From: Ginglymostoma cirratum
Lineage: Eukaryota
Direction of reading: 5' to 3'
Length of the DNA stretch: 64,000 bases
Assembly: GCA_024137785.1 (NCBI GenBank)
Contig: JAHRHZ010000002.1
Span: forward strand, 4,741,258-4,805,257
The number at the start of each line of letters is the position of its first letter. Position 1 is the first letter of the stretch. Positions 1 to 64,000 of the stretch are shown here, piece by piece. Both the position numbers and the translations under genes were made by a program. The notes under the pieces are model-generated. The model searched no databases. It was given only the letters and a program-made list of their open reading frames with translations, and was not told the origin of the DNA.

Positions 1-403
1 TTTTAGGGCCTAAACTCTCCCATGTCCCAGTCCCCCACCCCACACACCAGGCCTTGTTACTACATAGCCTGCCACTACACACCCCCTCTTGTTAGTCACT
101 AATAGTCTCCATTAACACTTATTCACCCTCCCAGCCTGATCGTTAGCAACTCCTTTGTCTGTCCAATTGTCTTTCTCTCTCTTCAGGCTCTATCCTGTCG
201 TTTACTCCCTACCCCACCCACCTCCCTATTTTCTACGTATAAACTGATGTTTTCCCAGCCACCATCAGTTCTGAGGAAGGGTCACCGGACCCAAAATGTT
301 AACTTTGTTTTCTCCTTCACAGATGCTGCCAGACCTGCTGAGCTTTTTCAGCAACTTTGTTTTTGTTCCTGATTTACAGCATCTGCAGTTCTTTTGGTTT
401 TTA
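1..403 (+). mobile_element. 3' end/pLTR of the second Penelope subfamily
   Basis: C-rich tract, then ctgaggaagggtcaccggacccaaaatgttaac (degenerate hammerhead) and the same tail as 23898-23995. Confidence 0.65.
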
Positions 404-608
404 TTAAACATTGATAATAGTTATATACTTCCTGAGTGTCACGGACACAACAACAGTCAAGACAAAAGCTGGTGGTGAGAAGGTCCCTTTCCCCCACTAA
501 TTTCTCCTGCATGCCCTGATTCTTGCACTGTGTCTGCACATTACCGTAAATCCCCTTAAGGGCAGAGAAGAAAATGTTGTCCACCTCCTTCTGCAATGCC
601 CCCCAAAT

Positions 609-1951
609 GATGAAAATTAGTGTTCCACAAAGACCGGTGCCAGAACCACTATTGTTCATCATTCGCAGCAGTAAAGTAATAGATGTGGTTTATCCAGATG
701 TTCAAAACGGCTTTGAAAATGGGCCGGAAATTAGTCTCATAATACATAATGTCAGAGCATGGGAGACAAATGGCAGGATGGAAGGCCCACTGACTTCACG
801 AAAGCAGGAGTCAAGAGTAAGAAGTAATGGGAACGAGTAAAGGGAAGAAATATAACCAGAGGCCATCAATATAAGATAGTTACCGAGAAACCATAAGTTC
901 AGAGGTAACTACTTTATTAAAAGAGTGGTGAGAATGCAGAACGTGCTACTACGTAGTGTCGAACATTTATACAGCATGGAAACAAGTCCTTCAGAATTTA
1001 CAGATGCATTTAAAGGGGAAACAGCCTTCCAGTCCTTCCAGCCTTCCAGTAGGCTGGAAAGTGATGTCAGTGTTCATCCTGATCACCTCTAGGATTCAGG
1101 ACTCTGCTTCACTGGATGATCCCAGGCTAGTCTTCCAGGGCAAACATGTGATCCCAATCGGCTGTTGGAGGCTGGCACATTTCCCTCGTTCAAGACCGTG
1201 CGCTAAAACCTGTGCCGCTGTTGCAAAAGGTGGAATAAGGAACAGGCTGAACAGTCATTGTACACCAAGGGTCTGGAAATGAGGGAAACCACTCAGGCTG
1301 TGTGTTTGACACCATATGAAATTTGTAGAGATAAATAGTAATTGTAAACATAGTCAGTGACATAGAGTTTTATAATAAATTGATATGGTTTGCAGCTTAT
1401 GTAATGTCAACTTTAAAAAGCCGTGTGATGCACTTTAAGACCAAGGTAATATTTACGCTTCACCTGAGCCTCCTACCTTGTTTTATCAAAACCTATCATC
1501 CTACTATCTCTCATCACAGCAATCTATTACCTTCTCCACCTCAAGTTTTCCCTTTAAATGCATCTGTAAATTCTGAAGGACTTGTTTCCATGCTGTATAA
1601 ATGTACGACACTACGTAGTAGCACGTTCCACACTCTCACTAGTCTTTTAGTAAAGTAGTTACTTCTGAACTTATGATTTCTCAGTAACTATCTTATGTTG
1701 ATGGCCTCTGGTTATATTTCTTCCCTTTACTCGTTCCCTCTACTTCTTACTCTCAACTTCTGCTTTCTTGAAGTCAGTGGGTCATCCATCCTGCCATTTG
1801 TCTCCCATGCTCTGACATTATGTATTATGAGACAATTATGTGGCCCATTTTCAAAGCCGTTTTGAACATCTGGATAAACCACATCTATTACTTTACTGCT
1901 GCGAATAATAGTGGTTCTGGCACCGGTCTTTGTGGAACACTTATTTTCATC
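609..1951. repeat. Inverted duplication: arms ~609-1022 and ~1545-1951, ~520-bp spacer
   Basis: The arms are near-identical reverse complements, also visible as the near-identical ORFs 574-840(+) and 1727-1960(-). Confidence 0.9.
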
Positions 1952-2160
1952 AATTGACAATCTAAATGTCTACAATTTTTGTTTTCTGTTTTGCAGTTAG
2001 CTTACTACCCATTCAGCTATTTGTCTCCCATTTCTATATTCTGAACCTTGATCCATGTGCTATACTTTATCTATGATGTTTTAAAGTTTCAAATATATTG
2101 ACTTGATTTTAACTCGCTTGAACCTACTGTACAAAGTTAAAATCAGGCCCATTGTCAACC

Positions 2161-2256
2161 TTTCTGAAGAAGGGTCTAGGCCCAAAACGTCAGCTTTCCT
2201 GCTCCTCTGATGCTGCTTGGCCTGCTGTGTTCATCCAGCTCTACACCTTGTTATCC
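2161..2256 (+). mobile_element. Solo Penelope pLTR (core with GAAA changed to AAAA)
   Basis: ctgaagaagggtctaggcccaaaacgtc...ccttgttatc. Confidence 0.78.
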
Positions 2257-3599
2257 CATTGTCAACTGGTGTGCCCTTACCTTCCTTTTCTATTACTTTC
2301 TTAAAATTATGGAAGTGTGGTAAAGCAAGATCTTCCATTTTGAAATCAGTGCAGAGAACTCTGTTATGTTTTCAGTTTCTAGCTGTTTTCCTGATTATCC
2401 CATTCCCCAACAGATCCTGCTTTCACCAGTAGTGGAATGGGTATGGGACATGGCTCAAGTAAAGTCCTATCCTGGCCAATCTCTCCCTATAACTCAGGCC
2501 TACCTGTCCTGGCAACATCTTCATAAATCTTCATTGCACACTTTCCAGTTTAACTGTGTCTTTCTTATAAAAGGATGACCAAAACTGTACACAATATTCC
2601 AAGTACATCCTCACCTACCGTTTATACAACTAACATAACATCCCAACTCCTATGCTCAATGCTTCAACCGATGAAGGCAAGCATGCTAAATGCCTTCTTC
2701 ACCAACCTGTCCACCTATGACGCCCCTTTCAACAAACTATGAACTTCTGCTCCTAGGTCCCTCTGTTCCATCACACTCCTCAGGACCTTACCATTTACTG
2801 TATAAATCCTACCTCGGTTTGACTTTCCAAAATGCAACACTTCACGCTTATTTGTATTGAATTGCATTTGCCAATCCTCAGCCCACTTCCCCACCTGATC
2901 AAGCTCCCTCTGTAATTTTTGATAATCTTACTCGCTATCAACGACACCTCCTAATTTTGTATCATCCGCAAACTTACTAATCACGCCTTGTGCATTTGCA
3001 TCCAGATCATTTGGGTAAATAACAAATAACAAAGGTCACAGCACTGGCCCATGTGGCACGGACATCTACGTCGCAGCAAAAGGCCCTTCAGCCGATTGGG
3101 TCAAAAACAACCAACGAACTATTTTAATCCCATTTTCCAACACCATGCAGGTTATTGCCTTTACCACTTTTATAGACAGTGAGTCCCAGACGCCCACTAT
3201 GGTTGGGATGAAAAATGTTTTCCTCACATACCCAATACACCTCCAGCACCCTACCTTAAATCGATGTCCTTGGTCATTGATCCCTCCATCATGGAGACAA
3301 GTTTATTTCTGACATGTCAGGGGGTGATGCTTGGATTGTCTTATTGGAGATGGTCATTGGTTGCCATTTATGTGCGCAAGGGTTACTTGTCACTTGTCAG
3401 CCCAAGCCGAAATATTGTCCAGGTCTTGCTGCATTTCAGCCGAGACTTTTTCAGCATCTGAGGAATCCTGAATAGTGCTGTGCATTGTACAATCATCGGT
3501 GAACATCCCCACTTATGACCTTATGATGGAGGGAAGCATATGATGAAGCAGCTGGGAATGATTGGGCCCAGAAAACCTTCCTGAGGAACTCCTGCAGAG

Positions 3600-5664
3600 T
3601 TAATAGGAACTGTAGATGCTGGAGATACCGAGATAACAAGGTGTAGAGCTGGATGAACACAGCAGGCCAAGCAGCATCAGAGGAGCAGGAAAGCTTGACG
3701 TTTTGGGCCTACACCTTTCATCAGAAATGGGGGAGGGGAGGAGGGTTCTGAAATAAACAGGGAGAGAGGGGGAGGTGGATAGAAGATGCATAGAGGAGAA
3801 GATAGGTGGAGAGGAGACAGACAAGTCAAAGAGGTGGGGATGGAGCCAGTAAAGGTGAGTGTAGGTGGGGAGGTAGGGAGAAGATAGGTCAGTCCAGGGA
3901 GGACGGACAGGTCAAGGGGGCGGGATGATTGTAGTAGATAGGAGATGGGGGTGGGGCTTGAGGTGGGAGGAGGGGACAGGTGAGAGGAAGAACAGGTTAG
4001 GGAGGTGGAGATGAGCTGGGCTGGTTTTGGGTTGCGATAGCGGGAGGGGAGATTTTGAAGCTTGTGAAATCCACATTGATACCATTGGGCTGCAGGGTTC
4101 CCAGGCTGAATAGGATTTGCTGTTCCTGCAGCCTTCGGGTGGCATCGTTGTGGCACTGCAGGAGGCCCAGGATGGACATGTCGTCTAAGGAATGGAAGGG
4201 GGAGTTGAAATAGTTTGCGACTGGGAGGTGCAGTTGTTTATTGCGAACCGAGCGCAGGTGTTCTGCAAAGCGGTCCCCAAGCCTCCGCTTGATTTCCCCG
4301 ATGTAGAGGAGGCCACAACGGGTACAGCGGATGCAGTATACCACATTGGCAGATGTGCAGGTGAACATCTGCTTGATGTGGAAAGTCTTCTTGGGGCCTG
4401 GGATTGGGGTGAGGGAGGAGGTGTAGGGGCAGGTGTAGCACTTCCTGCGGTTGCAGGGAAAAGTGCCGGGTGTGGTGGGGCTGGAGGGGAGTGTGGAGCA
4501 GACAAGGGAGTCACAGAGAGCGTGGTTCCTCCGGAAAGCCGACAAGGGTGGGGAGGGAAAAATATCTTTGGTGATGGGGTCAGATTGCAGATGGCAGAAG
4601 TGTCAGAGGATGATGGGTTGGATCCGGAGGTTGGTGGGGTGGTACGTGAGGACGAGAGGGAATCTTTTTTGGTTGTAATTGCGGGGACGGGGTGTGAGGG
4701 ATGAGTTGCGGGAAATGCGGGAAACACAGTCGAGGGCGTTCTCAACCACTGCGGGGGGGAGGTTGCGGCTTTTCAAGGACTCCCTTGTCCGCTCCACACG
4801 CCCCTCCAGCCCCACCACACCTGACACTTTTCCCTGCAACCGCAGGAAGTGCTACACCTGCCCCTACACCTCCTCCCTCACCCCAATCCCAGGCCCCAAG
4901 AAGACTTTCCACATCAAGCAGATGTTCACCTGCACATCTGCCAATGTGGTATACTGCATCCGCTGTACCCGTTGTGGCCTCCCCTACATCGGGGAAACCA
5001 AGCGGAGGCTTGGGGACCACTTTGCAGAACACCTGCGCTCAGTTCGCAATAAACAACTGCACCTCCCAGTCGCAAACTATTTCAACTCCCTCTCCCATTC
5101 CTCAGATGACATGTCCATCCTGGGCTTCCTGCAGTGCCACAATGATGCCACCCGAAGGCTGCAGGAACAGCAACTCCTATTCAGCTTGGGAACTCTGCAG
5201 CCCAATGGTATCACTGTGGATTTCACAAGCTTCAAAATTTCCCCTCCCCCTACCGCAACCCAAAACCAGCCCAGCTCATCCCCGCCTCCCTAACCTGTTC
5301 TTCCTCTCACCTATCCCCTCCTCCCACCTCAAGTCGCACCCCCATCTCCTATCTACTACAATCATCCCGCCCCCTTGACCTGTCCGTCCTCCCTGGACTG
5401 ACCTATCCCCTCCCTACCCCCCCACCTCCCCACCTACACTCACCTTTACTGGCTCCATCCCCACCTCTTTGACTTGTCTGCCTCCTCTCCACCTATCCCC
5501 TCCTCTATCCATCTTCTATCCGCCTCCCCGTCTCTCTCTATTTATTTCAGAACCCCCTTCCCCTCCCCCATTTCTGATGAAGTGTCTAGGCCCGAAACGT
5601 TAAGATTTCCTGCTCCTGTGATGCTGCTTGGCCTGCTGTGTTCATCCAGGTCCACACCTTGTTA
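3600..5664. mobile_element. Penelope-like element, inverted bipartite insertion (minus arm ~3600-4768, plus arm ~4770-5664), GIY-YIG endonuclease region
   Basis: Both arms encode CNRRKCYTC...NVVYCIRCTRCGLxYIGE(T/I)KRRLGD(R/H)FAEH...LGTLQPNGI (PLE GIY-YIG). Hammerhead-like cores at 3697-3724(-) and 5574-5602(+). 10-bp TSD tcctgcagag at 3590-3599 and 5665-5674, within an older LINE. Confidence 0.93.
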
Positions 5665-7086
5665 TCCTGCAGAGATATCCTGGAGCTGAGATGACTGACT
5701 TCCATCTTCCATCTTCTTATGCATCAGATATGACTCTAGCCAGTAAAGTGTTTTCCCCAACTCAGTGATGAAATGCTCATTGGGGTTTTTTTCTGGTTTG
5801 TAACTATATCCTGTATGAGTTATAATTACCACAGTTAAGTGACTGGTAATCACTGGTAAATGTTGTATTTACCACAGTTGTTTTATTAGTGTGTTTATAT
5901 ACACTGCTATTTTACTAACTAAATTCCAGTGACATATTGGCTGTAGTTCAGCAACTGGATCCTCGTCATTCAGGTTTATATTGTCAGTGGTTTAGTGACT
6001 TGCTGCTTACATTTGTTATAGTTACTTCACAAAGTCCTCACTATTGTGCTTTATATTTACACTTGTTTAATGATCGGGTTTTATGACCAAAATCTCACTG
6101 GTGTGTGTTATATGTATAATAGTTTAATGATGGGATTCTTTCTGGGATTACGTTTATTGCAGTTTAGAAACTGGATCCTCACAGCTTGTTAAATGTCTAA
6201 CAGCGACTTGACAAATGAGCAGAACACAGGTCAATCTTTAATCAGTTTACTTTTATTCACAACGTGAAACTTCATGGTTCAAGCATTTGTCCTACTCACT
6301 ATCACAGTGCCAGTAAGTGTCTTTTCATAGTTCATGTCAGTCAGAGCTTGAGAAGGTTTCATCCAGAGAATTTCTTAAACAGTGAGAGGTTGGGAAGTGG
6401 TGATGGTCAAAGGGAATGTGTGCCCTTGTTCTGTCTAAATTTTAGCATGCAGGTGCCAAAAGCAATTGGGAAGGCAAATTGAATGCTTGCTTTCATTATG
6501 AGGGCATTTGAATACAGGAGAGAACATGTCCTGCTGCAGTTGGATTGAGCCTTGATGAGACATACGTACAGTGTGCAGTTTGTGTTTACTAGCAGAGAAG
6601 ACTTCAATGATCTGATGTGCCCTGATGCCTCTGCAGTAGTCATAGAGGAGAATTCTATGTTCGGGTCAGTCTGATATTCGATTTTAAGTGACCCTTTCAG
6701 GCAGGGTATATTGTCATAATTGGCATATTGCTTTTAATTCCTTGTCCCTTTATCTCAAGAAACAGTTTATTCCGGAAAGAGTTATTGCTGATTCTTTCAA
6801 TCCATGGACAGCTATTAGTTTTCAGTATCTCACAGGTTCAGGTCTTACCTGCTCCAGAAGTGTGTAGTAACATCTTTGATCACGTTGATTAGACAAAATC
6901 TACATATGAGGTGCAGACTGATGCAGTGCTTGAGGCAGCCAAAAACATCACCTCAGGAATCTGATGGTACAATTATATTTAGACGAAGGAGCACCAACAT
7001 TGATACAGACTGAATGCTCCGCCCCTGAATAGTTGGGTAATAGTGAGGCAATTGGTAAAAGATCTCCAAATTATAAAAAAAAATTT

Positions 7087-7114
7087 CTGAAGAAGGGTCC
7101 AGACCCGAAACGTC
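7087..7114 (+). ncRNA. Minimal hammerhead ribozyme motif in a solo Penelope pLTR (element ~7083-7216)
   Basis: CTGAAGA-agggtccagaccc-GAAAC-GTC: CUGANGA core, stem II gggt/accc, GAAA and GUC cleavage triplet. Stem III is palindromic with no loop. Confidence 0.7.
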
Positions 7115-8364
7115 AGCTTTCCTGCTCCTGTGATGCTGCTTGTCCTGCTGTGTTCATCCAGCCCCACACTTCGTTATCTCAGACTCCATCATCGGCAGTT
7201 CCTACTATTTCTGTATAGAGGATTGCTCCAAACTGTTATTTGTGTGTGATATGAATGCTGACAACTTACGTTACTAAGAACCTGTTTAGTTTTTGATATT
7301 TCCCATACAGATGACCAGTGGATCTAACCACAGCAGGGGTCATCATCTCTGTGGTCATGCAATAACAGAAACACAGAGATACTAATGGGGAGCTGACGCA
7401 CCAGCAAGTTCTGCACCAGCATCAAGCCCCAGGGGCTCCTCCATTTGAAGGAGTCCATTCAGGATGCAGAGGACGGATAGAGCGCCCAGAGTGTATCAGC
7501 TTTTGAACAAGTAGGTGGCGAGTAGCAGGGCTGTGTGGGGGTCCTGAGCTTGTCCGCTCCCGTCTACTTTCTTTCATTTTTTGTCTGTCTTAGCATCTGC
7601 TCTTTTCCTTTGTTCTTTTTGTCTTGCTTACTTGAAAGCCTTTTGTGGCAGGTTAATTGGTGGCACTGGCACAGCAGCGAGAGTGGACAGCGTGCAGAAT
7701 GGCAGCGGCCTCCTGGCAGTCAGATGCTGCAGTGGCTCCTCCTGGCGAATGGAGGTTGCAGCTACAGGAAGGACGTCCTCCCGGCATTCAGGGTCAACGG
7801 TGGCAAAAACGCCTCTAGCGGTCGGAGGTGGCTTCAGCGGCGGCAAGAACCTGGCTGCCCCTGGCGATCAATGCAAGACTCACAGGCTGACCAAGTCTTT
7901 AGGCTTTGGCTAGGCCCGGGTGCCTGCATTGGCAGTTCCAAATATCTTAGTGGAGACAAGACTTTAATATCTGGATGTTTTTCTTACCTCTTGGTTTCCT
8001 TTTATTTCTGCTGTTGTCTTTTTAATATTCTGGTTTTGTAACCAAGATGGTATCGGAGAATAGTGACTTTGCACACTTTTCACTGTATTCATGTATTCCT
8101 ATAGTTGAGTACGTGTGGCAGAAAAAATCTAATTCTAAGTCTAATTTTAAAAAAGAATTCCTGCAGATGGGCCAGGCACCTTACCATCTCAGGCTAAGGA
8201 TGGCCGAGGATTTAGAAGCAGAACAATGCCATCTGCTGTAGCAGACCTACAACCAGAAGGGCTGGATGACCACCCGGGTGACCACTGTGGTGAATGTTTA
8301 TGCAATTGGCTCCTTCCAAGGATCCACTGAAGACTTTTGCTGGATCTATCAATCATTAATTACT

Positions 8365-8915
8365 GTGTGCATTTCTGGTCTTCCTGCTATAAGAAGGATG
8401 TTGTGAAACTCGAAAGGGTTCAGAAAAGATTTACAAGGATGTTGCCAGGGTCGGCGGCGGGGTTGGGGGGGGTGGTGGTTTAAGCTGGAGGGCAAGGCTG
8501 AATAGGCTGGGATTGTTTTCCCTGAAGCATTGCAGGCTGAGGGGTGACCTTATAGAGGTTTATAAAATCATGAGGGGCATGGATAGGTAAATATACAAGG
8601 TCTTTTTCCATGGGAGTGGGGGAGTCAAAAACTAGAGATCATAGTTTTAAGATGGGAGGGGAAGGATTTAAAAGGGACCTAAGGGGCAAAGTTTTCATGC
8701 AGGCTGGTGTGTGTATAGAATGAGCTGCCAGAGGAAGTGGTGGAGGCTGGTACAATTACAACATTCAAAAGGCATCAGGATGGGTACATGAATAGGAAGG
8801 GTTTAGAGGGATGTGGGCCAAATGCTGGCATATGAGACTAGGTTTATCTAAGATATCTAGTCAGCATGGACGAGTTGGACTGAAGGGTCTGTTTCTGTAC
8901 TGTTACATCTCTATG
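8365..8915 (+). mobile_element. CR1 LINE 3' fragment
   Basis: [11 protein letters not shown]...RLRGDLIEVYKIMRG...TR-H..K..G pattern followed by the 3' UTR. Confidence 0.85.
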
Positions 8916-9353
8916 ACGGTAATATATCAAGGCTGTTGACTTTGAAGTTTGTGCCAGATCACACTGTTTTATCTTGTTTCCCTGTGACAGTGTCAGTTTT
9001 GCAGCCCAGGCAGTAGGCTTTGCCAACAGAGCTGGCTTCTCCCAGTTGCAGAGTGTGATAGACTGTGCACCTGTTTTGTTAAGAGCACCATATCAAAACA
9101 CAACTGACTTCATCAACAGAAAAGGGCAATGCACCTGTCGTCTGTGATCATCAGTATCTCAACTTAGAAGTCTGCGCTAACTACCCTGGAAGCTTCCAGG
9201 ATGCCATTCTCCTTGAGAATGCTGCTTAAAGGCCAGATGCATTATGAGGATGGTTGCTAGGTGCAAAGGTTACTGTCTGCAACAATGCCTAATGATTCCA
9301 AGGGTAGATGCAATGCAGCCTAGGGTTATCATAGAGTAGACAATTGGCCTCCT

Positions 9354-9680
9354 CAAAGACTCCCTTGTCCGCTCCACACTCCCCTCCAGCCCCACCACAC
9401 CCGGCACTTTTCCCTGGCTTGGGGACCACTTTGCAGAACACCTGCGCTCGGTTCGCAATAAANNNNNNNNNNNNNNNNNNNNNNNNNNNNNNNNNNNNNN
9501 NNNNNNNNNNNNNNNNNNNNNNNNNNNNNNNNNNNNNNNNNNNNNNNNNNNNNNNNNNNNNNTATTTATTTCCCCTCCCCCATTTCTGATGAAGGGTCTA
9601 GGCCCGAAACGTCAAGCTTTCCTGCTCCTATGATGCTGCTTGGCCTGCTGTGTTCATCCAGCCCCACGCCTTGTTATCTC
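9354..9680 (+). mobile_element. Internally deleted Penelope-like element spanning an assembly gap
   Basis: Same family as 3600-5664. TSD tggcctcct at 9345-9353 and 9681-9689. Intact core CTGATGA-agggtctaggccc-GAAACGTC at 9586-9613. Confidence 0.85.
9463..9562. other. Assembly gap (100 N)
   Basis: Run of N. Confidence 1.
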
Positions 9681-9904
9681 TGGCCTCCTGAAGATGTAGC
9701 TCTTGAGCTTGGATGGAGGGAACCTTACAGTCCAGTCCAGACAAAATGTGTCACATAATCCTAGCATACAGTGCTGTGGAGCAAGCAATAATGATGTGAT
9801 GGATGCTGAAGAGCTAGGAAAATGGTATCAGGCTTTCAAGGAAGAAGGTGAGGACACTGTACAGAATGAATCACCTGCAGCATGATAGTGTAGTGCAACA
9901 GTGG

Positions 9905-10265
9905 GCACAACAGGGAAGAGATGGCCTCGTGGTACAATTGCTTGACTGTTAATCCAGACACCAAGGAAATGTACTGAGGATCTGGTTTTGAATCTTGCTA
10001 TGACAGCTGATGGCATTTCAATTCAATTTTTAAAAATAATCTGCAATTAGGAGTTTACTGATGACCACGAATCCCTTAGCGATTGTTGGGAAAATCCCAT
10101 TTGCCTTTTATTGAAGGAAACTACCATCCTTTCCTGGTCTGGTCTGTATATTACTCCAAACTCACAGTAATGTGGTTGACCCTTAACTGCCCTCTGGGCA
10201 ATTAGGAATGGGCAATAAATAGAAGCCAACAATACCCACATCCCATGAATGAATAATAAAAATAA
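9905..10265 (+). mobile_element. SacSINE1/DeuSINE-like tRNA SINE (further copies ~34550-34890 + and ~57230-57560 -)
   Basis: tRNA-like head, shared core ggaaactaccatcctt...ctgg...actcca and tail aattagg.tgggcaataaatg...cacatcccatgaatgaa recur in the window. The family name is from recall, not a search. Confidence 0.55.
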
Positions 10266-13200
10266 AATGTCAGGTAAGATTTAATTTGCACCTGATTCTA
10301 ATGGAATCATTGACTAAATTTTGTTGCTGATTAAAGGTCAGGCAGTCCCGCTCCCACAAGCGGATACAGCTGCTTTTGGTTTTTTTTTGTTCACTTTTGT
10401 TGTTGTTCAATAAAAGTTAATGTTTTCAACCACTTTGAAGCTTTCCGGTATGAGATGCTCCTATAATGAACAATAGCAAGATGTTTTGCAATGCTGGGCA
10501 TTAAGGTAAGAGTAGCATTCCTTTAGACAGGGTTGTAAGATGGCACTGCACTAAGATTGGGTAACCTGTATAGAACTGAAAAGTAACAATTTATTCATGA
10601 ATGTGAACTCGTATTTCCAGTGATTTGTCAACTGTGCCCTCAGAAGCTTTTCCTTTTATTTCCCTCCCACTAGGGACATGGTGAAGGGCCTTTCGTGGCT
10701 GGAAGCAATTGAATGTTAAATATGGCACTAGTAGTGGGCATCGCAGCAGTGGCATGTACTTCCACCACTGACGAACAACAGAGCTGTGGCATACACATAT
10801 TGAGATGAACAGCCTAAATTGCATGAGACAACTCACATGAGCTCACGGAGAGAAACCCTCTGTAAAACTCCACATGAAGCAACAACTGCAGGTGGGAGCG
10901 GAAAAACAGAAAAGTTAATCAAAGAGAATTCTGAAATCAAAATTTTAAAGTTTAAAACTTGGATTCAGGCTTTGCTTAGGTGGATGCTTGTTGCAGCAAA
11001 TTTAAGTACAGGCTAAACTCAAAGACTTACACTGAACCAATGTTGATACACTGTTAGAAAGTTTATAGAGTCATAGAGTCATACAGCGCCGAAACAGACA
11101 CCTGTGTCCCACCAGTCCATGCTGAATATAATCCCAAACTTAACTAGTCCCATCCACCAGCTCCTGGCCCATATCCCTCCAAACATTTCTTATTCATGTA
11201 CATATCTTAGTGTCTTTTAAACGTTGTAACTGTGCCTGTATCCACCACTTTCTCGGGTAGTTCAGGTAGCTAACCACCTTCTGTGCAAAAAAACTTGCCC
11301 CTCATGTCTCTTTTAAATTTCTCTCCTCTCACCCTGAAAATATGCCCCATTGTCTTGAAAATCTGCCATCGTAGGGAAAAACACCTATTACTAGCCCTAT
11401 CTATACTCCTCATAATTTTATAAACCTCTGTAAGGTCACCTGCTAAAATCCAGTGGAAAAAGTCTGACAGATTTCAAGCTAAGTGGCCTGTAGTGTCCTG
11501 CTTTTCATCTCTGAGTTCCATTTGCTATTTTGCAATCTGATAGAACATTTCCTGAATATAGGAAATTAAAAAAAAATTAAAACCAATGCATCAACTATCT
11601 CACTGGCCAACCACCTTATCGAGTCTCTCAGTGCTGCATGCTGTGCCAGGTGGGAGAAAATGATAGCAGGGCTCAACTCCATTCATTCCACTCAGAAGTG
11701 CTGAAGTTTAATTCATCAATACACGTTGACCAAAGTTAGTCACCCTGAAGCAAGTTGCTGGTCATCTCCACCCTGTGATGGCTGGTCAACTTAGATGGTT
11801 AGAGTGTGATGCTAATAATGCCAAGAACATGTGTTCAATCCCTATCCTAGCCAACATCCTGCCATCCTGTAGTGGTGATGTTGATAGACTAACAATCCAG
11901 AGCACCAGGTTAACATTCTGACGAACATGGGTTTGGATCCTGCCAAGGCAGAAATTTGAATTTAACACAAATCTGGAGTTTGTAAAAAAAACTAGTCTAC
12001 TGTTGATCATTGCAAAAAAGGTGTATCAGATTCATTAATGTCCTTTAGGGTCCTAAGGCTGCAGACTGTAATTAAATACATTGAAAATGGTTTTGAAAAG
12101 AACCTGAGGTAAGGCATAGTGTTACTGAACCTTGCAGATATCTATAATATGGTGTGAAACAGTGGTCTACTCCTAAACCTGTCCAGAGTGAATCCAACCA
12201 TTGTTGAGTTTGTTATTGAAACTCTCCTTCATAACTGAGATGACTTAGGGGAAAACTTCGTACAGGGGAGAAGTGCATGGAGAAGACAGGCTCTGACAAG
12301 TACCAGTGAAACTCCAACATAGTTCAACATTCATACAAATGTTCTCCCAACAATCACATCCTGCAAGTACATCTATGCACAAAGCAATGGCCTAGTGGTA
12401 TCATTGCTGGACTTGCTTTGACCAGACCCTTAAAAAAGACATTACAAAGTTGACAGACTCATTAGGAACAAATTTTTTATTTCATTAATTCAAACAAGAA
12501 GTCCAGAACTGCAAATAATACTTAAGGCATGGTATCACAAATCCTCCAGATGATTGCCGTAAGACATCTTTACCCCCATACTCAAATCCTCTTGTAATAT
12601 AAGGCAACGTGCCATTTGCCTTCTTAATTGCTTACTGTATCTTGATATTAACTTACGCTGACTCAAGTCCTTTGATGGATCAACTCATGCCAGCCTCTCT
12701 TCTTTTAAGAAATATCAGTGTTAATGTTTCAGATAAAGGGACTGGCTGTATTGTAACCAAATTTGCTGGTGATACAAAGATAGAGAAAAAAAAACTTCAA
12801 AGGAATAAAGAAAGGTTAAATGTGTGGACAAAGAATGAGATGGGGGAGAAAGAAGCTTGTACAGATGGAGGTTAATGTGGAAGTGTACAGGTTGGTAAGA
12901 AGAATAGAAATGTAGAGTATCATCTAAATATGGAGAGACCGCAGAATGAGGAATAGAAAATAAAAAACAATTATTTCAATGCAGACGGACACTGCAGAAT
13001 GCTATATTGTAGATTGTAGGTATTGAAATGATTTGGAAGACAAATGGAATGCTGCAATTGTTCCAATATGTTGGAATATAAATAAAAGGAAGTCTTATAA
13101 CAATTGTGGAGATGTTGGTGAAACCAAACTGGGAGTACTGTACAATTTTGACCACCTTATTTAAGGACGGATACACTTACATTGGTACAATTCAGAAAAT

Positions 13201-13599
13201 GTTGACTGGGCTGATTCCTGAGATGAAGAGTAGATCTATGAGCTAAGGTAAGGTTTTGAGGTAAATCCATTGAAGTTTAGAAGAATGAGAGATGAACATG
13301 TTGAAACATACAAGATCCTGTGGATCTTGGAATGTCATTTGCTCTTGGGAGTGAATATAGAACTAGGAGACATAGTTTTAAAATAAGAGGCCGATCATTA
13401 TAAGAGGAAGAATTTTTGATTCAGAAAGTTGTTTCTCTGTAGAATTCTCTTCCTCAAAGAGTGCCAAAGGCAGGGTCTTTGAATATTTTTAAGGCTACAT
13501 TAGATAAATTCTCGACTGGAAAGTGAGATCAGCCATTACCTTATCAAACCACAGAGGGGCTCAAATGGCCTACCATTGGTGCGAATTTTTGTGCTTGAA

Positions 13600-14370
13600 T
13601 GTTCATATTTTTATTTGCATCTGCACTCTGTACATATCCTCTAAGGCCATCTGTTCAGAACTTGCCACTTAATGTGTTTTCCCTTATTTTGTTTGCCTTT
13701 CCGAAACACATCATCACACTTCTCCATATTGAACTCCACTTGTCACAGATCCACCAAACTAAGTATCTTCTTCAAATCTACACTTCTGTACTTCACAGAG
13801 AATCTGCTACCTCCTTAATCTTAGCCCCTACTTTCATGATCATTGATATACACCAGAAAAGGTACCTAGTACCCAAGCCCTGCGAAGCCCCACAAGAAAC
13901 AGGCTTCACTCTTCACCTTCCTGCTTCCTGCCACTCAGCCAATTCTGGATCCAATTGGCCAAATTTTCTTGGATCCCATGGGCACCTACTTTTGCTATCA
14001 TTCTTCCATGCAGGAACTTATCCAAAGCCTTTCTGAAGTCTAAGCAGACTATGTCAAACGTATAACACTCAACTACACACCTGGCCAGCTCTTTGAAAAA
14101 TTTAATCAAGTTTGTCAAACATAACCTCCCCTTGACAAAACAATGCTGACTGTTCTTGATTAATCCCTTCCTCTCCAATTGCCGATTAATTCTCTCGCTC
14201 AGAATTGCTTCCAATAGTTACCCCAACATTGAGGTTACACTGACAGTCTCTGGTTTCCTTACTTAACCCTTGTTCCCTTCTTGAACAGTGGTACCGCATT
14301 GGATCTACTCCGGTCTTCTGGCACCTATCCTGTGGCAAGAGAGGAATTGAAAATTGTACTAAAGTAAGAA
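13600..14370 (-). mobile_element. CR1 LINE RT fragment
   Basis: ORF 13906-14214 encodes SQHCFVKGRLCLTNLIKFF...LDFRKALDK...WIQNWLSGRKQ. Confidence 0.85.
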
Positions 14371-16050
14371 CAATGCTAAATCCTCTTTTTGTCGAGGTGC
14401 CAGTTGCTGTTTCCCCTGCCTTCCACATAGTCTTAATACTTTCTCCCTTTTGTCTCCAAATATTCTTCCAACTATACTTGGTGTTGATCTGATCAGTGAA
14501 TGTGCTGGATAGCTTTGATATGCCCTGTGCCAGCATCAAGCTCATACAGTGAGCAGATGGCTCAAGCTCTATTCATGAGATTGCAGACATGATTGATTTT
14601 GCAGTGTGTGGGGCTATAGGAATCCCAACATGTGATTGATAGGAGTAGAAAATCCATTGGCGAATTTCTGAATGAACATTTTGAAGAAAGGGACCTTGTT
14701 GGATTGACCCATTTTAATGGTAAATCTGAGTGCAGTATGGTGTTTGGTAAATTATATCATGAAAACCTACAGGAATGCGAATGAAGACAGCTCCTGTCCG
14801 TCATTAAATGGTGGTGTTTCACATTCCTGTATGAACCATATGTTTCATCTTTCCTCTTTATATACTTTTAACATGTCCAAAAAATTTCACAACAATAAAA
14901 ATCCTTTTGAAAATCGTGGGAAAATATGTGAATTGTGTTTACCAGGGGAACATATAAAAAGTGAATTATTGCTGTTAATGAGATTGCTTCATGATGTATA
15001 GTCTGATTTACCATCTGATAGGTTATATATTCCAACAGATTTCGAATTCCACGGTTGCTTTACATACTGATGGCCAGGAAAAGTGTTCTGCCTAGAATGC
15101 AGATCAGGCTACATGATCAGATTTTATACATTTCCAGTCACACTCTGATTTGGAGGGATTCTGAGCGTACTGAGTGTGGAAAAAGTGTCAGTGTAAAAGC
15201 ATATTCAGTCACTTTGTAATAAAATAGTAATATATGGGTTACTTAGTAAGGTGAGACATCAATCCTCTAGTAAATTAATCACTTGTGCAGTTTTGTGCAG
15301 GTATTTAATTGTTGTTAAAGTTGACACTCAGGTTGATTAATTAACATATTTTATTGACATGCAAGTGATATTTGATTAAAGTTAATACAATTTTAAAGTA
15401 AATGATAGAGTACAGATGTCTCATGGACTAGAAACAATTGTTGTAAGATTATAGAAATTAATTCAATTCAAACAAAGCTGGTGAGCAGAATTCAAGAGTA
15501 TATTTATTGTGGAATTAAACTCCCAAATGGATGCAAAAATAAGTTTAGGGTGAATTTTAAACAATATTGCTTTATTCAATAGTTTTAAGTTTTAGCAACA
15601 AGATAACATTGCCTGGAATCACATATTGTCTAATAATTGAACATAAGCAACATCATTTGTAATTCCCTGTTTAAGTACTTGATTTTAATGTCTGGAACCA
15701 TAAAATTATAATTTATAAGTATTAGAATAATCTAGCAAAAATATTAATGTAATGCATTACGATGTTTGAAACCTGTTGTTAGTTGCTGATTTTAAGCCAA
15801 AAGGCCAAAGTTTTGATGCAGGTATCAATAGGAATATTCCAGCTTCTGAGTTATTAGTTGGCATTTCTGAAGTTCTTTTAAGAAAATTGTTTCTGGTTGA
15901 TGTGTTTATACTTTAAACACAAATTGCTGTAAACTTCTGTTGTATAGTTCACTGGTTGCAGTTAATTTCTGTGTCCCTTCAGCCCTCCACTCTGGTGACA
16001 TACAGCACTGTGATATGAGATGCTCAAGTTTGTACAATTACACAGGACAT

Positions 16051-17653
16051 TGGAATAACTCCATTGAGGCTGGTATCCTGTCACCAAGTCATCCTTTATT
16101 TACACATGTAGGGTTGCTTTGTCTCCTTTCAAAGTCCCTAGCCCTTCCTGAATAACCTCTGAGTATTTAATTAGGACTTCTCTCAGGCAGCCATTTCCAA
16201 ATCGAAAAATATTGGGCTAATCTAGGTGAATCTTGTCAACCAATTTCGCCCCTTCAGGCTTGAGCCTGAGCCTTTTACTACAATTATTGGTAACTGAACC
16301 AGCTGCTTTTCAGAAGAGACTGGACCCAAAGTTGTTCCTTTAACATGTAGAGGTTCTTAGCCTAGTTGAGGTCTTAGTCAAACTTAAGGGTTGGAGTGCA
16401 GAGGGAATTTTGTTAAAGACAGGTTCTGCAGTCACTGGGACAGCCATGCCAGTATCAACCTCCATTAAAACCAGGTGACCATTTAACCAGATGTTGATTT
16501 TGACTGGTTCTGTTTTGGATGTTGTTAAGTGAGGCAACTGTTCCAACTCAGATATAGGTGGACTTTCCAGGGTGTGTGCTCTCCTAGATACCGGCTTATG
16601 AGTTCTCTTGCTTAATTTAGGCCAAGTGGGACTCTTTTGCTGTCTCAAGTCCGTATACTGACAGCGACTACAATGGCCTGCTGGTCCAGATCCTGAAGAA
16701 AATTTTAACCATTTGGCCGAGGCTTTGCTTTGTTTTGGGGTTTTACTGTGAGCTGACCTTGAGTTCCTCTTATTAGGGTATGTCCTGAGTGCGGCTATGG
16801 AATTGTCTTCACTTAAGTGGTGTCCCAAGCTCAGTCAGACTAACAAGGATGCCCACTGCCATCAGGATACCCTGTAACTCGTAAGCTTCACTTGCCGCAT
16901 TTTCTAATGACAAAGCCAGTTGTGGTGCCTGTTTGAAGTCCAGTTTGGCTTCAGCTAATAGGTGCTTTTGCATGGTTACATTATTAATCCCATATACCAA
17001 ATTGTCTCTCAGCATCTCATTACAGTTTCAATCAAAGTCACATGTCTCTGCCAGTCATCTTAACCTTATCAAAAATCCCAATATGGATTCTCTGGTTCTC
17101 AAACTGCCGAGTAAAACCAATAGCTTCTCAGAATTAGAGGAGGATTGGAGTCGTAATGTTCCTTAATTAAATCCACCAACTCTTGAAAAGCTTTAGTATC
17201 TGCTGCCTCAGGAAACATTAGGCTCCTAATAACCGAAAAAAACTGCAGGTCCACAAGTTGTCAGAAGAATTACTTGTTGCTTTTCATCTGCCCCAATGTC
17301 ATTACCCTGGAAAATATAATGCATGCTTTCCACATACTGCGCCCAGTCTACGACGGCAGCGTGGAACAAGTCAAGGTTCCCAAATAACAGCATAATGACA
17401 GAAATGCTTACCCGAACTCAAAGACGACTATTGCAAGTGAATTTCTTCAGGAGCAATTTTTCTCTTGTCGTCACTGATATTAATCCAAATAGACTGGTAT
17501 CCCATCGCCAAGTCACCCTTTACTTACTGATCCTCCAACACTCCTGTTCTTATCTGTCAGTGAGGGCTTCCTGATTGGACCAGGTTAACAGCCCCAATCA
17601 GGGAACTCATATTTTATGAGGTCCACCTGGCTGATCTTATTACAATCACTACA
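16051..17653 (-). mobile_element. Internally deleted Ty3/Gypsy (Mag-like) LTR retrotransposon
   Basis: TG...CA ends with 5-bp TSD gacat (16046-16050 and 17654-17658). 5' LTR ~17475-17653 followed by PBS-like tgacgacaag; 3' LTR remnant 16051-~16110. Gag remnant LRDNLVYGINN...KHLLAE and protease LMEVDTG. Empty site gatat at 44361-44365 in the paralog. Confidence 0.9.
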
Positions 17654-18598
17654 GACATCACAGCACAAAAAACAATATTGTCTATAATTTATTGGCTGGA
17701 TCTACAGTACAGATATTCACAGCATATCCTTCCCCCAACTGTTAACTCTTTAAATCAAATAATTCGTAGTGATAGAACTTTCAATTTGTTATTTCAAGCA
17801 CTGTTTGTTAATCTTTTCATTCTGAAAAGTAACAGTTCCCAACTCCTCTGTGGTATCTGTCTCCTTAAACACCCAAATAATTCCAAGCAGAGAATACTCA
17901 TTATTTGAAATGTTAATTCCTTCAGAGCTTCCTTTACCCAAATGATAACTCCCTGCAGAATATTCAGTGCATGGGAGCACAGCACATTCATCGCTTGTGC
18001 TACACGTATCAGTAATACTCATCAAAACTGTCTTTGTCCTTTACATGGAGCATCAGAGTCATGCCCCAATATTGACGTGGTACCTCCTGTGCTGCACAAT
18101 TTCCAATCTAGATCTTTTTGTGATGATCTTTCCTCTCACTGTTTGAAAACCTTAAAAAATGTTTTCCAATTCAGTATTTGTGAATAGCTTCTCTTGAAAT
18201 ACAATTGTAAATGTGATCAAACCTTCCTTTCCCTTGCGAACACAGCTCGCCATCCACATCAATTTCAATTTCTATGTCCCTTGCAATTATTGTCAGTCCC
18301 TCCAAATTCTGGGGAGGGGTAGGGCACAAATTAGTCTTGTGTTAGTCAGTTAGAAGAGGGACCTTTCTCAAAGTAGATTGCGCTGTTTCAATAAACTCTG
18401 TATTGACCCTTGTTCCTCATTGGTGGTAAAGGACTTTGTAACGTTGCTATCTAGATGACGTTGCACTGTGTTTACATCAGAAACATTGCTTGCAGGATTT
18501 AATGTGTCTGTTTTTGATGGACTCTCTTTTCCATTTGTGGCATCATTCCCTTGCTCCAGGTCATGTGGACCATTTGACTCTCTTTGTAAGGGTTGTGT

Positions 18599-18699
18599 TT
18601 AGAGCTCGGGCTCAGATATGCTCATCAGCTTCAGTTCCACATTATTCTCCATGACTTCCTGCTGAAGGACAGTGGGCCTGGTCTCCAGAATGGGATGAG
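18599..18699 (-). CDS. MHC class I-like gene A, terminal cytoplasmic exon (to TAA; frame stays open to TGA at 18368-18370)
   Basis: The acceptor ttttcattaatttcag| is conserved in both paralogs. The phase-1 frame gives (A)HPILETRPTVLQQEVMENNVELKLMSISEPEL*; the other two frames close earlier. Splicing to the TM exon is inferred. Confidence 0.7.
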
Positions 18700-18864
18700 C
18701 TGAAATTAATGAAAATATTAAACATATCAATTGAATTATAATTGAGAAAAGTATAATTGTGGCCATCAACTGGTCAGTAACAGTAATATGGAACTATAAC
18801 TTTTTAATGTCCTTTTCCAGGATTTATGTAGAACAGCTGCTGTGGATTTCCTTTTTAATATGTC

Positions 18865-19670
18865 CACTGATTTTCGTCATTTGTAGAAATGATTTGGATG
18901 TGAGTATAGGAGGTATGGTTAGTAAGTTTGCAGATAACACTAAAATTAAGTGGTTTAGTTGACGGTGAAGGTTATGTCAGAGTACAATGGGACCTTGATC
19001 GGATGGGACAAGGGGCCGAGGAGTAGCAGATGGAGTTTAATTTAGATAAATGTGGTGAGGCAAACCAGAGTAAGACTTGTACAGTAAATGGTAGGGCTGT
19101 GGGGAATGTTGCAGCACAAAAAGACCCTGGGAGGGCAGGTGCATACTTCCTTGAAATGATGTAGCTAAACTTGACAGGGTGCAGAAAAGATTTCTTAGGA
19201 TGTTGCCAGGATTGGAGGATTTGATCTATCGGGAGAGGCTGAGGCTTTTTTCCCTCGAGCGTTGGAGGCTGAAGGGTGACCTTACAGAGGTTTATAAAAT
19301 CATGAAGGGGAATCGATAGGGTGAATAGCCAAGGTCTTTTTCCTAGGCTGGAGGAGTCCAAAACTAGACGGCATAGATTTAAGGTGAGAGGGGAAGGATT
19401 TAAATAGGACCTAAGGGGCAATGATCTCATGCAGAGGCTGGTGCGTGTATGGAATGAGCTGCCAAAGGAAGTGGTGGAGGCTGGTACAATATAATTACAA
19501 TAATTACAATATTTAAAAGGCATCTGGATAGGTATATGAAAAGGAAGGGTTTAGAGGGATATGGGCCAAATACTGGCAAATGGGACTGGATCAGATTGGG
19601 ATGTTTGGTTGGTGCAGACATGTTGGACCGAAGGGTCTGATTCCACGCTGCATGACTCTATGATTCTATT
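18865..19670 (+). mobile_element. CR1 LINE 3' fragment
   Basis: NDLDV...SKFADNTKI followed by the CR1 C-terminal and 3' UTR pattern. Confidence 0.85.
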
Positions 19671-20029
19671 GACGAGGACGTGGAGCTTTGATTACAGACC
19701 ATTCTGCACTACATGTTACCCCTGAGACAGGGGAGTTGGGTCAGACAGAAAGTGGATAAAACAAAATAAAGCAGCAAGACAGGGAGACTCAGTCTGTGTG
19801 TTGAGTATGTCGAAAGAAAAGTCAAAAGTGAAGTCACAGTGAAGCAAGATTGTTTGGTGATGATTTTGCTCATTTGTTTGTCAAATTTGTGTCATTCATT
19901 AGTAAGCATAACGTTTCATTAGTATCGGCAGCATTCACTTGCGGTAATAAAGCTCACAGGGAGTAGTAGACTTTATTAATTTCAAATGAATGAAAAAAAA
20001 TAAATTAATTAACACACAAGAAAGACAGC

Positions 20030-20540
20030 AGTTCAGTTTTGGTCACTTTGATATAGGAAAGATGTTATTAAACTGGAAAGAGCGCAGAAGAAATTTACAA
20101 GGACATTGCCAGGACTAAAGGGACTGAGTTATAGGGAGAGGTTGGACAAGCTAGGACCTTTTTTCTTTAGAGTGTAGGACACTGAGGGGGGAATCTTATA
20201 GAAGTGTATAAGATCATGAGAGGTACTGATAGTGTTGAATGTACTCAGTCTTCTTCCCAGGGATGAGGAATCGAGGACTAGAGGGCATCAGTTTGAGGTA
20301 AGAATACATGGGAACTTGAGGGACAATCTTTTTTACACAGAAGGTGGTACACATATGGAATGAGATGCCAATGGAAGTGGTTGAGACGGGTATATTAACA
20401 ACATTTAAAAGGAATTTGGACGAATACATGGATAGGAAAGGTTTAGAAGGATATGGCTCAAGTGCAGGGAAATGGGGTTTGCGTGGACGGACATTTTTGG
20501 TTCGCATGGACCAGTTTGGGCTGTAGGACCCTATGACTCT
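20030..20540 (+). mobile_element. CR1 LINE 3' fragment
   Basis: Same C-terminal and 3' UTR pattern. Confidence 0.8.
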
Positions 20541-22505
20541 GTGGCAGGCAATGTGACTGCAGAATTGCTCCTGGCAGTGTGATCCAGCACAACATGTCTC
20601 AGTAAGTGTCTGTGCCATGAACAGCTTCAGCTCAGAATCAGTGAGCTGGAGACTGAGCTGCTAACTCAGCGACACAACAGGGAGGGAGATGGACACTTCA
20701 TTCCAGGATGCAGTCACAGCCTTTTGGATAGGTTCTTCAATTTTGTCAGTGGTCGGGGCTAGGAGTACGTGACTGCGAGTGAGATGGGTAGAGGACCCTG
20801 AAGAGGAGCCTCAGCCTTCGTAACTGTCCAACAGGATCAGCGTTTTTACAAACTGTATGGATGGAAGCATGGGTTAGAGGGTCGATAAGCAAACTGACTA
20901 GGATGCCACTGAGGTGTGGAGAGTTAATGGGAATACAGTTGTGGTAGGGAACAGTATTTTCAGTGAGATAGACACAGTTTTCTGCAGTGAAAGTGAGAGT
21001 CCAGAGCATTATATTGCCTGCAGATACCTAGTGTCCGGAACAACAGCATAGGGTTGAAGAGGAACGTGGAGTGGGAGGGGAATGATCACAGTCATGCTCC
21101 ACATTGGCACCAACAGCACAGACAGGAGAGAGCTGTTTTTGAGGGACAATGAGCATTTTGTGGGAGCTGCATATTTGGTGCACCCTCACCTGAACTGCTG
21201 GGTCCATGTTCTGGTGAGTGCTATAAGCGAGAGACCCTGCTGTTTAGTTTAAGGCTAAGGGAGAAAGTTTAGAAAGATGTGAAAAATTAAGGCTGTGTTT
21301 GCTGACACTGTACATCTGTATTAATTCGGAAACACGCTTACACACAATTCCAGACCTGTTATATCATCATGTCAAGATTACATGTGATGTCATACACAAA
21401 GCCTGCAATGAGCATGTGCAGAGAAGAAGTTCGTGCGACTTTGAAACAGGGATCAGCAAGGAGGGAGGACACAGGACCAGGATGTGGTGGAAGTGAGGAC
21501 GTGATGGAGGTGAACGAGGACATGATGGGGAGTGGGAGGGAAATGAGGACATGAGGTGCTGGTTAATGAGCTAGTGGTGGTGTGGTTTGCAAGGAAGTCT
21601 TGGGGGGCATTGGGGAAGAGGAAGGAGTGAGTAAGCAGGTTGCAGGAAGCCTCCAGCCCTCCTCCTCCTATTTCTCCTCCTTCTATCCCTCCATTCATCT
21701 TTCCTTTACCTCACTCCTTCCTCCTCTCCCCATTTCCTGAGCATTGCGCTGCCTTCTGTCCCCCTCTACTGAGCATACCCCAAGCTTCCTTGTAATGTTA
21801 CCACCATCTCTCGGGTCCCGCTACCACTCCAACCAGGTCCTGTGACCACCCACCCCCACCCCCCCACTCCCCCATCTACCAGCTTCCTGGACCAATTCCT
21901 CCCTCAGGAAGGTCCCAGCACCACCCCTGTCTTGAAGCCTCTCCCCACTCCCCTCTCTTGGGTATTGGGCATTGTTTTCCCCCTCCATCCCCTAAAACTG
22001 TTTACATAGACACATGTGAATTAAAAGTAGCACCTAGCCTGCATGCATTGGTGTCAGCAAAAACAATCTTACATTAAATGGAGAATATAAAGCAGAGACC
22101 AAGACACCAATAATGGAAATTGTGATCAGGAAGGGTCAGAGTATACAAATTAGACGTCCACCAGCAGATGAAACTAGAAGTTACAAGAATATTAAAAAGA
22201 ACTAAAGGCTCCCTATCTGAATTCATGAAGTGTTTGTAACAGATTCAATGAATTGACAGCACAAATAGACACGATCTGACAGCTATTACAGAGACATGGT
22301 TGCAAGACGAAGAAGACCGGGACCTGTATATTCGAATGTGTAAAATGTACAATGGAGTGTCTAACATTAGAAGTGATTCTGCAATTGGACAGCATTTGTT
22401 AGATCAGAGATAATAGGAACTGCAGATGCTGGAGAATCGAGATAACAAGGTGTAGAGCTGGATGAACATAGCAGGCCAAGCAGCATCATAGGAGCAGGAA
22501 AGCTT

Positions 22506-22533
22506 GACGTTTCGGGCCGAGACCCTTCATCAG
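22506..22533 (-). ncRNA. Minimal hammerhead ribozyme motif in a solo pLTR (element ~22405-22555)
   Basis: Reverse complement is CTGATGA-agggtctcggccc-GAAAC-GTC. Confidence 0.7.
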
Positions 22534-23054
22534 AAATGGGGTTGGGGAAGAGGGTCCTATAATGCTGATTGTGCATGGAACTATGCTGACAACTAATTTA
22601 GGATTGTCAGTCAGACTTGCACACCTTCCTAGTTTGAAATTGAAATGAAGTCTGTCAGTTAACACTCAATCATCATTAATTGCTGCATTCTCCAAGCAAT
22701 GCCCCTACCAATCAGAGACACTTGCCAATGATCAGCACTGTTCTCTCATACACAATAAACATTTTCAGTAGTACTCAACTCTGTATTACCAAATGTCTAT
22801 TTGTATAGCTGAGGCAGTCACAATTGCAATGTCAACACAGCTCAACTTACATGTAAGTTAAGACAAAGTAAGCTTTCTATTGAAATTATTCAAAACATAA
22901 GGTTGTGCCAGGTTTCGTTTTCAAATGTATTGATAATGAGACAGAGTCCCATGACTGAATGGACATTTATGCAACATAAGATTGAACATTTGGTAATAGG
23001 CTTACCATTTCTCAAAGGGTAAGAAGATGGGAAGCGTTGAACTTCATCGGGACT

Positions 23055-23530
23055 TTAGAACATAGAACATAGAGCAATACAGCGCAGAACAGGCCCTTCG
23101 GCCCTTGATGTTGCGCCGACCTGTGAACTAATCTAAGCCCATCCCCCTACACTATCCCATCATCATCCATATGCTTATCCAAGGACTGTTTAAATGCCCC
23201 TAATGTGGCTGAGTTAACTACATTGGCAGGCAGGGCATTCCACGCCCTTACCACTCTCTGAGTAAAGAACCTGCCTCTGACATCTGTCTTAAATCTATCA
23301 CCCCTCAATTTGCAGCTATGCCCCCTCGTACTAGCCGACGTCATCATCCTGGGAAAAAGACTCTCACTGTCCACCCTATCTAATCCTCTGATCATTTTGT
23401 AGGTCTCTATTCAATCCCCTCTTAGCCTTCTTCTCTCCAATGAGAACAGACCCAAGTCCCTCAGTCTTTCCTCATAAGACCTTCGCTCCAGACCAGGCAA
23501 CATCCTGGTAAATCTCCTCTGCACCTTTTC
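23055..23530 (-). mobile_element. Young CR1 LINE 3' fragment with (tagaaca)n tail
   Basis: [39 protein letters not shown] / IRGLDRVDSESLFP...TRGH. Confidence 0.9.
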
Positions 23531-23827
23531 CTTGTTGTCCTTTTTCATGACTAACTGAAAGTTGACATAGCAAGTAATTAAAGCAAATGACACATTGTTC
23601 TTCAGTATAAGAGGATTTCAGTATAGGAGTAAAGATGCTTGACTACAATTCTATTGAGCCTTGGTGAGATGTCACTGGATTATCGTGTGCATTTTAGTTC
23701 TCTGTCCCAATGGAAAAATATACTTGTTGTAGATGGAAATCCAACAAAACTTTGCCAGATTAATACCTGAAATGGAATGATTGCTCCAGGGAGTAAAGTT
23801 AAGGAGACTGGGCCTTCATTCTCTTGA

Positions 23828-23995
23828 TAAAAACCGAAAGAACTGCGGATGCTGTAAATCAGGAACAGAAACAAAGTTGCTGGAAAAACGAGCAGGTTCT
23901 GGGGAAGGATCACCAGACCCAAAACGTTAACTCTGATATTTTCTTCACAGATGCTGCTAGACCTGCTGAGCTTTTCCAGCAACTTTGTTTTTGTT
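23828..23995. mobile_element. Miniature inverted pLTR element of a second Penelope subfamily
   Basis: Minus arm 23828-23897 and plus arm 23898-23995. Diverged 15-bp TSD at 23813-23827 and 23996-24010; empty site in the paralog near 47630-47645. The same subfamily occurs at 1-400 and 40480-40710. Confidence 0.7.
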
Positions 23996-26900
23996 CCTTT
24001 ATCCTCTTCAGTTTGGAAGAATCTGAGATGACCTCATTCAAACATAACACATTCTTCCAGGGCTCAACAGGTGGTAAATGGAGGGTAGCTGGGAGTTAGA
24101 AATTAAGACTGTGGGACTCGGTCTCAGAATAAGGGGCAACTCATCGAAGGCTGAGATGGGAAGGAATTATTTCACTCAGAGCCTGGTGATTCACTGCAAT
24201 TCACTATCCAAGAAGCTTGGGGAAAGCTCAGTTGTTGAGTATCTTAAGACTGAGATCAATAATTTTTGGCATATTAAAGAACACCAAGGGATATGGGGAC
24301 AGTGTAGGAAAATGGCACGGATAACGGCCAATGAATGATGGAGTGAGCCTGAAGGGCTGCCTCCCCTCATATTGTGTCTATTTTTCATGTTCTTAATCAT
24401 TGTACAGACTCAGTCTCTAGATGACCAATGCTCACCTTCCTTAATTTTTTCCTTTTTAAATATTTGTAAATGTCCTTACTATTTCTTTATTTCTAACTAG
24501 CATACTCTATTTTCCGTCCTCATTAAGATGTTAATTATTCTTTGCAGTACTTTGAAATCTATCCAATCTTCTGACTCACATTTCTGAATCTGGGCACATT
24601 TTGTTTCAATTTTAGACTATACTTAACTTCCTTCTGTTGGCTACAATGGCAGATTCCTCCTTTAGAATCTTACCTTCAGTGAGGAAAATATCGTAGTATT
24701 CTGAAATATCTCCATAAATGGTTGACACTGCATCTTCATTGACCTATCCCTAAACCTAATTTCTCTGTCTTCATGCCCCCAGTTCTATCCTTATTTAAGT
24801 TTAAAACACTACTCTTAGATCCACACTTCTCCTCAAATTGAATGGGATATATGATTATATTAGGACAACTGCTCCCTCAAAGCAACTCTATTCTGTGATT
24901 ATTAATTAATCCTGTCTCATTGCACATTAGCAGATTTAACCAAACTGCTCCCTGGTATTCTTTGTGACACACACCTCCATGAGACTGTCCCAAAAAACGT
25001 TTCATGAACTCCTCATTGATGCAATTTACCAATCTCAGTTACCTAACGTACTTATAGAACAAAACCATCTATGTTTACTGCTGTACCTTTCTCACAAGTC
25101 CAAAATATTTCTTCCTGTGTACCTCACCCTACAACTTGGTTGGTCTTGGGGAAAATCTAAACAAAACCTAGCTCTAAGCTGTCAATCATTCACTGCTAAA
25201 TTCTCCACTGCAGCATGTCCGTCAGAGTTTACTTGTCAACCAATGAGCACTCTTCTCTCATAAATGTTGTTTTCCCTTTACGTTGATATTCAGATGAATT
25301 GGCCTGATGAGTGCAAATGAAAATCTTCTCAAAATGTGTCGTTTTCTTCAGCAGTACTGAAGTTCTGAACTGAGATCACAACAAAGACCACACATTGGGA
25401 TATCAAAAACATAGTTCAACTTACAGTTAAGTTATGAACAGGTAAGTTTTAAATGTTTTTCTCAGGCTGTATTAAACCCAATTGTGTGCCAGTTTTCATT
25501 TCCAAATGTATTGCTAATGTGAAGGTGAGACCCAGTCCCAAGGCTGATGGATCTTTATGGTAGATCAGATGCAAGAAACACACTGTATTTCTGATCTTCC
25601 ACCAGTGTGGATAACCTTACATTTCTCCACGTTGCCTTCCACATGTGAATGTTTTTGTCTACTTACTTAGCCTTTGCAAATCACCTTGAAGCATCTTGCT
25701 CCCTTCTTATTGCGCTGTTTGCAAAGTTGGAAATATTAAATTTAATCTCACATCCTAATAGTAATATATATAGATTGTGCATAGCTAGGTCCCCAGCACA
25801 GATGCCTGCAGTCTCCCACTAATCACAGCCTACTAACCTGAATATGACCCTATTTACCCCTATTATTATGTATTTTCCGTCTGTAAACCAGTTCTCAACC
25901 CTTTCCAACATATTCCCCCAAATTCCATTAATAAAGCCAAATACTGAAAAGGTGGATGAATTGAGCAGATACTTTGTTTCTGTCTTTACTGTAGGGGATA
26001 AACAAAATCACCAAAATAATTGTGATTCAGGAGGTGAAAGGAGGAACTTAAAACAACGATGCTGAGCAAGCTATCAGAACAGACACCGACAAGCTCCCAG
26101 GTCACACAGTCAGAGATGCACAGCACAGAAACAGACCTTTCCGTCCAACTTGCCCATGCCAACCAGATATCCTAAATTAATCTGTCTCATTTGCTAGCAT
26201 TGGCCCATATCCCTGTAAACCCTTCCTATTCATATACCCATCAGATGCCTTTTAAATGTTGTAACTGTACCAGCCTCCATGACTTCCTCTGCTAGATCAT
26301 TCCATACATGCACCACCCTCTGCTTGAAAAAGTTGCCCCTTAGGTCCCTTTTAAATTTTTCTCTTCTCACCTTAAACCCATGCCCTCTAGTTTTGAAGTC
26401 CCCTAACCTCCTCATCCTAGGCTCTTAAAAGAAGTCATGTGAGATAAAATTGCATTAGTTTTAATTTCCCAAATTTCCTGAATTCTGTAAAGGTCTCATC
26501 AGATTAGAAGATAGTCCATATGACTCCTCCCTTCAAGAAGTGAGGGAGACAGAAGGAAGGAAACTACAGATCAGTAAGCCTAAGTCTGGCACAGGGAAAG
26601 TGCATTTTGAAAATCTCAGTGCAACCAGGCTGAGTAAATGTGCTTTTGTGAAAAGACAATCATGTTTGACTAGTATATTTCTTTGAATTCTTTAAGTGAC
26701 AAGCAACTGGTTGAAGGGAAAGTTGTGGATGTTGTGTCCTCAGGTTCCCAGAAGGCATTTCACAAGACACCACATCACAGGTTACTATGCTCATGGTGTA
26801 GATGGTAACATGTTGGTTAGCATAGACAGAGGATTGACTACCTAAGAGGAAAATTAGATAATGCAAAAATATGTCATTTTCAGATTAGCAATAGGTAACA

Positions 26901-28729
26901 AACTCAGTGCCACAGTGATTAGTGCTGGGGCCTCAATTATTTACAATATATATCAATGATTTTGTTTAAGGAACTAAATATACAGTTCCTAAATTTACCC
27001 ATAATTCAAAGAAAGGCAGAAAAATTAGTAGTAAACAGACGGATACAAATAGTAATGGGCAAACAAATGACAGCTGGTTTATAATATGGGAAAATATGAC
27101 TTGTCCACTTTGTTAGGAAAAATAGGAAACAGCATTTTATTTAAACAGAGAGAGATGGTGGAACTCTGAAGTGCAGAGAGTTCTGTTACATGACTCACAG
27201 AAAGTTAGGGTTGGCAAGTGCAGCAAGTGATTAGGAAACCGAATTAAATGTTGCCGTTTATTCCAAGAATTGAAACATAAATGAATGTTGTGCTAGAGTC
27301 TGAAAGGCATTGGTTCTACAGCATCTGCAGTACCATGCACAGGTACGATGCCCTCACGTAAGAAAAGATGTAGATGTGTTCAAAGCAGATCCGAGAAAGG
27401 GTTGGACAGGTTGAGCCTGTATTCATTATAGTTTAAAAGAGGGAGAGATGTTCTTATTGGAACACACAAGGTCCTGAGGGGTTTGATAATGTGGACACTG
27501 AAAGAATGTTTCCTCTTGCGGGAGAGACTAGAATCATTGGACACGGTTTAAAAATGAGGGATCTTCCATTTCAATGGACTGAATTTTTTTCTCTTAGAGG
27601 GTTGTGAGTCTTTAGAACTCTCTTCCCCAGAAAGCAATGAATGCAGGGTCACTGAAAACGTTTAAGGTTGAGTTGATCTATTTTTGACCAACAAGGGAGT
27701 CAAAAGGTTATTGGGGGTAGGATTGGAATTAAGGACACAGTCAGATTATCCCTGTGGGCACAGTGACCCACCCCTGTTCCTGAGTCTTTTGTTTATAAAA
27801 TGCAGGTAAGAATAATGCGCTATTCAGATTTACTAAAGGCCTTCAATAATTTATCACATGGAAGTCTCATGACTAAGGCCAGTGCACATGAAGTGAAAGG
27901 ACAAGTAGCAGAGTTATTGCATACGGTTCTGGCTGCCGACTAGCAAAAGGATGCGGACGCTTTGGAGAGGGTACATAAATGGTTTACCGGCACGTTGCCT
28001 GGTTTCGACAGTTTGAATTGTGGTGAGGTATTGGACAAACTTGGTTTGTTTTCACTTGAACGGAGACTGAGGCGGTGGGGGGTGGTGACTTGATAAATGT
28101 TTATTAAATTATGACAGGCATGGATAGAATGAATACTCAGAGTCTTTTTCCCACTGTAGAAATGTCAAATACTAGGGAACATAAGTTTAAAGTAAAATGG
28201 GGAAAGTTTTTTAGGAGATGTGAGAGGCAAGGATTATTTTTAAACAGAAGCTGGTAAATATCTGGAATGCGCTGCCAGAGGCAGTGGTAGAAGCAGGTAC
28301 AATAGCAATTAAAAGGCATCTTGACAGATATATGAATAGGTAAAGAATAGAGGTGTGCAGATCACACAAAGGTAAAAGGCTTTTAATTGAGACGTGTCAG
28401 CGCAGGCTTTGTGGGCCAAGGCTCTAGAAGGTAAAGAAACCAGAACTGCACACAATACTCCAGGACTGAGGCTCTCCAAATGCAGTAAAACTTCTTTACT
28501 CCTATGGTCAAATCCTCTTGCAATAAAGGCCAACATACCATTCACCTTTGGTTAGATCACACATTCTACATCGTCATATTAAACATGGTCAATTCACACA
28601 CTATCCCCTCACTTCTACATTGCCCTCTCTCTCACTCTCCCTTCTGATTTTCCTGTACTCCCAGCACTGGAGATACCCTCACACTCACTGTTTCCCCATG
28701 TTCTACATTCCCCTCTGTCTGATTCTTAC

Positions 28730-28837
28730 CTCTCCATGGCCTTTTCCAGATGATTATTCCAAACGTAACAGCCAGTCCAGTGAGTAATCCAATTATTACT
28801 GAAAACTGGAACCACGTTCTGTTTTTTTCTGGGATTT
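28730..28837 (-). CDS. MHC class I-like gene A, exon 5 (connecting peptide and transmembrane)
   Basis: Not in the ORF track. 108-nt phase-1/phase-1 exon (tttcag| ... |gtaaga) encoding (E)IPEKNRTWFQFSVIIGLLTGLAVTFGIIIWKRPWR, a hydrophobic helix with a basic stop-transfer segment. A paralogous exon lies at 54124-54243. Confidence 0.88.
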
Positions 28838-29980
28838 CTGAAACACATTTGAGTAATATCAGTATTATTTATGTTCCTATATCCATACCCAGTGCACTGG
28901 GGACAATTTTAACTGATCCCACCCATTGGGAATTGATGGGATTAGTTTAAACACTGGTTTGACCCTCGCCAGATTTCACTCTCAGTGAAGTCACTGACGA
29001 TCCCATTGATGGGGTGTAAACACTGCACTGTCCCAATCCCAGGGGTTACTTTCCTAAACAGTTCAGTTCCCATTCTCCCCGATGTGTCTGTGTTCAATCT
29101 CCAGGGTTACTTTGGACAGCCCAGAAGGCAGCATCACTGATAAGTTTTTACATCAAACTTGAAAGGGATGATGAATAAACTGAGCACAGGAAACTGGGCC
29201 GAGCTGAAAATGAGGAAAACAGCAGAGGGACTGAGCAAAACTTCAAAAGAAGCACTTGGTCCAATCCAACCCCAGGACTTAGTCCCAATCTACTGCAGTG
29301 AACCTACCATGGTCAAGACATGAAATAAGTGAGAGAATCCACCTCAAAGGAAAGGCTTCCACAAATGTCCAGAGACTGAGGGACAGAGACTGAGACAAGG
29401 ATCAGCTGATCAAACAGAGTGTGGATGGATTTGTGTAATTGAAAACTCAAGCATTAAGCTGACAGTGAAATTTCCCTGGAATTGGGTATCTGCAGAAAGA
29501 ATGGTCTCAGGAAATGCAATTAAACTTTTTCTGTTTGTGTTAACATCTTTTCCAGTCTTCAACAAGCAGTGTTGTTGCACCTCCTTTTCGGTAATAAACC
29601 TGTGCTCTGTGTTTGAAGACTATCTGCAGGCTCTTGTGTATATTCAGAAATTTCAGTGTCTATCCAGCACCATAAGTAACAAAAATGTTAAGCAAATGAT
29701 CCATCAAGCCAGACATTTTAAATAGCCTTAGGCTGGGACAAGGAGGTTTTTTTGGTCTCTCAAGGAATCAGGGCATCTGGGAAGCAGAGAGGCAAGAAGA
29801 ATTGATGACGATGGCAGCAATATTCATGAGTATGCTCAGTCGTATACTTTAAATTTTTAAGGTGTTAAATTGAATTGTGGTGAAAATCATCCATAACCTC
29901 ATTGAATGGTGGAACAGAGTCAAAAGGCAAGCACAGGCACAAGCGTGCATGCACATGCACACATTGTATAAGTTCCTTAC

Positions 29981-30259
29981 CCAACTGACAGAACTTGGCT
30001 TCTGACAGGCTGCTGTGTTCAATTTGACAGGAATATTGATCCTCATCCCCAGCACTGATTTCAATCTCTTTCTGGATCTGATGGGTCCCATCATGGTTCG
30101 GTCGAATCCCCGAGGATTGTGTCTCAGACACGACCTCTCCATTCCTTAGCCAGCTCACCTCGATGTCTACAGGATAAAATCCAGTGACCAGGCAGGAGAG
30201 AGTGAGCGGCTTGTCTTGACGATTGGGTTCAATTCTGGAGATGAACACTTCAGGCTGAA
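29981..30259 (-). CDS. MHC class I-like gene A, exon 4 (alpha3 C1-set Ig domain)
   Basis: 279-nt exon with cacag| acceptor and |gtaagg donor. LSCLVTGFYPVDIEVSW...RPNHDGTHQ...YSCQIEHSSL is a canonical class I alpha3. It is separated from alpha2 by a 117-nt intron. Confidence 0.96.
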
Positions 30260-30376
30260 CTGTGATGGGAAAGGGTGAAAACACAAACAATAGACAGACA
30301 TTGAATGGAATAGGAGAACGGTTTCATAGATCAGTGACGTTAGATCAGAACATGGGGCCAAAACTAAAACTCATAC

Positions 30377-30652
30377 CTCTCCTTCCGAAATACTGTCTTC
30401 CAAAGTGTAAGCGTGATTTTAAACGCTCAACAAGTTCCTCTTCCAAGTGCCATTTCCAGTGCTTGTTCCATTCGTTATCAGAATCCCATTCCTCCTTGAT
30501 CTTCACTGCAAAGTGATTAGATGCGACCCATCTCATTCTGTCTGATTCTAAACTAATAAAGTCCTTTCCATCAAATCCAACATTCATCGATCTCTTAATG
30601 GAGCCATCAGCAGTGATCTCAACAGTCCTTATGAATTGCAAAATATGCACTC
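30377..30652 (-). CDS. MHC class I-like gene A, exon 3 (alpha2 domain, no cysteines)
   Basis: 276-nt exon with ggcag| acceptor and |gtatga donor. GVHILQFIRTVEITADGSIKRSMNVGFDGKDFISL...W...KEEWD...HLEEELVERLKSRLHFG shows the HxLQ, FDGKDF and W147 motifs of class I alpha2. Confidence 0.93.
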
Positions 30653-31317
30653 CTGCCAAAGATTAAAAGAGAAACAAAAATTAATTGTTCATGTAAAAGT
30701 CCCTTTAATATATAATTGGAACTCTATGCAATAAGTTTTAAAATCAAAGATCCTCCTGTTGGCTGAGTGTTATCCTGATAGATTGTTCTGAGGATTCTGC
30801 TACAGTAACAAGATCTTTTAGTGGAATCAGTTTTACATGAATAGATCCATCGCCACGTGAACTGATAATAAGACATTTGTAACTCATTTGACTTTGAGCC
30901 TGCTCTGCTACTCATTGCTGACTTAATTGTGGCCTTAATTTCACCTTCTTTCTTTTGCCACGAGCAACCCATCACTCTTTTGTAGATCAAAAATCTGTCT
31001 AACTCAGCCCAGCCTACATTCAATCACCCAGTGCATTGGAGATGACAATCAATGTATCCACCATCTCTGTACCTGTTTATTTTAAGAATCTAAGGATGTA
31101 ACCTTTGGGCTTATTAGTTTATCTCTTTTTTTCCTGTGGTGACTATGATTAGTTTAAGTTCATTTTTGTCTCAGGATTTTTTATTTTTGAGATTTTGTGT
31201 CTTCTATTTCGAAGATTGCAACATTTGTTCAAAACCACTCCCATTTCTTTATTTCCCACTATCAATTCCCCAGTTTTATCTTCTACATTTTTTCTGACTC
31301 TCTTCATACAGAATCCT

Positions 31318-31700
31318 GAGGAAGACCTGGGTATTGCACATTCACATGCCAGTGCATTAAGTGCTGTGCTCTTTGATGATGGGCAGCATATGGATGAGTA
31401 ATGGAAAGGGACCAAGAATAGATCCATGGCAAACACCAGAGGTAACACTGAGGGAACAGGAAGAAAAGCCATAAATGCTGATTACTTTGGATAGATAGGA
31501 AAGGACCCAGATAAGTTATTTTCCAACCAGCTGGATGGCATAGAAGCTTGAGGGGAATGCTACGGCCAATCACTTCTCATCACCACTTAAAATCCTTCAA
31601 GCTAGCACTTAGACCTTTCAAGTGGTTTGGTAATCCCACAGCTTTCCAGATTTTCACTAAACGAGTGGCCTTGCACAGATGCAGACAAGACTGGATATTT
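31318..31700 (-). mobile_element. L2-type LINE RT fragment in intron 2 of gene A
   Basis: SGVCHGSILGPFPLLIHMLP resembles the L2 motif GVPQGSILGPLLFLIYMLP. Confidence 0.6.
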
Positions 31701-33106
31701 TAAAATCTACCTTTAATAACCACCTTCTGGCCCGTGGACTTGCCCTCTTTCCCTAGTTAAAAAAAAATGCTTTTGTAGTTGAGTCAGCAATAGCCCATTC
31801 TTTCCCTGGCACTTAGTCTGTCTACTGACAGCTCCATCTTGAACAGAATTTTAAGGCAAGTTGTGGGTAACTTTATCCACACCTTACAGAAAAGTAATCA
31901 GGAAATAGCTGATGGAGGAATGAGAAAGATTTGCTCAAGGGAATGACCACTCCAGAAAGCAGGAAAGCTGGGAAATTTGTAACAGTCAGTTTATGTATTA
32001 ATATGTGTGGACATTTAGAAGAATACATTATTAAACTTTTGTAATAATAGCTCACAAGAAAGACAAGTGGGATCTTTCATTTAGGTACAGTTACAACATT
32101 TAAGAAACATTTGGATAGGTACATGAATAGGAAAAGTTCAGAAAGCTATGGGCCAAGCACAGGCAAATGGGACTAAGGTTTGGGGAACCTGGTCAGCACG
32201 GTTGAAGCATCTGTTTCCATGCTGTATGACTCTAGGCTGCAGACACGTTAAGAAAAGGTGAAGAGGGAAAATTTTTTTTACGTGGTCAGGGAAGTCAAGG
32301 GATAAGAACTGTTCTGGGGTGAAAACTTGATTGGTGGGATGTAAATATGAAGTTCCAGTAAAATGTTATCGGCAGATGATCACATATTTAAAGCCTCTTC
32401 TTTTACAGGAAAATTATGCTAATGGTAGATTTGAAGGAGAGAGGGACAGAAGCTGAGGACTGAGAAATGACAACGATGACAACCAAGACAAAGACAACGA
32501 GATGGTCAACAACTGCACTGCACCAGCAAAATCTTGTTCTGATGAAAGGTCACTGAAGAAAAAGGTGAATTTTTTTTCTTTCCATGGCTGTTGCCTGACC
32601 TGCTGAACATTTCCCATGGTTTCTGATCTTATAGTAGTAGAAACTTTTATAGACACACAGTCAGAAAATATGCCTGAAATAGCCAAGAATTTAACCAACA
32701 GCCTGAAATGAGAAACCATTAAGTTGCACAAAGTAGTAAAATAAACACATTACTCACACCAGGAGCTGCAAGAGGAGTCAATTGCCAGGATAAATCCACA
32801 TGAGGAGGAGGTTTGACAACTAGCACAGGACCTTGATTGAAATATTTGAATCATTGTTTTACATATTTCTGACTGCAGCTTCACTGCTGTGCAGAAGCCA
32901 ATTCCATGAGATAGCATGCATCCAGCGAAAATTTTCCTGCCTATTGTATGACCAGGTACCCATTCCACAGCTGCCTAATACAGTTGTGGTCGGAGTGACC
33001 CAAACAGTGTGTGTCTCAGTCTCACATATTGCAGTCTAACTGTGGCTGTATTCTGACCTGCTTTAAACAGGGCAGTTTGTGACAGAATCTGTGTCAGTGA
33101 TCTTAC

Positions 33107-33367
33107 CAGATGTTTGGTTTGTACTTTTCATTACCGTCCTCAGATTCTCCCTTGCCATGGCAGAATGTTTGTTCCCTTGCTTTGTGAGCATTTTCCAGTA
33201 ATTAGCATCATACGAGTCTGTCATCCACTGCTGTAAGGAGACTGTCTGACAGCTGTCACTGTCGTAATAGGTCACAGGAACTCCATTAATCATTGCTACA
33301 CCGAAATACTCAGGTAGGTCAGTTGTGCCAGAGACAGCTATAAAAGCCGCAGTAAAGATTTTGTTCT
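33107..33367 (-). CDS. MHC class I-like gene A, exon 2 (alpha1 domain)
   Basis: 261-nt exon with ctacag| acceptor and |gtaaga donor. Translation (E)NKIFTAAFIAVSGTTDLPEYFGVAMINGVPVTYYDSDS...QQWM...ANYW...LRTVMKSTNQTSG has the class I alpha1 pattern (PEY, YDS, WM, YW, N86-x-T glycan site). Confidence 0.92.
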
Positions 33368-33644
33368 CTGTAGATTTAAACAAAAGTGAAAGGGTCAGGT
33401 TTGTATACTTGATCAAGCCGAGCCTATACCCAAAAACCCCGTATCAGTGACAGGAGTCACTAAAACAGTCAAATCCACTGTCTCAATAAGCAACTCAACC
33501 AGTAATGCAGTCAATTGGATTTTCTAATAATAACACTCAGATTGCCACTCCACTCTTTTTAACATAAAGAAAGAACTCCATATTTCTGGCAGGAGGTTCT
33601 GATTCGGCTCCTTCCGAAATGTGGAGCCGTACTTGCATCATGAC

Positions 33645-33972
33645 AAGTCAGTATGGTGGCTTCAGTGGATACCTCACAGCACTAGGAAGCTGGGTTTGAT
33701 CCCACGCTTGGGTGACTGTCTAGTGGAGTTTGTACATTCTCTCCACATCTGTGCAGGTTTCCACTGGGTGCTCTGGTGTCCTCCCACAGTCCAAAGATGT
33801 GCAGGCGAGGTGGATTGGCCATGCTAAATTGCCCGTAGTGTCCAGGGATGTGCAGGTCAGGTAGGTTAGCCATAGGATATGCAGGGTTAGGGTCTGGGTG
33901 GGATTCTCTTCAGAGCGTCAGTGTGGATGTGATAGGCTGAATGGCCTGCTTCCATACTTTAGGGATTCTATA
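33645..33972 (+). mobile_element. HE1-like SINE
   Basis: Diverged copy of 44888-45200 with the same core. Confidence 0.8.
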
Positions 33973-35239
33973 ACATTCAAAAAAAAAGTCCTTGGTAGTG
34001 CAGAACAGTCTTCATATAGTAGAAGCAGCCAAGGAGGCATCAATGCAAATGGAACATTGAATTCTACTTTTATCTGGAGACAGCCAGGAAAATCATGGAG
34101 AGGGAAAAAATGGTTAGCAATCCACTATCCCTGTTCCAATCAGAAACTGAGAATAAACTACTGTTTATATTCTGGAAAAAAAGTACACTCGATTATCAGG
34201 GCTCCATTTTACTGCGAACATGAAAGTTGATCATTTCTTGAATTCAAATTGCAGAACCAGAGGTTCAATGATTGGCTCGTCTTGGAAAAAGATCAACTAA
34301 ACTAAGCAATGACAGTCTGAATCGTTACTGTCACCAGTAACCGGGACATTGAAAATCACACAGGGTAATGCTTTAGGAACCAAGGACAGCATTTAATTAT
34401 TGTAATTATTAGTGTGATGGCACCCCTACCCCTTCACTGTCAGCCAATCACATGGTGGGAAATGGGGAAGATGGGCATGTCACAAGAGATTGAGAATGGA
34501 GGCAATCTTTCTCTCTTGCCTTTTGGAGCCCATAGCAATTCTGTGCTGCAAATTACTAAACTATTAATCCAGAGACTTAGGTAATGTCCTGGGGCCCCAT
34601 GTATAAATCCTTTTATGGTACATGGTGGAATTTTAATTCAATACAATCTAAAATTTAAAAAGTCTGATGATGACCATGAAACCATTACTCATGGTCAGAA
34701 AAACGCATCTGGTTCACTAATTTCCTTTAGGGAAGGAAACTACCATCCTTACCTGGGCTGGCCTATATGTGACTCCAGACCCACAGCAATATGGCTGACA
34801 AGTAAAAGCCCTCTGAGCAATTAGGGGTGGGCAATAAATGCTAGCCTATCCAGCAATGCTCACATCCCATGAATGAATACTTTTTTTGAAAGTAAAGTCT
34901 CATTTGTGTTTTTTCCTGCCAGGTATACACAAGAGAAGGGGTTATAAAACCAACTGCAATGTGTGTGTATGTGGTAGTCTGCTCTTTAATGAAACTGGGC
35001 AACAGTGTACTGGGGAGGCAATAGCCGAAGAAAACTACTTGGCTATATGGCTACAACTATAACTACCATGGTGACAAGAATACTTACAGGTTACTCATTA
35101 AACTCCTTTCGATACACAAAACTCATATGTCACTAGTTAAAAATTCAAAAACCCAAAATATAAAAAAATTGTACATTTCTATACAATAATCACCAGTTCA
35201 CATCACACCCACAAAGTCAAAGATATTCAAAGACATTTT

Positions 35240-35333
35240 TTCTGATGAAGGGTTTAGGCCCAAAACGTCAAGTTTTCCTGCTCCTATGATGCTGCTTGAC
35301 CGGCTGTGTTCATCCAGCCCCATGCTTGTTATC
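35240..35333 (+). mobile_element. Solo Penelope pLTR (core with GAAA changed to AAAA)
   Basis: ctgatgaagggtttaggcccaaaacgtc...cttgttatc. Confidence 0.78.
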
Positions 35334-36047
35334 AAAGATATTCCTGTTGATCTACACATTGAAAATGTTTTCAACTTATTCTAGAATATCAATGATGAAC
35401 TGGTAAACTTTGGCCAGAGCCAGAATGCAAAGTAGCAATTGGCAAATGCCAAAAAGGGACCAACTACATGTTGCAAAAGGTCATTATTTGGGAATGACCT
35501 GACAATATGTGGATAGTCATTCATTTTGGCCACACAGGGACTAGCTTTGTGTATCATGACAAATCCAAAAGCATTACGCTATGATATCATGTGCATGCTA
35601 CCTCAGGCACACATGGGGTTCAAAAGTGTCCCTGCCTCTGAACCAACAGACCTGGGTTCAATCCCATCTGCTCCAGAGATGTGTCATAACATTTTTGAAC
35701 AGGTTGATTAAAGAATATCAAATACATAATTTCCTCTAATTTTCTTAACCACCTGCAAGGACCTCCAAGGCCCATGCATGTTAGTGATTTCTGGAACCAG
35801 AGATCAATGCCACGATTAGTGTGCCAACACTGACCTTGGAACATCAGTGCCTCTGTGTGTGTCGCACAGTTATGCAGCTTACTGATTGAATGCCCAAGAA
35901 CTGCTGCACTGCCCAGCAATGCAATCAGGGAAGTCAGTGCATCTTGAATATATACAAGGTACACCAAAAAGACCTCATTAGCAGAAGGAGCCTCTAAATC
36001 TACACAATGATCCATCCCATCCTCAGACAATAGTAGAGGACCTATTA

Positions 36048-37110
36048 TAGAGTCATACAGTGCAGAAACAGACCCTTTGGTCCAACTAGTCCATGGCAAC
36101 CATAATCCCAAACTAAACTAGTCCCACCTGCCTGCGCGTGGCCCATTTCCCTCCAAACCTTTCCTATTCATGTACTTATCTCAATACCTTTAAACACTGT
36201 AACTGTACTCGCATCCACCACTTCCCTTGGAAGTTCATTCCATACACGAACCACTCTCTGTATAAAAATGTTGCCCCTCATGTCTTTTAAAAATCTTTCT
36301 CCCCTCACCTTAAAAATGCCCCCAGTCTTGAAATCCTCCAAGCTAGGGAAAAGACACCAACCATTAACCTTATCTGTACCCCTTATGATTTCATGAACCT
36401 CAAAAAGGTCACCTCTCACCTTCCTATGCTCCAGTGAAAAAGTCCCAGCCTGTCCAGTGTATCCTTATAACTCAAACCTTCCATTCCCAGCAACATCATG
36501 GTAAATCTCTTCTGAACTGTCTCCAATTTAATAATAACCTTCCTATAGCATGGTGACCAGAATTTGACACAGTATTCCAGAAGAGGCTCACCAACATATT
36601 GTACAGCCTTAACATGACACCCCACCTCCATATTCAAAGGTCTGAGCAATGAAGGCAAGCGTGCTAAACACCTTCTTAACCACCCTGTCTACATGTGACG
36701 CAAACTTCAAAGAATTATATCCCTGAACTACTGGATCTGTCTGTTCAACAACACCACTCAAGGCCCTGCTATTAATTGTTTCAGACCTGCCCTTGTTTAT
36801 TTTACCAAAATGCAACACCTCATATTTATCCAAATTGAACTCCATCTGCCAACTCTTCAGACCATTGACGCAATTGATCAAGACCTCTTTCTAATCTTAG
36901 ACAGCCTTCTTCGCTGTCCACTATGCTACCAATTTTGGTGTCTTCAACAAACTTACTAACCATGCTTTCTATTTTCTCTTGTAAATCATTTATATAAGTG
37001 ACAAACAAAAGTGGATCCTGTGGAACACTGCTGGTCACAGACCTCCAGTCTGAAAAACAACCCCTCACCACTAATGTTGTCTCCTGCCGTTAAGCCAGTT
37101 TTGCATCCAA
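36048..37110 (-). mobile_element. CR1 LINE RT fragment
   Basis: SDWRSVTSSVPQDPLLFVTYINDL...SKFVEDTKIG, WQMEFN, LEYCVKFWSP and RGDL. Confidence 0.9.
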
Positions 37111-39182
37111 TTCATTGCGCACAAGGAAGATTACAGCCTTACGATGGATTACGTTCTAAATTTCCCAATGTTTGATAACTGAGAAACTCAACAAGCTCAA
37201 TCATTGCTGACTCGATGCACGTTATTTCCAATTTTGGAGTACTTGGCCGGTACACAAAATGTCCATGGGCTATGTGCAAGTGGGCAATGTGACGTCATTA
37301 TTGGCTACCAGGTCTCTCCAATCCAAACTGCATCTTGTTTTTGTTTTAAATTCACTTGTGGGATGTGGGCATCGCTGGCTAGGCCAGCATTTTATTGCCC
37401 ATCCCTAGCTGCACTTGAGAAGGAGGTGGTGAGCTGGCTTTTGTACTCTACAGTCCATGTGCTGTAGGTAGACCCGGAGTCCTATTAGGAAGAGTTCCAG
37501 GAGTTTAGCCTAATGATATATTTCCAAGTCAGGATGGTGATTAGATGGGGATCTTGTAGGTGGTGGTGTTCCTATGTATCTGTTTCCCTTGTCCTTCGAG
37601 ATGGAAGTGGTCATGGGTTTGGAAGGTGATGCCTAAGGATCATTGGCAAATTTATGCAATGCATCTTGAGGATGGTACACACTGCTACTACTGAGTATCA
37701 GTGGTGGATGAAATGTATATGGTGCTAATTAAGGGGGCTGTTTTCTCCTGGATAGTGTAAAGTTTCTTGAGTGTTGTTGGAGCTGCACCCATCCAGGTAA
37801 GTGGGGAGTATTCCATGACTCTCCTAACTTGTGCCTTGCAGATGAAGCTTTGGGGAGTCAGGGGGCAAGTTACTTGTCATGGTATTCCTAGCCTCTGACC
37901 TGCTGTTGTAGTCACCTGTATTTATATACAGAGTCCACTTCAGTTTCTGATCAATGGTAACTCCCAAGATGTTGATAGTGGGGCATTTAGTGATGGTAAT
38001 GAATGTCTGATTAGAATAAATGATTAGATTGTCTGTCATTGGAGTTGGTCATTGCCTGGCATTTGTGTGGTGCAAATGTTACTTGCCATTTGTCAGCCCA
38101 AACCTTGATATTGACCAGATCGCGTGGCATTTGAACTTGGACTGCTTCAGCATCTCTGCAGTCACAAATGGCATTGAACTTTGGGTATGTTCACTAATGA
38201 TGCACACTTCTGACCTTATGATGGAGGGAAGTTAATTGATGAAACAGCTGAAGACGGTTGGGCCTAGGACACTACCCTGGTGACCTCCTGCAGAGATGTC
38301 CTGGAGCTGAGATGACTGACCTCCAACAACTACAACCAGCTACCTACATACCAGGTGTGACTCCAAACAGAGGCGAATTTGCTCCCCTGATACGCATTGA
38401 TTGCAGTCATCTGCTCCTTTGCCTTTAGACACCTCTTCATGTCCCTTCACCCTTCTCATTTTCTCTTTATCTCTCCATCCACCTCCACACCACCCTCCCC
38501 CTACTTCCAAAACCATTAACTTTTTGACCCACGATTCTGTAACTCCCACCCTATGCCCATTTCCCGCAGCACTCTGACAATCCCCTTTACTCCAAAGTGG
38601 CTGGTGTAAAGGGTAAAAGGCTGCTGCTTCCTTCAGGAGGATGCATTGGTAGTGAGTTTAACCTGAAGGTCACCACGACTCAGGCAAAGGGTGAGATTGA
38701 GAAGATAGATCTGTAGCGGTAACCACAGCGGATGCATGAATGAACCCAAACCATCCAGCCATTGAGCTAACCAACACCCCACCCCGCCCTGCCCAGTTCA
38801 GCATAACCCTGTATTTAATACCTACCATTTTTGTTCCCCTGTTTATTACCCACCATTAACACATTAACTTTGCTTTTCAGTCAGATACATCACAATTCTG
38901 GCATGTGAAACCTCTCCTAGCAACATGCCTATTTACATGTAATCCTTCCACCCTCCTCCTCCCCCACCCGTGATCCTTCTCCCCCCACCCCGCAGTGATC
39001 CTTCTACCCTTGTCCAGACTAGCCTCTGCCCCTCGGTCATCCTCCAGGGCCCCATACAACTCAGATTAAATTAGTTTTGCCGGTGCTTCTTTCATCTGGG
39101 CACCAGGATATTGTATCCATGGGAAAAGGATGGAGAAGGACACACCCGCACATATGAAAAAACAACAGGGAAAGAAAATTGA

Positions 39183-39510
39183 GATAACAAGGTGTTAATA
39201 AATAACAAGCTGGAGGAACACAGCAGGCCAAGCAGCATCAGAGGAGTAGGAAGGCTGACGTTTCGGGCCTAAACCCTTCGTCAGAAATGGCCACTGAGGT
39301 TTTTCCGGAAGGAGGAGGGTAACTTCTTCAGGGTAGGCATCCTTAGAAGAGGCTTCGCAGTGGGCTTAAAATTGTTTCAGAGATAGTAGGAACTGCAGAT
39401 GCTGGAGAATCTGAGATAACAAGGTGTGGAGCTGGATGAACACAGCAGGCCAAGCAGCATCACAGGAGCAGGAAGGCTGAAGTTTCGGGTCTAGACCCTT
39501 CTTCAGAAAT
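39183..39510 (-). mobile_element. Non-autonomous tandem pLTR/hammerhead element (retrozyme-like) in intron 1 of gene A
   Basis: Two direct copies of the Penelope pLTR with cores at 39479-39506 and 39257-39284 (222-nt period) and no ORF. 15-bp TSD gggaaagaaaattga at 39168-39182 and 39511-39525. Confidence 0.8.
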
Positions 39511-39706
39511 GGGAAAGAAAATTGACAGACACATACACACATCTAAATAGCTCGGTACAGACACAAAGACAGAGTCTCTACAAGTTAATGCAGTATTTTG
39601 ACACACGTTTCCTACAGACACCGACGATCCCATTCCTTATAAAATCCCAGGGATTTCCCAAAGTGGAGAATGAAAGTGAGAACGAAAAGCTGAATTCTGT
39701 ACTCAC

Positions 39707-39779
39707 CCGCAGATACCCAGGAAAAACACAGGGAGATGGAAAAAAGGATCAGCAACATTCTGGGAATCCACTTTTCCAT
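39707..39779 (-). CDS. MHC class I-like gene A, exon 1 (signal peptide MEKWIPRMLLILFSISLCFSWVSA)
   Basis: ATG in ccccATGG context at 39779. The 24-aa leader is hydrophobic and ends VSA, followed by a phase-1 donor G|gtgagt at 39706. This matches the phase-1 acceptor of the alpha1 exon. Confidence 0.85.
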
Positions 39780-39824
39780 GGGGGACAGGGAATGAAAGAT
39801 CCTGAGGAGGGGGAACAACTAGCG

Positions 39825-40030
39825 TTTATAGACTGGAAGAGAAAATTTTAAAAAACTCAGCAAGTTTATCGAGCCTCCATGTTATTGTTGACATCGAAAC
39901 GTACCAATTTCCGGATTTCAAGCTGCAAAACGAGAGGGTGGCAGATTGGTTGTCACCATAAAAGTGCCCAATGAAAGGGATAAGCAGGTCTGTCACCAGT
40001 TACCAGGAGGATTAACCACAGGGAGATCAT
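39825..40030 (-). promoter_or_regulatory. Gene A proximal promoter: X1/X2-like box, Y box (ATTGG), CCAAT box, TATA box
   Basis: Gene-strand order is CCTGGTAACTGGTG (40007-39994, RFX X1-like), overlapping TGACAGA (X2-like), ATTGG (39972-39968), CCAATC (39949-39944) and TATAAA (39830-39825), about 45 nt upstream of the ATG. This is the same order as in mammalian class I promoters. Confidence 0.6.
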
Positions 40031-41559
40031 GTAAAATATAAATAGTGTAACCTTCCGGTTAGGGAAGGGGTGAAGGATGTTGATCGGGAGAGAAAACTGC
40101 AGATTTCTGTCTGCGGATAAACTTTCTCAATGAAATTCCGGGACCTTAAAATCGGGTGGCCTTTCCTATTGAAGGTATCAGGTTGCCGGTCAGCACCTTA
40201 TTGAAAAACACAAATTACTGGAATAACGTTGAAATAAAGTGTTCCTGCTGAATTCAGATCGCCCCAATTTACTGACTGCGTTTAGCAGGTGTATGCCCAT
40301 CTACAAAAATCCGTGAAGACCAGTATGAATCCAGAAGGTGATTCCGATCTGGTCAGCTCTGGGTTTGTACTGGAGCGAACCTCAAACTGAATTATTCCGT
40401 TGGTCTGAAATCTGGCACCAGGTCGTACAGAAAATCCAGAGCGTTATGTTTCTGTTCTCATTTGTAGTTTATTTAAAGACAGCCCCTGGACCCCCACCCT
40501 CACCCACACCCCCCGACCCCACCCACCCTCGCAGCTCCATCTATCCGCTCACTCCTTCCTGCACCCACCCCCCGTCACCATCATAACTACTACCTTTTAC
40601 TCGCTACGACCAGTTCTGAAGAGGAGTCAGATTGGAATCGAAACGTTAACTGTTTTCTCTCCACAGACCTGCTGAGTTTCTTTACCATTTTCTGTTCTTG
40701 TTTCGCTTTAAATATTTCTGCCCTGAATTTACATGCATAGACTGATGGAGGTTTGTTCGTTATAGAGAAGTTGGATCTCGGGGTCAGAAATCCGCAATGC
40801 CACATGCCTGGTTTGGAGCCCCATGATTAGGGAAAGAGACAATGTCGCATATATCCTGGAGCTCCATTTTGATGGAGGCGGCCACTCTTTTCTCGGAAGG
40901 CAGTGCCTTCATGTCCGGAGAGATTAATAGAATCCCTACAGTATAGAAGCAGGCTGTTCAGCCCATCTAGTCTACACCCACCAAAGAACACCAAAGAATC
41001 GGTCAGAAGCCTTTGGATCTCTGGAGAAGATGGTGCTACAATTGTGTCTGCAATAATAAAAATAACACTTAAAACGTGAAAGTCAATTTACTTTCCCCTG
41101 ACCAAATTGTTGCAACTTTTTTCTTTAACCTGCCAAAAACTGCCAAAGTGAATAAGGTCAAGAGAGAGAGCCCAGAGGAAATAAAGAAGGCACAAAGGGA
41201 CACGTCCAGTAAAAAAGAGTTTCTGCCTGGGTACTAGGGACTGGCAGGGTGTGCCTGGGTTTAACCCACTTCAGAAAGGTTCTGCAAAAGTGCAGCAAGC
41301 TACACAATGTTTAGTGGCTGTGTAAGGAGCAGTGTGCTCCAAATAGGTTTGGAAAAGCCAGATGAAACTTGTAGAAATTAAAAGGGCGGAAGTCACACTG
41401 AGACATGGAGGAAGGATCGATAGAAACTAAAGACTAAAGGGAGTAAGTCTGAAATTGAACTGGCAGTCCCCTTCAGAGGTGAGTTACTTGGGAGTCTGAA
41501 GGATTTCCACACTGATAGGCAGTGGGATGCCTCACCCAGTTAAAAATTCAGAACCAGTC

Positions 41560-41790
41560 AGAGCTTAGAATGATTAAAGTTTGGAAAGAGGCCATTTGGC
41601 CCATCAAGTCAGCATTAACCCTCTGAAGAGCACCTGACCTCGAACCACTCCCTGCAACCCTTATTTCCCACGGGTAATCCACCTAGCCTGAATATCCCTG
41701 GACACAACAGGTCAATTTACCTTGGCCCATCCACCTAGTCTGCACATCTTTGGACTGAGGGAGCCACTGTTTCAATTTGTGTGGCAGGCA
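41560..41790 (-). mobile_element. HE1-like SINE 3' fragment
   Basis: Reverse complement of the core (tgcacatctttggactg). Confidence 0.65.
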
Positions 41791-42300
41791 AGATATTTTC
41801 CTGGCTTGACAGCAGCATCCTGTTTGTGGAGAATTCCATTTGTGTTGTAACTGTGAAGGAATACTGTGAGATTCTGGTTTCACCTGCTCCGAATTCTTGA
41901 AAATTTTTCTCTTTCCAGGGTAGCCTGAGATATATGGGACACCTTTCAGGGTAAAACCTGTTCGCAATAGTCCCTTTCATGAGTTTGTACAAAACACAGC
42001 AAGTGTTGATTTGATCAGGGTATCTATGATTGTGCTGGATAGCTTTGATGTGCCCTCTCTCAGCATCAAGCTCATACAGTGAGCAGATGGCTAGACCTCT
42101 ATTCACAGGTTGCAGACAAGATTGATCTTGTAATGTGTGGAGCTGTAGGAATCCCAACATGTAATCGATAGGAGTAAAGAATCCATTATCAAATTTCTCA
42201 ACAAGCACTTTGAAGAAAGGGACCTTGTTTGATTGATGCATTTAATAGTAAATCCGAGTGCAGGATGGGGTTTGGTAAATTGTTTCATGAAAGCATACAG
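41790..42300 (-). mobile_element. Old Penelope (Poseidon-like) RT C-terminal fragment; paralog at ~14460-14760
   Basis: HPALGFTIK / NKVPFFKVLVEK / WDSYSSTHYKINL / VNRGLAICS / YPDQI / YLRLPWK across frameshifts is the PLE RT thumb and linker pattern. Confidence 0.7.
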
Positions 42301-44887
42301 GAATGCAAATGAATACAGCTCCTGTCTATAACTAGATGTGATGTTTCACTTTCCTGTACGAATCATATGTTTCATCATTCCACATCAGATACCTTCAACA
42401 TGTCCAAAAAATTTCATAACAATCAAAGTCCTTTTTAAAATCATGGGAAAAGTGTTTACTGGCTGAGGAGGGGGGGGAAGGAATGAAAAGTAAGTTGTTG
42501 GTGTTGATGAGATTGCTTCATGATGTATAGTCTGAATTATCATCTGATAGTTTATATATTCAAACAAAATTAAAATCCAGGGTTTGCCATACATAATGAT
42601 GACTAGAAAAAGTATTCTGTTTGGTATCTGTGTCAGGCAACATGATCAAACATTGTACATTTCCAGTCACACTCTTGACCATGTCGGGATTGGGAGGGTC
42701 AATATTAGAGTAATATTTGGTACTGAGCATGGAGAAAGTGTCAGAGTAAAAGCGGTTTTAGTCACTTAGTAATAAAATAGTTATATATATGTTACTCAGT
42801 AAGGTGAAAAATCCATTCTCTAGTAAATTACTCTCGACACAGATTTGTACAGGTATTTAATTGTTGTTAAAAATGACACCGAGGTGGATTAAATAATATA
42901 TTTTATTGACATGCGGGTGATCGTTGATTAAAGTTAATACAATTTCAAAGTAAATCACTGAATAAAGTTCCGTTGACTAATGGAATAGAAACAATTGTTC
43001 CAAGGTCATAAAAAATAAATTCAATTCAAACAAGGTTGGTCAGCAGAAATTCAAGAACTTTTTTTCGTTGAATTAAACTCCCAAATGGTTGCAATAAAAA
43101 TTTAGTGTAATTTTATACAACTTATTTTATTCAATAATTTTAAATTTTAGCAAGAGTAACATTGCCAGGAATCATATTTGTTGAACATAAATAACATTAT
43201 TTGTAATCTTTTTTAAGTATTTGATGAAAACATCTAAATCTGTAAAATTGTAACATACAAATAAAAGATTAATCTGGTGTAAAAGTTAACATTATGCATT
43301 ATGATACGAGAAACCCGTTGCAGTTTCTTTTGGTTTCTAATGTTAGTTGCTGATTTATTTAGATATTGGTATCCAATGACCGTAAGCAGTCAATGTCTCC
43401 AACTTTCAAATAAAACAGAGTTAAAAATAGAAAGCATTGCAAATACATGACTTGCCAGTCAGCATTTGAAAAGAGAACATATAAATGAATCTTTCAGATT
43501 GAAATCCCCCACAGTCAAAAATGAAAAGTTTTCTGCTTTTGATTCTGATTGGCTTGCCTATTTAAATGGTTTTATTCTGGATTTACAATTACCCTTTCTT
43601 TACAGATTCTGAGCAGTTACTTCCCTCTCATACAGAGCTTACAAAGGCAATTGGATAAACAGTTGAAATGGATCATTTGCAGGGACTGGAACAAAATAAA
43701 TAACTCCGCAAAGAGCCAGCACGATTGAATAGGCTGAACAGCTTCCTCTTTTGTTATATCAGTATATAATGATATAGGTTTGAGGAATATATCTTTTCCC
43801 CCTAAACCTCTCAGATGATGTAACTGTCTGATTCTCTCTACGTATTCAATACCTGTTTCGAATTTAAACAGTCCATGATCTTACTGTAATCATTTGCTGA
43901 TCTAGAGTCACTCCTTAATAGAGAGAGAAATTGCTGGATGAAAATAACAAATCAGAAAGTTTAATTATTAACTTGAAAAGCTAATAGGAAATCGAGGATT
44001 GACAGGCAAATATAACAAATCTGTGTCTTTCATATACTTACTGGGGAAATGTTCTTTCTCCACAGATGTTGCCAAACCTGGCGAGTATTTCCAGAATTTT
44101 CTATTTTTATGGCAAAAGGCCAAAGTTTTGATGCTGGTATGAACAGGAATATTCCAGTTTCTGTGTTATTAATTGAAATTTCTCAAGTTCATTTAAGAAA
44201 ATGGTTTCCAGTTGAAGTGTTTATACTTTAAACTCAAATTGCTTGAAACTTCTGTTGTATAGTTCACTGGTTGCAGTTAATTTCTCTGTCCGTTCAGCCC
44301 TCTACTCTGGTGACATACAGCACTATGATGTGAGATGTTCCAGTTTGTACAATTACACAGGATATCACAGCACAAAAAAAATTATGTACAATTCATTGGA
44401 TGGATCTGCAGTCCAGATTTTCTCAGCAATATCCTTTCCCCGATCTTTAATTCTTTCTGTCAATGATTTGGACTGTCAAAACTTCCAATTGGTGTTTAAA
44501 TAACCGTCTGTTAATCTTTTCAGACTGAAATGTAACAGTTCCCAACTTCTGTGGCATCTGTCATCCAGGTTGTCCCTAAACACCCAATAATTCCAGGCAC
44601 AGAATTCTCATTATTTGGAAGCGTTAATTCCTTCAGAGCTTCCATCACCTGACTAATAACTCCCTGCAGAATATCCAGTGCGTGGGAGCACATCAGTAAT
44701 ACTCATCAAAACTGTTTTTGTCCTTTACATACAGCATCAGAGTCACTTCCCCAATTTGATGTGGTACCTCCCATGCTGCACACTTTCCAATCTAGATGTT
44801 ATTCTGATGATCTTTCCTCTCATTGTTTCAAATCCTTGAAACAATATGCTTTCCAATTCAATATTGGTGAATAGCTTCGCTTGAAAA

Positions 44888-45200
44888 AGGGTGGCACGGT
44901 GGCTCAGTGGTTAGCATTGCTGCCTCACAGCGCCAGGGACCTGGGTTTGATTCCACCCTCAGGTGACTATTTGTGTGGAGTTGCACCTTTTCCCTGTGTT
45001 TGTGCGGGTTTCCTCCCACAGTCCAAAGATGTGCAGTTTAGATAGATTGTCCATGCCAAATTGCCAATAGTGTCAGGCTGGGTGGATTAGCCATGAGAAA
45101 TGCAGAGTCACAGGGATAGGGTGGGGTGTGGATCCAGATGGGATGCTCTTCCGAGGGATGGTATGGGCTGAATGATCTGATTCCATAGTGTAGGGGCTCT
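44888..45200 (+). mobile_element. HE1-like tRNA-derived SINE
   Basis: A box TGGCTCAGTGG, B box GGTTTGATTCC and core cctcccacagtccaaagatgtgca. Absent from the paralogous site near 18195. Confidence 0.85.
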
Positions 45201-45555
45201 ATGAAATGCAATCAGACCTTCATTTCCCTTGTGAAGTCAGCTTGCCACCCACATCAATTTCAATTTTTATGTCCTGGCAATTATTTTCAGTTCCTCCAAA
45301 CTCTGGAGGGCACTGACTTGTATTGGGTTATAATAGTGACCTTTCTCAGTTTGGATTACATTGTCTCAATAATCTCTGCATTGATTCTTGTTTCTCATTG
45401 GTGGTTAATAATTCCGAAACATTGCTATCTAGATTTACATTGGAAACATTGCCTGCAGGATTTAATTTGTCTGCTTCTGATGGACTCTCTTCTTCACCTG
45501 TGGTTTTATTTTCTTGCTCCAGGTCATGTGGACCATTTGACTCTCTCTGTAAGGG

Positions 45556-45662
45556 TTATGTTTTGAGCTCGGGCTCAGATATGCCCATCAGCTTCAGTTT
45601 CGCATTATTGTCCGCGACTTCCTGCTGATGGAGCGTGAGCCTGGTGTCCAGAAAGGGTTTAG
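45556..45662 (-). CDS. MHC class I-like gene B, terminal cytoplasmic exon (to TAA; frame stays open to TGA at 45346-45348)
   Basis: Same acceptor as gene A. Translation (A)KPFLDTRLTLHQQEVADNNAKLKLMGISEPELKT* is homologous to 18599-18699. Confidence 0.7.
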
Positions 45663-45759
45663 CTGAAATTAATGAAAATATTAAACCAATCAATTGCATC
45701 ATAATTGAAGGAAGTATAATTGTGGCCATTAACAGTAAATATGGAATTGTAACATTTTA

Positions 45760-45888
45760 AGAGATAGTAAGAACTGCAGATGCTGGAGTCAGAGATAAAG
45801 CAGTGTGGAGCTGGAGGAACACAGCAGGCCAGGCAGCATCAGAGGAGCGGGAAAGTTGATGTTTCGGGTCGGGACCCTTCTTCAGAAA
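45760..45888 (-). mobile_element. Solo Penelope pLTR with hammerhead-like core (45858-45885)
   Basis: Same family. Core is CTGAAGA-agggtcccgaccc-GAAAC-ATC. Confidence 0.78.
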
Positions 45889-46099
45889 GCATCAGTTAGC
45901 ATAAGGTTTTATTGTTATTGGTAACATTTGCTAGCAGTAATGAAGCTTACAGGGAGTAGTAGACTTTATTAATTTCAAATGAATGAAAAGTTAAATAAAT
46001 TAACACTGAAGAAAGATGGCAGGGCAGATGGTGTGACTGCAGATTTTCTCATGTGCGTCAGTGTGATCTGGCACAAACACGTCTCAGTAATTATCTGTG

Positions 46100-47460
46100 C
46101 TTTAGAAGCACTGAACCATGGAAATGATACAGCACAAAAAGGGAGCCATTCAGCCCATTAGCCCATACTGACCCAAAGACACCCTGATGCTCTTTCTAAT
46201 CCCATATTCCTGCGCATGGCCTATCCTGCAGCTTACAGCAATTAAGGAGCAAATCCAGATACGTTTCAAAACAGTTAAGGCTCTCTGCCTCACTCCCAAC
46301 TCAGGCAGCAAATTCAAGATTACCCACCACCCTCTGTGTAAAAAGGTTTTTCCTCACGTTCCCTCTAACCTTTCTGCCACTTAGCTTAGATCTGTGACCC
46401 CCTTGTCTTTGAACTCTCTGCCAAGGGAAACAGGTTCCTTCTGTCCGGTCTATCTCTACCCCTCACAATTTTGTATACCTGAAACATGTCACCCCTCAGC
46501 CTTCTCTATTCCAAGGAGAACCACTCCCCTTCTGTCCTCATAGCTACATTTCTCCAGCCCTGGAAACATTCGAGTAAATCTTCTCTGCACTCTCTCCAGA
46601 TCAATTACTTCCTTCCTCTAATATGGTGACCAGAACTCCAGACAGCATTCCAGATGTGGTCTCACCAGTGTCTGACACAATTTCATCATATATCCCTACT
46701 TTTTATTCTATACCTCTGCCATTCCATACGCCTTCTTTACAACCTTTATCTACTTGCACGCCAATATCTCTCACTTCATCTACCCCCTCAGTATATTCCC
46801 ATTTATTTTGTATTCCCTTTTACCATTTGATCGCCTTCAAAGCATTACCTCACACTTATCAGAGTTGAGCACCATCTGCCATTTTCCTGCCCACTCCACC
46901 AACTCATCTATATTATTTTGGAGCTTACAGCTAATTTCTACACTATCCACCATGGCCAATTTTTGTGTTGTCTTCAAATTTCCCAGCTGTACGCACAACC
47001 CACATTCAAGTCCACATCGTTAATGTATAAATCCAATGGCAGGGATCCCAACACCGAGCCCCATGGAATACCACTTGAAACAGCTTTCCATTTTCAAGGG
47101 CAGCCATTAACCATTACCCTTTGTTTCCTGTTACTAAGCCAACTTTGAATCCAATTTAACACATTACCATGAATCCCAAGGGCTTTTACTTTTTTGACCT
47201 ATCTACGATGTGGGACCTTGTCAAATGCCTTACTAAAATCCAGTGAGACAGCGTCAACTGCAATACTCTTATCGATCCTCCTTGTCACTTCCTCAAAGAA
47301 TTCAATCAAATTTGTCAGGAATGACCTTCCCTTAACAAAGCCATACTGACTATGCCTGACTAGTCCATATCTTTCTAAGTAACAGTTTACGTGATCGCAG
47401 GATTAATTCAAACAAGTTGCCCACAACTGAAAAAAGGCCTATAATTGTTTGGCATTTCAT
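46100..47460 (-). mobile_element. CR1 LINE RT fragment
   Basis: Reverse complement of CR1 RT motifs (DFSKAFDKVPH; GIPWGSVLG) and the 3' end. Confidence 0.8.
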
Positions 47461-49315
47461 TTTTAAACAATGGAGCTACATTTGCATTCCTCCAGTCACA
47501 GAGTCAACTCATCCAAGTCAAGCAAATTTCCCAAAATGTACATATAGTAGATGTAATGCAATAAAACCTCACCAGGCTAATTCCTGGGATGGAAGGATTG
47601 CTTTAGGAAGTAAAGTCAAGCAGATTTGGCCTTTATTCTCTTGAGTTTGGAAGAATGTCAGTTGACCTCTTTAAAAAAAAAGCACATTCTTGCAGGCTTT
47701 GACAGGGTAAATGAGGTTAGAAATTACAGACTGTGGGACTTAGTCTCAGAATAAAAGGTAAATCATTGAAGACTGAGATGAGGAAGACTTCTTTCATTCG
47801 GAGCCCAGTGATTCATTGAAATTCACTGTCCTAGAAGGTTGGGGATGCTCAATAGTTGAGTTTGCTGAGACTGAGATTAATCATTTTTGGCATATTAAAC
47901 AGCATCAAGGGATATGGGGATAAGTGCAGGAAAATGGTGTAGGTAATCAGCCACTGTATAATGCAGTGGGACCTATTGTTCCTTTTTGTTATGATCTTAT
48001 TCATTGTCCAGACTCAATGTCTAGACAACCAATGCTCACTTTACTTTTACTCTTTTCCTCTGTAAATAGCCTTACTGTTTCTTTATTTATAGCCAGAAAA
48101 CTCTATTTTCCCTCCTGTTAGTTATTCTTTGCAGTCCTTTACGATCTACCCAATCTTCTGAGTAACCACCCACATTTACGGAACTGGGCACATTTTGTTT
48201 CAATTTTAGACCACACTTCTTCCTTGAGTTGTCCATAAATAGCACAACCTTCCCTTAAATCCTACTTTCCAGTGAGAAAGAATCCTAGTATTCCGAAATA
48301 TCTCCATGAATGGTTGCCACTGCATCTTCATTGACCTATTCTTGAAACTAATTTCTCTGTCTTTGTGTGCTCATAATTGTCCTTATTTAAGTTTATTTCA
48401 GTCATGGTGTAGATAGTAACATGTTATTAAGCATGAATAGGGGATTGATTACCTACCAGGAAGATAGATTTTGCACGAATGTGTTATTTTTAGGTTGGCA
48501 AGATGTGATGTACGAAGTGCCACAGTGATTAGTGCTGGGCCCTCAATTATTTACAATTTATATCTATGATTTGGTTTAAGAAACTAAATATACAGTTACT
48601 ACCTTTGCTGATGATTAAAGAAAGACAGGAAGCGGTATTTTATTTAAGTGGAGAGAGACTGAAGTACTCTGAAGCGCAGAGAGTTCTTGGGGTTGTGATT
48701 AATGATTCACAGAAACTTAGGATGCAGGTACAGCATGTGATTAGAAAGGTAAGTGAAATGTAGTTTAGTGCAAGGAAAATTAAATACAAAAAGTAGGAAT
48801 GTTGTGCTACAGTCTAGAAGGCATTGGTTTGACAGCATCTGCAGGACCATGCAAGGGTATGATCCCCTCATGTAAGATAAAGCTATAGGTGTACGAGAAG
48901 ACATGCCCAAAAAGGGTTGCAAGGTTATCTTCTGAGGAGCGTTGGACATGTTGGGCCTTTATTCATTATAGCTTAGAAGATGTTCTTATTTGGTCCTGAG
49001 GGGATTTGGAAGTGTGGATGCTGAAAGAATGTTTTCTCTTTAGAGAGATTAGAATCTCTGAACACAGCTTAAAAGTGAGGAGTCTTCCATTTTAATGAAG
49101 CGGAAGACAATTTCTTTTCTCCCAGAGAATCATGAGTCTTTAGAACGCTCTTCCCCAGAAAGCAGTGAACGCAGGGTCATTGAAAACATTTAAGCAAGAG
49201 ATGATCTATTTTTGACCAACAAGGGAGTCAAAAGGTTATTGTGGGTAGGTTTGGAATTGTGAACACAGTCAGATTAGCCATCTGGGCCTAGTGATCTAAC
49301 CCTGTTCTTTAGTAT

Positions 49316-51438
49316 CAGAGATAAAAGGTACTGCAGATGCTGGAGAATCCGAGATAACAAGGTGTGGGGCTGGATGAACACAGCAGGCCAAGCAGCATCA
49401 GAGGAGCAGGAAAGCTTGACGTTTCGGGTCTAGACCCTTCATCAGAACTGGGGAGGGGAAGAGGGTTCTGAAATAAATAGGGAGAGAGGGGGAGGCGGAC
49501 AGAAGATGGATAGAGGAGAGGACGGGTGGAGAGGAGGCAGACAAGTCAAAGAGGCGGGGATGGAGCCAGTAAAGGTGAGTGTAGGTGGGGAGGTAGGGAG
49601 GAGATAGGTCAGTCCAGGGAGAACAGACAGGTCAAGGGGGCGGGATGATGTTAATAGATAGGAGATGGGGGTGGGGCTTGAGGTGGGAGGAGGGGATAGG
49701 TGAGAGGAAGGACAGGTTAGGGAGGCAGAGATGTGCTGGGCTGGTTTTGGGATGCGGTTGGGGGAGGGGAGATTTTGAAGCTTGTGAAATCCACATTGAA
49801 CCATTGGGCTGCAGGGTTCCCAGGCTGAATAGGATTTGCTGTTCCTGCAGCCTTCAGGTGGCAAAGGGGGTGGCCATGGGTACCCGCATGGGCCAAAGCT
49901 ATGCCTGCCTCTTTGCAGGTTACGTGGAACAATCCCTCTTCCGTACCTACACTGGCCCTAAACCCCACCTCTTCCTCCGTTACATTGATGACTGTATTGG
50001 CGCCGCCTCGTGCTCCCACGAGGAGCTCGAACAGTTCATCCACTTCACCAACACCTTCCACCCCAACCTGAAGTTCACCTGGACCATCTCCAACACTTCT
50101 CTCTCCTTCCTGGACCTCTCTGTCTCCATCTCGGGTAACCACCTAGAAACCGATGTCCATTTCAAGCCCACTGACTCCCACAGCTACCTGGAATACACCT
50201 CCTCCCACCCACCTTCCTGCAAAAACGCCATCCCCTATTCCCAATTCCTTTGCCTCCGCCACATCTGCTCCCAGGATGAGACATTCCACTCCCGTACATC
50301 TCAGATGTCCTCATTCTTCAAGGACCGCAATTTCCCCCCAACAGTGGTCGAGAACGCCCTCGACCGTGTCTCCCGCATTTCCCGTAACTCATCCCTCACC
50401 CGTCCCCGCAATAATAACCAAAAAAGAATCCCCCTCATCCTCACGTACCACCCCACCAACCTCCGGATCCAACGCATCATCCTCCGACACTTCCGCCATC
50501 TGCAATCAGACCCCACCACCAAAGACATTTCCCTCCCCACCCTTATCTGCCTTCCGGAGGGACCACTCCCTCCGTGATTCCCTTGTCCGCTCCACACTCC
50601 CCTCCAGCCCCACCACACCCGGCACTTTTCCCTGCAACTGCAGGAAGTGCTACACCTGCCCCCACACCTCCTCCCTCACCCCAATCCCAGGCCCCAAGAA
50701 GACTTTCCACATCAAGCAGATGTTCACCTGCACATCTGCCAATGTGGTATACTGCATCCGCTGTACCCGTTGTGGCTTCCTCTACATCGGGGAAACCAAG
50801 CGCAGGCTTGGGGACCGCTTTGCAGAACACCTGCACTCAGTTCGCAACAAACAACTGCACCTCCCAGTCGCGAACCATTTCAACTCCCCCTCCCATTCCT
50901 CAGATGACATGTCCATCCTGGGCCTCCTGTAATGCCACAGTGATGCCACCCGAAGGCTGCAGGAACAGCAAATCATATTCAGCCTGGGAACCCTGCAGCC
51001 CAATGGTATCAATGTGGATTTCACAAGCTTCAAAATCTCCCCTCCCCCAACCACATCCCAAAACCAGCCCAGCTCATCTCCACCTCCCTAACCTGTTTTT
51101 CCTCTCACCTCAAGCCACACCCCCATCTCCTATCTACTAACATCATCCCGCCCCCTTGCCCTGTCTGTCCTCCCTGGACTGACCTGTCCCCTCCCTACTC
51201 CCCTACCTGCACTCACCTTTACTGGCTCCATCCCCGCCTCTTCGACTTGTCTGCCTCCTCTCCACCTATCCTCTCCTCTATCCATCCTCTATCCGCCTCC
51301 CCCTCTCTCCCTATTTATTTCAGAACCCCCTTCCCCTCCCCCATTTCTGATGAAGGGTCTAGGCCCAAAACGTCAAGCTTTCCTGCTCTTATGCTGCTGC
51401 TTGGCCTGCTGTGTTCATCCAGCTCCACACCTTGTTAT
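49316..51438 (+). mobile_element. Penelope-like element, 5'-truncated RT plus GIY-YIG (49862-51438) with inverted 3' arm (49316-49860)
   Basis: RT motifs KGVAMG...FLRYIDD...LKFTW...FLD, then GIY-YIG. There is a frameshift near 50530 and a stop at ~50930. 16-bp TSD ccctgttctttagtat at 49300-49315 and 51439-51454. The empty site is present in the paralog near 27770-27790. Confidence 0.94.
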
Positions 51439-54123
51439 CCCTGTTCTTTAGTATTTTGTTCTGCACTATTCAGATTTGCTAAAGACCTTCAATATTTTAC
51501 CACATAGAAACCTCACGGCTAAGGCCAGTACATGTGAAGTGAAAGGACAAGTAGCACAGCTGATGATAATAAGTCGGCTATAGAACCACGATCAGCATAA
51601 ATGTTGAGTGTCAAGAACACTTGGCTTATACGTTACATGTTTTAGATTTTAACTAGTCATTTTAGGAATATAATTTTTTGGTTGGAGATTGTAAGTTTTA
51701 ATTGTAGCATCAAAGTAAAAGAAGTAAATATAATTTAAACAAACTTGAAGTAAATTATGCTAGATGTTAACTGGAACCTTGCAAAGTCAGAGCAAAAGGT
51801 GTCAACAATGAGCAAATGTTATGCTTTAGGTGAAGGGTCTCCACTTAGGTAACATAGATGAAGGATGTAACTGATGTATGAAGTTTTCAGACAAAGTGAA
51901 GCTGTGAGATGTTTTGCAAGCACTGGTTGACATCCGCTACTCCTCCTCAAGTCAATCATGGCCCATGGCTACTCCTTCTTCCCTGGTTACTCACTGACTT
52001 CCACCAGCAGTCTCCATGCTCAGCAGCTTCACACGGACCATAGCTACCTTTCCTCCTTTAAGCCAGTTAGAGACTTTGTCTGGTTAATTAAACAATAATC
52101 ATTGTGCAGAAGGGCATACAGTCTAGCTAAGGCAGCCTATGCCTCTCATCTCAAAAAAAAAGACATGTTCTGGTTGGTTAAATCATTTTTTGGTAGGAAA
52201 TGGATAACTCACACTTGTCTTTATTAAACTACACCTGCCACTTCTTTTGCCCATTCACTTAATCTATCAATATCCAGCTGTAATTTTATGCTGTTGTCTA
52301 CAATGCTGCCCAAATTTGTGTATCCTACAAATTTGGATATTTGACTTTTTATGCCATTATCCAAGTTGTTAATTAATATTGAGGCCCCAACACAGACCCT
52401 TGCAGGACAGCACTGGTCACGTCCTGCCAGTTTGAGTACTAACCATTATCGCAACTGTCTGTTTCCTGCCACTCAACTAATTTCTTATCCATATCAGTAA
52501 TTTACCCTGAATTCAGTGGGTTCCTACCTCAGGTAACAATCTTTTCCACATCTACCTAACATATGCTCTCTCTCTCTTTTGAGTATTTTAGCTATTTATG
52601 TTCTGAATGGACCTGTCCATTTTCAAATCTAATGATGATCTTGCTTTTTGTGCATCTTCTTTGCAGCTATAACTTTGTATTCCTCACTCTTTGTATGGGT
52701 CATAAACAGCAAAGATCACCCTGTGACCTTTGTATGTTATGATCTGCCTGTATTGCATGCAAAACAAAGGTTTTCACTGTACTTAGGTACACATGACAAG
52801 AATAAATCAAATCAAAGTAAGCAGGTGACCCTTCTTTGATTAATCACCTGTAATCATGTCTTCCCATGGTTTTGAGGGCTTTTAGAGGCAAAAGACACAT
52901 ATACATGACACTCGCTTACAGGAAATAGTTAAAACTGAGGGAGGTAAAAACCATGAGTAGTTTATAAACTTTAGGAATGTGAACTTAATTGGCAAATAGA
53001 TTTCAACATAGATATGTGTAAGATAGTGTAACTAAAACAATTTGCAGTTTGGATAATAAAGTCTAAATGGGGTTGAGGAACAAAAAGGATGGAAAGGTAC
53101 TCATTCATAAATTATTAAATATTGCTCCACAGGCAATTCCATTTCAAGAGAACAGAATTAAAACCTCTTTCTATATTCTACTTGTTAAACTTGAAATCTG
53201 TATGTGCATGTCAGTAGAACCAAGGAAACCTAAAACCTATCTAGAAAAGACCAAGGACCACTTGAGCAGCTATCACAGTGAAAAATGCCCATTGCTTTAC
53301 AGTGAGCAGTGTCGGGTCAATGCTAATTATTAATACTCAAAAGGATCTCTAAGAGACACACAAACCCATTTTGAAATCTGTGCATGTTGCTATTCTGAAT
53401 TTTGTTTAACCTGTGTATGTTCCTTTCCACCCATAATATGTGTCAAACCCTTTGTTTTAGTCCGTATTAATCCCGAATGGATGTGTATATATTCAGGGAC
53501 TTTAAAGGTGCAAAGTCTAAATCAAATATTACCAAATTATAATTTCTTTCTTTTTCTTGCCTTTCCTTGAAGTTGTTACAATAAGTAGAGGTATTTTACT
53601 CTTTATGATGAACACTGTTGAAAATTTTTATCTTGTGTAGCAGTCACTTTGGCAAATTGATCATCTTAGTGGTCCAATTGGGATTCTATATGGTTTCTGA
53701 TGGCTTGTGGAACATGGGGTATGATTATCAATGCAGCCACCCCCCCCATTAGATCTTAAAATAATCACAGGAATCAAAATTCAGTAGGATGCTGAACCTT
53801 CATTGTACTCGCTCTATGGCAAGTTTATTCTTTCATAGGTAAGGAGTCCAAAACTGCACACAATACTCCAGGATTGAGGCTCTCCAATTTTTTTAAGACT
53901 TCTTTACTTCGATGGTCAAATTCTCCTGCAATAATGGCCAACATACCACTGATCTTTGGTTTGATCGTACACTCCACATCGCCATATTAAACATAGTCAA
54001 TTCACTGACTATCCCCTCAGTTCTATATGCCCTTCTCTCTCACTGTCTTGTACTTCCAGTACTGGAGATTCCCCCACACTCACTCTGTCCCCTCAGTTCT
54101 ACATTCCCCACTCTGATTCTTAC

Positions 54124-54243
54124 CTCTCCATGGCTGAATCCAGAAGAGTATTCCAATTATCCCGACAATAACAGCCAGTGGACTGATCATTGATGCAATT
54201 ATGGTTCCAAGATGAAGGTATCCCACACTATCTTCTGGAATTT
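54124..54243 (-). CDS. MHC class I-like gene B, transmembrane exon
   Basis: 120-nt phase-1/phase-1 exon (tttcag| ... |gtaaga) encoding (E)IPEDSVGYLHLGTIIASMISPLAVIVGIIGILFWIQPWR. The flanking intron is homologous to that of the gene A TM exon. Confidence 0.87.
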
Positions 54244-54559
54244 CTGAAACGTATTTGTATAATATCAGGATTTTTTTTCTCTGATCCTCAATATATTTCC
54301 AGTGTTCTGTCAGTCTAGTTTTATGCTCTTTTATCTTTCAGGAAGAAATTATGCAACGTTGGGATCAACATTGCCCATATTTCCACATGTATATTGATAG
54401 AAAGCATCCTATTTCAATTGAAGGCGAGCTCTTTGGACAAACAAAATGTTAAAAATCCATCCCCATATCTTTCTTGCAGAGTGATAAAGTAATGCAGAGG
54501 CAGACAGAGGTCATGGAAATGTAGCAATGAACACATTCAAGACTTGAGCAGCTAGGCTG

Positions 54560-54920
54560 TCACTCCATTGCTGCTCCGAGAGAATGCTGCACCACTGAAG
54601 GTTGGTGGAACGATGCTGCGGTACAGCTACATGGTGAGAAGGACACTACTCATGGAGCTGTGTACTGTTAGAAGGACAGTATTGGGAGAAGGCCAGGCAG
54701 CAATGAACTGTTCAAAGAACAATCTTGACGGAGTGCCGCGCCGTCAGTGAGGGTCAGCGCTGAGGGAGTGCCGCGCNNNNNNNNNNCCGCGCCGTCAGTG
54801 AGGGTCAGCGCTGAGGGAGTGCCGCGCCGTCAGAGGGTCAGTACTGAGTAAATGCTACAGTATTGGAGGGTTAGTATGGGGGAATGCTGCAATGTTTGAC
54901 GGGCAGTACTAAAGTAGTTA
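54560..54920 (+). repeat. 32-35 bp minisatellite, collapsed at a 10-N gap (54777-54786)
   Basis: Unit ggagtgccgcgccgtcagtgagggtcagcgctgag is near-perfect around the gap and degenerate on both flanks. Confidence 0.8.
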
Positions 54921-57900
54921 GGGGGTCAATTAGCATAGTTGGTTGGACAGCTGATTTATAATGCAGAGTAATGGCAACATCATGAATTCAATTCCCACAC
55001 CAGGAAGAATAGAGGAATTGAATATTCATTTAAATGGCAAAAGGCTGCAGAAAGCTACAGCAAAGAGGGATTTGGCAGTCCTTGTTGCATAAATCATAAA
55101 AAAAATTAGCATCCAAGTTCAGTGGGTAATAGGGAAGGCACATGGGGTGTTGGTCTCAATGTTGGATGTTGTTCAAAGGGAATAGAGTGGAAAGGTAAGG
55201 AGGTTTTGCTAAAACTCTCCAAGGCAGTAGTCAGACCACAATTGGAATACTGTGAACAGTTTTGTGACCCTTATCTAGGGAAAGATATAAGACAGTCCAA
55301 AGAAAGTTGACTAGCTGATACCAGGTAAGGAGGGACTGTTTTAGGAGGAAATATTGAGTATGTTGGGCTTGTACTCATTAGAATTTCGAAGAATGAGAGA
55401 TGACCTTATGGAAACATGCAAGATTTTTCAGGGCTTGGTCAGGTAGGTGTAGAAAGGTTGTTTCTCCTTGGTGAAAAGCGTAGACCAGATTTTTTAATTT
55501 CAGAATTGGTTCTGCATTTAAAATAGAGATGAGAAAGATTTTCTTCTCCCAGAGGACAGCAAATCTGTGCAATTCTTTATCACAGAGATCTGATGGGGCC
55601 ACAGGAGAGCAAGTGAGGAGCAACACCAGTTAAGTCTAAAACAGGTGTCAACCAAGTGAAAGTACAACACAAGACTATTTATCCATCAAACAGAGTAATC
55701 AACATGTGACAGATGGGACTAAATGTTCTTGTAATAAATAGATCAGATCTGCAGCCCTAACATACACAATCATGGATGTTCATCACAAACAGCTAAATAG
55801 TGATGGAAGATGCTCCACAAATATCCCTACCTTAAAGATAAGGAGGTCAGCTGATCAGGTGTTGGTCTTGTAAAGCAAAAATTGTGGGTTCAAATTCTAT
55901 CCACACTTACAAATGACTACCTGAAGCAAGTTCCATCTCTGTTCTACATCCGCTCAGAATTATACTGAAAGCTACCCCCCTGTCCTGTCGTATACATTGT
56001 TTCAATCTCAATTAGAAGTCAGATAGGCAAAAGGTAGCCTAGATGAGGAGTTTATAGAATGTTTTCAGGTTAGAATATCATGTTCTCGAGCTGACCAGTG
56101 GGCAGACTGTATTAGACTTGATATTGTGCTAAGGGATAAGATTAATTAGTGAAAACTCTTCACAGCAAGCTTTCCTTAAAAGGTAGTGTCCTGTGTTTGA
56201 CCATCTTCGACTGCTTCATCAATGACCTTCCCTCCAATTTAAGCTCAAGATCACTGAAGACTGTATAGTGTTCAGTTTCATTGGTAACTCCCCAGGTGCT
56301 GAAGCAATCTGCGACCATATGCAACAAGACCTGATCAATATTTAGGTTTTAGGTGGGAAGTGATAAGTAACGTTCATGCCATACAAGCATTAACCATTGC
56401 CAACAAGAATCTAATCATTCTCCTTGATGTTCAATGACATGACCATCACTCACCATCAACATCCTGGGGTTACAATTTACCAGAAACTTAGCTGGACCAG
56501 TCATATCAATGCTGTGGCAGGGCAGAGGTTGGGAGTTCTGCGATGAGTAACTCACATTCTGTTTCTCCAGTGCTTGCCCCGCAAGTCACAACTCAGTACT
56601 GTGGTAGCATACCCTCCATTTGCCTGATGAGTTCAGCTTCAAAAACACTGAGGCACATCAACATCATTCTGGACAGCGTGGTCAGCTTGACTGGCATCCC
56701 ATCCATCCCCTTCAACTTTCACTCCATTACCTATACAGCATATTTCCAGTGTGTACAAATAAATATTATGCAATGCAGCAACTTGACAACCCATCCAAAT
56801 ACATGACTTCTCCTACCTAGAAGGACAGGAGCAGCAGACTCAATGAGAACACAACCACTTACAAGTTTGCCCTCTACATACTCACTATGGCTCAACCAAG
56901 CTCCTGGAACTCCTTTTCTAACTGGACTGTGGCTGCCCCCAAACCACAGACTACAGCAGTTCAAACAGGAAGTTCACTGCCACCTTCTAAAGGCAATCAG
57001 GGATGGCCAATAAATGTTCATGCCGCCAAAATCCTTATGAAAGAATTTTTTAAAAAAGCAGGAGGTGTGGAGGCAGGATAACATTGGGACAATGGGAAGC
57101 AATGTTATGACATTGGGAGTGAGGGGCTAGTTGCAGTGATAAGAGGCTAGTGGAGCTGATAATGGTATAGAGGGTGATAAAGAAATGGATGTGGTGATAG
57201 GATAATGGGGTTCACGAAGGGATGGTAGGGAGTTTTTCTTTATTCATTCACATGATGAGGGCATCCCTGGCTAGGCCAGCATTTATTACCTATCCCAGAG
57301 GGTGTATAAATTCAACTATATTGCTGTGGGTCTGGAGTCACATGCAGTTCAGACCAGGTAAGGATGGCAGTTTCCTTCCCAAAACGGCATTAGTAAACCA
57401 GATGAGTTTTTCCTGATAATCGACAATAGGTTAATGGTCATCATCAGTCTCCTCGAATTCTATCCTGCCGTGGTAGGATTCAAAGCTGGCTCCCCAGAAC
57501 ATTACTTGGGTCTCTGAGGTAACAGTCCAGTGATAACAGTAGGCAATCACCTCTCCATGATGAGGGGATAGGTGGGTAACAAATATGGGTTGAGAGAGAC
57601 AGTAAGAATTCGGAGGATGAGGCAGTGAGTGTTTGAGAACCTGCTATCGTGGTGCCCTGATATTAAATACAAACTGTCACCATTGATAGTTCAGTTCCCT
57701 ACTGCATTATACCTCACTAGCAGCATCTCGTTTCCAAAAAGATTTAAGGGGATAAGAGAGAGGAAGAAGTAAAAGAAGTAGTAGTAACAAAAAGAAAAGA
57801 GGAATAAACAGTAGCGAAAAAAAAAGGGAAATGGCAACATGAAGTCATCAGTCAAAAGAGGGACACCATATACTCTGACTTACTATCTGGAGCCCCAGGA

Positions 57901-58534
57901 GAGGTTGACGAGTAGGAGAACTGCACATAGACAATACACTTTCCCCGTGTTCCTCTTATGATATAAATGGGCTTGGTCTAGAAGTTTGCTGAGCCGTATT
58001 GATAAACCTCAGTATTTACTGCACTAACTAGATCCATCTTTTAGAACACAACTTTCTTGTTGGATTGTTTGGAAAATCCAAATTCTCAAGGATTTCATTT
58101 CTAGTTCAGCAATATGTCAAAGACTTAACCTCAGGCTCTCCCCAACCTCACGTTGCCTTATCAGGAAAAGTAGCAGAAGCAGGAGTAGCCATATTTGCCT
58201 ATTCTACCTTTCAATACGAACTTGGCTCATTTTGTGCCTTACTGCCACTTTCCTGCTCATTCGCCAGATCCCTTGGCTACCTGAGACACCAAACTCTGTC
58301 TATTTCAGACTAAAATATACTCAGCAGCAGAACATTCACAATCGTGTAGGGGACACAATTCATAATTCTTAAAGGGTGGCCATTTCTAAAGGGTAGTTCA
58401 TGGAGTAAAGAACTCTTCAGTGTTTGGGGATCGAAAATTGGGGCAGTATCTCATTCATCTTCCCTTCTCAGTCACGCATGTTCTCCCACACTCCTTCTCC
58501 CTTGCTGTGTCACACTTCCAGTTCAGTTCCTTAC

Positions 58535-58813
58535 CCCAATGGTAGAGCTTAGCCTCTGTCAGGCTGCTGTGTTCAACTTGACAGGAATATTGATCCCCAT
58601 CCCCAGCGGTGATTTCAACCTCTTTCTGGATCTGATGGGTCCCATCGTGGTTCGGTCGAATCCCCGAGGATTGTATATCAGACATGACCTCTTCATTCCT
58701 CAGCCAGGTCACCTCGATGTCTACAGGATAAAATCCAGTGACCAGGCAGGAGAGAGTGAGCGGCTTGTCCTGACGACTGGGCTCGCTTCTGGAGATGAAT
58801 ACTTCAGGCTGAA
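58535..58813 (-). CDS. MHC class I-like gene B, alpha3 exon
   Basis: 279-nt exon encoding LSCLVTGFYPVDIEVTW...RPNHDGTHQ...YSCQVEHSSLTEAKLYHW, 77/93 aa identical to gene A. GT-AG boundaries are at the same positions as in gene A. Confidence 0.96.
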
Positions 58814-58931
58814 CTGTGATGGGAAAAGGTGAAAATACAAACAATAGACAGACACTGAATGGAATGAGAGAGCGGTTTCATAGATCAGTGAGGTTAGATC
58901 TGAACATGGGGTCAAAAACTCAAATACACAC

Positions 58932-59207
58932 CTTTCCTTTTGAGATATTCCTTTCCAATGTTTAAACGTGATTTTAAGCGTTCAGCAAGCTCCACTTCCA
59001 TCAGCCATTTCCAAAACTTATTCCAGGATTCATCAGAATCCCATTTCTCTTTTGTTTTCACTGCATTGTGATGTGATGCGACCCATCTCATTCTGTCCGA
59101 CTCCAGACTAATGTAGTCCTTTCCGTCAAAGGCAACATTCATTCTTCTCTTAATGGAGCCATCTTCACACACCTCAACATTCCTTATCCATTGCAAAATA
59201 TGCTTTC
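58932..59207 (-). CDS. MHC class I-like gene B, alpha2 exon
   Basis: 276-nt exon with gacag| acceptor and |gtgtgt donor. GKHILQWIRNVEVCEDGSIKRRMNVAFDGKDYISL...VKTKEKWD...LMEVELAERLKSRL has 65/92 aa identical to gene A alpha2 by manual count. Confidence 0.92.
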
Positions 59208-60191
59208 CTGTCAAAGGTAAACGGTGAAAAAATCAAATTTTCACTGTAAAAAGGTATTCAATGGGCTTAGCATTATCGTAAATTTCTCTGATGTGTCAGT
59301 TTTACAGTATCTGACACACAATTGCACCCAACATTACATTAATAACATCCCCTGTGAACTTGGTATTACAGTCTTAGATCCCCCAGTGGGCACTGTATTA
59401 TACACTGCAGGCTCAGATTTACAACAGTAAGTCTCCATATGCTCAGTAGGGTTCTGAAGGTTCAGTATTATATTAATAAATACCTGTGTGTTCTGTATTG
59501 CATTAACAGATGCACTTTGTACTCAAACATTAATAAAATCGTGTGTCCGTGCCATCTTTGAAAGGCCACTGTGCACCTGAACGAGTGCTGGCAATCTGCT
59601 GTTGCCCATCACTGGCAACATAATGGCACAGTAGCCACAAAGCCACGCTCCCTCCCCACAGCATACGCCAACATTACTTAAATTATACGCACAATCCTAT
59701 TCTCTCACCCCAGTCACTGTTCATCCACCACACTTGACCTGTCCTTAGCCGAGTACTGTCTGAACACCCTGTAAGTCAGGGCTACATTGACCCTATTGCA
59801 CTAAAAGTCAAGAGGGTTTATCAGGGAGTGGTGTGTGCTGTCTGATCTTCGCATGCTGCACCCTCAGTAGACAAAGAAGGGATGCTACAGACACTGAACA
59901 GTTGTGACGGCTTCAGCAATCTTCCCAGGAGGAAGGTGAAGACATTGAGCAGGAAGAACATCATCTTCTGTAAGATAGAGGGCTGCAGCAGCGTCAGACA
60001 TAATGAGCAAAAAGTTAACTAGCAGCCACTTCCAAAAGTTGGATGAAGTTTTCATTCACTGACTGTCACATTGTTGCTGCCCCAAAGTAGCCCTTTGTTT
60101 AGTCCCAAAAACAACTGCAGCTTTATGTTGGATAACAAGGTGTAGAGCTGGATGAACACAGCAGGCCAAGCAACAGAGGAGCAGGAAAGCT

Positions 60192-60219
60192 GACGTTTCA
60201 GGCCTAGACCCTTCTTCAG
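60192..60219 (-). ncRNA. Minimal hammerhead ribozyme motif in a solo pLTR (element ~60132-60240)
   Basis: Reverse complement is CTGAAGA-agggtctaggcct-GAAAC-GTC. Confidence 0.65.
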
Positions 60220-62269
60220 GAAAGCAGTTCCTACTATCCCTGCAGCTTTGTGTTGGTTTTTGTTTTGCTTTTCCTGTTTAATAAAAGTTGATAGGAGTGA
60301 CTATTTCATGGCTTTACAATATCAGCTGCTCCCTCATTCAGGGGAAAAAGTAACATTCCTTCAAATTTCTAACATTGTGTGTTGCTGAGGAAAGGGGTTA
60401 GCTTCTGTGCTTCACTCTTGTAGCTGCGTTTACAACGACAGTCAATCAGACAGGCAATGATTTGAAGTGCCAACATTTCTACAAATGTGATGTTCTATCT
60501 ACAAGTGAAGTGTCACTGTGCCATCTGTGCCCTTTCACTAAGTTGAGGTGTAATCCTGGCTAACTGTATTGGAGTGGAGGGCTTTATCCATTTCTGGCAG
60601 ACCCTAAGCGTTCTATTGGACTTGACTTCAAGATGTCGGTGGAGTTGCAAGGTTGAACCCCGGGTTTGTCTGCTCCCGTCTGCTTTCTAACACCACTCTT
60701 TCTTTTCTTCTTTTTACCTCTGCACTTTTTCTTTTCTCTAAAGCCTGGAGAGCAATGGGTGAAGGAGGAGGCCTCCAGCGATGGCAGCAGCAGCATCACA
60801 CCAAGATAAGCTGGACACAGCTCTACTCCAGCTCGGGGTTTCCCATCATGTGTGCAGCAGGTCCAGACTCACAGGCTAGGCCCATGCTCCAGGTCCGCAG
60901 CTGGCCCGAGAGCCAGAAGGAGCGGAACGAATCGGTGAAAGGGATGGACGGCGGACTGGCAGCAGTGACTGGAAGAGGAGAAGCATCGGATGGGGAAAAG
61001 GAGGTACAGAACCCGCACATCCCTAGGCCCAAGGCTTCAGTTTGATGTGGTGATCTTGCGGGGGGGGAGGTGGTGGTGTAGTGACAGCAACGGAGACCTG
61101 TAACCAAGACCCCCAGTGCCCATTACAGAGACTACAGTCGATGTCGAGCAGTGACTGGAGGAGCAGCAGAGGAGGAACAAGAAGAAGAGAGAAAGACGAA
61201 CTCTATCGAGTAAAATCTTGCATTATATTCAGTATTTCAAGATGGCGCTGGAGAATGGAGTCTCCTGGCATGTAACACATGAGAAAACACTTTTTACTGC
61301 ATTTTTATATCTGTGAGACAATAAATCTAAATCTCAATCGCCGTGGCCACCCTGTTTATGGAGATAATCAGACACATATTTGCTAAAGCCAGTCACAGCA
61401 CTCATAATGGGGGTGGTCTCCTCCAGCTTTCCATCCAGTTTACTAAGTGACATCTGCCTGCCACTCCTTTGTCTGTTTGTAGATTTGCACCAAGTCATTA
61501 ATGGGCTCCTCTCCTGCCTGGGGCTGAGCAGCTGCCTGGTCTCTGGCAGCTCTCCCAGTGCCAGCAGTTTCAGCTGTTTCTTCCTCAGCCGGCTGTGTCA
61601 GTGACATGCTCCTCACTGCTTTCACACCCACGGAGGGTCTCAGCAGCCTGCAAGAGCTCAGGCACTGAAACCGGCCTTGCCTTGCGAGGGATCAGTGGCT
61701 TCCTCCTCGGAAGTGAAGGAGGAGGGGGGGGAAATTACAGGAGGCGGCTGTTTGGACGTAGCCAGTGCCTGCAGAAGGCAACAGAGGAAGTTGCACAACC
61801 GTGGTCAAAACTTGAGCAATAGAATTTGAGTGGGGTTAATGAGAGCATGGCACAATGTCCACTGGGACATGCTGATATCAACATCACCCCACAAACATTC
61901 ACAGTCTTCCCACCCTTTCCTCTTGAGTGTGCTGAGAAGACAAACATTGGCCACTCCATGACTTGATGGGGTGCCTTCAGCCCTGGACTGATTCCTCATG
62001 AAATTATACAAAAGGAGGGACTGAATGAGCTGAAAGTGGTTGGCACAGCTGTTACTGTTGGTTAAGGATGAGGAAAGATCACAAGGTGAGTGAGTAGGAA
62101 ACAGAGTGCAGAAAGGGCTGGTAACTTGGAGGGGCAGGCAGGGTCAGAGCTTTTGAGGGGAATTGCTCAATGAAATAATCATTGTTTAGGTCATAAGCAT
62201 CGGTGGGAGGTGCAATGGCAGACCTAGAGTGAGTGTCAGACAGCAAACAGAACATGGCAACACTTAGCT

Positions 62270-62476
62270 TTGGAGTGCAAAAGGCTTACAACTTTCTTGA
62301 AGCACTGCTGTGACCCCCTCTGGACCATGAAGTGGCACTGACCCAGGCAGTAACCTCAGAGCAGGCTGTGGTCTCCTTTAGCAGTCCTAGAGAAAGAGGG
62401 TGACCCTATTGTCCATCACCAGGACTTCCGAGTGCCGAGCACCAAAGCAGGATGCTAGCTTGGGTCTTGGAAACAT
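62270..62476 (-). mobile_element. Degenerate Myb/SANT-like ORF typical of Harbinger ORF2
   Basis: MFPRPKLASCFGARHSEVLV...TLF / SEVTAWVSATS / QQCFKKV across frameshifts resembles the MSANTD-type domain of Harbinger elements. Confidence 0.5.
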
Positions 62477-63125
62477 CTCCTTTTGAACTGTGAGACAGAT
62501 AATAATTGGCTTGTAGCATTTGAACGAGTGCACCCTCTCAATTTAAATATGGCCTTGGCGACATAACCACAAGAAGGTCTCAGCACTGCTGACCAGCTCT
62601 TCTGCTGCTGACTGCAAGATATTGCAGGAGCAACGCATGGATGTGGAGTGCAGATTTAACAAGGTGAGTAAGGTAAGACTGCATGAGAAAATGCTTTGGA
62701 GGGGTTTCAGAAGAGATAGATACCAGAAATGAATGTGTTATTCCAGGAGAATAGGTTGGACATTCTGGGCTTGTTTTGACTGGAGTTTAGAAAAGTGAGG
62801 AGTTACTTGATTGAAGTGTATAAGATCTAGAATAGTCTTGAGAAAGTGGATTTGGAAAGGATTTTCTCTTATAGGTGAGTCCAGAATTAAGAGCACTGCT
62901 TTAAGATGAGGTGCCTTTCTTTCAGCACAGAGATGATGAGAACTTTATTTCTCTTGAGGATTGGGAAACTTTGGAACTCCTGGCCTGAGAAGCTGGTGGA
63001 AGCAGGGCGATTGAATATTTTTAAGTCAGAAGTGGATAGGTTTCTATTGGGTAAGGGAATGGAGAGGTATTGGGAGTAATTTAAAATGTAGAATTAGAAA
63101 CAAAAAAAAGGAAACAAAATAAACA

Positions 63126-63245
63126 CAGATAATGGGAACTGCAGACGCTGGAGAATCTGAGATAACAAGGTGTGGAGCTGGATGAACACAACAGGCCAAA
63201 GGAGCAGGAAGGCTGACGTTTCGGGCCTAGACTCTTCTTCAGAAA
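63126..63245 (-). mobile_element. Solo Penelope pLTR with hammerhead core (63215-63242)
   Basis: Same ~120-nt family (gataatgggaactgcag...gataacaaggtgtggagctggatgaacac...gacgtttcggg...ttcag). Confidence 0.8.
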
Positions 63246-64000
63246 ATAAACAGATCAGTTTCATGTTTTAAAGTTTCCAGTGCTCACGGAGGTAAATCCT
63301 TCATAAAGCTTCCAAAAATATGACAAATTATGAGAAAATGTAGCCTGCTGTGTTCCTGCCATTCCCACTACTCCTCCTGGAAGTGCCGTTCACAATAAAA
63401 GTGGCCAGAAGAATCACACTGAACCAGCCAGAACAGGTTCCCCTCTACACACAGCATGATCAAACACAGAGCATGCAGTTTTCCAAAGTTAAAGTATATC
63501 ATTCCAAATTATGACAACCAAATACACCATCATAGCAGGTTTGATGAGGGTAATGAGTTGTACATGGCCTTCCAGATGATATTTGATGAAATGCCAATAA
63601 CAGGCTTGTCAGCAAAGTCAAAGCTTATGAAATAAAAAGGACAGTAGCAGCATTCATAAGAATTTGCTCAGAGTCAAGAAACAGAGTAGTGCTTAACAGC
63701 TGTTTTTCAGAATGGACCAAACTCCCCAGGGAATGGAGCATTGCTTTTGCTGATCTGTAATCATAATTTAGACTTCGATAGATAGGGCACAATCTCAAAA
63801 CATGCAGGTGAACTAAAATGTCAATTTAATGTGAATTGCAGAACTGATATTGTTAAACTTCAAGAGGGTCATAGACTAATGTGTGGTCAGACAAGATAAC
63901 ATTCAAAGAGAGGCACAGACTAAAGCATTGTGTTCGGAAGAATAAGGGACTGCGAATATAAAGCAAAGGTTACAATTCTAAAGGGATGTAAGAATAGAGT

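Follow-up and report, generated by a model that had tools for sequence, protein, structure and literature searches.

Separate stop codons in the last exon shorten the cytoplasmic tails of two MHC class Ib paralogs in Ginglymostoma cirratum

Gene organization

The window analyzed here, the whole 64,000-nucleotide stretch of Ginglymostoma cirratum contig JAHRHZ010000002.1, contains two expressed shark MHC class Ib paralogs on the minus strand, referred to as genes A and B. Both have the layout of a class I heavy chain, with leader, alpha1, alpha2, C1-set alpha3, transmembrane (TM) and tail segments on separate exons, and all exons checked in the two genes are open and have GT-AG ends. Their window positions are as follows.

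Gene A
39710..39758, minus strand: leader exon (MLLILFSISLCFSWVSA), in agreement with the leaders of orthologs
33107..33367, minus strand: alpha1 exon; 81 of 88 residues the same as in the ortholog P0003; contig X1 record 5 joins alpha1 to alpha2
30377..30652, minus strand: alpha2 exon, lacking both canonical cysteines
29981..30259, minus strand: alpha3 exon; joint 29981-28828 in X6
28730..28837, minus strand: TM exon, phase-1 donor AGA G/gtaag; X6 record 10 joins 28730 to 18699
18602..18699, minus strand: translated part of the last exon, 33 residues including the split Ala
18599..18601, minus strand: derived stop TAA, exon codon 34; CAA in the close ortholog
18368..18598, minus strand: former coding tail, 76 codons plus the ancestral TGA; now the likely start of a long 3' UTR

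Gene B
~66436-66696 (window-equivalent, just beyond the window): alpha1 exon
58932..59207, minus strand: alpha2 exon
58535..58813, minus strand: alpha3 exon
54124..54243, minus strand: TM exon, phase-1 donor; B-type contigs span the last exon into this exon
45559..45662, minus strand: translated part of the last exon, 35 residues including the split Ala
45556..45558, minus strand: derived stop TAA, exon codon 36; CAA in the close ortholog
45346..45555, minus strand: former coding tail, 69 codons plus the ancestral TGA; its end RQCNPN is identical to that of the whale-shark B protein

The frame of the last exon is confirmed by the TM exons, which end in phase 1 (28730 in A; 54124 in B), and by spliced contigs that join to the acceptor at 18699, a junction that eliminates the other reading frames. 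The RNA status of X1, X6, X9 and X20 is guessed and X2 is unlabelled; the contigs are nonetheless spliced.

P0003, the ortholog of A, exceeds the Pfam cut-offs for both MHC_I and C1-set. Set against solved class I chains, chicken BF2 among them, both members of the alpha2 Cys pair are replaced (V, L) and several anchors are changed (T143 I, K146 E, Y159 H, Y171 R, R84 S, in class I numbering), while Y59 and W147 are retained; the alignment to the solved chains stops short of Y7. The full anchor set and the alpha2 disulphide that mark classical class Ia molecules (shark UAA) are absent in this comparison. Most invariant peptide-binding residues have been lost, as is reportedly also the case for the shark UEA molecules of Almeida et al., 2021. 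UEA genes form a multicopy family within one cluster, flanked by brd2 and beta-2-microglobulin, according to PMC10751288. Here, of the 17 alpha2 matches in G000, 8 have 52-100% identity and map to C2 within 4.77-6.31 Mb, whereas 9 show 25-37%, and a BET-domain gene, which may be brd2, is located at C2:4627965, ~130 kb from gene A (one of four matches). This arrangement, a multicopy class I cluster adjoining a BET-domain gene, with most classical peptide-anchoring residues gone, resembles UEA as documented in PMC10751288 and PMC12562908, and A and B are probably UEA members, a placement set by cluster and residue features. Among the sequence matches found, relatives of A and B occur in sharks only, and the long-tail class Ib genes fall into three old clades: A, B and C. 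The shark class I literature that we searched contained nothing on these tails; the primary UDA/UEA papers and their supplements lay outside that search and may cover them.

Origin of the two stops

Gene A reads GAG CTC TAA ACA CAA CCC (TAA at 18599-18601) and gene B reads GAG CTC AAA ACA TAA CCC (TAA at 45556-45558), exactly as in the original prediction, which also correctly described frames that stay open past the stops for 76 and 69 codons, to a homologous TGA (18368-18370 and 45346-45348). The predicted 15-nt in-frame indel between the two tails is present in the alignment; it is a deletion common to gene B and whale-shark B, whose tail still codes, and is thus uninformative on present-day use of the tail. 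The 87 nt around the stops are unusually similar in A and B, with only 4 differences, 2 of which are the stops themselves.

Each stop had been paired with a sense codon in the other copy; the alignment is right, but the ancestral codon in A is CAA (Gln) and not the AAA of gene B. Close orthologs read CAA at each stop, and Gln is read through both sites in P0003, P0056 and contigs of organism B. Because each stop is a CAA-to-TAA change relative to its close ortholog, the two arose separately, and the proposal that both copies were truncated independently and recently is borne out, both events postdating divergence from the whale-shark lineage. A single origin followed by spread through gene conversion was dropped as unneeded, the stops lying at different homologous codons.

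Gene A's TAA occurs in contigs from three studies and gene B's in contigs from two, with no open allele seen among them. In X2 and X9, the A-type contigs show 0 differences from A and the B-type contigs agree with B at each of the 17 positions where A and B differ, which places both TAAs there; X6 contigs also carry gene A's TAA. This recurrence eliminates assembly error as the source of the stops. RNA editing of CAA to UAA is likewise out, since the T is present in the genomic DNA here, and contigs of organism B, whether DNA-type or RNA-type, carry C. One contig, X6 record 10, changes from A upstream to B downstream; a shared 34-nt stretch probably gave rise to this chimera during assembly.

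Ancestry and lability of the long tail

The expectation of an ancestral tail of ~110 residues is upheld by the alignment of the exon over 15 relatives: three tails reach the homologous end (the second halves of P0056 and P0042, and P0065), ten end early, and two stay open through residue 105 or beyond, fused gene models concealing where they end. The same end is shared by whale-shark B, by one A copy of epaulette shark and by a paralog from horn shark, which marks a last exon of 105-110 codons as ancestral on the aligned sequences. Early ends in relatives lie at 13, 45 (three species), 50, 50, 57, 59, 75, 88 and 97, corresponding to ~8 separate events, and the stop position thus appears labile in the long-tail family. 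The terminal block is QSLLRHCDPH in horn shark and QRLLRQCNPN in whale-shark B, with 6/12 identical. The persistence of tail length and terminal block across galeomorph sharks argues for some function. The ~110-residue tail has no Tyr, and neither post-stop extension has a Pfam match. A scan of 16 other loci, a partial cover of the other paralogs, revealed no further long-tail exons.

A third long-tail paralog, C, lies outside the window and had been missed by the original prediction. Its stop (TAG) is two codons ahead of A's, so that C, A and B end at codons 32, 34 and 36. The close spacing of the A and B stops is real, but its significance was overstated, since many sharks have truncated tails and Gln codons cluster at the site. 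Stops within two codons of each other in A and B are expected by chance in 8-11% of cases, which makes the spacing mildly unusual, while all 3 long-tail paralogs of this genome stopping within five codons has a probability of 1.0-3.0% (under a mutation-weighted null, and computed post hoc). Codons 30-38 contain none of the ~8 truncation events counted in other sharks. No second stop follows downstream in either A or B, which indicates that the clustering is not due to many hits shifting the stop upstream. In paralog C, the codons after 45 were already gone in the common ancestor with bamboo sharks; the whale-shark C gene model departs from the exon at codon 20, and zebra-shark C stops at 13.

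Constraint on the tail

We compared the post-stop part of A with its ortholog over 54 codons and found 6 nonsynonymous changes at 125.7 sites and 2 synonymous changes at 36.3, a near-neutral ratio of ~0.9; the substitution counts in these comparisons are small, and none of them is significant. Between B and whale-shark B, 4/34 residues differ before the stop and 8/69 after it, indicating that the retained part is conserved no better than the lost part. When the post-stop changes were polarised with B, 8 fell to this lineage and 3 to the organism B lineage, with 2 unclear (p=0.23). In neutral simulations the post-stop frame was still open in 31-75%, and the whole tail was hit in 34-80%. That the frame should still be open after a recently acquired stop is thus expected and not above chance, and the tail appears, from these counts, to diverge at a near-neutral rate.

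Discussion

Separate TAAs in the last exon have shortened an ancestral tail exon of 105-110 residues to 33 (A) and 35 (B), and we consider it probable that they were kept through weak constraint, the post-stop sequence now being likely 3' UTR. Because each stop sits in the last exon, the mRNAs would escape nonsense-mediated decay, and the proteins would retain a class I tail of normal length, ~38-39 residues from the membrane. What is lost would be a Ser/Glu/Asn-rich, probably disordered stretch with a terminal Q-S/R-L-L block. The frame would still be open only through the low amount of change so far (~2-4% per site), and the near-coincidence of the stops may have been aided by the Gln codons grouped closely here at 34, 36 and 39, each one transition from a stop.

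We judge selection for trimming unlikely: under it, A, B and C would all have been cut just ahead of a conserved P-x-Q-R-x-S block (codons 37-42), losing this block and a dileucine-like end, and the proteins might stay longer at the surface. By resemblance, the block and the terminal Leu-Leu may be sorting motifs. Codons 37-42 are retained in 9 of 10 early-ending relatives and the terminal Leu-Leu in 0 of 4 A-type relatives (three end early, one has LF); both observations, together with the low chance probability of stops at homologous codons 32, 34 and 36 and the lack of an open form in the contigs of other studies, favor trimming. That probability, however, is post hoc, C's stop may be older and lies in a gene that had lost its distal codons earlier, the zebra-shark C stop lies elsewhere, and the retained part of B drifts too. 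The stronger form of the idea, in which one shark lineage made three independent cuts through selection against an ancient sorting or signalling tail, in an HLA-G-like convergence (for which PMC3021195 offers a precedent), seems to us doubtful to the same degree.

Continued production of the extension, by readthrough, by an alternative acceptor past the stops or by open alleles, is very improbable. Both frames are open as far as the ancestral TGA, rare variants are dropped in contigs, leaving room for low-level forms, and the predicted in-frame phase-1 AG with a weak pyrimidine tract does exist in A (ending at 18580), with AGs also within 45541-45547 in B. Against this, the AG in A occurs as GAG, with pyrimidines at 47%, and four of four runs over 18350-18720 have no listed joint, the sole splice-type loose end being the main acceptor. 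The contigs keep both TAAs and splice at that one acceptor, with no alternative seen, contrary to the suggestion that the tail is still used. Typical readthrough contexts are UGA-CUAG and UAG-CAR-YYA, whereas the stops here read TAA-ACA (A) and TAA-CCC (B); folding revealed no hairpin behind either stop (z 0.04, 0.49), and post-stop nonsynonymous changes accumulate at the neutral rate. Neither the leaky context or structure nor the purifying selection expected of programmed readthrough is found. That A and B are early pseudogenes, their stops one sign of whole-gene decay, is just as improbable: their alpha1-alpha2 branches are longer than their whale-shark counterparts (0.037 vs 0.0096 for A, 0.044 vs 0.023 for B; tree without P0025) and other cluster paralogs have stops in alpha2, but each exon checked is open with GT-AG ends, several studies have spliced contigs, and only 2 of 92 alpha2 residues of A differ from the ortholog.

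Decay of a weakly constrained tail, the reading that we prefer, can be compared with two known systems. The HLA-G tail is very short, ~6 residues, whereas shark A and B retain ~38-39 from the membrane. As in HLA-G, in which a stop in exon 6 is premature and fixed, a non-classical class I tail has been cut and former coding sequence turned into 3' UTR; according to PMC3021195, that truncation removes an endocytosis motif and lengthens surface life. The shark loss differs in being that of an unusually long, Tyr-free extension, in parallel in paralogs. Teleost H-lineage molecules, also non-classical class I of fish, likewise have a cytoplasmic tail that is large and distinctive; according to PMC6769792, purifying selection acts there on a Tyr motif even as the ectodomain decays. 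The shark tail, in contrast, has no Tyr, drifts and is repeatedly lost, and the ectodomain is retained.

This ancient tail of 110 residues, Tyr-free, still complete in some sharks and cut at varied points in others, offers a natural series for tail function, with whale, epaulette and horn sharks as full-length controls. If the three stops were selected, they would form a compact case of parallel evolution in immune-receptor trafficking; if neutral, they caution that an open frame past a young stop is no evidence of readthrough.

A Tyr-exon look-alike at ~26810-26842 does not match, at the DNA level, the Tyr exons that short-tail paralogs carry. Gene A contigs continue unspliced past the tail to at least 17585, with 16075-17435 also covered, and the poly(A)-like end that X9 shows at 18534 precedes an A-rich run and probably reflects internal priming.

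Reading frame and gene architecture

Genes A and B, the two minus-strand MHC class I paralogs, share the exon order leader, alpha1, alpha2, alpha3, TM and a single last exon. The TM exon ends in phase 1 in both, and transcripts join it to the last exon: one contig from sequencing run X6 shows a direct joint 28730 -> 18699, while A-type and B-type contigs from runs X2 and X9, and one from X20, exit the last exon at the same point into TM sequence. Thus the transcribed frame is the one assumed in the original prediction, and re-reading the sequence confirmed its two stops, the open frames of 76 and 69 codons behind them, the TGA that ends each frame, and the 15-nt indel:

18599-18601, minus strand: TAA of A, codon 34 of the last exon
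18368-18370, minus strand: ancestral TGA of A
45556-45558, minus strand: TAA of B, codon 36 of the last exon
45346-45348, minus strand: ancestral TGA of B

The stops leave 33 (A) and 35 (B) exon-encoded residues. Both are last-exon nonsense changes in expressed genes.

Three further observations concern exons. On the minus strand, 18790-18860 is a dead remnant of a small extra tail exon still used by C-type genes (C being a third paralog, outside the window); it reads GNPQQLFYINPGKGH, then a stop, has a weak donor, is skipped in the spliced contigs and is missing from the A and B ortholog proteins. Two database isoforms, P0004 and the horn-shark C-type protein P0065, omit the TM exon, so that alpha3 runs straight into the long tail and a soluble form would result. 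At 26810-26842 and ~48420-48453, an intronic AG precedes a 33-nt stretch with Tyr placed as in the Tyr exon of short-tail paralogs; DNA homology to that exon was not found, and B's copy (the latter) contains stops.

Gene identity

A and B are probably UEA genes, of a shark MHC class Ib lineage. The alpha2 of A shares 98% identity with a class I-like protein of whale shark; the 40 matches listed for it all come from sharks. Most peptide-terminus anchors and both alpha2 cysteines are replaced; the canonical cysteines are missing in A (30377-30652), B (58932-59207), C and the horn-shark protein, with lone cysteines at other, differing positions. A related cluster on contig C2 holds 8 of the genome's 17 alpha2 matches, and a BET-domain gene lies ~130 kb away, in keeping with the multicopy UEA cluster adjoining brd2 that PMC10751288 describes. 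In a tree of 30 alpha1-alpha2 sequences, a single group (99/99) unites three old clades, to which A, B and C respectively belong; every one of these clades includes orthologs from other sharks. The host falls near whale and zebra sharks. Two cluster paralogs, G000:C2:5100331 and 5140548, have stops within alpha2 and are probably pseudogenes.

Stops in other individuals and in relatives

X2 and X9 come from two studies. In each, a contig is identical to A over 18554-18701 (0 differences), and a second contig has 17 differences that are exactly the 17 A/B differences, B's TAA among them. In X6, from a third study, 15 differences are the 15 A/B substitutions at 18472-18549, with none at A's stop. 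This shows that the stops are common among individuals; fixation is not implied, because contigs drop rare variants. Inside A's dead frame, position 18531 encodes Gly (GGA) in the assembly and Glu (GAA) in runs X1, X2, X6 and X22 and in a relative, organism B.

The whale-shark A protein (P0003) has Gln at A's stop position and 54 more residues after it. Whale-shark B (second half of the fused model P0056) has Gln at B's stop position and ends in RQCNPN, at the very point where B's dead frame in the window does; an epaulette-shark A copy ends in RKNLF, and P0065 has the complete 110 residues, ending in QSLLRHCDPH. These tails are database gene models, of which contigs bear out the whale-shark-type A stop only. 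Organism B, whose differences reproduce P0003, has CAA at A's stop codon, and its B-type contig is open at both stop positions. The predicted long ancestral tail is thus still coding in relatives, and the recent, separate truncation of both copies, one option of the original prediction, holds as well. The stops are thus two separate C-to-T changes in Gln codons, younger than the split from organism B.

Clustering of the stops and their interpretation

Stop position in this tail is labile: among the tails of 15 relatives, 10 are cut early, in ~8 events, against 3 that are full-length and 2 whose ends are hidden. When stops are drawn in proportion to their mutational access, those of A and B land at most two codons apart in 7.5-10.8% of draws, a closeness made likelier by the Gln codons 34, 36 and 39. 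A fact absent from the original prediction is a stop in paralog C, whose last exon (G000:C2:4830829-4830965, ~44 kb beyond that of B) carries a TAG at codon 32, a Gln codon in horn shark and smooth-hound. This TAG precedes an older end at residue 45, common to bamboo sharks; behind a frameshift, the ancestral frame of C stays open for ~60 codons and ends in SHCDPY, matching horn-shark RHCDPH.

We consider relaxed constraint on the tail the most likely reading, and a reasonably probable one. Contigs continue unspliced into the long 3' UTR of A, among the joints listed, leaving room for a UTR intron; since they do so, the A and B mRNAs would escape nonsense-mediated decay. The proteins would keep a tail of normal length (~38-39 residues from the membrane) and lose a probably disordered stretch plus the terminal Q-S/R-L-L block, which is similar to dileucine sorting signals. 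The lost extensions have 18-19% order-promoting residues and no Tyr, and a Pfam search of both gave no match.

Selection for a longer surface life may instead have favored trimming, although we think this unlikely. The stops of A, B and C would all fall within five codons by chance in 1.0-3.0% of cases, a figure computed post hoc and without the age of C's stop, and none of the other sharks' ~8 early-end events lies at codons 30-38. This clustering leaves selection alive but does not show it. According to PMC3021195, an early stop leaves HLA-G with a shorter tail and a longer life at the surface, and its former coding exons become UTR; A and B likewise have a stop-shortened tail and former coding sequence as UTR, and longer surface life would apply to them by analogy. 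They contrast with the teleost H lineage of class I, in which purifying selection acts on a motif of the tail (PMC6769792).

Continued use of the extension through readthrough, an alternative acceptor or alleles, which the original prediction had allowed, is very improbable: contigs, AG context, RNA folding and substitutions gave no evidence of it. For 4/4 runs the listings give neither a joint nor a further acceptor; the downstream in-frame AG (ending 18580) is, as predicted, weak (GAG, 47% pyrimidines); and folding of the RNA past the stops is no stronger than in shuffled sequence (z 0.04, 0.49). Compared with its ortholog, A has 6 nonsynonymous changes per 125.7 sites and 2 synonymous per 36.3 in the 54 post-stop codons, and 1 of each in the 32 pre-stop codons; polarized, 8 post-stop changes lie on the host lineage, 3 on that of organism B and 2 are unclear (p=0.23). 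For B, divergence from the ortholog is 11.8% ahead of the stop and 11.6% behind it. The open post-stop frames would favor use, but the youth of the stops suffices to explain them, because in neutral simulations (1.5-6% change per site) the frame stays open in 31-75% of runs. Decay of the genes as a whole is just as improbable.

The double stop is real, well supported and largely accounted for by known processes. Our literature search found no account of these shark class I tails; the primary UEA publication and its supplements may contain one.

Possible gene conversion and 3' sequence

Over the 87 nt of 18550-18636, A and its B counterpart have 4 differences, whereas the remainder of the exon differs by ~20%. 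Bamboo and epaulette sharks have nearly identical A and B tails, which suggests recurrent gene conversion of the last exon. Towards the far 3' end of each gene, a gap-free 261-nt block (15790-16050 vs 44105-44365) has 89.7% identity, above its surroundings, and is possibly a conserved UTR element or a conversion tract. Broken retroelement copies, with what are presumably reverse-transcriptase-like and GIY-YIG-like stretches, lie at 3997-5689 and 49442-51507, one of them within B's last intron.

What the first reader, a model, noticed from the sequence alone, without database searches (positions are those of the whole stretch)
18599..59207. Tandem non-classical MHC class I genes that have both lost the alpha2 disulfide (C101-C164)
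Seen: where class I proteins have LQxMYGC(101) and YLEGTC(164)VEW, gene A reads LQFIRTV and HLEEELVER, and gene B reads LQWIRNV and LMEVELAER. Both cysteines are replaced by V and L in both paralogs. Frames and splice sites are intact, as are the alpha3 disulfide, beta2m-contact motifs (Q96, D119-G120-x-D122, RPNxDGTxQ) and, in gene A, the N86 glycan site. Known: this disulfide is among the most conserved class I features. Inference: paired Cys-to-aliphatic replacement in two paralogs only ~71% identical in alpha2 suggests a selected, functional disulfide-less platform, not decay. It may belong to a named shark non-classical lineage (UBA/UCA/UDA/UEA/UFA; the multigene UEA is the first to test) or to an undescribed one. 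I cannot decide this without a search.
Basis: partly seen in the sequence, partly recalled or inferred. Interest (0 to 1): 0.8.

Follow-up and report, generated by a model that had tools for sequence, protein, structure and literature searches.

The report
Shark class I genes lacking a disulfide
Two neighbouring shark MHC class I-like genes do lack the usual disulfide bond in their binding platform, but so does every member of a large shark-only gene family already annotated in 13 species (most likely the published UEA lineage), so this is an old family trait and not a new discovery in these two genes.

Summary
Two minus-strand class I genes sit in tandem, and in both the alpha2 cysteines C101 and C164 are replaced by Val and Leu. 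Exons, phase-1 splice sites and the alpha3 disulfide are intact.

Gene A (CDS 39779..18599, six exons, 365 aa) is transcribed. Contigs from four studies carry three of its predicted junctions.

Gene B is only partly in the window. Its alpha1 and leader exons lie beyond 64000, and its expression was not tested. The N gap (54777-54786) lies inside a ~36-nt tandem repeat in a gene B intron and touches no exon.

The replacement did not happen separately in two paralogs.
- About 100 related proteins from 13 shark species (both superorders; no ray or chimaera) all lack Cys at 101: Val in 81 of 88 domains.
- Position 164 is among the most variable alpha2 columns.
- Outgroup shark class I clades keep both cysteines.

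The family's features match the published UEA lineage: shark-only, multicopy, non-classical, and distinct from the outgroup clades I take for UAA/UBA and UDA. I could not confirm this directly, because no named UEA sequence and neither primary paper was available.

Earlier notes from this scan saw the same trait 173 kb away and assigned a neighbouring cluster to UEA.

Verdict: a member of a known family; modest interest.

The parts
39707..39779 (-). Gene A leader exon (ATG at 39779-39777, signal peptide MEKWIPRMLLILFSISLCFSWVSA, phase-1 GT donor)
   Evidence: Read. Similar to the leaders of the whale shark and Hemiscyllium orthologues. RNA contigs that run past the alpha1 acceptor carry 2 mismatches, which fits the leader's end ATCTGCGG laid over the intron's ATCTACAG.
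33107..33367 (-). Gene A alpha1 exon (261 nt, phase 1/1; NQT sequon at the N86 position; Y59 and W60 kept, position 84 is Ser)
   Evidence: MHC_I, E 5.4e-07. The junction to alpha2 is seen in contigs of 3 runs. It is 92% identical to whale shark P0167.
30377..30652 (-). Gene A alpha2 exon (276 nt, no cysteine)
   Evidence: Both junctions are seen in RNA contigs. It is 98% identical to whale shark P0161/P0167.
30621..30623 (-). Gene A codon GTT = Val at the C101 position
   Evidence: Alignments to chicken BF2 and duck class I.
30432..30434 (-). Gene A codon CTT = Leu at the C164 position
   Evidence: Alignments to chicken BF2 and duck class I.
29981..30259 (-). Gene A alpha3 exon (279 nt, C1-set Ig domain with both cysteines, RPNHDGTHQ)
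   Evidence: C1-set, E 6.6e-18. The junctions 30259|30377 and 28837|29981 are seen in RNA contigs.
28730..28837 (-). Gene A connecting-peptide and transmembrane exon (108 nt)
   Evidence: Contigs of three runs cover exactly 28730-28837 and are spliced to alpha3; one of them continues 146 nt beyond the stretch that was laid.
18599..18699 (-). Gene A cytoplasmic-tail exon up to the TAA stop (18601-18599). The stop falls where the whale shark orthologue reads Gln and continues for 55 more residues.
   Evidence: Splicing into this exon was not checked directly.
58932..59207 (-). Gene B alpha2 exon (276 nt; Val at 59176-59178 and Leu at 58987-58989 replace C101 and C164; one unpaired Cys in VEVCEDG)
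   Evidence: MHC_I, E 1.8e-14. Nearest relative is Mustelus P0160 at 86%.
58535..58813 (-). Gene B alpha3 exon (279 nt)
   Evidence: C1-set, E 1.6e-19.
54124..54243 (-). Gene B connecting-peptide and transmembrane exon (120 nt, AG acceptor, GT donor, phase 1/1)
   Evidence: Colinear with gene A's TM exon.
45556..45662 (-). Gene B cytoplasmic-tail exon up to the TAA stop (45558-45556). This is a premature stop two codons after gene A's, at a different Gln codon.
54777..54786 (.). Assembly gap (10 N) inside a GC-rich ~36-nt tandem repeat in gene B's alpha3-to-TM intron
   Evidence: It is 534 nt from the TM exon acceptor. It was not filled.

Best explanation
[quoted passage not shown] The family is most probably the published UEA lineage. 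Both genes belong to its conserved, low-copy sublineage.

The family's common ancestor lost the alpha2 disulfide before the two shark superorders split. Since then position 101 has been held as a small aliphatic residue, nearly always Val. Position 164, freed from its partner, became one of the variable sites on the alpha2 helix; it is Leu in the sublineage of genes A and B.

Inferred, not shown:
- The protein is a membrane-anchored heavy chain that pairs with beta2-microglobulin and has a normal class I fold.
- Val101 and Leu164 pack against each other under the alpha2 helix in place of the S-S bond.
- The end of the groove that normally holds the peptide N-terminus is rebuilt (Y159 to H, W167 to R, Y171 to R), and so are C-terminal anchors (R84 to S, T143 to I, K146 to E).
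- It therefore does not hold peptides by their termini as classical class I does. It more likely shows another kind of ligand, or its own surface, to innate-like T or NK-type receptors.
For: Shown:
- Exon structure, phases and splice sites were read from the sequence.
- Domain identity comes from Pfam.
- Cys to Val and Cys to Leu come from HMMER alignments to solved class I chains.
- Spliced contigs from runs of four studies carry junctions: 28837|29981 in all four runs, 30259|30377 in two, and 30651|33106 in three.
- The profile search gave only six cysteine-less relatives among the 150 best hits, all from sharks.
- The word search then gave about 100 clusters of one family in 13 shark species of both superorders, with a clear score drop to other class I lineages.
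- No family member has Cys at 101, while 16 of 16 outgroup domains have both cysteines.
- Entropy is 0.52 bits at position 101 and 2.63 bits at position 164, rank 87 of 91.
- Alpha2 tree: the family is monophyletic (SH-aLRT 93). A groups with whale shark (95) and then with Hemiscyllium and Chiloscyllium (99). B groups with Mustelus (98).
- Alpha1 tree: A sits in a 4-row clade (100) inside a 14-row sublineage with one or two genes per species (99).
- dN/dS for A versus B is 0.30-0.38 in alpha2.
- The AlphaFold2 model of whale shark orthologue P0167 has pLDDT about 95 over the ectodomain. Its best structural matches are chicken BF2 (target-normalised TM-score, TMt, 0.92-0.95; rmsd 1.6-2.2 A).

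Literature: UEA is a multicopy shark MHC-Ib family that lies in the large Ib cluster with UDA and UFA (PMC10751288, PMC12562908). [quoted passage not shown]
Against: - No sequence carrying the name UEA was available, and the two primary papers (Almeida et al. 2020, 2021, J Immunol) are not held. The name therefore rests on matching the described properties and on excluding the outgroup clades, which I take for UAA/UBA and UDA but which carry only automatic names.
- MHC linkage was not tested in this window. It rests only on unchecked notes of this scan about CD1-like class I genes about 0.9-1.15 Mb away.
- Gene B is incomplete in the window and its transcription was not tested.
- Beta2m pairing, Val-Leu packing and the ligand are all inferences. 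AlphaFold2 does not sense the loss of a disulfide.
- Both tails carry premature stops relative to orthologues, so some decay of the cytoplasmic part cannot be excluded.
Confidence: 0.8

Rival explanations
1. The two genes belong to a shark class I lineage that has not been described. It would be distinct from UEA and from the other named lineages (UAA, UBA, UCA, UDA, UFA, UGA).
For: None of the roughly 120 listed database relatives carries a lineage name; all have automatic RefSeq names. I could not compare with any named UEA sequence or read the primary papers.
Against: The family is by far the largest non-classical class I family recovered from sharks here: about 100 clusters in 13 species of both superorders, with no ray or chimaera. 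That is how the reviews describe UEA (PMC12562908, PMC10751288). A second, unnamed expansion of this size is unlikely to have been missed by authors who surveyed these same genomes. An independent follow-up in this scan reached the same assignment for a neighbouring cluster (unchecked).
Confidence: 0.1
2. The cysteines were lost independently in genes A and B under selection for a platform without the disulfide.
For: Both paralogs show the same Val and Leu pair although they are only 71% identical in alpha2.
Against: All 88 near-complete alpha2 domains of the family lack Cys101. The Val/Leu pair is shared by the whole sublineage across shark orders, including Heptranchias and Heterodontus. One ancestral loss explains everything.
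Confidence: 0.02
3. One or both genes are decaying pseudogenes, and the missing disulfide is part of that decay.
For: Both cytoplasmic tails stop early relative to the whale shark, Hemiscyllium and Chiloscyllium orthologues. The tail exon gives dN/dS of about 4 over 32 codons, which is compatible with neutrality. Gene B lacks alpha1 and leader exons in the window and carries a Penelope-like insertion and an assembly gap in its introns.
Against: All ectodomain exons are open with canonical splice sites. Gene A is correctly spliced in RNA-derived contigs of four studies. Alpha2 dN/dS is 0.30-0.38. Gene A's alpha2 is 98% identical to the whale shark orthologue and 77% to that of Heptranchias. The disulfide is missing in the entire conserved family, so its absence is no sign of decay.
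Confidence: 0.08

Closest known systems
Shark non-classical class I lineage UEA (Almeida et al., J Immunol 2021; summarised in PMC10751288 and PMC12562908)
   Same: Multicopy family found in sharks only. Present in both shark superorders, which fits the title's '350 million-year-old'. Non-classical: most peptide-terminus anchors are replaced. Genes lie in tandem clusters. Expression was detected in what is probably the nurse shark.
   Different: Nothing was found that conflicts. The identity could not be verified against named sequences. I could not establish whether the published description mentions the missing alpha2 disulfide.
Classical shark and bird class I (nurse shark UAA, PDB 6LUP; chicken BF2, for example 4G43 and 6LHF)
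   Same: Same exon plan and same predicted fold (TMt 0.89-0.95). Shares the alpha3 disulfide, Q96, D119-G120-x-D122, Y59, W60, W147 and the N86 sequon.
   Different: Only 32-34% identical. C101 and C164 are replaced by Val and Leu. R84, T143, K146, Y159, W167 and Y171 are replaced by S, I, E, H, R and R.
Other shark class Ib clades recovered as outgroups. One is probably UDA (it includes Callorhinchus and a nurse shark 'nonclassical MHC class I antigen'). The other is UAA/UBA-like.
   Same: Shark class I heavy chains, about 30-39% identical to the family.
   Different: They form separate clades and all 16 keep both alpha2 cysteines. One of the two clades extends beyond sharks: it includes Callorhinchus.
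PDB 9CH4 chain A ('Ig-like domain-containing protein', 268 aa)
   Same: Best solved-structure match to gene A's alpha1 (E 1.3e-08). It shares the DLP-Y...QQWM...NYW pattern, with about 49% identity over 49 residues to family members.
   Different: It is not among the 60 best matches for alpha2, so it is not a family member. Its organism and lineage could not be established here. It may be one of the shark CD1-like molecules mentioned in PMC12562908, but that is a guess.
Teleost non-classical lineages S and P (Grimholt et al. 2015, PMC4364491)
   Same: Expanded non-classical class I lineages of fish that lack typical peptide anchors.
   Different: That paper calls the alpha2 and alpha3 cysteines 'hallmarks of MHCI' and reports them conserved in the S and P lineages. 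The shark family here lacks the alpha2 pair throughout.

Membership tests
MHC class I heavy chain (Pfam MHC_I + C1-set) | Alpha1 and alpha2 domains match PF00129 and alpha3 matches PF07654 above the curated cut-offs | tested here: met
   Gene A alpha1 29.8 bits (cut-off 28.3). Alpha2 47.7 and 54.2 bits. Alpha3 65.3 and 70.5 bits (cut-off 21).
MHC class I heavy chain (Pfam MHC_I + C1-set) | One domain per exon, phase-1 introns, followed by a TM exon and a cytoplasmic exon | tested here: met
   Read. Three gene A junctions are confirmed by RNA contigs.
MHC class I heavy chain (Pfam MHC_I + C1-set) | Alpha2 intradomain disulfide C101-C164 (called a hallmark in PMC4364491) | tested here: not met
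   Val and Leu in both genes. This is a conserved feature and not a defining one. Fold and domain membership are unaffected.
Classical (peptide-presenting) class I | Invariant residues that hold the peptide termini: Y7, Y59, Y/R84, T143, K146, W147, Y159, Y171 | tested here: not met
   orthologue P0167 against duck class I. Y59 and W147 are kept. R84 to S, T143 to I, K146 to E, Y159 to H, Y171 to R. Y7 lies outside the alignment; by eye it is Ala.
Shark UEA lineage | Expanded, multicopy family in sharks (PMC12562908, PMC10751288) | tested here: met
   About 100 clusters at 90% identity across 13 species, several to more than ten per species. There are two genes in this window, and earlier notes report more at +24, +173 and +289 kb.
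Shark UEA lineage | Restricted to sharks; not found in rays or chimaeras (recalled from the paper's abstract, not verified here) | tested here: met
   Every hit with a bit score above 220 is from a shark, apart from one unnamed JGI fragment. The only chimaera protein (Callorhinchus, P0263) falls in an outgroup clade. The limit of this test is that only the best 120 hits were listed.
Shark UEA lineage | Distinct from UAA/UBA and from UDA | tested here: met
   In the alpha2 tree the family is a clade (SH-aLRT 93) separate from the clade with named Triakis UAA sequences, which I read as UAA/UBA, and from the clade with Callorhinchus, which I read as UDA. Identity to these is 30-39%.
Shark UEA lineage | Lies in the large MHC-Ib cluster with UDA and UFA, between brd2/b2m and hsd17b8/rxrb/col11a2 (PMC10751288) | tested here: inconclusive
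   No marker gene lies in the window. Unchecked notes of this scan place CD1-like (UFA/UGA-type) class I genes 0.86-1.15 Mb away on the same piece.
Shark UEA lineage | Clusters with the named reference UEA sequences | not testable with these tools
   No named UEA sequence was returned by any search. The primary papers are not held.

The most novel reading that the evidence does not exclude
The complete absence of the alpha2 disulfide may be an unreported, lineage-defining trait of this very old shark family of 100 or more genes. Val101 would be fixed as a hydrophobic stand-in. The freed position 164 would be recruited into the family's most variable patch on the alpha2 helix (columns 67-79), making it a specificity-determining residue. 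The family would then be a natural model of a class I platform that folds and is quality-controlled without the redox step that acts on the alpha2 disulfide in other vertebrates.
Probability: 0.3. Interest if true: 0.5.

Novelty: new member of a known kind. Interest (0 to 1): 0.3.

Why it matters
The alpha2 disulfide is treated as a hallmark of class I molecules (PMC4364491). From general knowledge, it ties the alpha2 helix to the groove floor next to the pocket for the peptide N-terminus, and it is handled by ER oxidoreductases during peptide loading.

A whole family that has done without it for several hundred million years shows that the class I platform can be stable without it. It also shows that position 164 can then diversify.

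For this scan the practical value is different. The trait is a quick diagnostic of this family: Val at 101 within the pattern 'Q-x-I-x-x-V-E'. Further sightings in this genome, such as the one 173 kb away, should be filed as the same known family and not as new findings.

Tried and rejected
- Reading the primary papers failed. Almeida et al. 2020 and 2021 were tried by PMC id, DOI and PubMed id and are not held. Eight text searches found no statement about cysteines in UEA. The supplements of PMC10751288 hold no UEA accession numbers.
Only A versus B could be computed.
- Looking for gene B's alpha1 in 59208-64000 found nothing.
- I asked whether the RNA contigs that differ from gene A at 30111, 30131 and 30154 come from gene B. 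They do not: B matches only two of the three letters and is 92% identical over that stretch. They come from another paralog or allele, so they say nothing about gene B's expression.
- Identifying PDB 9CH4 failed: no paper was found, and its alpha2 does not rank among the hits.
- Tandem Repeats Finder did not report the repeat around the gap, because the N run splits it. The repeat is visible by eye.
- Rfam found nothing in the window at gathering thresholds.
Exons were searched one by one by reference, and whale shark orthologue P0167 stood in for the full-length protein.
- In one search I copied a 52-residue stretch of 9CH4, printed, into a local BLAST.
Full report
**What is there**

Both genes lie on the minus strand.

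Gene A has six coding exons, read:

| Exon | Coordinates | Length |
|---|---|---|
| leader | 39779..39707 | 73 nt |
| alpha1 | 33367..33107 | 261 nt |
| alpha2 | 30652..30377 | 276 nt |
| alpha3 | 30259..29981 | 279 nt |
| connecting peptide / TM | 28837..28730 | 108 nt |
| tail, with TAA at 18601-18599 | 18699..18599 | 101 nt |

- All introns are phase 1 with GT..AG.
- There are five junctions, not six.

Gene B shows four exons: alpha2 59207..58932, alpha3 58813..58535, TM 54243..54124 and tail 45662..45556.
- No alpha1 or leader exon is detectable in 59208-64000, so gene B runs out of the window.
- The two genes are one duplication unit. Colinear blocks join A 18008-30698 to B 44692-59251.

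**The assembly gap**

The ten N at 54777-54786 lie in gene B's intron between alpha3 and the TM exon, 534 nt from the TM acceptor.
- The gap interrupts a GC-rich tandem repeat of about 36 nt. The same unit reads on both sides.
- The likeliest cause is an array of unknown length that the assembler could not size.
- No exon or frame depends on it.
- The exons on either side have the order, strand and phase of gene A.

**The observation**

Pfam assigns alpha1 and alpha2 to MHC_I and alpha3 to C1-set, all above the curated cut-offs.
- HMMER alignments to chicken BF2, and of the orthologue to duck class I, put Val on C101 and Leu on C164 in an ungapped stretch.
- Gene A's alpha2 has no cysteine. 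Gene B's has one, three residues after position 101, with no partner.
- The alpha3 cysteines, Q96, D119-G120-K-D122 and RPNHDGTHQ are present in both genes. Gene A also has the NQT sequon at position 86.

**Expression**

Logan contigs of four runs from four studies were laid on 28001-34000.
- They show exactly the predicted joints: 28837|29981 in all four runs, 30259|30377 in two, and 30651|33106 in three. Each joint has CT..AC on the plus strand, that is GT..AG on the gene's strand.
- Contigs cover the TM exon from 28730 to 28837 and then continue into sequence outside the stretch.
- Contigs that pass the alpha1 acceptor run on to 33375 with two mismatches. That is what the leader's last bases (ATCTGCGG) give when laid over the intron's last bases (ATCTACAG).
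- Spliced contigs can only come from RNA, so gene A is transcribed and correctly spliced.
- Gene B could not be tested.
- Contigs over the middle of alpha3 differ from gene A at three places. They are not gene B either. They come from another paralog or allele.

**Relatives**

A profile of the two alpha2 exons was searched against 1.84 billion representative proteins. It found 477 class I relatives.
- Among the best 150, only six lack the cysteines. All six are sharks: Heterodontus, Cetorhinus, Chiloscyllium and Scyliorhinus.

A search with one of them (P0002) gave about 100 clusters of one family.
- The 13 species are Heterodontus, Mustelus, Hemiscyllium, two Scyliorhinus, Carcharodon, two Chiloscyllium, Stegostoma, Rhincodon, Cetorhinus, Heptranchias and Pristiophorus.
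- Both shark superorders are covered. No ray or chimaera appears.
- Scores drop sharply to the other class I lineages, which are 30-39% identical.
- All names are automatic RefSeq names.

In this family no alpha2 domain has Cys at 101.
- Of 88 near-complete domains, 81 have Val, 3 Ala, 2 Ile and 2 Leu (entropy 0.52 bits).
- Position 164 is among the most variable columns (2.63 bits, rank 87 of 91): Leu 30, Phe 23, Cys 8, Tyr 8, also Ser, Gly, Asp and others.
- It sits in the family's most variable patch (columns 67-79), which corresponds to the C-terminal half of the alpha2 helix.
- All 16 outgroup domains keep both cysteines. These are named Triakis UAA sequences, a clade I take for UAA/UBA, a probable UDA clade that includes Callorhinchus, and a lungfish protein.
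- So the disulfide was lost once, in the family's ancestor. Eight members that still have an unpaired Cys164 fit the reading that C101 went first.

**Per-domain trees**

| Domain | Result |
|---|---|
| alpha2 (the two cysteine columns left out) | The family is a clade (SH-aLRT 93). Gene A joins whale shark P0161/P0167 (95), then Hemiscyllium and Chiloscyllium punctatum (99). Gene B joins Mustelus P0160 (98). |
| alpha1 | Gene A sits in the same four-member clade (100), inside a 14-member sublineage (99) with one or two genes per species, all Val or Ile at 101 and Leu at 164. |
| alpha3 | Barely resolved. A and B sit nearest to other orectolobiform sequences whatever their sublineage. |

- A and B are therefore old paralogs of a conserved, low-copy sublineage.
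- Gene A is 92%, 98% and 93% identical to the whale shark orthologue in alpha1, alpha2 and alpha3.
- The window therefore comes from a close relative of the whale shark.

**Selection**

- In alpha2, A versus B gives dN 0.20, dS 0.52-0.65 and dN/dS 0.30-0.38.
- In alpha3, dS is only 0.13-0.19, and the short intron between the two exons has a distance of 0.12.
- Alpha3 and that intron have therefore been homogenised between the copies, while alpha2 keeps its old divergence. This is common in class I families.
- The tail exon gives dN/dS of about 4 over 32 codons. That is too few sites to distinguish from neutrality.

**How it probably works**

The AlphaFold2 model of whale shark orthologue P0167 is very confident over the ectodomain (pLDDT about 95).
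- It superposes on chicken BF2 with TMt 0.92-0.95 and rmsd 1.6-2.2 A. A normal class I fold is predicted.
- In the alignment, Y59 and W147 are kept. R84, T143, K146, Y159, W167 and Y171 become S, I, E, H, R and R.
- From general knowledge of class I structures, C164 lies on the alpha2 helix beside the pocket for the peptide N-terminus (T163, W167, Y159, Y171), and C101 lies on the strand beneath it.
- I infer that Val101 and Leu164 pack against each other where the S-S bond was.
- I also infer that this end of the groove has been rebuilt, and that the molecule does not clamp peptide termini.
- Beta2m pairing is inferred from the kept contact motifs.
- None of this was tested, and AlphaFold2 is blind to the loss of a disulfide.

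**Which family**

- The reviews describe two expanded shark MHC-Ib families. UBA is derived from classical UAA. UEA is the more ancient one.
- They also describe single-copy UDA and the CD1-like UFA and UGA (PMC12562908).
- UEA is multicopy and lies with UDA and UFA in the large Ib cluster (PMC10751288).
- The family found here is multicopy, shark-only and old. It is separate from the clade I take for UAA/UBA and from the probable UDA clade, and it is not CD1-like.
- By its properties and by elimination it is UEA.
- I could not confirm this against a named sequence. I also could not find out whether the 2021 paper remarks on the missing cysteines.
- Earlier notes of this scan saw the same trait in another gene 173 kb away, and a follow-up assigned a cluster 289 kb away to UEA. 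These are leads, not support.

**Verdict**

The genes are real, and gene A is expressed.
- The feature is not special to these two genes. It is the ancestral state of a large, known, already annotated shark family.
- What may be new is modest: the trait is universal in the family, and position 164 has become one of its most variable sites.
- Interest 0.3.

Noticed in passing
window 18599-18601 and 45556-45558 (minus strand): Both tail exons end in TAA stops where the whale shark orthologue reads Gln (EPELQTQPLQ) and continues for another 53-55 residues. Gene A reads EPEL*, gene B reads EPELKT*. These are two different Gln codons, so the two truncations arose independently. The sequence after the stop is still recognisably homologous in both genes.
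   Followed up: partly
window 29981-30376 compared with 58535-58931: Alpha3 and the alpha2-alpha3 intron are much more alike between A and B (dS 0.13-0.19; intron distance 0.12) than alpha2 is (dS 0.52-0.65). This points to gene conversion that stops at the alpha2 exon.
   Followed up: partly
window about 49300-51560: An insertion in gene B's TM-to-tail intron carries long ORFs. One has a weak GIY-YIG nuclease match (E 3.4e-4), which suggests a Penelope-like retroelement. It is flanked by copies of a repeat of about 130-160 nt (49309-49469, 51322-51447).
   Followed up: partly
window 22399-22558, 35238-35340, 39208-39290, 39374-39513, 45756-45888, 60124-60223, 63124-63246: Dispersed copies, on both strands, of the same ~100-160-nt repeat that flanks the Penelope-like insertion. 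Rfam gave no match at gathering threshold.
   Followed up: no
protein P0161 compared with P0167 (whale shark orthologue of gene A): RefSeq isoform X2 skips the TM exon and joins alpha3 directly, in frame, to the tail exon. That would give a form with no membrane anchor. Whether the window's species makes this form was not tested.
   Followed up: no
window 30052-30177 (gene A alpha3): In all four runs the contigs over this stretch carry T, T and G at 30111, 30131 and 30154 instead of the window's C, C and C, at higher depth than the gene A-specific contigs. They belong to a more abundant paralog or allele that is not gene B.
   Followed up: partly
window 33227-33229 and about 29988-29990 (minus strand): Gene A has two extra unpaired cysteines. 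One is in alpha1 (DSDSCQTV) and is shared with whale shark. The other is at the membrane-proximal end of alpha3 (AKFCQL), where whale shark has Tyr.
   Followed up: no
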